NCBI RefSeq assembly: GCF_040938485.1 | Contig: NW_027270973.1 | Location: forward strand, 248,001 to 312,000 | Reading direction: 5' to 3' | Source of the DNA: Diadema antillarum | Taxonomy: Eukaryota | Length of the DNA: 64,000 nucleotides | Shown here: piece after piece, positions 1 to 64,000 of the stretch | Layout of the letters: every line of letters begins with the position of its first letter | Position numbering within the stretch: the first letter of the stretch is position 1 | Program-made: the position numbers and the translations under genes | The notes under the pieces: model-generated | Database searches by the model: none | What the model was told of the DNA's origin: nothing | What the model saw: the letters and a program-made list of their open reading frames with translations, nothing else

Positions 1-75
1 AGGATTCGAACCACCGACCTTCCGCCCGACAGCAAGTGCTAGTTCTAATCCATATAGCATGCATTACTGCGCGGC
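1..75 (-). mobile_element. tRNA-derived SINE 5' head (degenerate, cut by window edge)
   Basis: The reverse complement contains the Pol III B box GGTTCGAATCC (positions 2-12). There is no complete cloverleaf. Confidence 0.4.
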
Positions 76-1140
76 ATCATTCAAATTCATGAAATTCTTC
101 CGTCGTGATGTTTTCATCGCAACTGATCGACGCATATAAGCACTGAACATTGCTGAATTGCTGCTTCTTTTTAAAATGTATTTATCAGTATCTCCCACAA
201 AGTGATGCCTATATGTTGTTGTCGTAAAATGAAATAAAAATTGTATTGAATTGACTATATATCATTGTCTCAGGAATAGGACTTTATCCCAAATTAGTGT
301 GAAACGATCGACGTTTGAGGGATTGGGAGACATTAGTAGAACGTGGAACAGGTCAGACCTCTTTAGAACTTCCCTTTTTACTGTATTAACAGTGGCCTAC
401 TCAATCACTTCCTCTTCATAACTTAAACGACTGAAACTCCAGAGAGAGGTGGCTATTCAGGTTTATTTTTGAACTTTTTTATAGCGTCTGCAGATAAATG
501 ACAAATTTACTCAAAGAGCCTTTGTTGTGATGTGCAGCTATAATTGGTTCATGAAATTATGATGTTAGACATATTTCCTTGATTAAAAGATGCATTTCAA
601 CGAATCTGAGTCCCCGAAAGTTGTTAACATGACAACAACATTTTAGATACATCAGCCGAGTTGGTAATAATTTGTAAACTTTAACTTAGCGCCTAAATAT
701 GCTTGTAATGGGCAGAACTGTATTAATAGAGTATCCACACCTCAGGATGTTTATATCGGTAAATTTTTACGGCGATGTCAGCGTCCTCTTCCTTGTTCTC
801 TTTCTCTTGTTGCACGAGTTATTTTTCCCCTGGTGTCAAAGATTTAATTGCTGTATCATTCTTTAAAGAAATAATTCCCACAAAGTTTACTCATTCCCAC
901 AAATACCAATTAAAGAATCACATTTCACAAGACATGTACCATAATTTAGTAAGACCATCTGTTTCACTATCCTGAGTAGCTCTCAACCGACGTGTTTTCT
1001 TTTTCTATTCTTCAGTCTGTTAACTGCCCATTGCAAGCATAAACTTCAATAATGTTTGGATATACCTTTTGTGTGTTAGAAAAAAATGACTGTATATCAT
1101 TTTTATTTTGTACCATTATGCTCAATGCAGAAAATTCCGA

Positions 1141-1250
1141 ATAAATTGAATTGCATTGAACTGAATTGAATTGAAATGAATTAAATTGAGATGAATTGAA
1201 TTGAAATGAATTAAAATTAATTGAAATGAATTAAATGAATTGAATTATTG
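1141..1250. repeat. degenerate (GAATT)n pentamer microsatellite
   Basis: About 20 imperfect GAATT/GAAAT units are visible directly. Confidence 0.85.
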
Positions 1251-1823
1251 ATATCTAATAACTTGGAAGCGAAAATCTAGCATTCGTTACAGTTAGCAGA
1301 AGCAAGAAAGTGCAATGGGCCTAAAAAAAGACTCGGACTGATAGGATGCTCTTTTTTCTCTTTTTGTTTATTGTTTGAATGATATTCCTTTGCTTGATTA
1401 TCGTGTGTGTTATTGGGCAAGATCGGGGGGGGGGGGGGAGTCTTCCAGAATTGCGGTACGTATAGTGTATGTATTCAAATCAACAATGAAGGATGTTATA
1501 TTGGACGAGAAAATAATGAAAGCATCCCATCGAAGTTTACACAAATTGTGATCTCCTTAAATGAACCACCAAAATTAGATTTATTGAGGCCGGTTTTAAA
1601 GCATTCATAGAAAAATATGTATATAGTGAACATAAATTTACACAAATCTATTAAGATGCGCTTCATTACTTAGTCCTTTATTACGAATCCAAACATTTTA
1701 CACCCTGCTTCCCACCAACCTCTCTTTTTATCTTGATAAATGCTAGTATTATATTTCTTGTTGTACTCGTATGCTTTTTGTTTTATTTCGTTTGAATCTT
1801 TTGCTATTAGACAAACAGACACC

Positions 1824-3845
1824 ATGACAACGTTTCATCAAATCAGCAGCGAGAATCTGGAGTGTCCTATCTGTCTGACACTTTTCAACCAACCTAAATC
1901 ACTGACATGTTCTCATATCTTCTGCAAAGACTGTTTGGAACGTATCTCTCAAACTCAGACAAGCCAACAAGCTATAACATGCCCTGTATGCAGGAAAGAA
2001 ACGCCCCTACCCAGTGGAGATGTGGGTAAGTTACAAACAAACGTACCCCTGAGTTCTCTCGTGGACGAAGTAAAAACCAAAAGTCCAACATGCACAGCTT
2101 GTAAGATGGACGAAAATCCACCAGCTGTGTCCTACTGTCAGGACTGTGGGAAATATATGTGTAAGTTATGTGACTCAAAACATTCCGGCTGGACACCGTT
2201 CTCCACTCACACAGTGGTAGCCATGAGTGAGATGGTTTCGGGAAAAGTTCCGCTTAAGAGACGACGGAAGTGTACGAAACACCCCAACGATGATGAAGAG
2301 TGTTTCTGCACCGATTGTCGAGAGTACGTCTGCCATAAATGCGTCGTGTTAAAGCACTTACAAGGAGGACACCAGATTGAAGAGGCAGCTATCCATGAGG
2401 AGAAATTGATGGAAAATATCAAGGAATTACAAGAAAGGACAAAATCAAAGAAAACAACCATTGAAAATCATATAGATTTCATAGAGACACAACGAAATGA
2501 AATAACAAACATGATGAGAAACCTCAATGATGACATTGACAAGACCTACGAGGAATACATACAACTATTGTCAGCCAGAAGAGAGACCCTGAAATGTCAA
2601 GTGAAACAATTGTCTGAAAAATTCGAGAAGGAATTTCAAGTCATGGAGGAAGAGAGTCGCCAAACAATTCATCAAATGTACGCAATGGAAGAGCTGGTAA
2701 CTAATGGTGTGAAGGTACCGCTGGAGAAAGACGCCTTGTTTGCACACGACACGCTGTGTGAGAACTTGAAGAGCTTTCTGGGACGAGATGATCCTGACGA
2801 CCAATCACCGAGAGGTGTGGCAAAACGAGCTCAGAAGATTTCATTCTGTAGACACGTAAAGGTCAATGAACTTTATCTTGGCGAGCTGGAAGGTTACACG
2901 TGGGATGTCAAAGCAAAAGTAGAGCTCCCTAACGGAGATAGCATGCAAAGTATCACTCTTTCACCAGGCGGTAAGGTGGCGGTGGGATCGAGTAACGGCG
3001 GAATCCATCTCTACTCCCCAGATGGCGAGTTACAGCAGGCAGTGCTGAAGGATGTCTGCATCTGTCAGTTTGAATTCCTGTCTGATGGCCGATGTGTGGT
3101 ATGTGATACAGACAACGAGATGTCACTCTACACTCCACAGTGGGAGAAGCTTGAAGTCACGTTCGAGATGATGATTGAGGATGAAGGAGTGCTTGGTGGT
3201 TTCACTGTGGATAGAGATGAGGATGAAGGAGTGCTTGGTGGTCTCGCTGTGGATAGTGATGAAGATGAAGGAGTGCTTGGTGGTCTCGCTGTGGATAGTG
3301 ATGAGGATGAAGTAGTACTTGGTGGTCTCGCTGTGGATAGTGATGAGGATGAAGAACCAGTGCTTGGTGGTTTCACTGTGGATAGAGATGATAATATCTA
3401 CGTGAGTTATAGGGAAACCAAAAAGATCGAGGTATTTACCCCACAGGGTGGTAAGGCTGTCAGGGAAATAATGTGTGATGGATATACACCTATTCAATTA
3501 TTCTCCTTTCATACAACGGGGAAACTGATACTGAACGATGGATCAACAGTCGTCTGCCTAGATGGTAAGGGGAAGAAGGAAGATGTCTTGATGAAGGAGG
3601 GTATGTGTGCTTGGCCAGCTGTTTGTAGAGATGATTCGGTCATTGTAGCCTGGGTGAAGCACGAGGAAGGTCTTGTCAGTATCGATCGCTACACGAGAGA
3701 TTTGGAGCACGTGCACAATCTCATCACTGATTTCAAAATACAAGAACCGGAGGCCAGAAATTGGTACCATCTACAAGAGTTTGAGAGTGGTGAGATTGCT
3801 TTCTGCACTCCAGATAGACTTTACATATTTGATGCGATATTGTGA
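1824..3845 (+). CDS. intronless TRIM (RBCC) E3 ubiquitin ligase with C-terminal NHL-like beta-propeller, 673 aa (TRIM2/3/56/71-like architecture)
   Basis: C3HC4 RING (CPIC...CSHIFCKDC...CPVC), B-box1 (CTAC...CQDC...CKLC...H), B-box2 (CTKH...CTDC...CHKC...H), a coiled coil, then propeller blades with GxAVD-type motifs. The likely start is accATG at 1824, just after a polypyrimidine tract with AG acceptors at 1809-1810 and 1817-1818. The ORF-track extension from 1740 therefore looks like 5'UTR intron. Confidence 0.92.
   Translation: MTTFHQISSENLECPICLTLFNQPKSLTCSHIFCKDCLERISQTQTSQQAITCPVCRKETPLPSGDVGKLQTNVPLSSLVDEVKTKSPTCTACKMDENPPAVSYCQDCGKYMCKLCDSKHSGWTPFSTHTVVAMSEMVSGKVPLKRRRKCTKHPNDDEECFCTDCREYVCHKCVVLKHLQGGHQIEEAAIHEEKLMENIKELQERTKSKKTTIENHIDFIETQRNEITNMMRNLNDDIDKTYEEYIQLLSARRETLKCQVKQLSEKFEKEFQVMEEESRQTIHQMYAMEELVTNGVKVPLEKDALFAHDTLCENLKSFLGRDDPDDQSPRGVAKRAQKISFCRHVKVNELYLGELEGYTWDVKAKVELPNGDSMQSITLSPGGKVAVGSSNGGIHLYSPDGELQQAVLKDVCICQFEFLSDGRCVVCDTDNEMSLYTPQWEKLEVTFEMMIEDEGVLGGFTVDRDEDEGVLGGLAVDSDEDEGVLGGLAVDSDEDEVVLGGLAVDSDEDEEPVLGGFTVDRDDNIYVSYRETKKIEVFTPQGGKAVREIMCDGYTPIQLFSFHTTGKLILNDGSTVVCLDGKGKKEDVLMKEGMCAWPAVCRDDSVIVAWVKHEEGLVSIDRYTRDLEHVHNLITDFKIQEPEARNWYHLQEFESGEIAFCTPDRLYIFDAIL
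3177..3389 (+). repeat. in-frame coding minisatellite, 5 x 42 bp (last unit 45 bp), encoding EDEGVLGG(F/L)(T/A)VD(R/S)D
   Basis: Units start at 3177, 3219, 3261, 3303 and 3345, and the frame is preserved. Confidence 0.95.
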
Positions 3846-4712
3846 AATGTGATACACAATTTTGTCATACAGTAGCATGTAAGAAGAATGAATTCGTTGG
3901 TGGGATTTACTCTCAGTGAGTACAATATCGTAATGAAAATCAAGGTTTGCATGTGTGATAATGGACTGCACATGCATGTGCCGCGTCTACTAACATGAAT
4001 ATTCATACACTTGTAATGACCTTAACCATGTCGAAAAGTTGAAGTAATTTATGGATGATTGACCATTTCTAAGGTAAATCAGGGCAAGTTACAACATTTG
4101 TTTTGCAATATTAGTGCTCTAATGATACAACATTATTTAGAGGAAAATGCCTTTCAGATCGAATCGGTAAAATGCTATCATTTACTGCATGTACCAAAGT
4201 GGTTTGGGGATTATTGTAATGACGCAGGTAAACAAATTATTGGGGCAAATTATTTGTTGAATAGGGCCCCAATTTTTTTTTTCTCTCTCTCTTCTTTTTT
4301 TAAAGCACAACAACATCAGGTACACAATCCCTGCGGCGCAGGTCTATGAATGGGTATCAAAACTTACTTGTAGTGTATATTTATAATTTTCCATTATATA
4401 TAAACTCATTTTATAAATTGCTTGACAATGCGATACTAATCATCCATGAATCATGGATTTTGTCGATGTAATTTGTTTGTCTAGCAGAGCATTCTGGCTT
4501 TGGTAGTTTTCTTTTTGGTCTTAAGTGGCATGAACGTTACTATACCGTGAGGATTCTTTTTGCGAATAAAGGAATGAAACGGGCTATTTACAGCGGTGAC
4601 ACAAGACTAAAGTCTTGGAGTGTCGTTCACCAGATTGAACTATGATCTGAAGAACGACCTCTTCCGGGAAAGAATGCGTGCACATTGTAAATCTCCAACC
4701 TTTATTTCCCTA

Positions 4713-5910
4713 ATCGACAACGAATTCGCAGAACCTGAGGTGGAATACAGTGCATGGGAAGCGAAAGCGATCTTCAGCTGTATACGATGGCAGCTTAAGA
4801 GGCTTAAGGATGAATTTGACATCCACGAATATTTTAAATCCGATATAGATCGATATGTTAAATCATGTAAAATGTTATATTCTGTAAGGCCGCATTGAAA
4901 ATTATGTTACCGTCAGACTACAATCTGTGAACATCGATTTTGTTTTGTTTTGATCAGATTTTTACCTGTGAACTACAGTAAACAGTAAATATACACAATG
5001 TTTCTGTGCTTACCATTTTATTTTATCATCATCACCTTCATTTTCATGATCACATTTTTTTCTTTTTATCATCACACTTTCATCATAATCATAATTTAAC
5101 ATATTTCTAATAGTATCTATCATTGTCTATATGCGCTAAAATATTATGAAAACTGAATGCATTATATTCAGATTTTTTTTCTCCATTTTGCTTAACTAAA
5201 GTAGGCGTCGATAGGTTTCCTGGGCTGCCACATGTTCGAGCACCCGCGTTAGGTTATCATTTGCAAATTTCGTAATTAGATATATCTTGGTATTAATGGT
5301 ATCAATGTACACGTTTATCTTTTCTCCTTAGAATCATGTACATTGAAATCTATACATTGATGTTTTGTGAGGTTTTACTAAGAAGAATCTGATTCATGTA
5401 CGAAATTATGTTGAAGAAAATAATTCAAACAAGCAAACAAACAAACAAAAATCTCCCATCAATTTTAGAGAGAAACTGTCTGCCATGCTCGGTATCAATG
5501 AAGACAGAATACGAGCGTGTTAAAAGCGGGAATGTATTAAATAAGTTTCGAAGTAATATTGTTCATCTCCTTTCGCCGCTATGTCATGTTGGGTCATTCT
5601 TATTTCTTTGTTATCCGCACTGAACGCTGCAATGCTCCCGCACTGATATAGGAGTGACTTATGACTGAAATGCGTTACGTTAATGTGACACTTTGATGCG
5701 AACGATATACTGTAAACCTGGATGCTTCCGACTTCAGAACTCTGTTTCTGTTTTCTGACTGAGACACTCTGGTTGATTCTGACTTGAATTAATTCAGCAA
5801 AAATTGTTGGTTTCTTGATATCTGTTAATAATTAAGACCGTATGACAATATTCTTCTTTATTTCAACTTTTTCGAGGTGCGTATTTTTTAGAGAATTGCA
5901 TGATTTCATG
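4713..5910 (+). pseudogene. fragmented, chimeric pmar1-like homeobox pseudogene
   Basis: 4713-4775 matches exon 2 of the minus-strand cluster genes ([13 protein letters not shown]). 4785-4832 reads WQLKRLKDEFDIHEY (helix 1, ~39/48 nt to gene 54833). 5466-5514 reads REKLSAMLGINEDRIR, followed by an intron-start remnant. 5573-5623 resembles the exon-2 end (GHSYFFVI vs GHPYVFVV). 5624-5910 aligns to the 3'UTR of the 43012/54833 genes. The WFQNRR and eh1 segments are missing. Confidence 0.8.
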
Positions 5911-8900
5911 TTATATTATAAGACTTCTGCATGCTGTACTATTTTATCATGTTAAAGTTAATGCGTTTAAATAGCATGGAAGCTTAGTGTTCATAAGGTA
6001 TGCATGGTCATAAGATAGATATAGAGGGGGAGAGACAGAGAGAGAGAGAGAGAAAGAAAGAAAAGTCAGACCCATGTCTCCCTGTTGCATATAGCATAAT
6101 AAAAGAAATGTGTGAAATCATTCCATGCGTAAATGATTTGTGCATATAAAAGGTGGTTCTGTTCGACGTCATACCAGGAGCGTCAACATTGTTTCCAGTT
6201 CTTCAGGAGAAAACACGAAGGGTATGCATTCTAAATAATCTGGCATATGCTACTCTATTAAGTGTTGCTCGCTTTTCCCCGACCATGCTTGTTTATAAAG
6301 GGAATCGTTTCGGGTGATTAAGAATATTTTATTTTTGCCAAATGTATCACAAATCCAAACCGAAAAAAAAGGGATTTGGTATCGACAAATCCTGTGTGTT
6401 GCAGCTCAATATGGATGTTACAGAGATTGCTGAACCGACATTGGTTATAACCTCCCACTCCTATAACTTTATCAAAGTCTGTTGCAGACCGTGACATGTA
6501 TGCATGTCTCAAAATAAATGTTTGATTCGGGTGTGAATTTACTCAGTATGAATGCTAAGCCATGCAGGACCGGCACCTCCCCCCCCCCCCCCCCATGTAC
6601 CAGAACGTTCCGATACCCATGTTAACACCATGTGACATTTAATGGTATATACAACAATAATATGCTAACAAACTAACAGGAACATAGTTTAGTTTCCTTG
6701 GTACGCATCAGAACATCAAACGATTTCTACATTATCACATAACCTTGGCACTTTGCTATGATTTGGAAATTCCTGGGAATCAAAGGAATCAGATTATATA
6801 CAACATAAGGATACAAGGATACAATTTTCTAAATAAGTGTGTGTCTTGTTTTAATCAGATTCCGTTTGAGTGATCCTATAATATAACGACTTTTGTTTAC
6901 ATTTTTCTTGTTCGAGAACATTCTCATCTCACCTCAATGTCGTATGAACAGCTCACTGAACAAGACAAAATTTCATTATTTGATTTTCAGAAAGACTCTC
7001 TATAGTGTGTGAGATGTGGGGAAAACCCGCTTCTATACTCGGGTAAGCGATGAGAGTTAAAAGAATACGACCACTCCTCTGAAAGCTGCTTGGATCGCCA
7101 GATCATTTTGTCACTGCAACATTATATAATGCATCTCTCTGTCCAAAAACCAACTCCTCATATCATAGTTTAGATCATAAAAGTAATGAGCACGTTCATG
7201 CGTTCGTCCACGCTAAACAGACGACAGGTTGTGATCCTATGCCTAAAATGTAGGCCTTCTTCGTAACCAGACATAAATCAACAATATTGACCCAGGAAGT
7301 ACAGCAAACTTGGTAAGCATATAACGACATACAGACTGTATGTGTACACACACGCATATTACACGCCGAAATTTGCTCCGCCGAAATTTGCTCCGCCGAC
7401 GATATTGCTCTGCCGACATTTTCTTCGAAGATACGACATCTACTCCGCCGGCAAGTGCGCTGCCGAAGATTGATTTCTGAATTGAATCCTGACGTGCTTT
7501 TGCAGTAATAACGTTTGTGTTTCATGAATTCTTTGTGGAATTATGAAAGTCTGCGCGACTTCTAAATATGATTCATAATTTATTTGCACAATCACTGTGG
7601 TTTATTCCATTGATCAATGCTTTGATAAAATTAGAGTACAGTCGAGTCAGTACCCATTCAGATGTTTCATTCGTTTGAGTATCGAAACATACTATAATAA
7701 TTATAGTTAGTGGTTCAAGTAATTATCAAGTGAAGGGCAAGACACCTGTTTTAAGATCGATACTAAGTTAAGTATGCTTAGGGCCTAAGTCTTCCGGTTA
7801 GTAGTTCCTCTAATTTTAAATCTTTATTGACATGATAACATGACCACTGTGATTTATTTGCCGTTAGTAAGACTTTTTTTAGAATTAAATTTATCTACAC
7901 GTCTCATCAGGAATTTTTCCGCGTGAGTCCCAGTTTCCCCACAACTAAACTTTGCAAAGTTCATCGAATTTCCAAGAACAGCTTGTATATTTTCGTTGTT
8001 GCTCCCACACAAAAAGTTAATGAAGGAGTCAGGCTTCTTGTTTATATTCAGAAAATAGATAAATATAGATAAAGGAGAATGTCAGTCCTCATTCTGAACA
8101 CTTGTATAGGTGCTTTCAGGACGGATTTTCTCCATGTAATTTTCTCCACATGATTTGATGACGTCACAACTGTTATTTTTGTTGTCATTGTTTCTTAGTA
8201 TGTCTCGTGATGTAATGTATTTCTGTCATAGGCAGCTCACCGCGAGCTTTGCTTTTTTTCACCCTTTTTTTAAAGCGCCGTTTTAGCTTCTTGTCATGCT
8301 TCCGTTCACATTCATTTGTAGGTAGCCAAGCTGTATTGTTTGTGTAATTATGTTCTCTATCAGCCACATTAAACTCTTGTCGGAAGTTGGTCAAATTTGC
8401 TTCGGAGGTGTATCATTGGACAATCTAGTCATTTGAATTTTTGTTCACCATGTCCCTGTTATTCTGTCTTAAGGATGCTAGATAGATAATGCCCATGATC
8501 TTTTAGTCTTTCTCATTGAATATTATAAAACTTGATAATATGAGAGTGAAGTTGGTTCCTTGGGAATGCATTTGCATTACATGGCAACAGATGTTTCTTG
8601 TTTATGATAAGACCATGCATCACGCATACAGGATACTGTATGCACATAACTCACAGACCTATGTTTCTCTTTTTCAATCAGACTGAAAATTTGCCAAATG
8701 GAGGAATCCATTCCTACGTGTGTGCCGCAAGAAAGGGCAACTGGTAAAGTTATCTTTATCATTCTTGTGACATAAGGTTTCTTGTCCACCGTTACAATTG
8801 ACTTTACAAGATTACTAACAATAACCATTTACTTTCCATTGGAAAATCTATGTGAGTATCTGAATAAAAAAATGTTTACCAATTATACATTCAATTTCTG

Positions 8901-9082
8901 AATCTTCTGTATCAAGATCCTGATTTGTTACTTTGTGAAAAATAACAAAAAGCAAATACAAACTTCTAAATATGGGATGCTGTAATATTGTGATTGATTT
9001 GTATCGATTCATGAAATTATAAATATTATTGGGTCTTGTAGCACATATAGGACAGGTTGAACTTGTGAATATTGATAGGGTG

Positions 9083-9240
9083 CAAATAGGGCGCAAATAG
9101 GGCGTAAATCCGTACTGAGGAGTGGGTGTGGGGGGGATGATCGGCGATAGTCACCATCACCACGATTACAAGCCCATAACTGGACCGGCGCAGCCTTGGG
9201 GGGGGGGGGGGGGGGGGAGAAGCTTGGTGCTCCCCCCCCC

Positions 9241-9290
<50 letters not shown>

Positions 9291-9363
9291 GGCGTACCGT
9301 GGGTCAAGACATTGGGGAGGGGCACCTCGTGGAAAATAATATTGAGAGTGTGTATGCTTATGC

Positions 9364-9396
<33 letters not shown>

Positions 9397-11956
9397 TGTG
9401 GGCGTGCGCCGTCAGTCTGCACTCTTAATGGGGACTACAATACATAACGATATGTGATACATTCCACAGCGCAGTCATTGAGCAACGTTATAAGTTTTTT
9501 TAGAATGACGGTGTGAAACAACAAATTACTTGGAGCAACATCAGAATTGCATAAAAATTAAATGCGAGCGAGATTGAAATTTTTGACATTTTACAGTCAT
9601 AAAACTGCTGTTTGTAGCTATATTTTTCGCTTTGGAAATTAGGGGGGTTGCGCACCGGGCTCAACTGCTGGCAATTACCGGCAGCAACATCAGGAGATTG
9701 GTGTTAACGATTAAATGCGAGCGAGCGAAGGGAGTGATCTCGCTTAAAAATCTTAACATTTTACAGTCCCAAAACTGCCGTTTGTAACTATATTTTTTCG
9801 CTTTGGATTTTAAGAAGTGGGGAGGGGGCGCATCGGGTGCAACAGTGGGCAATTACTGGCAGCAACATCAGGAGAATGGCATAACGATTAAATGCGAGCG
9901 AGCGGAGCGAGCGAGCTTGAAATATTTGACATTTTACAGTCGCAAAAATTGTCGTTTGTAGCTACATTTTTTTCGCTTTGGAAATTAAGGGGGGCGCAAC
10001 TGCTGACAGTTACTGGCAGCAACATCAGGAGAATGGCATTTAACGATTAAATGCGAGCGAGCTTGAAAATTTCGACATTCTTAAAAAAACCTGCCGTTTG
10101 TAGCTATACTTATTCACCTGGGAAATTATAATAGGGGGGCACAACGGGGGCAACTGCTGGCAATTACTGGCAGCAACATCGGGAGAATAGCATAGCGATT
10201 AAAGGCGAGCGAGCGAAGCGAGCGAGCTTGAAATTTTGACATTTTACAGTCGCAAAACTGCCGTTTGTAGCTATATTTTTTCGCTTTGGAAGTTAAGGGG
10301 GGGGGGCACCGGGCGCAACTGCTGGCAGTTACTGGCAGCAACATCAGGAGAATGGCATATAACAATTAAATGCGAGCGAGCAAAGCAAGCGAGCTTGAAA
10401 ATTTTCACATTCTAAAGTCCAAAAACTACCGTTAGCTATACTTTTTTGCTTTGGAAATTAACAAGGGGGGGGGGGGGGGAGCGCACCGGGTGCAACCGTG
10501 GGCAATTACTGACAGCAACATCGGGAGCATAGCGATTAAATGCGAGCGAGCGAAGTGAGCGAGCTTGAAAATTTTTGACATTTTACAGTCGCAAAACTGC
10601 CTTTTGTAGCTTTATTTTTTCGCTTCGGAAATTAAGGGGGGGGGGGGGAGCGCACCGGGCGCATCTGCTGGCAGTTACTGGCAGCAACATCAGGATTTTT
10701 CTTTTTCTTTTTTTTTTTTTTTTGGGGGGGGGGACCCTCCGTTAATTGAAAGTATCTAGATATCTCCACCCACCGAACTTTTGCATTTTTAAAACTGAAG
10801 TAACAGACCTGGTGCAAACTTTGGATTAAACATTCTAAAATCTATTAATCTAAAGTGTATTAAGTGAAAAGGACTGAACGGGGAGGGTATGGGAGGCATG
10901 GGGTAGGCCTAACCCCCTCTTACACGAGGGAAATTTTGTATTTGCAGAATTGAAATTCAGCCATCTTTGGATGAAATATTTAGACAGTTTTCTATCAAAA
11001 AAGTAAGAACATTTCCACATCTCGGGAGTTACGAGGAGGAGCAAAATGATATGTTTGTCCCCAATACTTTTATGGGGTACCACCCCCCCCCCCATCGACG
11101 CCTCTGCATATGAGGGAGCTTTTGTAAGTGAAAGATCTGCTGCACGCTCTTTGATAAAATACTAGGAAATACGTCAATCTCAAAAGTGTTCAAAGTCTAT
11201 CGAAAGGGATCCAGTAGCGGAGCTTTTGCATGCTTATGATTGCAATTCAACGATCTGGTGCATAGTTCTGGCGGTATTTGGACAATTTTCCACGAAGAAA
11301 GTTCGAGATTTGTCCTCATCTCGGGAATTGCTTGGGGAACAAATGATTTGTCTGCCCCAATACTTCCACAGGGGCGGGGCAAATGCCTCTTTGCCACCCC
11401 CCCCCCCCCCTCCCCCGAGATAGATTCGACGCCCCTGATCATCCCTGAGTATGCCCATAGATGTATCCTGACTGAGTCATCGGATTCATCGTCGTTTCAG
11501 GAATGATTCAGGAAATGGAGGGGGTTCAATTATGGCGGTATAATTTTTGTTACTGTTTGTTTGTTTGTTTTCGTACGTAATTTGCGGATGGCCCCGAGTT
11601 GCACGCATCATAGCAAGTTAATGTGCAGGCCCATACTATCTGACGTTGTCAACGTCTGGACCATACCTCATGTCAATGTTACTTCCTCCGCGAGCGAGCG
11701 AAGCGAGTAAGCGCTTGAGAAAATTATGTATGCATTATCCTACAAGCTAGAATACTGTTCAGCATTGTTACCTGTCTGAAGGCGGGCGTACGAACGTCAT
11801 GCAATATGGCAAAATTGATGCAATCACATTTCTGCTCCCTCCATTTTTTTTTCTCAAACTTCGGGGGGGGGGGGGGGGATGATTATACATGCCATCCCCC
11901 CTCATCCATGGGGGGGGGGGGATTCATCCCCCATCCCCCCGCGATTTACGCCCATG
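9083..11956 (-). mobile_element. non-autonomous hAT-type DNA transposon carrying a ~165-bp satellite (copy 1)
   Basis: 8-bp direct repeat ATAGGGTG at 9075-9082 and 11957-11964. The termini are CAA...GGCGTAAATCC (with an 11-bp duplication in the left end) and GATTTACGCCCATG. 11052-11956 is the reverse complement of 20550-21470. Confidence 0.75.
9530..10695 (-). repeat. ~165-bp tandem satellite, about 7 diverged units
   Basis: The marker TTTCGCTTTGG or a variant recurs near 9628, 9799, 9974, 10116, 10282, 10447 and 10621. This is the reverse complement of the 21.5-25.5 kb monomer. Confidence 0.9.
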
Positions 11957-13783
11957 ATAGGGTGCAGTTGTGATTATACAGAGACAATTGTTAGTGCACA
12001 CTTTCACAATATGTCGTGTATGTTCTTTCAGAAACAGTTTTACAAGAAATCGAACACAAAAGCAAGGCATGACTTGACCCTGAGGAGTCTTGTCCCAAAG
12101 CAATATTCATTTTCACATTGTTTATGCACGGATTTACATACATTGTCAATTTATCCCACTACATAACAGACTATTTTTAGCTTTTGCTACTTGTTGCATG
12201 ATGTTGTGACTACGATGACTGAAAAATTGATCCATTTACAACTAATTTTGCGGTATCTTCTGTTCTTATTGTGCTTTCACATACACTTGTTTGTAGCTTC
12301 CAATCTGTTGTCCAGACACAGTCAGTGTTATACAAATTACGCACAGGACAGAGTGGTGGTGAGAACTATTCAAACCCACTCGCTGCGCTCGTGGGTTTCA
12401 GACTGTTTCTGGAGTTAAACGTCAACATATCATTCTAAATGATCTAAGAAATAGGCCTGTGTATCATTCCATTCGTTTTGTAAATAGACCTGCAAACTCA
12501 TGAAATTCAACCTTTTTTCATCACGAGTGTGGTACACAACACTTTGAGCCATGCGTTCGGATGTTACCTGACGCACGGCCAATGCGTTCGGATTTTACCG
12601 GACGCATTAGGCCATGGGCTAGTAGGGGTCAACGTGCACCCCCTCTGCACCTAACATTCATTGTTGTTTCCATGTAGCCCGTGGTCTGGAGAGTCAGAAA
12701 AGGGATGTTAACAAAAAAAAGTTGGGTCCCAAGACCCGCCCCGTGACGTTTTGTGACGTCACTTCCGGAACGACCTCTTCGCGAATATGGGGGGAATAGC
12801 ATTTGGGTATTATCCTAATAAAGTGGTCCCCATGCCTTTATTTTTCAATGATAACCAAAGATTTTGGTATTTCTAGATTCCTCAGAAGATGGGAAATATG
12901 ATGCAAAGCAAAGTTTGGCAATATAAGCCCTCAGTTTGTCGTCATCGACAACAAAATGGGCAACGATGTCGACAAAATTCAACAAAATTTTTTAAAAATT
13001 GTTTCATCCTTTAAGTTTGTATATTTTTGTGAAAAATTTGTTAAATTACTTGAGATTTGGTCTGGATATTAAATAAATATCCTTTTTTACGAAAACAAAA
13101 GATTTTGGCCTAATTGTAATCCGATCTTCTTCTGTAGACATTCAGGTGTGCATGCGCGGTGTCTGGAAATCAGCCTCCAAAATGCCTTTTTTTATGTCCT
13201 GTATCAAAATTGAGTTACAACGAATCTTTTCATCATGTAAATTCAGAACTTTAATCAATTTTTGCAATCAGCAATCACCTGATTGAATAAAAGTTGCCTT
13301 AAAATGAGAAATCGAAGGTGACCATGATTCTTGTTGATGATGACGTTGGCCACGACATCGAAGATGAAGACGACGTCAAAGACTAGAATTACGATATAGC
13401 AGAGGTTATTTTAGATATGTTTTAGTCTCTTTTAGAATTTCGTAAAATATTGTAAGTCATGTTTGTAGTTGGGTCAGTCAAATATGTACATTTCCTCGTT
13501 GGTAATGATTTTATCAACGTCAATATCTGATTGTTTGTTTATTCCGTTGATTTCACTGAATTTATATTCATTTGATTAATACGCAGTATGACCTAAACTA
13601 TTTTGATTTTTTTTCACTATTTTCTTTCGAAAATTTGGCAATAGAGACTTGCAGGTCATCAACAACGAAATGGGCATAAGTGAGGTCGACAAACTAAGTC
13701 AGCACAAGCTCTTATGCTAACTTAGATATTCATTACTTTGTGGTTAATTCACTATATCAATTGGAATTTAGTCTGGATGTTAA

Positions 13784-14363
13784 AGGATAAGTCCAACTTC
13801 GTGTACATGTAGGTGAAGTAAATGCTGCAATATTAGTAGAATTCCACATCAGTAAAAGTTTGGGGAAAGCGGGCAATCCATTCAAAAGTTTTGAATTTTT
13901 AAAGTATCTGCACTGTCACTGCTGCATGAGAAGACTACTACAGTGTGCGATGTCACATGCGTAGAACGAACGATATATACATGTAAGGAAAATATAAAGA
14001 GAATTCTACAAAATCTTATTTTTTGAAACACGTGCATATTTCTTCCACAAGTCAGTACCTTATATTAAGGATATTATTCTTCCTGCCTTCTGACAGAGAC
14101 AAGTCAAGTGTTCTTTATTTTGTAAGAAAAGTGAAAATATGTTGAATTTTCTTTTTATTTTCTTTATATCATTCTACACATGACAGTGACATCACAAGCT
14201 GTATTAGTCTTCTCATCCAGCAGTGAGCGAGCAGAAACTTCAAAAATTCATAACTTTTGAACGGATTGTCTGATTTTCCTCAAACTCTCACTGATGTGTT
14301 CTACTAATATTGGTGTATTCACTCAATCCACATGTCACATGTCTGTCAAGTTGAACTTTTCCT
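13784..14363. mobile_element. TTAA-flanked MITE (Kolobok/piggyBac-type target)
   Basis: TTAA at 13780-13783 and 14364-14367. The TIR AGGATAAGTCCAACT pairs with AGTTGAACTTTTCCT, and the inverted similarity extends ~200 bp inward. Confidence 0.75.
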
Positions 14364-16282
14364 TTAAATAAACAGCCATTTTTCATTTAAAAAATAACAA
14401 AATGAGCCATTATTCTAATCCTGGCCTCTTCTGTAGATGTTCAAGAGGGCAGGATAAGTGCGAAATAAGAACCAACAAAGTGTCTTTTTTGGTGACTAGT
14501 AACTTGATATATTAACTCGTATATTTCCAGTAGAATCGGAACTTTAATCATTTTGTTTAAATCATCAAACACCTGCTGACATACATTTGACTTCAGTGAT
14601 GACGGCAAAGACAGCGGCATCGATGACAAAATTTACATTGGAGTTTCGTCTAAATACCAAATTCAACTGAATTTAGCAATTACTTTAAGACGACCTTTAA
14701 AGATTAACACTATTAGCTATGAGGAAAAGAAGATTTTGATTACATCTGCATTTTGCCTTCTCAACAAACTCAAATCCTTTAAAGAGAATTTAGTATGTTT
14801 TTTATAACAATCCTGAAGTCTTTTAAGATGTTTAGTGTGCATGCAAGGTGTGTGAAACAAGCCGCCGTTAGTTCTTTTCTGCTGTCTAGCAATCAGTTTT
14901 TCGTCAAAAGATCAGAAACTTCAAGTATTATAATTTGCATGAAAGAAAATATAAAGGAAAATAACTAAGAGAAATTTGGCTTAAAATGAGAAATTTGAGG
15001 CAACTATACAGCTTTCTTGTCACCATTTCTATTGATCATAATGACAACATAATTCTATCATAATTTACCACGACAAATCATTTAATGTGACTATAAAGGC
15101 ATGTTTATTATAAGCAATATCCCAATTCATGGGACATTATCTGAAATGGTTATAAGACAATGATAGTTCAGTAATAGGAATTTGATTTCAAAGATCATAT
15201 GAGGCATATATAATACATTCATTCTTTGCTAAAAGTTGGTTGCTGTTAGATACTAGAAATTCCAATAGCCTTTTTTTCATGAGTATTTTTTTGTTTAGTC
15301 AGGTTTCGTAACTTATGCTTTGAAAATATCATTAGCATTCATACTTGATAGTCAACACCAACCAATTATTTGTGATACCTCTTTTTATTTTTTTTTATTC
15401 CATCTGAAAGTATAAAGAAACTTTGTAAATGTAACATTGTTCACAGTAGAATTGGTTACATGATGTTTCATAACAAATTATTTGCTAATTATTATGTATT
15501 TTTTCCAGCATGATTTACTTCCCATGAAATTATTGAGGGTCCAACATCGAAATGCTTCAAATGATTACCACTGGTTTAATACCGATATGTTGAAATTGAT
15601 GGAGTCATTTACCAGCTCTAAGTTATCCTTTCAAAGTCTGACACTCGTTTGCCCATGAACTCTGTTACAATTAAATTCCGATGTCACTATCATTGTAACT
15701 CTGTGATTCTATTGGTTGAATGAATTAATTTTCACTATTTTCACTGTCGCTATCAGTATCGGACTCCGATTCATAGGTCATGGTGCCTAACAAGATGTCC
15801 CCAAGCTGATGCGGAATCATCTCCCCATCCTGTCAGTGTCTGACATTCATTTGCGCATGAGTTCTGAACCAAATCAAATTCCAATATCCATAATGGTCAT
15901 TTTCTGAGTGCGGTATATGCTGAATTAATCCATTTTTACTCATGTCACTGTTGCCATTCCAGTATCGGCTCCGATTCATCAGCCACAGTGACTTCCAGGA
16001 TGCATGTCCCCAAGCTGACGCGGCAGCACCTCCCTTCAGGTCCACAGAGGTCGCATTAGGTCTTCATCCTTTGCCCATCATGTCTTTCGTTTGGGTTTGT
16101 TGCTAGCTTTCATATTCTTGTTTGATAATTGCATAGGACATGCTGCTCTAAAACGTTTCAGCAGGGCGGTATCATAGCCAGATCAAAGTTTATTGCCTTT
16201 GTGACATTAGCCGTTTCACCGCACTTGGACTGAAACAAGTTTGGAGGGCATTCACCTTCTTCTGTTACCATACAAGGCACAT

Positions 16283-17692
16283 CTTTCACTGTCTTCTGGG
16301 ATATGCCCAAACTCATTAAAAATTGCGAAAGTAGTTCCAATTTTCAAAAGAAAAGACGACCCTTCTCTTTTAACAAATTACAGACCAATATCGTTATTAC
16401 CTAGTATTTCTTAAATTCTGGAAAAAATTATTCATAAACGCCTGTACATTTTTCTTCATGTAAATGACCTACTTATACCTAATCAGTTTGGATTTAGAAA
16501 GGGCCATTCCACCGATTTAGCTATAATTCAATTGTTAGATAAGATTACTGAATCTTTTGCAAATAAAAAACATTTTATAGGAATTTTCATGGATTTATCA
16601 AAGGCTTATGATACCATAGATCATGATATATTAATTTACAAATTAAAAAGATATGGTATTCGTGGTTTAGCACTTTCTTTGATTATTGATTATTTATCCA
16701 ACAGAAAGCAATATGTACTATTTAAGTCATCTAAAGCTCCGAATTCTAATATTGTATGTGGTGTTCCCCAGGGATCAATTCTTGGCCCCCTACTGTTCCT
16801 TGTATATATTAATGATATAATAAATACATCAAAAACTCTTAAATTTGTACTTTTTGCGGATGATACTAATATTTTTTACTCCCATGAGAACCTTGAAACA
16901 CTGTTTAATACTCTGAACACGGAAATAGACAAAGTCTCCCGATGGTTTATATGTAATAAATTATCCCTTAATGTCTCTAAAACAAATTTTATACGTTTCA
17001 AACCTACTGCTTCACAGAACATTAACAGCAGTTATAATATCAATATTGATGGATTATCTTTAACTGAAGTAAGATCTACTAAATTTTTAGGAATCACAAT
17101 TGACTCGAGTTTAACTTGGAACGATCACATTCATAATATCCACACGTCTGTCTCAAGAACTGTAGGAATTTTATATCGACTGAATTCATTTCTCAAAATT
17201 CCCCCGACTATTCTATACAATGCATTGATCTTACCACATATCACATACTGCAATATCGTTTGGGGAAACTGTGGCTCAACTAAAATTAATCCAATTTTTA
17301 CTCTCCAAAAACGTGCTGTACGTTTGATTACCAATTCCCGTTACTTATCCCCATCCAATCCCCTATTTCGTCAACTAAAAACATTGAAAATTGAGGATCT
17401 TCACACCTTTCAAACTGCTGTTTTTATGTATAAATATACATTTAATTGTCTTCCAAAAATTTTTGATGGCTTCTTCACTCCAAATTTCACCGTTCATTCA
17501 TATCCAACACGTCAGTCGTCCGATTACCATCTCGAAAACCCCAGAATCATTTTAGCTCAAAAATCATTAAAGCACAATGGACCAGATATTTGGAATTCTT
17601 TACCCCCTAATTTAAAACAACGTACGTCGTTGAACATTTTCAAACGAGAACTAAAAAACACCCTCATAATCCAGTATACTTCTGACACATAA
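16283..17692 (+). pseudogene. LINE reverse transcriptase domain, truncated, with one premature stop
   Basis: The frame reads LSLSSG...KIAKVVPIFK...NYRPISLLPSIS*ILEK (TAA at 16412-16414), then QFGFRKGHST, FMDLSKAYDTIDH, GVPQGSILGPLLFLVYIND and LFADDT. Confidence 0.92.
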
Positions 17693-18219
17693 ATATTCAT
17701 ACCACCTGGTCAACAAACACCCTAAACAATGAGTTCACGGCCATAACTGAAGTAACATTCACCTCATCACACTGATACACAAAATAACACTCAACGTACA
17801 AACCAAGATTCATCCCAACACAATGCACACCGCACTGCACCGCACGCCCTTCGCACAATTACTTCCCACTCAGTGAGTGGCAAGATTTTCTTTATGTATC
17901 TCTTCGTTGTGCCCTTTGCACAATTACCCCCCACTCAGTGAGTGGCAAGATTTTCTTTATGTATCGCTTTACCTGGGGCCATCTTCCTCGTCAAGCTTAG
18001 CTTATGATGATGGTCCCCTGCATTTCATTTTTATCATTTCCTATTGCTTCCTTTCATATATGATATTCATTCTTGAAAAAAAAAATGTATGTAAGATCCA
18101 AACGTTACGAATATTAGCTGTGTAAATGACTATGTAAGTATTTTGTTGATTTGTTGATTTGTATTGATTTTGAAATGCAGAAATAACAACTGAACTGAAC
18201 TGAACTGAACTGAACTGAA
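16283..18219 (+). mobile_element. 5'-truncated non-LTR retrotransposon (CR1/L2/Crack-type LINE)
   Basis: RT coding region, then a 3'UTR with a GGGGCCATC...GATGGTCCCC stem-loop (~17976-18018), a ~65-bp tandem duplication (17856/17921) and an (AACTG)6 tail at 18188-18217. Confidence 0.9.
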
Positions 18220-18440
18220 GGTAAATCGTTCCAGTTCATCATCGTCTCAGCTTTAACATTTCAAGATTCACCAAGCTTTGGAAATACAGCATGAAATGTC
18301 TCATCAGCCTCGACATTGTTTTTACCTTCCCCTTTGAAGGAAGTTTGAAGCTAGGCAAACAAGGTCCACGAGTTTGACACTTTTCTAAGCAACAACCCCC
18401 CCCCCCCCCCCCCCCCATCGAGAAATTGTACATCGTGATT

Positions 18441-18514
18441 GAATCGTGACTCGAACTCGGGTCCTCCGATCAGGAGTCGAAAGTTTTACCCATGCACTAT
18501 GCCACAGAACCGCC
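18441..18514 (-). mobile_element. tRNA-derived SINE head / pseudo-tRNA (CCT loop)
   Basis: The reverse complement has an A-box-like TGGCATAGTGCATGG, an anticodon-like arm TTCGA-CTCCTGA-TCGGA and the B box GTTCGAGTC. The acceptor stem does not pair. Confidence 0.6.
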
Positions 18515-18768
18515 AAGAACCCACAAGTAAGCATTCCCAAATTAAAAAAAACCCCAAACAAACATTAAAGTAATTTAGGCCTCTAAAAGTCCATTGTCTC
18601 TATTATGCATCATGTATAGTGTCATTTCGGTGACAAGTTCAATGTGGATGCAATTTCTTAAGAAAATAGAGGAAAAATCATGTCAAAAATATTATCCACG
18701 CCTGATACAGTATTTAGAAATGTGCCAGTGAGTGCAGCGTAGTTGAGATAAGTGTTTTAATTGTGAAA

Positions 18769-19361
18769 AGGGGAAATCCAGTCCAAATAAAAGTTAGTCC
18801 GATAAGAAAAAGTAAGATATTACGAGTTCAATGGTTAAATTGTGATCGAAATCGCATGAAAAATATGGAAGTCATATGAAATTTTGAAGTTTCGCTATTT
18901 TTTGAGGAAATAGTTCTTGAACGGTCGATATGAATATGCAAATGACAAAGTGAGCATGTCATCCCCTCACATCTTGCCATATAGTTTGTACATAAAATTT
19001 TGACATTTCCAGTTTTTCATTCAAACGCAATTATACTCGAGGCTCAAATCATGATATATCTAACATCACTATTACCAAGTTATGCAACCAGGAATAACAT
19101 CATTTGTCAGACTTCAATGACTGAAACATTGAATTTTCTTTATCTTTTGTACACGATCAATGGAAAATTGTGAGGTTATGACATGGTTTGGTTACTCATT
19201 TGCATATTCTTATCCACTGTACAAGAAATTTTTGCAAAAATTAGCAAAAAATAGTAACTTCCTTATTTTTCATCAGATTACAGTCATATTCTTACCATTG
19301 AACTCGTAAGATTTTACTCTTTTTTCATCAGATTATCTTATTTTTAGACTGGATTTCCCCT
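18769..19361. mobile_element. TTAA-type MITE (second family)
   Basis: TIR AGGGGAAATCCAGTC...GACTGGATTTCCCCT. TTAA is on the right (19362-19365) and the left target is degenerate. The inverted similarity extends inward. Confidence 0.75.
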
Positions 19362-20549
19362 TTAAGCAGGATTTGAGTTTATTGCAAAGAAATAAAATGC
19401 CAGTGGAATTGAAAATTCATTATCTTCATTTCCTTTACTGTAAATTTATCGCTAAAATCAATCAATTGAAAATGAGATTTGCAAACGAATCCCAGCTATG
19501 TCGCATTTCTAGTCTTTGACGTCGTCTTCATCTTCGATGTCGTGATCAACGTCATCATCAAAAAGAACCATAGTCATATTTGATTTCTCATTTTAAGGCA
19601 ACTTTTATTCAATCAGGTGATTGCTGATTGCAAAAATTGATTAAAGTTTTGAATTTACATGATAAAAAGAATCGTTGTAACTCATTTTTTATACTGGATA
19701 TCAAAAAAAGGCATTTCGGAGGCTAATTTCCAGACACCGCGCATGCGCACTCGAACGTCTACAGAAGAAGATCGGATTACAATTAGGCCCAAATCTTTTG
19801 TTTTAATAAAAAAGGATATTCATTTAATATCCAGACCAAATTTCAAGTCATTTAACAAATTTTTCACAAAAATATACAAACTTAAAGGGTGAAACTTGAA
19901 AAATTGCACACATTTTGTAAAATTTTGTTGAATTTTGTCGACATCGTTGCCCATTTTGTTGTCGATGACGACAAACTGTGGGCTTATATTGCCAAACTTT
20001 GCTTTGCATCATATTTCCCATCTTCTGAGGAATCTAGAAATACCAAAATCTTTGGTTATCAATGAAAAATAAAGGCATGGGGATCACTTTATTAGGATAA
20101 TACCCAAATGCTATTCCCCCATATTCGCGAGAAGGTCGTTCCGGAAGTGACGTCACAAAACGTCACGGGGCGGGTCTTGGGCCCAACTTTTTTTTTTGTT
20201 AACATCACTTTTCTGACTCTTCAGACCAAGGGCTACATGGAAACAACAATAAATGTTAAGTGCAGAGGGGGTGCACGTTGACCCCCACTAGCCCATGGCC
20301 TACATGACTCGGTGTGGATCAGAAAAATCAGTGCATGATAATTGACCAAACAGATTGAAGAGATTCCAAAGTCCATTTAATAATACAGATTATATTACAT
20401 GTCGTTTCTGTAGTTCTTGGCTGTTTTCTTTTTTATGCCTGCGCAACGAAGTGTCGCCGATATCTTTTCGGGTTGTCCGTCTTTCCGTCCGTCAGCGTAA
20501 TTTAACAACAATTTGAGGTATGCAAATGAAACATGACAAAGGTATGTAA

Positions 20550-23500
20550 CATGGGCGTAAATCCCGGGGGGGGGGGGTTGGGGGGATATATCCCCTCCCC
20601 CCCCCCCCTGAAATGGAGGAGGGGGGGGGGATGGCCTGTACAATCATCCCCCCCCTGAATTTTGAGGAAAAAAATGGAGGAAGCAGAAATGTGATTGTAT
20701 CAATTTTGGCATATTGCATGACGTTTGTACGCCGGCCTTCAGACAGGTAACAGAGCTGAACAGTATTCTACCTTGTAGGAAAATGTATACATAATTTTCT
20801 GAAGCGCTCGCTCGCTTCGCTCGCTCGCGAAGAAAGTAACATCGACATACACTGTGAGGTATGGCTCAGACGTTGACAACGTCAAATAGTATAGGCCTAC
20901 ATGTAAACATGCTATGACGCGAGTAACTGGGGATCATCTGCAAAATATGATACGAAAACAAACAAACAAGCAAACAATAACAAAAATTATATCGCCATAC
21001 TTGAACTCCCTCCATTTCCTGAATCATTCCTGAGAAACGACAGTGACTGATGACTCAGTCAGGATACATTAATGGGCATACTCAGGGAAGATCAGGGGCG
21101 TCGAATCTATCTCGGGGGGGGGGGGGTGGAAGGGGCATTTGCCCCGCCCCTGCGGGAGTGTTTAGGCAGACAAATCATTTATCCCCCAAGCAATTCCCGA
21201 GATGAGGACAAATCTCAAACTTTCTTAATGGAAAATTGTCCAAATATCGCCAGAACTATGCACCAGATCGTTGTATTCCAATCATAACATACAAAAGCTC
21301 CGCTATACCGGATCCCTTTCGATAAACTTTGTACACTTTTGACATTGACGTATATTTCCTTAATTTATCAAAGAGTGTGCAGCAGATCTTTCACTAACAA
21401 AAGCACCCTCATATGCAGAGGCGTCGATGGGGGGGGGGGGTATGGTTCCCCCATAAAAGTGGGACAAACAAAAGCGAAAAATATAGCTATAAACGGCAGT
21501 TTTTGGATTGTAAAATGTCAAAATTTTAAAGCTCGCTCGCTTCGCTCGCTCGCATTTAATCATTATGCCATTCTCCTGATGTTGCTGCCAGTAATTGCCA
21601 GCAGTTTTCGCCCGGTGCGCCCCCTTAATTTCAAAAGCGAAAAAATACAGCCACAAACGACATTTTGGGGGACTGTGAAATGTCAAATTTTGAAGCTCGT
21701 TTGCTTCACTCGCTCGCATTTAATCATTATTCCATTCTCTTGATGTTGCTGCCAGTAATTGCCAGCAGTTTTTGCCCGGTGTGCCCCCTTAATTTCAAAA
21801 GCGAAAAAATACAGCCACAAACGACAGTTTTGGGGACTGTGAAATGTCAAAATTTTGAAGCTCGCTCGCTTCACTCGCTCGCATTTAATCATTATGCCAT
21901 CCTCCTGATGTTGCTGCCAGTAATTGCCAGCAGTTTTCGCCCGGTGCGCCCCCTTAATTTCAAAAGCGAAAAAATACAGCCAGAAACGACAGTTTTGGGG
22001 ACTGTGAAATGTCAAAATTTTCAAGCTCACTCGCTTCGCTCGCTCACATTTAATCATTATGCCATTCTTCTAATGTTGCTGCCAGTAATTGCCAGCAGTT
22101 TTCGCCCGGTGCGCCACCTTTAATTTCCAAAGCGAAAAAGTACAGCCACAAAGGACAGCTTTTGGGACTGTAAAATGTCAAAATCTTAAAGCTCGCTTGT
22201 ATTAAACAGCTATGCCATTCTCCTGATGTTGCTGCCAGTGACTGACAGCAGTTGCGCGCGGTGCGCCCCCCCCCCCCCTTAATTTCCAAAGCGAAAAATA
22301 TAGCTACAAACGGCAGTTTTTTGACTGTAAGATGTCAAACTTTTGAAGCTCGCTCGCTTCGCTCGCTCGCATTTAATCATTATTCCATTCTCCTGGGGGA
22401 GATGTTGCTGCCAGCAATTGCCATCAGTTTTCGCCCGGTGCGCCCCCCCCCCCCCTTAATTTTCAAAGCGAAAAATATAGCTACAAATGGCAGTTTTTGG
22501 ACTGTAAAATGTCAAAATTTTGAAGCTCGCTCGCTTCGCTCGCTCGCATTTAATCATTATGCCATTCTCCTGAGATGTTGCTGCCAGTAATTGCCAGCAG
22601 TTTTCGCCCGGTGCGCCCCCTTAATTTCAAAAGCGAAAAAATACAGCCACAAACGACATTTTTGGGGACTGTGAAATGTCAAAATTTTGAAGCTCGTTTG
22701 CTTCACTCGCTCGCATTTAATCATTATTCCATTCTCCTGATGTTGCTGCCAGTAATTGCCAGCAGTTTTTGCCCGGTGCGCCCCCTTAATTTCAAAAGCG
22801 AAAAAATACAGCCAGAAACGACAGTTTTGGGGACTGTGAAATGTCAAAATTTTCAAGCTCACTCGCTTCGCTCGCTCACATTTAATCATTATGCCATTCT
22901 TCTAATGTTGCTGCCAGTAATTGCCAGCAGTTTTCGCCCGGTGCGCCACCTTTAATTTCCAAAGCGAAAAAGTACAGCCACAAAGGACAGCTTTTGGGAC
23001 TGTAAAATGTCAAAATCTTAAAGCTCGCTTGTATTAAACAGCTATGCCATTCTCCTGATGTTGCTGCCAGTGACTGACAGCAGTTGCGCGCGGTGCGCCC
23101 CCCCCCCCTTAATTTCCAAAGCGAAAAATATAGCTACAAACGGCAGTTTTTTTGACTGTAAGATGTCAAACTTTTGAAGCTCGCTCGCTCCGCTCGCTCG
23201 CATTTAATCATTATTCCATTCTCCTGGGGGAGATGTTGCTGCCAGCAATTGCCATCAGTTTTCGTCCGGTGCGCCCCCCCCCCCCTTAATTTTCAAAGCG
23301 AAAAATATAGCTACAAATGGCAGTTTTTGGACTGTAAAATGTCAAAATTTTGAAGCTCGCTCGCTTCGCTCGCTCGCATTTAATCATTATGCCATTCTCC
23401 TGAGATGTTGCTGCCAGTAATTGCCAGCAGTTTTCGCCCGGAGCGCCCCCCTTAATTTCCAAAGCGAAAAATATAGCTACAAATGGCAGTTTGGGGACTG

Positions 23501-35589: not shown

Positions 35590-36110
35590 TTTTTTTTATA
35601 CCTTGTACTTTGTGCTCGTCACTTCCGAAGGGTCCTATAGGGACTATAGCTGGAAGTATTTGTAACTCGGAGTGGACGGGAGTGAAGTTACAGTAATTAC
35701 ATGATTTGAATTAATTTTGAAGTGCAGATTTGAAGGTCGTGCTGCGTTTGATGTCCTCGGTATGCTGGGGGAGATCATTCCAGAGTTTCACGGCTTCAGG
35801 GAAAAGGATTCTGCGAATTGGAACACATTGGAACACAACAAACTGTTTGTTGTGTGTTCGCCTACTTCTTAAACTCTTCTTCTGAAGATAGTCTCCTGGT
35901 GGTAGATACAGTTCTGCGTTGAGTATCTTACGGAGTGTGGTTAGTCTTTGGATTAGCCGTCTTTTCTCTATGCATCTTGATTGCTTTGGTAGCAGTGTTA
36001 GACTGTTTACCTCATTTCAGATTGTTTTTGATGATGATTCCCAAATATTTGATCTCGAAACTTCTTCCAGGGGGCCACCCATTTGCTTAGTTTACCAGTG
36101 GTTGTGAGAG
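35590..36110 (-). mobile_element. decayed LINE 3' fragment (RT C-terminus, CR1/L2-type)
   Basis: The minus strand encodes EIKYLGIIIKNNLK*GK (~36030-36056) and FPEAVKLWNDLP (~35768-35803), and ends near an A-run at 35590. Confidence 0.7.
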
Positions 36111-36422
36111 TGAGTCTACTGTGAGAGCAAACTGTTGTTGATGCTTTATTCTTTTGGTTTTTTCTTTGTAGCAAAATAATCGATATGCCTGCGTAAGCGC
36201 AACATGCTATTGTCCTACGTCATGTGGTAAGAGCTGGTGAGCTCTTAAGATGTCTAAGTTATAGGACAATGTGGCGAAGAGGGTAGTTCCTCTTCATTAC
36301 AATTTTCAAGTACTTCTCATTCATTCAAATGTAAATTATGTCGCTGTCACAAGTTCATCATATATTTTTGATAAACAAAAAATTGAATAAATTCTTAAGT
36401 CGTTGAACTACCACATTCTGGC

Positions 36423-36592
36423 CAGTGATTGCATATTTGTCTCAGACACAGAATATATACCTGAATTTTATGCAAATACTAGTAAAATTAGTGATGATAG
36501 TATGTTTCGGGGTGGAAGGAAATGGGTTAAACTCCAGATCAATCCCGCGCAATACCAGTACTGCTGCAGGCAATGATGAATTAGGGACATTT
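36423..36592 (+). pseudogene. orphan duplicate of part of the CtIP large exon
   Basis: Aligns to 30473-30642 (DCIFVSDTE...GNGLNSR...STAAGNDELGTF) at roughly 80% with indels. Confidence 0.85.
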
Positions 36593-36701
36593 AGACGAGC
36601 AAGGAGTGGCAAACATTCACTAGACTTGCCACTTTCAGAAAGCAGGAATAATATTACCCTTGACATTATGTCATCTTAATGTTGTTTGTCAGCAGGCATT
36701 G

Positions 36702-36880
36702 CAGTGGACTCCCATTAAACGAAGTCTTTTAGGGCCCAGCATTTTTCTTTCATTATATCGAAATTTCGTTTTATAACTGAACAAATAAACAATAAAAGGC
36801 ATGGAGATGATAATGTTGCGGTCTGAATTTTTATTTCGTTGTAACGTTATAACCATGTTCGTTATAACGGGAGCGCACTG
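36702..36880. mobile_element. Tc1/mariner (Tigger/pogo-type) MITE
   Basis: TIR CAGTGGACTCCCATTAAACGAA vs TTCGTTATAACGGGAGCGCACTG, with TA on the right flank. Confidence 0.65.
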
Positions 36881-38080
36881 TATATGGGCCGTTTCTGTAA
36901 CGTGACTACAATTCATGGATATTTCACCTGCTCCCTCGAATTAATTTTCTGATGTAATATAGGATATATGTAGGGCTAGTCTCCGGCAAGCTTTCAGACA
37001 GTAACAAAGAATGCATTACATATTTTTAGTACATTACAAAAACGGTCTCTTTGACTAGACATTAAAGGCATTATTTACCGTTTGCAGATAAAACAAAAAC
37101 CCAGGTTTAATCAAAGTTAAATGGTGTTTTAAAATTGTCCTGAAATGTGCGTTAGGGATAGAAACAACGAATGTCTAAATTTTAATCAGTGTGGTCAATA
37201 TCAAGTATTGTTAAATACAAGTATGGTTTATTAAAAAAGTTATATCTCCAAAGATTTTACGCTTTAAAGCGTAAAATATTAGGAGATATACTATTTCAAT
37301 TTTGCTGCATGTAGGATGATTTGTGATACATCTGACCAAGACGTATACATCAAATATGATAACTCGATTTTTTTTAAAAGATCAGTACACCCGTTGATAA
37401 ACAGTACATTTACAACATGTAATAACAAAAAAATACCAAAAGTGTAGACGGTAGTCTCAGTAAACAATTTCGTAAAGTTCTGTTTCATTTAAAGTTATGC
37501 ATTATGAACCCGAAACGGGTATTTGATATCGAGAGTAAGGATAACTCTTTTCAATAATGAGGACAGAGGGTAATAGTTATCGTATGACCGTATGTCCTGT
37601 TTAAACATCAACTTCGGTTGTTGTTGTTGTTGTTGTTGTATTTTTTTGGCGTAGCATTCATATCTCGGTTTTTCAACTTTGGTTCTGCAACGTTCTATAC
37701 GACACTATGAAGTATCGAGTATGATTGTGATTGGCAGACGGACATTGACTGACAGACTCCGCGGGACACTCTTTAGGACTAAAGCGCCTAATGGCTACCT
37801 TGAATCACATCTAGTAAAACACCCTCATTGAAAGGGGACAGGTCCATTCATATCTCGAACAATAGCACGAACAAAGGCGGAAAGTGTGACCCGTGAATAG
37901 AGAGGAGAGGCGCGATGATTAAAGCTTACGCACCGCACGCGAGCTATCAGGCTATTGTTAGTCCATTGTTGTAGTAAGCAGTGTTTGACCTTTGCCGGCA
38001 GATTAATGACCATCCGTGACTTGTCAGAGGCTGCTGCTTTTGTTTAAAGTGAAATAGACTTACCGCCTCCTCCATCCCGT

Positions 38081-38110
38081 TAATCCCATTGGTTACACAG
38101 TCTGACCAAT
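38081..38110 (+). promoter_or_regulatory. gene 1 proximal promoter: Otx-type TAATCC plus inverted CCAAT pair
   Basis: TAATCC at 38081-38086, ATTGG at 38088-38092 and CCAAT at 38106-38110. A TCF-type AACAAAG lies at 37870-37876. Confidence 0.5.
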
Positions 38111-38282
38111 CAACTATTAACAACCATACACACAGCACAGATAGGAATTATAGCTTTCCATGAAATGAAAACTACGGACCGGAATCAATTGGGAATCACA
38201 AGCAATTTGTCTTCTTACCTGGCTGAACGATTACCCGTCACTGATCCCTCAAATATCTCCAAGGCTATAATCGCTATCCGAC

Positions 38283-39353
38283 ATGGCTGATTCGTCGCTC
38301 TCACTTCTGCTTCACGTCCCGATGTCTGCTCCTTCCAAGCGACCTCGTCCTCGACGTAAGACTAGGTTCACCGCATGGCAACTCGAGAGACTGAAGGCCG
38401 AGTTCGACATCGACCAATATCCCGACATCGTTTCCAGGAAGAAACTGGCTACTACACTGGGCCTGAATGAAGACAGAATACACGTAGGTTTCATTGTCAT
38501 CTTAAATATAGTATCTGGCATGAAAAGATGTAGTCGACCAATATTTAAGTTATTGATTAATTCAAATAATTTGAATTGACTTTTAAATGACACTACATAT
38601 CAATATTGCTGATAGTCACAGAGTTTCTTAATTTGAAATATCCAGTTTAATTTTGTCCAATGTACGCATAACATTGGGGGCAAACAAAACAACCTCTCAT
38701 TTAAAATTCTTCTTGCTTTAACTGAATGAATACTGATTCAGTTTTTATATAAATCAAGCAGTAATCGAAGATGTGTAATGTCTTAAGAGGCAGAATTGAT
38801 TAGGCTTTGCATGAGGATGATGACATCAGACTGTTGATTTGGGGGGCTTAGCTTAATCTTGATTTCATCATTTTCTTTCCAGGTCTGGTTTCAGAACCGT
38901 CGCTCACGTCATCGTCCATCCTCCCTCAAGTCCAACTCGCCTCCCATCGACAACCGTCTCGGTGTTGCAGAAAGTGAGACCCACTGTCTGCGTAAGAGGA
39001 AATGCTTTGCTACAAGCGACGCCATCGACCAAGAGAACACACCGCCGCCGAAGAAGTTCTCCATCAACGACTCACCGATGTCAATCGATTTCCTGTCTCG
39101 TAGCAGCCGATCACCGGGTTCCTGGTCAATCTCCAACATCAGCGACGAGCGTGACATCATGAGTTTCCAGCAGACGACATCTCATCGAAAGCAGCAGGGC
39201 GCCACCAATCCCTTGATGTCTGTAGACTTTCTCTCCCGAAGCAGCCGACCGACTTCTTCGTATCCATCGCCATACCGTGAAGGGAGTCTCTACCACAGCC
39301 CGTCGCCATTCTACATGTTTGGTCACCCCTACGCCTTCGTTGTACCGTTTTGA
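38283..39353 (+). CDS. PRD-class (Q50) homeobox gene, pmar1/micro1-like, gene 1, 223 aa
   Basis: Exons 38283-38483 and 38883-39353 (GT-AG, phase-0 intron between homeodomain codons 46/47, typical of PRD class). The homeodomain ends VWFQNRRSRHR. There are two eh1-like repeats, [11 protein letters not shown] and [11 protein letters not shown]. Confidence 0.92.
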
Positions 39354-39704
39354 ATGCTGTGATGCTGCTGAACTTTCGAAGGACTGACGTATCACCATTG
39401 GAGTCTCTATTACCGCAAAGTTATAGACCATCGCCATCCTATGTATCATTAATTTTGTTAACGATTTCAGTATTTATTAATAGTCAGGCCTTGTGGATTC
39501 TGGACATTCGTCTTGACGACCTGTTCTGTGACGTGGAGCCACGGTTTTGTTTGTGTTATCATAGTAACGCAGCTTTGAACAGAATTCTGAGTTATGATTG
39601 TAAATAAATGCACCTGTCTATTACCAAATCAATTTCTTTGAACAATACATGTGTGGGTGGATCAATTCGTATAAATAGTCGCTTGTGTGTGTATGTGTTT
39701 GTTC

Positions 39705-39745
<41 letters not shown>

Positions 39746-40034
39746 ATAATGCTTTATCTGTATAGAATGTGTGTGCATTTGATGTATTTTGTTTCTGTTT
39801 TGATTTGTTTTTTTTTTCAAATCAGTATTACACAAACTTGCAAACGGACTATGGTATGAAAAGGCGAATACATACAACATTCTCATGAACACGGACTTAT
39901 GGCACACACTCATATATTACTTATATATATATATATATATATGATTATATATATATATACATATAGCAAGAAGTAAGCGTGTTATTCCAATAATATCAAC
40001 AGAACTCAAATCAGTATGAACTTGAGTTCTGTTC

Positions 40035-40037
<3 letters not shown>

Positions 40038-40085
<48 letters not shown>

Positions 40086-40086
40086 T
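40038..40086. repeat. (TA)n microsatellite
   Basis: Visible directly. Other simple repeats: (CA)n 9244-9288, (CT)n ~27900-27970, (GT)n ~44408-44441, (AGT)n ~46840-46885 and ~58945-59000, (TATG)n ~61940-61984, (TA)n ~62082-62122. Confidence 0.9.
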
Positions 40087-41171
40087 GAGAGAGATAAAGA
40101 TTAAGTTTAAGGGAAGACCGAGAGATCAAAGAAAGCAAAATAATGAAGTGTTTAGTCTTCTCATGCTTGGAAAGGTCATAATATGACATTAAAAAGTGTC
40201 CTGTTATAGACCTCTACACGCTATACATTCGAACAAACACCAATCTCCACAAGGAAACGGACACACAAAATTATTTCTAAACGTTCACAACCCAAGCAAT
40301 GAAGTACGTCTATACAATAATATGGCATTATGATATGTCCATGCGTGAACAAAAAATACGCACATTCAGCTCGTTTTTCTTCAGACGGAAATCATTTCCT
40401 TGTTGTCAAACCAGAATGACTTGACGCTTTCTTACAAAACCGGAATCGATATCAAGTAGCAATTACATAATTTCAGACGACATTTTCCGTTTAAAACTAT
40501 ACAGATATTCTATCATATTGTTAATGGCGTTATAACTTAAGTGACACGTGCAGAATACGGATGAAGAGTTGCTGTAAAATTATTCTTTTTTTCTTGAATC
40601 ACAGTTAGTAGTACGAGGTGAAGTTGCCATTTCGTCTTCTTATTGTCAATGGTTGCTGGTTTGCTAATTAATTGACTTTTGTGCGTGACGACCTCATCAG
40701 TGTGTGCTCTGGGTGAAACACGTCTCATTTAATTTCATCATGAGGCTTTAATATGTTTTATTCACTTTTATCTGCACGTATATTTACATAATTATGAACT
40801 TTTCCCTTCCATTTATCAGATTTAAAAGTTTTCACTTCTTCTCATCTATATTCTCTCTCTTATCAAAAAGCAGGTTTATACATACAAGCTTACATACATG
40901 ATACAGTGATATAATCATATACATACCCAACCAAATGCATTATGGTATGCTTACATAGTGCGCACACCGATACTTAGGACCTAGAGGATTGAATCAACAT
41001 CAGTTTACTGTATAGTAGATAATGACCCATCCTCTCAGTATAGTAATTGAACGTAACCTATGTCTAGCACTATCAGAACAATTTAACTTAACTGATGGAA
41101 AGATAACACGATTGACATACTGTGGCCATGATTGACAGGGATACTTTACGCCAAAATAATCTTCGGCAAAA

Positions 41172-41308
41172 CTTTGATCTCAACTCTTTGATAGGATATA
41201 CCTTTCTTCTGTGTGGGTTGTTCAAACAACAAACTTAGTTCTATACCATCAGGTCTTAAATTTCTCGCATCCCATCATGAACAAAGGCAAACGTGGGATT
41301 AGGGATTA
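41172..41308. promoter_or_regulatory. candidate TCF + Otx enhancer
   Basis: CTTTGAT at 41172 and 41186, AACAAAG at 41280, and GGATTA at 41296 and 41303, all within 137 bp. Confidence 0.5.
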
Positions 41309-41511
41309 GGATCACAATAATGAAGTGCTCATTTAGGGTGAGAAGAAAGCCACTGTCTCAACGTATTGTTTTGTGCGTCGTTTCAATTGCCGCACACTTC
41401 TCATCCTGTCAGTTTAGAATGGAACTATATCAGCCAGTGGGAGAACATACCCATGTGACAGATCACTTATAATACGGAACTACGTCCCAATCTGTGCCGT
41501 TATTTAATCTC

Positions 41512-41880
41512 ATTGGTCATTTAATTTGACCAATCAGACTTGAATGGAAACTAATGAACTTCCCATCAAAATCACTTTTACGGTGAATCGAATTAAAAAA
41601 GAATCACTCGGCTTCACATGTCAAAAGTTCTCCTCTTATACTACATTAAGGGTCTATCCACTTTCCAACATGGGTTATTTATCACACTCTCTTCTCGATC
41701 ACTAAACTCTATGTAAGCTATCGATAGTTACAAAGAGATCAGTGTTCTCGATCATACTTCAAAGTCCGTTCCTACCATCTACACAGCGACATCGACGCTT
41801 GACTACGTTTAGCAAATTGCAGGTTGAGATTATTGTTAAAGTGAGCATCAAATCCAACATCGAATATTATTCACACATGC
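41512..41880 (+). pseudogene. decayed pmar1-like promoter + exon 1 relic
   Basis: ATTGG-N13-CCAAT at 41512-41534. GTCCGTTCCTACCA (41764-41777) is identical to exon 1 of genes 2 and 4. 41787-41828 encodes RHRRLTTFSKLQVE (cf. [14 protein letters not shown] of gene 5). It is frameshifted and has no exon 2. Confidence 0.7.
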
Positions 41881-43011
41881 GTATTATATCATTACACAAT
41901 GGTCGACAATAGCGGTGACCAGGTGCCCTGGGACCACAAAAAAAAAATGTTGGGCCACCAAAATTAAGAAAAACAAACAATAAAGAACATTAAACGAATC
42001 GGACATGAGTTAAATGTGATTTGACAATTCAATGTTTCTCGTATTTTTTAAAGGCAAAAGCGTCGATGATGATAGTACCCCATATAAATTATTTAAACTT
42101 CGAATCTATTCATTTTCTCTATTTTTTTCATTAGTGGCCGTGTGTGAAGTTGTATCTAATGACAATTTTACAGTGCCTTTTTGGTTTGATTTTGACTGCA
42201 TTTACTAGGGTCATCTTGAGCATGGGGGAGAATTTGGTTTTGCTTTTCAAAACGATTTTCAGAGATGAACTATTTGGTGATTAAGTCTGACTGTTAGCCA
42301 AATTTACCTTTACGTGCAAAATTGCTGATACTCTTAAACGAAATACCTCCACCTTCAAAAATTATATATTTGCTATTTACTGATAATTCTATTAAAACAA
42401 AAACAAACAGCAACGTGACACTGAATCAAATCACACTCTGTCTGTCTGTACTAATTCAAATACCATACCGGGATGGTATCTAGGATCTGCAAATAGAACC
42501 ATGTTCTGTAATAATCGACTGTACGACGAACGCAGGGTTTAATCTATTGTTCTTGTACTTCATTTGTTCCTTGTCGATCTTAGGAAGTTGGTATACTACA
42601 AGGGTATTGTTTGGTTTGTCGGCAGCGAACAGACAATCAGACCGCTAGTGAACAAAGGAAAAGTCATAGCTCTCTTGTAACAACGTGTAATTTGCGACAT
42701 GGATTAGGACACTCGCACTTCCCTTTGCATGGCTGAAGTCGGTGGGCATTCATGAAACTAAAACTTTACTTCAGTCGCTAATGCTGTCACGCCTATTGGT
42801 CGGTTTATTGGACCAATCAAACAACTTTGCTCGTTGAGGGCTTGTGAAAGTGGTGCTTGGCTTCTCCAATTCATAACCCACTTAATCACTGCAAGACTAC
42901 CAGCTACTTTGGTACTATCACCATACCTCATTCAGATTTTATTGAAGTAAAGTCGCACCTCTGAGGTTTTTCCTACAAACCGGCATCTTTACAAAACCAA
43001 TCCAATTCACT

Positions 43012-44063
43012 ATGTCTGGTCAATCGCTCTCGATTCTCTCTCAAGTCTCGACGTCCGTTCCTACCAAAGGCCTTCGTCGTCGACGTCCGACCGTGTTCAC
43101 CGAATGGCAGCTGGAGAAGCTGAAGGCTGAATTCGACATCGACCGATATCCCGACATCGTTTCTAGAGAGAAACTGGCTGCCTCACTCGGCCTCGATGAA
43201 GACAGAATACAAGTATGTAAAGTAGATGTATAAGATGTATAAAACAAATGATGAAGCAAAGTTGGTTATCTCTTTTAATACTGTTTCGATATTACGGAAT
43301 GTAGATTGATGGTTTCAAATCACAGTTATCACTTCACTGACTGCTATTACAATGCAATACCTGATATGAATCAAAATTTGGGACTCAAACACTCCTAGCA
43401 CAACAGCGAGAATATGAATGACCGAGGTTAAGAAGCACGTCCTTTATGTTTTCCTCGACATTTGATGACTTTTTTTTTCTGGCAGTAACATGTTACGTTT
43501 CATGTTTAAAAAAAAATGTTTATGCATGAAGCAAAATGCTAACGTCAGATTTGTTCTTTGTTTATCTTCAGGTCTGGTTCCAGAATCGCCGTTCACGCCT
43601 TCGTCGAGCTTCACTCAACTCCCTCTCTGCTCAACCAGACACCAGCGACAACCAGATCAACAGGCCAACCGACATCAAGGGAACAGAGTCTTCATCCACA
43701 GGAAAGCGTAAGCGATCAACGGAATGCGACGTCATCGACCAGGAGAACACACCGCCGCCCAAGAAGTCCGCCATCAACGACTCACCGATGTCAATCGATT
43801 TCCTGTCTCGTAGCAGCCGATCACCGGGTTCCTGGTCGACTTTCCGCATCAGCCAGGAGCGTGACATCATCAGTTTGCAGCAGACGACATCTCATCGAAA
43901 GCAGCAGGGCGCCACCAATCCCTTGATGTCTGTAGACTTTCTCTCCCGAAGCAGCCGACCGACTTCTTCATATCCATCGCAATACCGTGAAGGGAGTCTC
44001 TACCACAGCCCGTCGCCATTCTACGTGTTTGGTCATCCTTATGTCTTCGTCGTTCCACTCTGA
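43012..44063 (+). CDS. pmar1: pmar1/micro1-family PRD-class homeobox repressor, gene 2 (subtype A), 230 aa
   Basis: Exons 43012-43212 and 43572-44063. The homeodomain is RRRRPTVFT...[11 protein letters not shown]...EDRIQ|VWFQNRRSRLRRAS, followed by two MS(I/V)DFLSRSSR eh1-like repeats. The symbol is family-level; orthology was not tested. Confidence 0.92.
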
Positions 44064-44403
44064 ACGCTGTGATGCCGCCACACTCATAGGAGTGACTGAA
44101 ATGTGATATTTCATTTCTCATATTGAGAAGTGTATTGGATTCTCTGCCAGCAAACAATGATAGAAGACTAACATTCTTCCGACTTCAGAACTCCGTTCCT
44201 CTTTTCTGAGACACTCGAGATGATTCAGACTTGGATTCCACAACATTGCTTTGTTTCTTTGTCTTTAATGTTTGATAATAAACATTACCGTTTCACGTTA
44301 AGATTTCATTCATTTCATCTTATCTCATTCCTATGGTATTTTTTAGTATTGCATAAGTTTATATTTGTTCATGGTTGTTTGGTTGTATGAGTCTCTGTGT
44401 ATG

Positions 44404-44445
<42 letters not shown>

Positions 44446-46898
44446 TGTAAACAAAGTAACAAAATTATTACTTGAATGCATGTGTGCTTGCATGTATGCA
44501 GTTATTGTACGTTTCATTCTTTTGTTGTTACAGTCACTGACAGGGAGATAAGGATAAAATCAATGCTCGCTGGTATTCGTGCATGATTGAAATTAGGTCT
44601 TAACTTCACAAATAACTTGATGAATTGGAGATAGGGATTAGAATTTTAGACAACTTTCGGGTCAACAACGAAGTGATGTAAACGGAATCTGGTATGGCAG
44701 AGAAATGCAAGGAATAATATTGATAGAATATACAGATGGTAAAAATTGACCAGTTTGATAGCAAGAAGACGTAGCTGCCTGCTCCATACGATATTGACGA
44801 ACATATGCACAACACATGCACACACAACACACAACACACAACACACAAACGTACACACACACACTCAAACAAACAAACATACAATCATTAACAAAAATAA
44901 AATCAAGCAATGATAAAAAAATACCATAGACATGTGCGCACACACAGTGGAATTGAAAATCACAAGAGGCACATGTCTACATTATTATTTTCACATCGCA
45001 TTGTATCAAACTCCTCAGATTCGTACTTAACAGTTTACATTGCCCAGCACAACTTATCAGATTAAATTCAATTCTAATGTAGGGTAATTAAAATGTAAAG
45101 AATTCGAAATTGAATAAAAAGTCAAATGATAAAATATTGAATATCAGCGCTCAATTCATGAAGTATAGGATGTACTCTGAACATTGTATTCTAACTTGGA
45201 TCAATGTTAGTAAGCGTACTTGCATGAGTTGAGCGAACTCATGAAGAACTAAACAAGTTTGCTTAGATATCAACCATGGTGAAACAGAGAACTTTAAGAT
45301 AATCATGTCTGTACTCTATTTGACTTATAAAAGAAGGACACTAAATTCCGGGCCAAATAACCGTTACATTAAGATCGAATAAATCAGAAAGTTGAAGATA
45401 TGTAAAAACGAAAATGTTTTAACGAAACAGGGATATGATTACTCTCGCAATAGAACATAAGAATGTATCTGGGAGATAACTTATCACTTCAGGATTCTCC
45501 CACTACCTTATGTATGAAATCATAACAAGAGCGCTCTTCCTGTCTAAAATTGAGCAGAATCGTGTTTTCTCAAAGATACAGTCCTGAAACAACTTGATGC
45601 GAAAGACACAAGTACTTGAAGCAGACATCGTCACCGAGTCCTGGTTTACTTATTACTTTTATTACTTAGTAATGGTTATCACTATTTGAGCTGTAGTAGA
45701 TAAGGAAGCAAGACCTTAATGTTAATGATGTTCATTAGCAAATCGGTAACCAGTGCAGATCTCTCAGTGGTAGATAGGCTGTGATGAAATAGAATTGGGA
45801 AAAATCAACGTTTAAGACTGATGAAATAATTATGGCACATAGATTGAATGTGAGTAAATTGTTTTGGTAACTTCCACACAAGATTTGGAAACACACATCA
45901 CTTGAGATGCCATTTTAACGAATTCAGTGATGTAGCGCTCTATCCATTTTCTAATTTTTCTTTCCATCCCCTTTCTTTCGATCAAGAAAGGATAGAGTAT
46001 GGGGTAGTTCCCAAACTGTGATCACTGTCACGTTAACATTCAGCACGCCTTGTGATCCACGAGCTCAACTAGAGCCGGATCTTCTTCAGATGCAATTTTT
46101 GAAAGCTCGCTTCCCTACTATACTCTGCCGACAAAGTAGCTGAACAGGAGCACAAGTCGAAGGTTAAGCGAATAGGCATATTACCGATTCCTTTGAAGGG
46201 ATCCAGATCAGGGGCAGTGGCTTTAAGAAGCACGACTTTTTATTGTTGATACTAAATTGTCATTAAAACTCTGATGGCTTCAAAAGAACTCGGTGCGTAT
46301 AGAATGTGTCGGGTGGCGACATGTCTATTCAGCCTGTCACTGCCTGTCGCTTGAATAGAGCGTTCAATGTTCTCATAGAACCGCTATTGATTCGGTATCG
46401 CCTTTAAACTACAATGGCATTCTGCCGCTACACTGTCTCTAACGAGATGAAAGTAAACCGCCTCGTTGGGTCACTCAATTAATCCCTTTTGAAAGTTGTA
46501 CAATGGAGGATTTCAATCTATGTCGGACCCTTGCACTTCTATATCGGCCAGTCCGCATCCTGTCAATCATACGTCTCACGCCAACCTATGGGGTTGATAA
46601 TATCACATCACAGCGGCACCACGAAATGTCACTGGATATACCTTAAGGCAGCCTGTATAAGCGTATAATAACGATGCTAACAACAGTGATGATTACCATG
46701 ATCAAATTATGATTATTCGTACTAATAATATCATCTTATTTTATAGCACAATTGTTATTACAATGTATAACCATTACTGTCGTATTAGTATCAGTATTGC
46801 GTAGTATTAACGGCGTAATAGTACTTGTATTTTACAGTATAGTAGTAGTAGTAGTAGTAGCAGCAGCAGCAGTAGTAGCAGTAGTGGTATCAACGTAG

Positions 46899-47921
46899 GC
46901 CTATCTAGTATAATTATAATCATCATCGTCTTCGCAGTCATACACGTGTATACGCGCAAAACGTCAGACACTTTGGACAATGTGACATGTTTTAAGCAAA
47001 CGCACGAAAATAAGACTCATATTGATTAAACGCAAGAATTGAAATAGCCTCAGTTTGTTTGTTTGTTTATTTTCTATCTGAGAAGATGGCTGGATAAAAT
47101 ATATTCAGCTATGCTAAGCTGGTCTTCCATGGGGTTCAGTTGGATGTGAGATGGGACCACTTCACCGCTTTAGCATCCTGCTCTTTGCGATGAATGAAAG
47201 AAGCGGGATCTTTTACTTGCATGAGTTTTGACTCTCATACACATGGGACCTCCATTTATTTTCTATGTCCAATCCGTGGGACAGAGTGTTTTGCCTCTTG
47301 CTAGAGGGGACGGTATGATTACACACAACATTGCTCAGTCCAGACTCGGGTTCGAACCCGAGTCGCTTGGGTCGGAGGTAGAAGCGCTACCGACTGAGCC
47401 GACTGAGCCTACCGACTGAGCCTATCTAGTATAATTATAATCATCATCGTCTTCGCAGTCATACACGTGTATACGCGCAAAACGTCAGACACTTTGGACA
47501 ATGTGACATGTTTTAAGCAAACGCACGAAAATAAGACTCATATTGATTAAACGCAAGAATTGAAATAGCCTCAGTTTGTTTGTTTGTTTATTTTCTATCT
47601 GAGAAGATGGCTGGATAAAATATATTCAGCTATGCTAAGCTGGTCTTCCATGGGGTTCAGTTGGATGTGAGATGGGACCACTTCACCGCTTTAGCATCCT
47701 GCTCTTTGCGATGAATGAAAGAAGCGGGATCTTTTACTTGCATGAGTTTTGACTCTCATACACATGGGACCTCCATTTATTTTCTATGTCCAATCCGTGG
47801 GACAGAGTGTTTTGCCTCTTGCTAGAGGGGACGGTATGATTACACACAACATTGCTCAGTCCAGACTCGGGTTCGAACCCGAGTCGCTTGGGTCGGAGGT
47901 AGAAGCGCTACCGACTGAGCC
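46899..47921. repeat. perfect 521-bp tandem duplication
   Basis: GCCTATCTAGTA starts at 46899 and 47420, and the two copies appear identical. The junction has short re-copied GACTGAGCC pieces. Confidence 0.92.
47054..47400 (-). mobile_element. tRNA-derived SINE (copy lacking the extreme 5' end)
   Basis: It has an (AAAC)n tail and the B box GTTCGAACC, and is identical to 47575-47921. Confidence 0.85.
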
Positions 47922-47931
47922 AACTCACCGT
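47575..47931 (-). mobile_element. full-length tRNA-derived SINE (~357 bp)
   Basis: Minus strand: A box TGGCTCAGTCGG, B box GGGTTCGAACCC and an AAATA(AAC)n-like tail. It is flanked by CCTCAG/CTTCAG. The paralogous site at ~59180 (GCCTCAG|CATGAC) is empty. Confidence 0.88.
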
Positions 47932-48494
47932 CTTCAGCATGACAATTGAGCCAGTTTACTTGTTTTCCGAAATCGTGAACAAATATATAGACAGTAATAT
48001 CTGAATGAATTGACAAGTCACCATTGTCTTTACGAGTATGTTGGATGAAACGACAGATTTGCAATCAAAATTAGTGATCAGTGGTAAAGACAAATAAAGG
48101 AATATCCGTTCGGAAGTATCATTACGTCTTCAGTTTACATTCACTATAGTCTAAGATGTAGACATGGGATCCTAAAGTTTAGAAGTTTCAAATTCGTGTG
48201 CCCTTTTGCATATGCAACCATGTTAATTAAGTACCTTTCATAAACTGGAACATTGTTGACTATAATGTAGAGGTATAGGCATTAGGAATTTAAAACCCTA
48301 TGCAGTCCACATATGGATATATATATATATATATGCAAACAATCAAACAAGTAACCAAACAAACAAACTAACCCTCAATTTGAACACAGTGGTGTACACT
48401 CATTCACTACACCCACTGACAGGAGTACACAGGACCCACTGACAGGAATACATAGGACCACTTACACGTGTATGACACAAGACACACACGTCTA

Positions 48495-48860
48495 CACTGC
48501 AAAAAGTCCGGTGTTAAATAGTGAATTTTACATTAAAATACTAGATTTTTGAAAAAAATGTGAAAATAAATTTACACTACAGTAATCTTATTGAAGCTGG
48601 ACGGGTGTTAAACCATTGATATTAACACCAACAAATATCAAATCAACACCATGTGGTGTCATTTTTGAATTAACACCAGTACAGTGTCAAAATAACACCA
48701 GGTACAGTGTCAAATTTACACCACGAAGTGACAGGTGAATACTTTTCAACACCATCACAGTGCATTTTCTACACCTGTGGGTGTGGTCCTCTATTGAAGT
48801 TTGATCGGTGTTAGATTTAACACCCATGGTGTTAAATCTAACACCGATGTTTTTACAGTG
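48495..48860. mobile_element. CACTG-terminal MITE (EnSpm/CACTA-like), TA-flanked
   Basis: TA|CACTGCAAAAA...TTTTTACAGTG|TA. It contains many AACACC repeats and a perfect 19-bp-stem palindrome at 48806-48846, and it is absent from the paralogous unit. Confidence 0.75.
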
Positions 48861-51522
48861 TATCATATTATACATTACTCATGCAATCTATAACTGCTCT
48901 TAATTAATCATAATCAGGTCCTATAAGCTTGTTTCATTGCCTATAAATTCACTGCTCCGCACACTTAGCTTCTCACGTTGCTTCTTTTCTTCCTTCTTCA
49001 CTAGCTTCCATTCGGAGATGGATTAGTTAAGTTAGCACAAGACAAGTTTCAATGGCAGATTGCCCATTTCTGTGTGTGTTTCTTCTCTTTCTTTCTTTCT
49101 TTTTGAGGCTTCCATCACTTTGACGCACATTCTAAATACACAGACCCCTGCATTTTTCTCTTCAAAAAGTGTTTCATTGACTTCTTAGATTTCATTGAGT
49201 CTTGTTCTAATACTTCAAAGATTATTGTGGTTATTATACTGTAATGTTCGGTGTAGTTGTTTTTGTTTTGTGTAGATATTGTATACATCGCCATTTTCAT
49301 GTGTGATTTATACGAAAATGCAGAGAAAATATGAAAGTGAAATGAACTGAGTTGAACTCAAAATGTCAGGAACTGAATCCCGATACAGAGTAGCTGACTC
49401 ACCTATCTTCACATCACATAAAACCCGGCGTAGCTATGAGACCTGAGTTTTATCAGCTTGAACTATTTCGCTTTACCATTTTTTTTTCTAATGTTCAATC
49501 AGATACATCGTGTTAACATCAATTCGGCAAGGATTGATTTTCAATCTAATTGAATTCTATCTATACACAGAGTGTAGTAGCTAGTTCTCTGGGTAGCAGT
49601 GATGCCGGGATATTACTCGATGTCGAATGTTCCAAGCTTGAATAGGTCAAATTACCTGACCGGTGAGGTTAACGAGATGACCGAGACCAATCCCCTAATG
49701 GTCAGCCGCCGAACGATTAAAGCCAACAATAGATGACCAACGCTCAGCGTGTTTTGATCCCGGAGATGATAATTGTGCATCTAAAGAGTGTAATCAAACG
49801 CGCAGAGTTCAATGGAACCAGAGCGTCTTCCGCTGCATCAAACTTTGCCAAGATTCTTTTCAGCTCTTGAAAGGATCATTCAAGGTTAATGACAATGAGA
49901 TGAAGTAATTTGATCGAAGTTTGCCGCTGATGAACATACATACGACGTGTTCACCCTTGTCTGTCAATCAACCCAAACGTGTCAGTCACAGCTCCGTGAT
50001 GTTGCTTGAAAGGGATTCATGATGTATAGGAGAGATAGGTGATATATAGATATATGTTATGTAGGACATTTGGTATCAGTAACGTGTCATGTAAGCAAAT
50101 CAAGTAAAATATCCTCATGACAGTTTAAACCCCTGTGCACAGGTATAGCTACACCTATGAAAAAAAAATGTTATCTTTGTACTCCACACAATTCATACAT
50201 GTGACAACAAAAATCTAAGATCTATATTCATATCTCCCTGAGCGTGCATCTAAAACAATAATTATGTATACCTCTAATATGAATTTAGTTACTCCTTTTA
50301 TAGCTGTCATTCTGTTTTGGTTGATTACATTGATTTTCTGAGGCATTAGCGACAGTCGACATGATAATTCGGAATTAAACTGCATGAGCAGAAGCACGCA
50401 TCCTAGTTAGTTTCTATCTAAAGCCACCATATTGTACAAATATTACTTAACCCTGTCTTATTGTTCAAATGAAATATCTTACGTCCATATAAAAATCAAA
50501 TTGGCTTGACAATCGAAAGCAAGCATGCAGTAGATCTTTCTCGCTGCATGTGAGCGAGTCTTTTGTTTGTTTGTTTGCTTGTTTGTGCAGGAAAGGGTGG
50601 ATCTGTGTAAATGATATAAATTTTTAAACAGATTATCGTCTCTAGGAATAGGCCAATTTACTGAAATGTTCAAATTAATTATATGAATCTTGGTATCTAC
50701 ATTAACGTTTTTATTGATTTAAGGGTCCCTATGAAATGATGTAGGACTATACTGTAATTAAATCTTGAGTGCATGCTCGGTTGTTGCTGTATTGGGCAAA
50801 CCTCGGACAACCTTTCTACTTTGTGTTGTTGATTTATGTCTCTGTTATTGTTTACTTCTTGTATATTGTGTGTATATTGCATAAACACGCTATAGATTTA
50901 ATGTAATTCTCTTACTTATTCTTATACATCTCTGGTTTCACACTCATGTTTGAGGTCTAGGGTCAATAATAAGTATAACACTCTGGTCAACTGCTTTTCA
51001 TATTACAAAGTAAAATCATTAACCACAGCATCGGACCATACAGGTTTTTTTTTTTTTTTTCAATGACGATATTCTGATTTTTGTGTTCTTACTTATATTA
51101 TATATGTTTTACATTTTTGTAACAGAAAAACTGAAGATTCCTCATTTTTTGTATGTGTGTTTGTGTGTATACAGTATGTATATGTATATATAGAGAGGGG
51201 GAAATACACACACGCACGCGCGCACCCACACACACACACATACACAAAGGCATATACACACATCATTTATACACCAACCTACACTTGAAAACGACACACG
51301 CCACGAATTGAAAGAGACGGGATAAAAGGACAAAATACTAGAATGGCAAATAATATTCAGAGGGATGTATTCTTTTGTTACATTTAATATAGACGACGAC
51401 ACGACATAGAATCATAGCTGAAGGCAAGATCATGATATATATCAACAATACGTCCATTATGGAGAGCGTTCATGTGTTGTACAATCCTTTTCTCGAATGT
51501 TCTCTTGAGTTCATTCAAAAGT

Positions 51523-52592
51523 TCAGGATGGTATGATGTAGACAAAACGATGACCAACAGACGTGTAGAATGGAGCTGGTGTGTAGTAGAGACTCGCTTT
51601 TGTCGATGGATACGAAGAGGTTGGTCGGCTGCTTCGGGAGAGGAAGTCTACAGACATCAAGGGATTGGTGGCGCCCTGCTGCTTTCGATGAGATGTCGTC
51701 TGCTGCAAATTGATGATGTCACGCTCCTTGCTGATGCGGAAAGTCGACCAGGAATCCGGTGATCGGCTGCTACGTGACAGGAAATCGACTGACATCGGTG
51801 AATTGTTGATGGCGGACTTCTTGGGCGGCGATGTGTTCTCCTGGTCGATGACATCGCATGTCGAAGATCGCTTTCGCTTCCTACTGTATTCTACCTCAGG
51901 TTCTGCGAATTCGTTGTCGATGCCTCTCTTCCCGGTAGTTGGTTGAACTGGATCGGAAGTACGGACGGCTCGACGATAACGTGCACGACGATTCTGGAAC
52001 CAGACCTGCACATGGAGAAAAGAACACATCACAGTTTGTTTAGATTTCACGTACAAAAGTACATTAACATCATCATAATCATCATCATCATCGTTATAAT
52101 AATGATAATATACGTAATATACAGCACATTATCCACAACACGTTAAAATGATGTTGGACTATAATTATTTGAGCCATTAAGCCCCCGTTCATTAATGAAA
52201 GTTGAATTATTAGTAGTTTCAGTACTTGTATAAATCACGATAAGTATAGTAAATGGGCTCATATCTTTTAGCGCAGAATACACTAACACTTCAGTAACAG
52301 CATTGTTACAAGGTATTTACTAAATTCACAAAATAATGAGACATACATAAGCGTTATTTGCTGATGGGAAAAAAACACACAAAATATTACTTACTCGAAT
52401 CCTGGCTTCGGTGAGCCCAAATTCTGCGGCCAGCTTCTCTCTAAAAACGATGTCAGGATATCGGTCTCTGCTGAATTCGACTTCGAGTCTCTCCATCTGC
52501 AGTTTAGTGAACTTGGTCGGACGTCGACGACGTGACTGTTTGGTTGAAACTGACGACGACTTGTGGGCGAGCAACCAGAGGGAATCAGCCAT
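51523..52592 (-). CDS. pmar1/micro1-like PRD-class homeobox gene 3 (subtype B), 226 aa
   Basis: Exons 52592-52395 and 52005-51523 (GT-AG, phase 0). The homeodomain is RRRRPTKFTKLQMERLEVEF...EARIR|[12 protein letters not shown], with two [11 protein letters not shown] repeats. Confidence 0.92.
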
Positions 52593-54832
52593 AGTCGATG
52601 ATGAGAGAAAAGTGCTTCGAATAAAGTGCTCTACGAAGATCGGTATCACGCGTCTTGACTTGCTGGGCTTGTGTCGAAAAGTGAAGTGCATAATTTTGGG
52701 ACCACTGTTGATCTTTACCCGATGAGAGAGATCAGTAATAAGAGTAATGGACTCCTCCTCCCACTGATGCTTGATTTTCATTGGTCGAAGTTGTACAACC
52801 AATCACTAAAGACAAAGGCGATGATGATTACTCGAAGATGACGCTACTATGGATTTGAGTATCCGTCGTTACGAACATCCAGCGTTTGAACGCGAGAACA
52901 ATAGGAAAGGGTATTAAAACCGCCCGCCCGCCCGCCTTCGCGAGCTCCGATTTAGAAACAATAGCTCTACCAATCAGGGTGGTTTTCAGAAGTCAGAGGC
53001 GGTAGGGAAGAAAGCTCTTCATGAATTTTGTTGGGAGCCGCAAAGGGACAAAAGACACAAAACTTTCTTTAGCTCATCTAGAGTCGCATAACTTAGATTC
53101 TGAACAATGATATTGGTATACTCAGGTAATGAAAGTGTAATGCAACCTGATGGGCGACGTTCGCGAGAGAGTGGAGGCATATCATTATACTCAATAATTC
53201 CAGAGAAGTGGAACATTTCTTGCTTTTTTTGACATAAAACTATCCTAATACTTTAGAGTGAGGTAGCCACGACATCACAAATCTTCCCTTATTATAGTTG
53301 ATGCATGAAAACATACTGGATTTTGTCTGGTCAGTATTTAACTTTTCAATTTCAATCTAAAAGCTGATTTCATTTCCCGACAAAACATAGGGTAAAAATG
53401 AACATTGTAGAATGAAAAAAATTATAATTGAGGAACTATAAAGTCATTAGACATTGTATTAATAAATCAGAAGTGGCCGAAATAAGGTATAACCTTGCGT
53501 AAAGTGCAAAAAATGGTGGGACCCTCTAAAAAGTAGAGCTTGTAGAATAAGACCCTCTGGTAGAAAACATCAATGGAGAAAAAAGAAGAGGGTGAAGTCT
53601 GGAAGCCCGATGAAAAATAGAGTAACAGACAAATACACTTACATAGATGGTAATAAACATGAAACGAGACTAGACAACAATAGAACTACTGAAGGAAATG
53701 TTGTAAGACACAAACAAACAAACAAACAAACTTTATAGAACATCAAATAAAGAAAGAATTATAGTTGTGCCAGTAATCACACAGTTATTTCAGTTGAAGA
53801 ACATGAGAGCATTCTTTTGCTGCAATAATCAATCAATTCATTAACATGATTTAAATGAAAGTTACACTGTGTACTTCACCTAAATTTTTATAATGATAAA
53901 TATTACGACTACTATCACAATTTTCTATGCATTTAATTCAGAAATTTCTGCATTCTACCCCCTCCACTTTCTATGTTTTCTTCTACTCCTTTTTTTTTGG
54001 GGGGGGGGGTGGGATTCTGATTATAATGATACTTTCACTTCTATATATGTATGTTTGATTTTGAGTGTATTTACTAGCGTCAAACTGGATGTATACCATA
54101 ATCACTTTCGCTGTTGTTGCACATAATATATATTATAATCGATGTAGATGAATAATTTCGAAAGCTCAGGTAAGGTAAATTCAGTATTAACTGGCAGATA
54201 CATTATCAACTAAAAGCCGTTACCAGCAAAGAGTATCATACATGGCTAGTATGGATGAGGTTTGTGCTTAGGTATCATTGGCGTTTAAAGCATATATCGG
54301 CGGCGAATTTCACTCAACTTTTGCATTGACGGGATGATCATTCCAAAAAAAAAAAAAATTAAACGACCTTCAACAAATGAAAAGAACAGTTCATTGTTCC
54401 TTAGTTTCAAAATGTGGATCAGCGGTAAAACTTTCGTGTACGCAGTAACGTTATGCCAGGCTATTGTTTCGTTTGTCGGCAGCGGATCGACAATCAGGCC
54501 GTCAACAGGTTAATGAACAAAAGGCAATGGTTCTCTTGTAATTTGCAGGCCGACAGGTATCCGGAAGATCCGCACTCCTGTTAAGATCAGCGATTGGCCG
54601 GTTTACCGGACCAATCATCAACGTGTCTTTGTTTAATTGTCAGTCGTGTGTAAGAGTGATTATTCGCGGCTTTGCTAATTCTTACTTATCTTTTCCCAAG
54701 TGAATCACAAGCTGGTGTCACACGCTACTTTAATACAGTCACTACATTCGTTCAGACTGTCTCGAAGTTAAGTCGTTTCTTTCACGTTTTTCCACAAACC
54801 GATTATTTTTACAAACCTAATCCCAATCCGGT

Positions 54833-55863
54833 ATGGCTGATTCACTGCTCTCCCTTCTCCCTCAAGTCTCGACGTCCGTTCCTACCAAGGGTCTTCGTCG
54901 TCGACGTCCGACCGTGTTCACCCAATGGCAGCTCGAGAGGCTGAAGGCTGAATTCGACATCGACCGATATCCCGACATCGTTTCCAGAGAGAAACTGGCT
55001 GCCGCACTCGGCCTCGATGAAGACAGAATACAAGTATGTAAAGCAAAGATGTATAAATGATGAAGTAAAGTTGATTTTCTCTTGTAATACTGTTTTGATA
55101 TTACTGAATGTAAATTAATGGTTTCAAATTACATCTATATTCTCATCGGCTGTTATTACAATGCAATACCTGAGATAGATGAAAATTTGGGACTCAAACA
55201 TTTCTAGCAAAGCGAGAATATAAATGGCCGAGGTTAAGAAGCACGTCCTTTATGTTTTCCTCGACATTTGGTGACTTCTTTCTGGCAGTAGCATGTTACG
55301 TTTTATGTTTAAAAAATGTTTGTGCATGAAGCAAAATGCTAACGTCAGATCTGTGATTTGTTTAACTTCAGGTCTGGTTCCAGAATCGTCGTACACGCCT
55401 TCGTCGAGCTTCACTCAACTCCCTCTCTGCTCGATCAGACATCAGCTACAACCAAATCAACAGGTCAACCGACATCAAGGGAACAGAGTCTTCATCCACA
55501 AGAAAGCGTAAGCGATCAACGGAATGCGACGTCATCGACCAGGAGAACGCCACGCCACCCAAGAAGTCCGCCATCAACGATTCACCGATGTCAGTCGATT
55601 TCCTGTCTCGTAGCAGCCGATTACCGGATTCCTGGTCGACTTTCCGCATCAGCGAGGAACATGACGTCATCAATTTGCCGCAGACGACATCTCATCGAAA
55701 GCGGCAGGGCGCCACCAATCCCTTGATGTCTGTAGACTTTCTCTCCCGAAGCAGCCGACCGACTTCTTCGTATCCATCGCCATACCGTGAAGGGAGTCTC
55801 CAACACAGCCAGTCGCCATTCTGCATGTTTAGTCATCCTTATGTCTTCGTCGTTCCACACTGA
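54833..55863 (+). CDS. pmar1: pmar1/micro1-family PRD-class homeobox repressor, gene 4 (subtype A), 230 aa
   Basis: Exons 54833-55033 and 55372-55863; exon 2 was translated by hand and has no stop before 55861. The homeodomain ends VWFQNRRTRLRR, with two [11 protein letters not shown] repeats. The symbol is family-level. Confidence 0.92.
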
Positions 55864-58800
55864 CTGTTGTGAAGCTGCCGCACTTTCATAGGAGTGACTG
55901 AAATGTGATACTGTATATCATTTCTCATATTGAGAAGTTTGTTTGACACTTTCCTGCAAACAATTTTGTAAACAAGAATGCTTCCGACTTCAGAACACTC
56001 TTCCTCTGTTCTGAGACACTCGCGATGAATTCAGCAACATTGTTTTGTTTCTTTATCTTCAATGTTTGATAATAAACATTACGGTTTGACATTGGGATTT
56101 CATTCATTTCATCTTATCTTATTCCTCTGGTATTTTTGAGTATTGCTTAATTTTATATTTGTTCATGGTTGTTTGTTTGTTTGTTTGTGTGTTTGTTTGT
56201 TTGTTTGAGTCTCTGTGTGTGTGTGTGTGTGTGTTTGGTGTAACCCAAGTAACACAATGATTACTTATATGCGTGTGTGCTTGCTTGTACGTATAGTTAT
56301 GTATGTGTCGTTCTTTTGTTGTTACAGTGGGCTCGACTTTGAGATAAGGGTAAATGCTCGCCGGTATTCATGCTTGATTGAAATTAGGTCTTCATAAATA
56401 ACTTAATGAATTTTAGAGAGGAACTAGAATTTTTAGTTAACTTTGGATCAACAATGAAGTGATATAAACGGAATCTGGAATGAGAAATACAAGGGAGAAT
56501 TGATAAAATGTACAGATGGTAAATATTGACAAATTTGATACTAAGAAGTCACAGCTGCCTGTCATGATACGATATTGATGAACACGTGCACAACACATAC
56601 ACACCGAACACACACACACACACACATACACATACACACACACACAGACGCACGCAAAGACATTCAAACAAACAAACAAACAGTCATGAACAAAAATAAA
56701 ATCAAGCAATACTCTAAAAAAAAAAATACAATAGACATATGAGCACACACAGTCCGACAGTGGTAATTCAAATCACATAATTTATCTACATTTTTATTGT
56801 CACATCGCATTGTATCAAGCTCCTCAGTTTTGTACTTCTAGTTTTCATTGCCCAGCAGAACTTAAAGATTAAATTCAATTCAAATGTAGGATGATTAACA
56901 TTTTAAGAATTCGAAGAATTGAATAAAAGTTCAAAATTTAATGATAAAAATATAATATTGAATATCAGCATTCAATTCATACAGGATGGGATGCATTATT
57001 AACATTGTATTCTAACTTGGATCAATGTTAGTCGACGTACTTGCATATGAAGTTCAGTGAACTCGTGAAGAACTAAACAAGTTTGCTTGAATATCAACCA
57101 CTGTGAAACAGAGAAGCTAAAGATAATCATGTCTGTGCTCTTTTTGACTTATAACAAAAGGACACTAGATTCCGGACCAAACAAACCGTTACATTAAGAT
57201 AGAATAAATCAGAAAGTCGAAGAAAACTAAAAACGAAAATGTTTTCACGAAACATGGATATAATTACATTCCCTAATAGAAAATAAGAATGTATCTGGGA
57301 GATGACTTATCACTTTACGATTCTCCTGATACATTGTATGAAATTATGACAAGAGCGTCCTCATTGTTACAAGTCATGACAGTCCTGAAACAAGTTGATG
57401 CGAAAGACGCAAGTTCTTGAAACAGGTCACGACATCATCATCGAGTCCTGTTTTTATTACGTAATTAGTCAGTAATATAGTTATTACGATTTGAGTTGTA
57501 TGAGATCTGTAATCATCGATAAGGGAGCAAGACCTTAATGTTAATGATGTTTGTTGGAATTTTGGAAACATGTGCAGATCTCTCCGTGGTGGATAGGCTG
57601 TGATAAAAAGGAACATAAAAAAAACAGCGTTTAAGACTGATGAAATAATTACGCCAAATAGATTGAATACGAGTAAATTGTCTTTGCAACTTTTACACAT
57701 AATTTGGAAACAAAGACTACTCCCAATGCCATCTTAACGAATTCAGTGATGAAACGTTTTATCCACTTTCTACCTTTTCTTCCCACTCCCTTTCTTTCGA
57801 TCAAGAAAAGATAGAGTATTGGGGTAGCTTCCAAACTGGGATCACTGTCACGCTATACCATTCAGTACGCCTTGTGATTCACGAGCTCAACTATATAGAG
57901 CCGGATCTATTTCAGACGCAATTTTTGCACCCTCGCTTCCCTACTCTTTACTCTGTCGACAAAGTAGCTGAACAAAAGGACAAGTCGAAGGTTAAGCGAT
58001 TTAAGGCATATTACCGATTCTTTTGAGGGGATCAAGATCAGGGGCAGTGGCTTTAAGAAGCACAACTTTTTATTGTTGATACTAAATCGTCATTAAAACT
58101 CTGATGGCTTCAAAAGCACTCGGTGCGTATAGCATGTGTCGGATGGTGACATGTCTATTCAGCCTGTCGCTTGAATAGAGCGTTCAATGTTCTCATAGAA
58201 TCGCTATTGATTCGGTCTCGCCTTTAAACTACAATGGCATTCTTCCGCTACACTGTCTCTAACGAGATGAAAGTAAACCGCCTCGTTAGGTCACTCAATG
58301 AATCCCTTTTGAAAATTATACAATGAAGGATTTCAGTCTATGTCGTACCCTTGCACCTCTGTATCAGTCAGTCAGCATCCTGTCAATCATACATCTCACG
58401 CCAACCTATGGCGTTGATAATCATATCACAGCGAGCACAAACCACATGAAAATGTCACTGGATATACCTTAAGGCAGCGTACATTAGCGATAATAATGAT
58501 AAAAATTGCAGTGATGATTACCATGATAAAGATTAATTATGATTCATCGTACTATCATCACTTTACCATATATTTGCTGTAACCATTAACATCGTAGAAT
58601 AGTATTAGTGTTGTGTAGTATTAGCGGAGTAATTTTAATTGTATTTCACAGTGTTTGTTTGCTTGTTTGTTTGCTTTTATTTCTGCATTCAATCAGATGC
58701 AATTTGAATGCAAACTTCAAAAAGTACAAAGACAAAGAATAACAAGTGCAGTGAAATAAATCGATAACAGTACATAAATAGCTTCACATAGGTGATTGCA

Positions 58801-58946
58801 TTGAGCAATGTAGATACACAGAAACATAAAATAAAATATACAGTATTTTTCAGTAAACAATAGAGATAATTGAATGCAGGAGACCACCATCATAAGCGAT
58901 TAAGCTTGAAATGGATGGAGGCCTCACTATTTCACAGTGTAATAGC

Positions 58947-58986
<40 letters not shown>

Positions 58987-61940
58987 TAGTAGGAGTAGTA
59001 GAAGTAGTAGCAGTAGTAATAGTAGTATCAAAGTAGGCCTATAGTAGTATAATTATAATCATCGTCTTCACAATCAGATACGTGTATAAGCGCAAAACAT
59101 CAGACACTTTGGACAATGTACATGTAAAAACAAATGCACCAAAATAAGACACAATATACAGTAAACTTTATCAGAATTGAAATAGCCTCAGCATGACAAT
59201 TGAGTCAATTACTTGTTTTCCCAAATCGTGAACAAATATACAGATAGCAATATCTGAATGAATTGTCTTTAGTTTACGATTATGTTGAATAAAAAAGCAG
59301 ATTTACCATAAAGTGAGTGATCAGTTGTAAAGACAAACAAAGGAATATGCGTCCGGAAGTATCATTACGTCTTCAGTTTAGATGTAGACTACGCGTGCGA
59401 TCCTAAAGTTTAGAAGTTTCAAATTCGTGTGCCCCTTTTGTAACCCTGTAAATTAAATTCCTTTCATAGACTGGAACATTGTAGAAGTATAGGCATCAGG
59501 AATTTAAAATGCTATACAACCCTCACACGGATATACATGCGAACAATCAAACAAGTAACCAAACAAACAAACAAACAAACAAACAAACCCTCAATTTGAA
59601 CACAGTCGTGCACACTCATTATCACTTTATACACCCACTGGCAGGAGTACATATAGGACCGCTCACACGCGCGCGCGCACACACACGCGCACACACACAC
59701 GCACACACACACACACACACACACACGTCTATTAATCTACAACTATTTATCATAATATAAGCACGTTGCATTGCCTAATTCACTGCTCCGCACACTTAGC
59801 TTCTCATGTTGCTTCTTTTCTTCCTTCCTCGTTATAGCTTCCAATCGAAGATGCCATTAACAAATTAAGTTAGTAATGTGTACAGGACAAGTTTCAATGA
59901 CAGATTGCCCATTTCTGTGCATGTTCCCTTCTTTTTATTTCTATTTTTTTGAGACTGCCATCACTTTAATGCATATTCTAAATACACAGACTCCTGCATT
60001 TTTTCTCTTAAAATGAAAAATAAAAGTAGCATTGACGTCTTAGATTTCATTTAGTGTTGTTGAAGTATGATTATTGTGATCATTATACTGTGATATACTC
60101 TGTAGATGTTTTTGTTTTGTGTAGATATTATTATCCATCGCCATTTTCATGCGTGATTTCCACGGAAATGCAGAGAAAATATGAAAGTGAACTGAAATGA
60201 GTTTAGCTCACATGTCAAATCACATAAAACCTGGCGTAGCTACGAGACCTGAAATTCATCAGCTTGCCCACTTTTGCTTTACCCATTTTTTCTCATATTC
60301 AATCAGATAGGGCCTACATCGTGTTAACCTCGATTCAGCAAGGACTGTATTTTCAATATAATTGAATTCTACTAGAGTGTAGTAGCCAGTTCTCTGGGTA
60401 GCAGTGATGCCGGGATATTACTCGATGTCGAATGATGTTCCGAGCTTCAATAGGTCAAATTACCTGACCAGTGAGGTTAACGAGATGACCGAGACCTGAA
60501 AAGAGCCATACTACCTTTAATCCCCTAATGGTCAGCCGTCAGGCGACTAAAGCCAACAATAGCTGACCAATGCTCAGCTTGCTTTTGATCCATGCGATTA
60601 TGACTTGTGCATTTAACGAGTGTAATCAAACGCGCAGAGTTCAATGGAACCAGAGCGTCTTACGCTGCATCAAACTTTGCCAAGATTCTTTTCAGCTCTT
60701 GAAAGGATCATTCCAGGCTAATGACGATGAGATAAAGCGATTTGATCGAAGTTTGCCGCTGATGAACCTAGACACAAAGTGAACACCCCTGACTGTCAAT
60801 CAACCCAAACGTGTCAGTCGCAGATTCGAGAAGAACTGCAACTACGTGATGTTGCATGACTTAGATTCATTATGTTTAAATAGAAGAAAGTGATAGATAT
60901 ATGATAGGACATAATGGATATCAGTCACGCGTCATGTGAGCAAATGATATAAAATATTCTCGTGACAATTTAAACTCCTGTGCACACAGTATCGCTACAC
61001 TGATAATAATTTCTTTATACTTCATACAATTCATAACGGGCTCAACAGAAATCTGAGATCTGTATTCATATCTCCCTGAGCGTCCACCTAAAACATTCAT
61101 TATAATCATACCTCTGATTTGAATTTAGTTTCTCCTTTATAGCTGTCATTCTGTTTTGGGTGATTACATTTATTTTCCGAGGCATTGGCGACTGTCGACA
61201 TGATAATTCGGAACGGACCCGAGCAGCAGCATGGATCCAAGGTCGTTTCAATCTAGAAATAAAGCGACTACATTGCACAATAACCATTTTCAATTGCTCA
61301 TGTGAAGTATCTTGCCTCCATATATTATAATGAGTCAATAATTCAATCTGCTTGACTATCGAAAGCAAACATGTAATATATATGTTGGGGTTTTTTGCTG
61401 CAGGTGAGAGTTTTTTTGTTTGTTTCTTATTTGTTTGGTTGTTGTTTTTTTAAGGAAAGGATGGGTCTGTGCAAAGTGAAATAGATTTTGAGCAAACTAT
61501 CGCCTCTAGGAATCTATGATCATGCATTTTGATATTTGCGATACCAATAGGTCATTTTTCCAATAATAAACCTCGAGACCAATAATTAACGTCTTGATTT
61601 ATTCGGTCCTAATGAAATAATGTAGGACTAGTGTAATCAACTCTTGTTTGCATGCAACTTATGTTGCTGCTATTTCGAGCAAGCCTCAGACAACCTGATT
61701 TGTGTTTTGATTTGCATTTCTGTTACGTGCTATTACGTGTAAATATGTGTAAATGTATTTATGGTATAAACACACTACTGGTAATTGATCTTCTCTATGT
61801 TACGCTGTAAATAATCTTCATCTTCGCTTTCACACTCATACTTTATGTCTTAAAGATAGTGATTAATAACACTCTGGTCAATTGTTTTCCATGTTTCAAA
61901 CTAAACATCACTAAGTCCACACCATCGAATTATATGCATG

Positions 61941-61974
<34 letters not shown>

Positions 61975-62080
61975 TGTATGTATATGATTATATGCATATA
62001 TAGTCTATAATCATAAACATACGTGCATACATATTATAATCCGATGGTGTAATGTATATCAGTGATAGACCTAATATCTG

Positions 62081-62129
<49 letters not shown>

Positions 62130-62462
62130 TTATATATGTTTGTGTGTGTGTGTTCACAGTATGTATATATGTTTAGAGAGAGGGGAGATACACACACACA
62201 CGCACACAAAGACGTACACACATCATTTCATACACCAACCTACACTTGAAAACGACTCTTAAAAAGGACGAATACGAGAATGGCAAATAATATTCAGAGG
62301 GATGTGCTCTTTTTGTACATTTTAATATAGACAATGACACGACAGTAGAAGCATAGCTGAAGGCAAGATCATGATAGAAATCAAAATAAACGTCCATTAA
62401 GGAGAGTGTTCATGTGTTGTACAATCCTTTTCTCGAATGTTCTCTTGAGTTCATTCAAAAGT

Positions 62463-63521
62463 TCAGGATGGTATGATGTAGACGAAACGATGACCAATAG
62501 ACGTGTAGAATGGAGCTGGTGTGTTACAGTAGTAGAGACTCGCTTTTACCGATGGATACGAAGAGGTCTGTCGGCTGCTTCGGGAGAGGAAGTCTACAGA
62601 CATCAAGGGATTGGTGGCGCCCTGCTGCTTTCGATGAGATGTCGTCTGCTGCAAATTGATGATGTCACGCTCCTTGCTGATGCGGAAAGTCGACCAGGAA
62701 TCCGGTGATCGGCTGCTACGAGACAGGAAATCGACTGACATCGGTGAGTCGTTGATGGCGAACTTCTTAGGTGGCGGCGTGATCTCCTGTTCGATGACAT
62801 CGAATGTCGAAGATCGCTTTCGCTTCCTACTGTATTCCACCTCAGGTTCTGCGAACTCGTTGTCGATGCGGCTCATCCCGGTAACTGATTGAACTGGATC
62901 GGAAGTACGAACGGTTCGACGATAACGTGCACGACGATTCTGGAACCAGACCTGCCCATGGAGAAAAGAACACATCACAATTTGTTTAGATTTCATGTAT
63001 AAGAGCACATTAACATCATCATCATCATCATCGTCGTCGTTATAACAATGATAATACACTTAATATTCTCCATGACACGTTTCTTTTACTGTGTATAATA
63101 TTATAATAGACTACCATTTTTGAGCCATTAAGATCCTCTTCATTAATGAAAGTAACATAATTAATAGTTTTAGTACTTGGATAAATCACGATAAATAGCA
63201 AATTGGCTCATATCCTTGAGCCCAGAATACACTGACACTTACTTTCAGTAAGAAGTCTGTTAGAAAATATTTACTAATTGACAAAATAATAACGAGACAT
63301 GTATAAAACAAAATATTGCTTACTCGAATCCTGGCTTCGCTGAGACCAAATGCTGCGGCCAGCTTCTCTCTAGAAACGATGTCAGGATATCGGTCTCTGC
63401 TGAATTCGACCTCGAGTCTCTCCAGCTGCAGTTTGGTGAACTTGGTCAGACGTCGACGACGTGAATGTTCAGTTGAAACGGACGACGACTTGTGGGCGAG
63501 CAACCAGAGGAAATCAGCCAT
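62463..63521 (-). CDS. pmar1/micro1-like PRD-class homeobox gene 5 (subtype B), 228 aa
   Basis: Exons 63521-63324 and 62951-62463. The homeodomain is [20 protein letters not shown]...EARIR|[12 protein letters not shown], with two [11 protein letters not shown] repeats. Confidence 0.92.
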
Positions 63522-64000
63522 GGTCGATGATGACAGAAGAGTGAATCGAATAAAGTGCTCTATGAAGATCGGTATCACGCGTCTTGACTTGCTGGGCTTG
63601 TGTCGAAAAGTGAAGGGCAAAATTTTGGACCACTTATCTTTACCCGATGAGAGAGATGAGTAATAAGAGTAATGGACTCCTTCTCCCACTGATGCTTGAT
63701 TTTCATTGGTCGAAGTTGTACAACCAATCGCTAAAGACAAAGGCGATGGGGATTACTCGAAGATGACGCTACTATGGATTTGAGTATCCGTCGTTATGAA
63801 CGTCCGGCGTTTGAAAATGAGAACAATAGGAAAGGGTAAAGCCGCCCGCCTTCGTGAGCTCCGATTTAGAACAATAGCTCTACCAATCAGGGTGGTTTTC
63901 AGAAGTCAGAGGCGGTAGGGAAGAAAGCTCTCCATGAATTTTGTTGGGAGCCGCAAAGGGACAAAAGACACAAAACTTTCGTTACCTCATTTAAAGAGTC

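What the first reader, a model, noticed from the sequence alone, without database searches (positions are those of the whole stretch)
38283..63521. pmar1-like array built from a duplicated tail-to-tail A/B two-gene cassette
Seen: five intact genes oriented + + - + -. Genes 2+3 and 4+5 form an ~11-kb direct repeat, each pairing a subtype A (plus) and a subtype B (minus) gene convergently, so genes 3 and 4 are head-to-head 2.2 kb apart. The A and B homeodomains are only 42/60 identical. Gene 1 is a third variant, two relics exist, and the repeat continues past the window. Established: pmar1/micro1 are tandemly multiplied PRD-class repressors at the top of the micromere double-negative gate (repressing hesC). 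Inference: the unit of amplification here is a heterologous gene pair, suggesting co-dosed repressors with distinct targets or domains, possibly a pmar1-related subfamily that is not yet described.
Basis: partly seen in the sequence, partly recalled or inferred. Interest (0 to 1): 0.8.

Follow-up and report, generated by a model that had tools for sequence, protein, structure and literature searches.

The report
Diadema pmar1 cluster: amplified convergent gene pair
This is one end of the pmar1/micro1 homeobox gene cluster of the sea urchin Diadema antillarum, where a tail-to-tail pair of two diverged paralogues is the repeated unit (two copies here, five in Diadema setosum); it is a new structural variant of a known multigene family, and its function is untested.

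Summary
The window is Diadema antillarum contig JBFRCO010000085.1. It carries five intact two-exon paired-like homeobox genes (+ + - + -), each with a GT..AG intron at homeodomain position 46/47.

- **Repeat:** genes 2+3 and 4+5 lie in a direct repeat with an 11.8-kb period and 78-91% identity. Each unit is a convergent A-> <-B pair.
- **Divergence:** A and B homeodomains share 42-44 of 60 residues. Gene 1 is a third type (C).
- **Family:** all three types carry the Pmar1/Micro1 C-terminal architecture. In the full-length tree they form one Diadema clade beside camarodont and sand-dollar Pmar1/Micro1.
- **New evidence:** the same two-unit layout is on a ~95% identical second contig, probably the other haplotype. 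D. setosum has five tandem A/B units next to the same flanking gene, so the pair really is the amplified unit.
- **Mosaic genes:** A versus B synonymous divergence is about 0.7 in the 5' half but 0.155 in the C-terminal half.
- **Correction:** the array ends at gene 5. The repeat stops 57 bp past the window, followed by an INPP5K-like gene.

Expression, targets and co-dosage could not be tested, because no RNA run was listed. First readers also noted pmar1-like clusters on two other pieces of this genome (s1-220796, s1-215136).

The parts
38283..39353 (+). Gene 1, subtype C (223 aa). Exon 1 38283-38483, intron 399 bp, exon 2 38883-39350 plus stop.
   Evidence: Identical to P0050 / XP_071485450.1. 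Falls in the C clade, 100/99.
43012..44063 (+). Gene 2, subtype A (230 aa). Exon 1 43012-43212, intron 359 bp, exon 2 43572-44060 plus stop.
   Evidence: Identical to P0001. Pfam Homeodomain E=2e-11 on exon 1.
51523..52592 (-). Gene 3, subtype B (226 aa). Exon 1 52592-52395, intron 389 bp, exon 2 52005-51526 plus stop.
   Evidence: Identical to P0045 / XP_071485452.1. Falls in the B clade, 100/99.
54833..55863 (+). Gene 4, subtype A (230 aa). Exon 1 54833-55033, intron 338 bp, exon 2 55372-55860 plus stop.
   Evidence: Identical to P0046 / XP_071485453.1.
62463..63521 (-). Gene 5, subtype B (228 aa). Exon 1 63521-63324, intron 372 bp, exon 2 62951-62466 plus stop. Last gene of the array.
   Evidence: Identical to P0044 / XP_071485454.1. 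The next gene is an Exo_endo_phos2+SKICH gene.
42903..53134 (.). Repeat unit 1: A-> (g2), 7.5-kb tail-to-tail spacer, <-B (g3) with about 540 bp of B upstream sequence.
   Evidence: Self-BLAST. Orthologous to D. setosum unit 1 in the A half, 100/100.
54724..64000 (.). Repeat unit 2: A-> (g4), 6.6-kb spacer, <-B (g5). Homology ends at 64057, 57 bp past the window.
   Evidence: Collinear at 92-97% with contig 528. Resembles D. setosum units 2-5.
52593..54832 (.). 2,240-bp head-to-head spacer between g3 (B) and g4 (A). It includes the unit junction at 53134-54724. Candidate bidirectional control region (inference).
   Evidence: Coordinates. The spacer is conserved at 81-88% with the D. setosum B1-A2 spacer. 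A and B upstream regions share no detectable similarity.
37726..44452 (+). Head-to-tail C->A-> unit (g1, g2). It is paralogous to a second C->A-> unit about 65 kb to the left on the same contig, so g2 belongs to two overlapping duplicated units.
   Evidence: L008 versus the window: 9432-11158 ~ 37726-39396 (83.8%), 14871-15898 ~ 40085-41117, 17854-19136 ~ 41935-43221 (81.9%), 19630-20489 ~ 43517-44378.
43704..44063 (+). C-terminal ~115 codons, shown here for g2 (equivalents: 38994-39353, 51523-51879, 55504-55863, 62463-62825). This stretch is homogenised among subtypes A, B and C.
   Evidence: DNA identity between subtypes is 87-92% here, while exon 1 is not alignable by BLASTN. A x B dS is 0.155 here against 0.73 in the 5' half. 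Orthologue dS is the same in both halves. Alignment.
4713..5520 (+). Composite homeobox relic, outside the finding's coordinates. It has a 13/13-residue match to the B linker (4713-4751), an A/C-like helix-1 fragment (4788-4832) and a helix-2/3 fragment (5467-5520).

Best explanation
The region is the distal end of the Diadema antillarum pmar1/micro1 homeobox cluster, next to an INPP5K-like gene.

**Shown.**
- Five intact genes encode Q50 paired-like homeodomain proteins. They have the Pmar1/Micro1 layout: MAD N-terminus, homeodomain (HD) split by an intron at 46/47, an RKRK..TPPxKK stretch, two [M/F]S[V/I]DFLSRSSR motifs, and an HPYVF-type end.
- They fall into three HD subtypes (A, B, C), and each subtype is present in both D. 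antillarum and D. setosum.
- A unit of about 11.5 kb, holding a convergent A-> <-B pair, is present twice here and on the second D. antillarum contig. It is present five times in D. setosum.
- The A half of unit 1 is orthologous between the species. The first duplication therefore predates their split, and D. setosum units 2-5 are a later amplification of the unit-2 type.
- The genes are mosaics. The 5' halves of A and B are old (dS about 0.7). The C-terminal halves coalesce at dS 0.155, only slightly older than the species split (dS about 0.11).
- Each subtype's HD is under purifying selection (dN/dS 0.25 for A, 0.39 for B).

**Inferred.**
- The units multiplied by unequal crossing-over between neighbouring units.
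- The 3' coding halves were homogenised by gene conversion.
- The proteins act as early zygotic transcriptional repressors, like Pmar1/Micro1, with the SVDFL motifs as eh1-like co-repressor motifs. Multiple copies would raise transcript dose during the short cleavage cycles.
- B is a functional paralogue with a diverged HD and a promoter unrelated to A's.
- In unit 2 and in D. setosum units 2-5, the A gene keeps only 109 bp of its original upstream sequence. It sits head-to-head with B across a 2.2-2.9-kb spacer, so these pairs may be co-regulated.
For: - **Gene models:** splice sites and ORFs; identity to NCBI models.
- **Family:** Pfam Homeodomain; best named relatives are Micro1/Pmar1 of Scaphechinus, Hemicentrotus and S. 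purpuratus, over the full length of exon 2; shared motif architecture.
- **Tree:** Diadema clade 98/97; B 100/99, C 100/99 and A 92/97, each with both species.
- **Repeat:**
- **Second contig:** same INPP5K - B - A - B - A order at 92-97% identity.
- **D. setosum:** five A-> <-B units followed by the INPP5K-like gene. All five A copies and four of five B copies have intact frames and GT/AG sites.
- **Unit trees:**
- **dS and dN/dS by region:**
- **HD conservation:** each subtype's HD is nearly invariant across species.
- **Promoter classes and the second C->A unit:**
- **Literature:** multicopy clustered hbox12/pmar1/micro1 genes with two exons, mixed orientation, bigenic units and copy-number variation are described in P. 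lividus (PMC5370098).
Against: - No expression evidence was available. No RNA run was listed, and the NCBI models carry no UTRs. That B, or any copy, is transcribed is therefore unproven.
- The full-length tree is biased towards Diadema monophyly, because the C-terminal half is homogenised.
- On the HD alone, a tree with B outside all other euechinoid pmar1 is not rejected (AU p=0.43).
- The B half of the unit groups by species, in conflict with the A half. The order of duplications rests on the A half plus an assumption of conversion in the B half.
- Overall dN/dS is high (0.5-0.7), so constraint outside the HD is weak.
- One D. setosum B copy is frameshifted.
- The eh1-like reading of the SVDFL motifs rests on resemblance only.
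Confidence: 0.75

Rival explanations
1. B is an old, separate pmar1/phb-related lineage that predates the split of Diadema from other euechinoids. It only looks Diadema-specific because its C-terminal half was overwritten by gene conversion from A/C.
For: - The HD-only AU test does not reject B lying outside A+C+other euechinoid Pmar1 (p=0.43).
- The B HD shares FS..RYPDI, TEARI and RRAR with the cidaroid Prionocidaris protein. Identity is 39/60 for g3 (36/60 for g5), against 36-37/60 for A.
- The C-terminal half is demonstrably homogenised.
- The B stem branch is long, 0.35-0.42.
Against: - A x B synonymous divergence in the HD is only about 0.67, roughly six times the D. antillarum/D. setosum value. 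That is far from the saturation expected for a split I recall as older than 200 My.
- The best HD-only tree still keeps Diadema together (78/96).
- Searches with B, full length and residues 1-84, found no closer HD outside Diadema. The second search saw only 22 candidates.
Confidence: 0.12
2. The A/B pair is a functional unit kept at 1:1 dose. For example, A and B might bind palindromic paired-type sites as a heterodimer, or be driven together from the shared head-to-head spacer. Selection would then explain why the pair is what gets amplified.
For: - The pair is the repeated unit in two species, 2 and 5 copies.
- The head-to-head spacer is retained in both species.
- Both HD subtypes are conserved across species.
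- Paired-class homeodomains are known to bind cooperatively as dimers (my knowledge, not tested here).
Against: - Unequal crossing-over between tandem units amplifies whatever lies in the unit, with no need for selection.
- A-type genes also occur without B partners, in the C->A units to the left, so the dose is not 1:1 over the whole cluster.
- One D. setosum B copy is broken.
- The spacer is no better conserved than neutral flanks, 81-88%.
Confidence: 0.12
3. B copies are non-functional passengers, silent or decaying paralogues carried along when the A genes are amplified.
For: - There is no expression evidence.
- Three of five D. setosum B copies are not annotated, and one is frameshifted.
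- Whole-gene dN/dS is about 0.5.
Against: - Eight of nine B copies examined have intact frames and canonical splice sites: two here, two on contig 528 and four of five in D. setosum.
- The B HD dN/dS is 0.39. The B HD is nearly invariant across species despite dS of about 0.11.
- The A/B split is much older than the species split, yet the frames are still open.
Confidence: 0.1
4. The duplication is an assembly artefact, two haplotypes laid in tandem.
For: The assembly does hold a second contig, about 95% identical, for this locus, so haplotypes were not fully collapsed.
Against: - The two units differ by 9-22%, much more than the 3-8% between the two contigs.
- Both contigs carry both units, separated by a unique 1.6-kb junction.
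- D. setosum has the same junction and more units.
Confidence: 0.01

Closest known systems
Pmar1 (S. purpuratus) / Micro1 (H. pulcherrimus), the paired-like homeodomain repressors at the top of the micromere double-negative gate
   Same: - Q50 paired-like HD with the RRRRPT N-terminal arm.
- Two exons, with the intron in the homeobox.
- Same C-terminal motif order, including both [10 protein letters not shown] motifs.
- Multicopy and clustered.
- 45-49% identity over the full length.
   Different: - HD identity is only 33-42/60.
- Three HD subtypes coexist in one cluster.
- Expression, beta-catenin/TCF dependence and hesC repression are untested in Diadema.
hbox12/pmar1/micro1 multigene family of Paracentrotus lividus (Cavalieri et al. 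2017, PMC5370098)
   Same: - Many copies, mixed orientations, bigenic units and copy-number variation.
- Species-specific clades in trees.
- Subfamilies with different promoters.
   Different: - In P. lividus the bigenic units are head-to-tail. The proteins are described as extensively similar, especially in the HD, and the subfamilies differ mainly in cis-regulatory DNA.
- In Diadema the repeated unit is a convergent pair whose two members differ at 16-18 of 60 HD positions.
phb (pmar1-related homeobox) genes of cidaroids and non-echinoid echinoderms (Yamazaki et al. 2020, Development, dev182139; not held in the library, cited via PMC8505446 and PMC13701902)
   Same: Same wider family. The Prionocidaris protein (P0059) shares the HD (31-39/60) and the first SIDFL motif.
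   Different: The cidaroid protein's second motif is degenerate and its C-terminus differs. Diadema A, B and C all have the euechinoid two-motif layout.

Membership tests
pmar1/micro1/hbox12 family (echinoid paired-like homeobox repressors) | Paired-like Q50 homeodomain whose nearest named relatives are Pmar1/Micro1 | tested here: met
   Pfam PF00046 on exon 1. The nearest non-Diadema hits are Micro1/Pmar1 of Scaphechinus, Hemicentrotus and S. purpuratus, for both A and B queries. Q50, N51 and R53 are present.
pmar1/micro1/hbox12 family (echinoid paired-like homeobox repressors) | [quoted passage not shown] | tested here: met
   All five genes have a GT..AG intron of 338-399 bp between HD residues 46 and 47. 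The two-exon structure is described in PMC5370098.
pmar1/micro1/hbox12 family (echinoid paired-like homeobox repressors) | Conserved C-terminal region with two [M/F]S[V/I]DFLSRSSR motifs | tested here: met
   The alignment with S. purpuratus, H. pulcherrimus, S. mirabilis and L. variegatus proteins shows both motifs in A, B and C. That they are eh1-type co-repressor motifs is an inference.
pmar1/micro1/hbox12 family (echinoid paired-like homeobox repressors) | Multiple clustered copies in the genome | tested here: met
   Five genes in 25 kb here, at least three more about 65-80 kb to the left on the same contig, and ten in 60 kb of D. setosum.
pmar1/micro1/hbox12 family (echinoid paired-like homeobox repressors) | Phylogenetic placement with euechinoid pmar1 rather than cidaroid or non-echinoid phb | tested here: inconclusive
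   In the full-length tree the Diadema clade (98/97) sits beside camarodont and Scaphechinus sequences. The cidaroid row is a long branch that joins Scaphechinus weakly (92/30), so the root is unsure. The HD-only tree is unresolved.
pmar1/micro1/hbox12 family (echinoid paired-like homeobox repressors) | Transient early zygotic expression in micromeres, dependent on beta-catenin/TCF | not testable with these tools
   No RNA run was listed. TCF-like words lie at about -104 and -207 of g4-type A genes, and none within 900 bp of B genes. The counts are near chance.
pmar1/micro1/hbox12 family (echinoid paired-like homeobox repressors) | Represses hesC (double-negative gate) and converts cells to skeletogenic fate when mis-expressed | not testable with these tools
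   Needs embryo injection experiments.

The most novel reading that the evidence does not exclude
A and B are a functionally coupled pair of Pmar1-type repressors with diverged homeodomains. They would act as heterodimer partners on palindromic paired-type sites, or be co-transcribed from a shared bidirectional spacer. Selection for matched dose would then explain why the convergent pair, and not a single gene, was amplified repeatedly in the Diadema lineage. That would add a second, previously unseen component to the top of the micromere gate in an early-branching euechinoid.
Probability: 0.12. Interest if true: 0.75.

Novelty: new variant of a known kind. Interest (0 to 1): 0.48.

Why it matters
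pmar1 is the switch that starts skeletogenic micromere specification in euechinoids. How that switch arose from phb genes is an active question in evolutionary developmental biology. Diadematoids branch early among euechinoids, and I found no paper describing their pmar1 genes.

This locus shows three features not reported for the family. The cluster holds three conserved homeodomain subtypes, rather than near-identical copies. One subtype (B) exists only as the partner in a convergent pair that is itself the amplified unit. The genes are mosaics of old 5' halves and recently homogenised 3' halves.

The locus gives concrete reagents for asking whether the Diadema gate uses one repressor or several: the subtype-specific 5' halves and two promoter classes. 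It is also a clean case of birth-and-death evolution combined with partial concerted evolution in a developmental regulator.

If B proves silent or redundant, the finding reduces to ordinary tandem-array dynamics.

Tried and rejected
- **RNA evidence:** The look-up of sequencing runs on 51400-55900 listed no run. Read laying and a read-depth check were therefore not possible.
- **Other features in the units:** Rfam and tRNA scans of 36-64 kb found nothing.
- **B-like homeodomains elsewhere:** the search restricted to B residues 1-84 saw only 22 candidates, all Diadema. This is weak evidence of absence.
- **HD-only phylogeny:** 60 columns could not place B.
- **Promoter words:** the TCF/Otx scan of 900 bp upstream gave counts near chance. 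I treat it as a lead only.
- **Literature:** the key paper, Yamazaki et al. 2020, is not held. No paper linking Pmar1 to eh1/Groucho surfaced.
- **Synonymous constraint as the cause of the low A x B dS in the C-terminal half:** rejected, because orthologue dS is the same in both halves (0.08-0.13 against 0.11-0.12).
- **Haplotype artefact:** rejected.
- **A third unit to the right of the window:** rejected.

Full report
**Origin.** The exon-2 product of gene 2 is 100% identical to an NCBI protein of Diadema antillarum. A look-up of gene 5 places the window on GCA_040938485.1 contig JBFRCO010000085.1. Record position equals window position plus 248,000, on the same strand. The window has no N runs.

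**Gene models.** Six-frame reading and splice-site inspection give five intact genes:

| Gene | Strand | Exon 1 | Exon 2 (CDS without stop) | Protein |
|---|---|---|---|---|
| g1 | + | 38283-38483 | 38883-39350 | 223 aa |
| g2 | + | 43012-43212 | 43572-44060 | 230 aa |
| g3 | - | 52592-52395 | 52005-51526 | 226 aa |
| g4 | + | 54833-55033 | 55372-55860 | 230 aa |
| g5 | - | 63521-63324 | 62951-62466 | 228 aa |

Each gene has a GT donor straight after homeodomain (HD) residue 46, an AG acceptor before VWFQNRR, and a TGA stop. Every spliced product equals an NCBI model, all named 'uncharacterized protein'. Exon 1 matches Pfam Homeodomain.

**Repeat.** Self-BLAST shows unit 1 (42903-53134) and unit 2 (54724 to 64057) as collinear direct repeats. 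Identity is 78-91% and the period is 11,821 bp. Each unit holds an A gene on the plus strand and a B gene on the minus strand, tail to tail, 6.6-7.5 kb apart. The g3 and g4 start codons face each other across 2,240 bp.

**Where the array ends.** I extended the sequence with the 9.5 kb to the right of the window (L001, which matches the window exactly over the overlap). Homology to unit 1 stops 57 bp after the window end. A palindromic repeat element follows at 64322-64888. After it comes a 130-bp remnant of the spacer, and then a gene whose product has Exo_endo_phos2 and SKICH domains. By domain architecture this is INPP5K-like, which is my inference. There is no third unit, so g5 is the last gene.

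**Family.** Searches with the A exon-2 product and with full-length B return the same set. Diadema proteins come first. Next come 'Micro1/Pmar1 related' of Scaphechinus mirabilis, the Hemicentrotus pulcherrimus homeobox protein, S. purpuratus 'paired class homeodomain repressor' and Lytechinus proteins, at 43-49% identity over 99-100% of the query. A Prionocidaris baculosa Micro1/Pmar1-related protein is further out. The alignment shows the same order of features in A, B, C and the named proteins:
- the MAD start;
- the HD;
- RKRK..CDV and TPPxKK;
- the first [M/F]S[V/I]DFLSRSSR motif;
- LQQTTSH;
- a second [13 protein letters not shown] motif;
- an H(P/R)(Y/F)V(F/Y) end.

The cidaroid protein keeps only the first motif well. 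I read the SVDFL motifs as eh1-like co-repressor motifs by resemblance to the motif class reviewed in PMC1310626. That is inference.

**Phylogeny.** A careful maximum-likelihood tree of 44 full-length proteins puts all Diadema genes in one clade (98/97). The clade has three subclades: B (100/99, stem 0.35), C (100/99) and A (92/97). Each subclade holds both D. antillarum and D. setosum sequences. On the 60 HD columns alone, Diadema monophyly is still in the best tree (78/96). A tree with B outside everything except the cidaroid is not rejected (AU p=0.43).

**Second contig and D. setosum.**
- Contig JBFRCO010000528.1 (513 kb) has the order INPP5K-like, B, A, B, A. It is collinear with the window at 92-97% identity. 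This is most simply the other haplotype. It shows that the two-unit structure is not an assembly slip.
- In D. setosum (OZ188189.1, 5,571,945-5,643,375) I joined four overlapping loci with no conflicts and mapped the genes by tblastn.
- There are five tandem A-> <-B units with periods of 10.5-17.6 kb. Head-to-head spacers are 2.4-2.9 kb. The INPP5K-like gene follows.
- All five A copies and four of five B copies have open frames and canonical splice sites. B4 has a frameshift just after the HD. B2 and B3 are intact but not annotated.

**History of the units.**
- A DNA tree of the A gene plus 3.7 kb downstream joins D. antillarum unit 1 with D. setosum unit 1 (100/100). It sets D. setosum units 2-5 apart from all D. 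antillarum units and D. setosum unit 1 (100/100). At least two units therefore existed before the species split, and the extra D. setosum units arose later.
- By BLAST identity, D. setosum units 2 and 5 match window unit 2 better than unit 1 (88% against 82%). The extra units thus look like copies of the unit-2 type.
- The tree of the B gene with its flanks instead groups by species (100/100). I attribute this to conversion or unequal exchange among units; it leaves the order of events partly open.

**Mosaic genes.** I computed Nei-Gojobori estimates by region.

| Comparison | HD dS | 5' half dS | C-terminal ~115 codons dS |
|---|---|---|---|
| A versus B | 0.67 | 0.73 | 0.155 |
| Same subtype, D. 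antillarum versus D. setosum | 0.10-0.11 | 0.11-0.12 | 0.08-0.13 |

- The A versus B C-terminal value is the same within species (0.145-0.164) and between species (0.164).
- The synonymous rate is not lower in the C-terminal half. The low A x B value there therefore reflects recent shared ancestry (gene conversion or a chimeric origin) dating to shortly before the species split.
- g1 (C) shows the same pattern against A: HD region 0.44-0.56, linker about 1.8, C-terminal 0.18-0.23.
- HD dN/dS between species is 0.25 for A and 0.39 for B. Each subtype's HD is almost invariant across species. Both are under purifying selection.
- The A/B 5' divergence is about six times the species divergence. 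From memory (not checked here), D. setosum split from other Diadema roughly 10 My ago, and diadematoids split from camarodonts more than 200 My ago. This points to an origin of the subtypes within the diadematoid lineage.

**Wider cluster.**
- About 65-80 kb to the left on the same contig lie A (P0002), C (P0052) and A (P0010), all on the plus strand.
- The stretch from that C gene to the following A gene is paralogous to window 37726-44452 (g1 to g2) at 80-86%. It is interrupted by the same satellite-bearing element seen at 20.7-25.9 kb of the window. A head-to-tail C->A unit is therefore also duplicated, and g2 belongs to both kinds of unit.
- A genes have two kinds of upstream DNA. The g2 type is shared with P0010 and P0002. 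The g4 type shares only 109 bp before the ATG with g2, and then continues into the spacer shared with B.
- A and B upstream regions have no detectable similarity.

**Comparison with the literature.**
- Cavalieri et al. 2017 (PMC5370098) describe about thirty two-exon hbox12/pmar1/micro1 genes in P. lividus.
- Those genes are often divergently oriented, and some form head-to-tail bigenic units.
- They also show copy-number variation, species-specific clades and subfamilies that differ in promoters, while the proteins stay very similar.
- The Diadema locus fits this family behaviour. It differs in two ways: the repeated unit is a convergent pair, and its members have clearly diverged homeodomains.
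- I found no paper on Diadema pmar1. A 2026 review only counts D. setosum homologues.

**Not testable here.** Expression, TCF dependence, hesC repression and any A/B interaction could not be tested. No RNA run was listed.

**Verdict.** The subtypes are best seen as lineage-specific offshoots of pmar1. The functional reading (co-dosed repressors with different targets) remains open.

Noticed in passing
window 9531-10695 and 21469-25462; L008:11642-14142: A satellite array of about 4 kb. Self-matches recur at offsets of about 165 bp, so the period is probably near 165 bp. An inverted partial copy lies about 11 kb away, with inverted flanking repeats (12605-13400 ~ 20306-19495; 11066-11871 ~ 21460-20648). 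The same element sits just downstream of a C-type pmar1 gene about 70 kb to the left. This agrees with first-reader note s1-229968.
   Followed up: partly
window 39684-39742, 44396-44448, 51206-51246, 56169-56241, 62191-62222: Every one of the five genes, whatever its subtype, has a (TG)n-type microsatellite 240-330 bp downstream of its stop codon in the sense orientation. BLAST finds no A/B similarity past the stop codon. This may be a conserved 3' UTR feature or a recombination-prone tract, and could be linked to the homogenised 3' coding halves.
   Followed up: no
window 46899-47404 and 47420-47925: A 506-bp tandem duplication at 99.8% identity lies inside the unit-1 spacer only. Related copies lie inverted at extended coordinates 68532-68844, inside the INPP5K-like gene region. 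Probably a young repeat-element duplication.
   Followed up: no
contig JBFRCO010000528.1 (L002, L007): A 513-kb contig of the same assembly is collinear with this locus at 92-97% identity and has the same flanking gene. It is probably an uncollapsed second haplotype. Allelic proteins differ by up to 10% (g3 versus P0018).
   Followed up: partly
D. setosum OZ188189.1, in my reverse-complemented join: B copies at 20892-21981, 38530-39620 and 48867-49962: Two intact B-type genes are missing from the annotation, and a third has a frameshift just after the homeodomain. Unit 3 carries an insertion of about 6 kb in its spacer.
   Followed up: partly
window 4713-5520 and 41787-41828: One composite homeobox relic: a perfect 13-residue B-linker patch next to degraded A/C-like HD fragments. 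It matches note s1-229898. There is also a weak B-like N-terminal-arm fragment 1.2 kb upstream of g2.
   Followed up: partly
extended coordinates 64322-64888 (just right of the window) and window 13780-14367: A 570-bp element that matches its own reverse complement at 78% (palindromic, MITE-like). It lies about 265 bp beyond the point (64057) where the unit-2 homology breaks off.
   Followed up: no
window 43880-43990 and equivalents in g1, g3, g4, g5: About 100 nt encoding [28 protein letters not shown] are almost invariant across all subtypes and both species. Gene conversion plus protein constraint probably suffices to explain this, but an RNA-level role was not excluded.
   Followed up: partly

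What the first reader, a model, noticed from the sequence alone, without database searches (positions are those of the whole stretch)
39168..62900. Inverted conservation: repressor tail homogenised across subtypes while homeodomains diverge
Seen: the 34-aa stretch [34 protein letters not shown] is identical in genes 1, 2 and 3 and nearly so in genes 4 and 5. At DNA level, genes 1 and 2 differ at 1 of 102 nt and genes 2 and 3 at 4 of 102, including synonymous sites. Yet their homeodomains, introns, UTRs and promoters are far more diverged or unalignable. The shared tract starts around DQENTPPPKK and ends abruptly before the subtype-specific C-termini. Established: the duplicated eh1-like peptides of Micro1/Pmar1 mediate repression. 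Inference: recurrent inter-paralogue gene conversion (helped by the inverted orientation) or exon-part shuffling keeps one standard repression module attached to diversifying DNA-binding domains.
Basis: partly seen in the sequence, partly recalled or inferred. Interest (0 to 1): 0.75.

Follow-up and report, generated by a model that had tools for sequence, protein, structure and literature searches.

The report
Gene-conversion patch in Diadema pmar1 genes
Five pmar1/micro1-type homeobox repressor genes of the sea urchin Diadema antillarum belong to three old subtypes, yet share a much younger ~250-bp stretch encoding the two repression motifs; this is a clear but mechanistically ordinary case of patch-wise gene conversion between paralogues.

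Summary
The window (Diadema antillarum) holds five intact two-exon pmar1/micro1-like genes of three subtypes: A = g1, B = g2 and g4, C = g3 and g5.

- **The tract.** An 83-codon stretch of exon 2, carrying both eh1-like motifs, has no fixed difference between subtypes in 23 genes from D. antillarum and D. setosum. The 120 codons upstream hold 55-99 fixed differences. The C subtype's C-terminal tail holds 11-15 more.
- **Synonymous divergence.** The ratio of between-subtype to same-subtype dS is 7.1 upstream and 1.3 in the tract. Same-subtype dS is the same in both parts (0.10 against 0.11). Nucleotide-level constraint is therefore excluded, and the tract simply has a much younger common ancestor.
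- **Trees.** Subtype clades are strongly supported upstream. In the tract the AU test rejects them (p = 0.003-0.04).

The tract is not homogenised species by species: D. setosum has the same syntenic cluster and the same tract, and within-species distances equal between-species ones. The main homogenisation therefore predates the species split. A few species-private variants shared across subtypes point to small later exchanges. The inverted orientation is not needed, and the homeodomains are old and under purifying selection, not shown to be diversifying.

This is a known mechanism found in a family where I found no report of it. Other windows of this genome were noted for pmar1 clusters, but not for this tract.

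The parts
38283..39353 (+). g1, subtype A pmar1/micro1-like gene (223 aa): exon 1 38283-38483, intron, exon 2 38883-39353. The shared tract is 39021-39269; sharing with subtype B continues to the stop codon.
   Evidence: positional orthologue in D. setosum
43012..44063 (+). g2, subtype B gene (230 aa, identical to NCBI D. antillarum protein P0001): exon 1 43012-43212, exon 2 43572-44063; shared tract 43731-43979.
   Evidence: Pfam Homeodomain at residues 23-79, E 5e-20
51523..52592 (-). g3, subtype C gene (226 aa): exon 1 52395-52592, exon 2 51523-52005; shared tract 51604-51852; subtype-specific C-terminal tail 51523-51603.
54833..55863 (+). g4, subtype B gene (230 aa): exon 1 54833-55033, exon 2 55372-55863; shared tract 55531-55779.
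62463..63521 (-). g5, subtype C gene (228 aa): exon 1 63324-63521, exon 2 62463-62951; shared tract 62550-62798.

Best explanation
The five genes are Diadema antillarum members of the pmar1/micro1/hbox12 family: a paired-like homeodomain followed by two eh1-like motifs. Three subtypes (A, B, C) separated long ago; synonymous divergence in the homeobox is 0.45-1.2, about 7 times that of same-subtype pairs, orthologues included. A patch of about 250 bp in exon 2 was later copied between the subtypes by interlocus gene conversion. For the A/B pair the patch is about 335 bp and runs to the stop codon. The patch encodes the TPPPKK stretch, both eh1-like motifs and the linker between them. Its common ancestor across all subtypes is only about 1.3 times as old as same-subtype divergence, and so close to the D. 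antillarum / D. setosum split. The main homogenisation therefore happened in their common ancestor (shown). Small patches have moved between neighbouring B and C or A and B copies since then (supported, small numbers). The sharp borders are most simply explained by sequence divergence on both sides, which blocks heteroduplex extension, and by selection against overwriting the subtype-specific parts (inferred). One consequence is that all subtypes carry the same presumed Groucho-recruiting module (function inferred from other urchins).
For: Species and family: g2 is 100% identical to a D. antillarum protein, and the best non-Diadema hits are Micro1/Pmar1 of Scaphechinus, Hemicentrotus and S. 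purpuratus (47-51% identity, E 1e-48 to 1e-50). Fixed subtype differences in 23 genes: A-B 55, A-C 99, B-C 80, none of them in alignment codons 120-204 (15-gene version). Permutation gives p < 5e-5. Ratio of between-subtype to same-subtype dS: 7.06 upstream (CI 5.2-10.2), 1.30 in the tract (1.10-1.58), 2.28 in the C-terminus. Same-subtype dS is 0.110 upstream against 0.099 in the tract (per-pair values). ML trees: upstream part A 100/99, B 98/95, C 100/100. In the tract no subtype clade appears, and the AU test rejects A (p = 0.010), B (0.003) and C (0.039) (for 15 genes). PHI test on the whole CDS: p = 0.0002. The patch is flanked on both sides by unalignable or diverged sequence, which requires conversion rather than a single crossover. 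Quartets of positional orthologues: 29-55 subtype-pattern sites in exon 1 against 0-3 in the tract. Later exchange: the C copy DaH_1 carries a patch identical to its neighbouring B copies and groups with them in the tract tree (88/83). There are 8 species-private variants shared by two or more subtypes in the tract against 0 in exon 1. GC3 is 0.66-0.69 in the tract against 0.42-0.63 in the other segments (0.52-0.57 in exon 1). Across distant urchins the homeodomain is more conserved than the tract (55-83% against 44-67%), so the inversion is specific to Diadema paralogues.
Against: No site in the tract is diagnostic for either species, and within-species distances equal between-species distances, so there has been no species-wide sweep since the split. 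PHI within the tract alone is not significant (p 0.73-0.86). The excess of shared private variants is borderline (Fisher p = 0.056), and at least one of them sits in a CpG and could be a recurrent mutation. The direction of transfer and the donor subtype are unknown. The 34-aa part has a somewhat lower same-subtype dS (0.067, about 1.6 of 26 sites), so a little extra constraint there cannot be excluded. No expression data exist for these genes.
Confidence: 0.8

Rival explanations
1. There was one ancestral event only. A single conversion or exon-part replacement, or one burst of them, in the Diadema ancestor gave all subtypes the same tract. Nothing has moved between subtypes since, and the apparent later exchanges are recurrent mutations or sorting of old variants.
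For: No species-diagnostic sites, and equal within- and between-species distances. The tract tree is nearly star-like. PHI within the tract is not significant. Shared private variants are few.
Against: The AU test rejects monophyly of A, B and C copies in the tract, although each subtype is a clade upstream. Linked derived variants (His, Val, Pro within 19 bp) are shared by a C copy and its adjacent B copies in D. antillarum only. 24% of pairs of informative sites are incompatible in the tract, against 9% upstream.
Confidence: 0.15
2. There was no exchange at all. The tract is alike because selection on the protein and on the nucleotides (an embedded RNA element, an exonic enhancer or an overlapping frame) has held it constant since the subtypes split.
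For: The second eh1-like motif and its flanks are conserved as protein across euechinoids. dN in the 34-aa part is low (0.024).
Against: Same-subtype and orthologous dS in the tract (0.099) equals that upstream (0.110). dN/dS in the tract is about 0.5. Across distant species the tract is less conserved than the homeodomain. No Rfam family matches.
Confidence: 0.03
3. The identity is an assembly artefact: collapsed or chimeric reads of a highly heterozygous, uncollapsed assembly.
For: The D. antillarum assembly retains both haplotypes (PMC13511894). Short-read contigs pile up on the tract.
Against: The same tract, with the same borders, is present in every copy of an independent chromosome-level assembly of another species, in other contigs of D. 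antillarum, and in contigs of independent runs.
Confidence: 0.02

Closest known systems
Pmar1 / Micro1 / Hbox12 paired-like homeodomain repressors of euechinoid sea urchins (S. purpuratus pmar1, H. pulcherrimus micro1, P. lividus hbox12)
   Same: Two-exon structure, paired-like homeodomain with Q50, two [12 protein letters not shown]-type eh1-like motifs in the same order, a (H)PYVF-type C-terminus in subtypes A and B (subtype C has a different one, HRFVYIIPS), and multi-copy clusters with copies in both orientations (PMC5370098; PMC4709884).
   Different: Camarodont copies are reported as nearly identical throughout (PMC4709884). Diadema has three subtypes with homeodomains only 62-78% identical and with unalignable promoters and introns. 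Both Diadema motifs begin with Met, not Phe. Function and expression in Diadema are unknown.
P. lividus hbox12 subfamilies (Cavalieri, Geraci and Spinelli 2017, PMC5370098)
   Same: Subfamilies with different promoter sequences inside one multigene family, copy-number variation, and bigenic units in both orientations.
   Different: [quoted passage not shown] It reads species-specific clades as duplication after speciation and does not mention conversion. Here the subtypes predate a species split and the genes are demonstrably mosaic.
Domain-limited interlocus gene conversion in tandem gene families (textbook cases recalled from memory, not tested here: human gamma-globin HBG1/HBG2, red/green opsins, RHD/RHCE)
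   Same: A short patch with low synonymous divergence and a discordant tree, flanked by older sequence; raised GC at third codon positions.
   Different: Here the converted patch is the effector (co-repressor) module of a developmental transcription factor, while the DNA-binding domain stays subtype-specific. The main event is shared by two species rather than being species-specific.

Membership tests
Pmar1/Micro1/Hbox12 family | Paired-like homeodomain (Q50, WFQNRR) | tested here: met
   Pfam PF00046 at residues 23-79, E 5.2e-20; WFQNRR is present in all five genes.
Pmar1/Micro1/Hbox12 family | Two exons, with the intron inside the homeobox just before VWFQNRR | tested here: met
   GT/AG phase-0 introns of 338-399 bp in all five genes. 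PMC5370098 describes the same two-exon structure.
Pmar1/Micro1/Hbox12 family | Two eh1-like motifs C-terminal to the homeodomain | tested here: met
   MS(I/V)DFLSRSSRS and [12 protein letters not shown] align with both motifs of Sp, Hp, Lv and Scaphechinus proteins. Their need for repression is taken from PMC4709884.
Pmar1/Micro1/Hbox12 family | Closest sequence relatives outside the genus are Pmar1/Micro1 | tested here: met
   E 5e-50 to 6e-47, 47-51% identity over 96-97% of the query. The Diadema copies stand apart from the camarodont and clypeasteroid copies across one branch of an unrooted tree (94/91).
Pmar1/Micro1/Hbox12 family | Transient micromere expression and repression of hesC | not testable with these tools
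   No RNA run holds the stretch.
Interlocus gene conversion tract | Local drop of synonymous divergence between paralogues, with a normal local substitution rate | tested here: met
   dS ratio 1.30 in the tract against 7.06 upstream; same-subtype dS 0.099 against 0.110.
Interlocus gene conversion tract | Tree of the tract conflicts with the tree of the flanks | tested here: met
   AU p = 0.010, 0.003 and 0.039 against the subtype clades that have 98-100% support upstream; PHI p = 0.0002.
Interlocus gene conversion tract | Patch bounded on both sides by older sequence (not a single crossover) | tested here: met
   Fixed differences resume at codon 205 for subtype C. For A/B, similarity ends about 15 nt after the stop codon and the 3' flanks do not align.
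Interlocus gene conversion tract | Concerted evolution: copies more alike within a species than between species | tested here: not met
   Different-subtype p-distances are 0.077 and 0.069 within species against 0.075 between species, and there is no diagnostic site. Only 8 minor species-private variants are shared across subtypes. This places the main event before the split; it does not argue against conversion.

The most novel reading that the evidence does not exclude
The borders of the patch are kept by selection. Diadema runs three Pmar1 subtypes with different promoters and DNA-binding arms, perhaps in different embryonic territories as the hbox12 subfamilies of P. lividus are. Repeated conversion acts as a standardising device that keeps their co-repressor interface interchangeable. 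If so, modular concerted evolution would be part of how the double-negative gate family diversifies.
Probability: 0.15. Interest if true: 0.65.

Novelty: new member of a known kind. Interest (0 to 1): 0.42.

Why it matters
Pmar1 is the first zygotic switch of the sea-urchin skeletogenic network, and its family evolves very quickly.

- **Effect on published trees.** Trees of this family are used to argue for species-specific duplication. Mosaic genes such as these show that whole-gene trees can mislead, and that the homeobox and the repression module must be analysed separately.
- **Family history.** An early-branching euechinoid carries three old subtypes with unalignable promoters but one common repression module.
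- **A testable question.** Do the subtypes differ in expression or in targets while they repress in the same way?

The mechanism itself, patch-wise gene conversion, is ordinary.

Tried and rejected
- **Nucleotide-level constraint.** Rejected by the equal same-subtype dS and by the absence of any Rfam match.
Tested against D. setosum and not found.
- **PHI test within the tract.** Not significant, so it gives no independent proof of repeated events.
- **Orphan tract copies that could act as donors.** None found in the window or in the D. setosum regions; every tract copy sits in a gene.
- **Expression and splicing evidence.** No RNA run holds the stretch. The runs laid were short-read contigs only, and their depth cannot be read as copy number.
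- **Contig JBFRCO010000528.1 (L006) as the allelic haplotype of g2-g4.** Only partly so. It is 95% identical from the g3 intron through g4, but about 90% identical on the 3' side of g3. Its other B copy is equally far from g2 and g4. I therefore used it as extra copies, not as alleles.
- **GENECONV and RDP.** Not installed. I replaced them with a fixed-difference run permutation, PHI, AU tests and quartet site patterns.
- **Fifth D. setosum positional orthologue (second C copy).** It is cut by the end of the locus and was not recovered.
Full report
**What is there**

The window has no N runs. The 34-aa peptide occurs five times, three times unchanged, once with two substitutions and once with one. 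Each copy lies in exon 2 of an intact two-exon gene:

| gene | strand | exon 1 | exon 2 |
|---|---|---|---|
| g1 | + | 38283-38483 | 38883-39353 |
| g2 | + | 43012-43212 | 43572-44063 |
| g3 | - | 52395-52592 | 51523-52005 |
| g4 | + | 54833-55033 | 55372-55863 |
| g5 | - | 63324-63521 | 62463-62951 |

All introns are phase 0 with GT/AG sites and lie directly before VWFQNRR. The proteins (223-230 aa) have a Pfam homeodomain (E 5e-20) followed by two eh1-like motifs.

g2 is 100% identical to an annotated Diadema antillarum protein. The nearest proteins outside the genus are Micro1/Pmar1 of Scaphechinus, Hemicentrotus and Strongylocentrotus (47-51% identity, E about 1e-48 to 1e-50). The genes fall into three subtypes: A = g1, B = g2 and g4, C = g3 and g5. 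The B(+)/C(-) pair is duplicated with a period of about 11-12 kb.

**The observation**

- Between subtypes, blastn aligns only the homeobox part of exon 1 (72-79%), about 40-60 bp at the start of exon 2, and the 3' part of exon 2 (85-92%). Introns, promoters and 3' flanks do not align.
- Same-subtype paralogues and interspecies orthologues align over whole loci at 80-89%.

**A sister species gives the decisive comparison**

D. setosum chromosome OZ188189.1 carries the same order and orientation, A(+), B(+), C(-), B(+), C(-), at 5.622-5.658 Mb. It has further copies at 5.58-5.60 Mb and 5.84-5.87 Mb, the latter a head-to-tail A,B,A,B array. More D. antillarum copies came from the same contig and from a second contig. 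In all I aligned 23 intact genes: 13 from D. antillarum and 10 from D. setosum (6 A, 12 B, 5 C).

**Borders of the tract**

Sites at which every copy of one subtype differs from every copy of another number 55 (A-B), 99 (A-C) and 80 (B-C).

- All of them lie in alignment codons 4-119 or, for subtype C, in codons 205-234. None lies in codons 120-204 (15-gene version).
- A and B have no fixed difference from codon 120 to the stop codon.
- The run without fixed differences is 249-335 nt. In 20000 shuffles of the alignment columns the longest run was 79-129 nt (p < 5e-5).
- In window coordinates the tract is 39021-39269, 43731-43979, 51604-51852, 55531-55779 and 62550-62798.

**Selection or shared recent ancestry?**

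Pooled Nei-Gojobori dS, with the ratio of between-subtype to same-subtype values (per-class values):

| segment | dS, same subtype | dS, different subtype | ratio (bootstrap 95% CI) |
|---|---|---|---|
| upstream, codons 1-120 | 0.110 | 0.777 | 7.06 (5.2-10.2) |
| tract, codons 121-204 | 0.099 | 0.129 | 1.30 (1.10-1.58) |
| C-terminus, codons 205-234 | 0.165 | 0.377 | 2.28 (1.52-3.63) |

- The synonymous rate in the tract is therefore normal, and dN/dS in the tract is about 0.5.
- The tract is alike because it is young, not because it is constrained.
- Across distant urchins the usual order holds: homeodomain 55-83% identical, tract 44-67%. Among Diadema subtypes it is inverted: homeodomain 62-78%, tract 84-93%.
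- No Rfam family matches the region.

**Trees**

- With 23 genes, the upstream part gives clades A 100/99, B 98/95 and C 100/100.
- The tract gives none of them, and the AU test rejects each: A p = 0.010, B p = 0.003, C p = 0.039 (for 15 genes and four segments).
- In the C-terminal 30 codons, C is a clade (100/100) while A and B are mixed.
- PHI on the whole CDS gives p = 0.0002.
- The patch is bounded on both sides by older sequence. For A/B the 3' border lies about 15 nt after the stop codon. A single unequal crossover cannot produce this, so the event was a non-reciprocal patch transfer, that is, gene conversion.

**When did it happen?**

- No tract site is diagnostic for a species.
- Different-subtype p-distances are 0.077 within D. 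antillarum, 0.075 between species and 0.069 within D. setosum.
- Quartets of positional orthologues show 29-55 subtype-pattern sites in exon 1 but only 0-3 of any pattern in the tract.

The tract of all subtypes thus coalesces at about 1.3 times the same-subtype divergence, in the common ancestor of the two species.

**Is there later exchange?**

The evidence is real but thin.

- The AU rejections mean that tracts moved after the copies of each subtype had begun to diverge.
- A C copy on contig JBFRCO010000528.1 (DaH_1) has three linked changes within 19 bp (His, Val, Pro), the same as in its neighbouring B copies; the His and Pro changes were seen only in D. antillarum copies. It groups with those B copies in the tract tree (88/83).
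- Ser at alignment codon 133 is private to D. antillarum and shared by the adjacent g2, g3 and g4.
- In all, 8 species-private minor variants are shared by two or more subtypes in the tract, against 0 in exon 1 (Fisher p = 0.056).
- PHI inside the tract is not significant.
- GC3 is 0.66-0.69 in the tract against 0.42-0.63 in the other segments (0.52-0.57 in exon 1). This fits GC-biased conversion, but there is no outgroup control.

**Conversion among same-subtype copies**

For the quartet g2, g4 and their D. setosum orthologues, 424 sites support orthology.

- Nearly all of these lie in the flanks. Between +30 and +990 of the gene only 9 do.
- In the same interval 14 sites support grouping by species and 8 support the crossed grouping.

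The transcribed part of the B genes has therefore been exchanged between paralogues since, or around, the species split.

**What is inferred, not shown**

- That the borders are kept by loss of homology and by selection against overwriting subtype-specific parts.
- That the module recruits Groucho. PMC4709884 states that the two eh1 motifs are necessary for Spu-Pmar1 repression; both Diadema motifs begin with Met instead of Phe.
- That the subtypes differ in expression or targets. No RNA run holds the stretch, and the laid runs were DNA contigs only.

**Literature**

Cavalieri et al. 2017 (PMC5370098) describe the P. lividus family. [quoted passage not shown] The paper contains no mention of conversion or concerted evolution. 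My full-text searches for pmar1 together with 'gene conversion' or 'concerted evolution' found no paper combining them, and the two papers that mention both pmar1 and Diadema are general reviews. The held library is incomplete, so this is not proof that nobody has reported it.

**Verdict**

The conversion reading is supported, but the main event is ancestral to both species, not species-specific. Recurrence is modestly supported, and the inverted orientation is irrelevant. This is a known mechanism and a new, clean example in a developmentally important family.

Noticed in passing
window 43012-44063 and 54833-55863 (g2, g4) with L001/L002 orthologues: Orthology signal is strong in the flanks (424 sites) but nearly erased inside the B genes from about +30 to +990. 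There, sites grouping by species or in the crossed pattern outnumber the orthology sites. This suggests conversion between same-subtype paralogues that is confined to the transcribed region.
   Followed up: partly
window 4787-4832, 5457-5523 and 60375-60433 (-): Short exon-1-like homeobox relics (76-80% identical to g2 exon 1). One lies between g4 and g5, and equivalents exist in the D. setosum locus L004. The first two lie in the stretch that another first-reader note calls a chimeric homeobox relic.
   Followed up: no
window 53514-53815: A stretch in the g3-g4 divergent intergenic region. Short-read contigs of all four runs pile up on it as strongly as on the multi-copy exons. It is probably a dispersed repeat.
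   Followed up: no
L006 (D. antillarum JBFRCO010000528.1) against window 49295-58389: The second contig is 95% identical from the middle of the g3 intron through g4, but only about 90% identical on the 3' side of g3. This points to a recombination breakpoint inside the g3 intron, or to a paralogous rather than allelic unit.
   Followed up: partly
L004 6436-7130 (D. setosum) and L008 13745-14716 (D. antillarum): Decayed family members: a C copy whose exon 2 frame ends after 92 aa, and an A-like copy with a truncated exon 1. This fits birth-and-death turnover alongside conversion.
   Followed up: no
all five genes, e.g. window 43779-43823 and 43920-43964: Both eh1-like motifs begin with Met (MSIDFL, MSVDFL), whereas the first motif of camarodont Pmar1 begins with Phe. 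The two motifs are only 29 of 45 nt alike at the DNA level, so they are not being homogenised with each other.
   Followed up: partly
g3 and g5 exon 1 (52395-52592, 63324-63521): The subtype C N-terminal part (first 85 residues, including the homeodomain) sits on a long branch (0.51 changes per site, against 0.24 for A and near zero for B) in a protein tree with other urchins. B looks like the conservative form.
   Followed up: no
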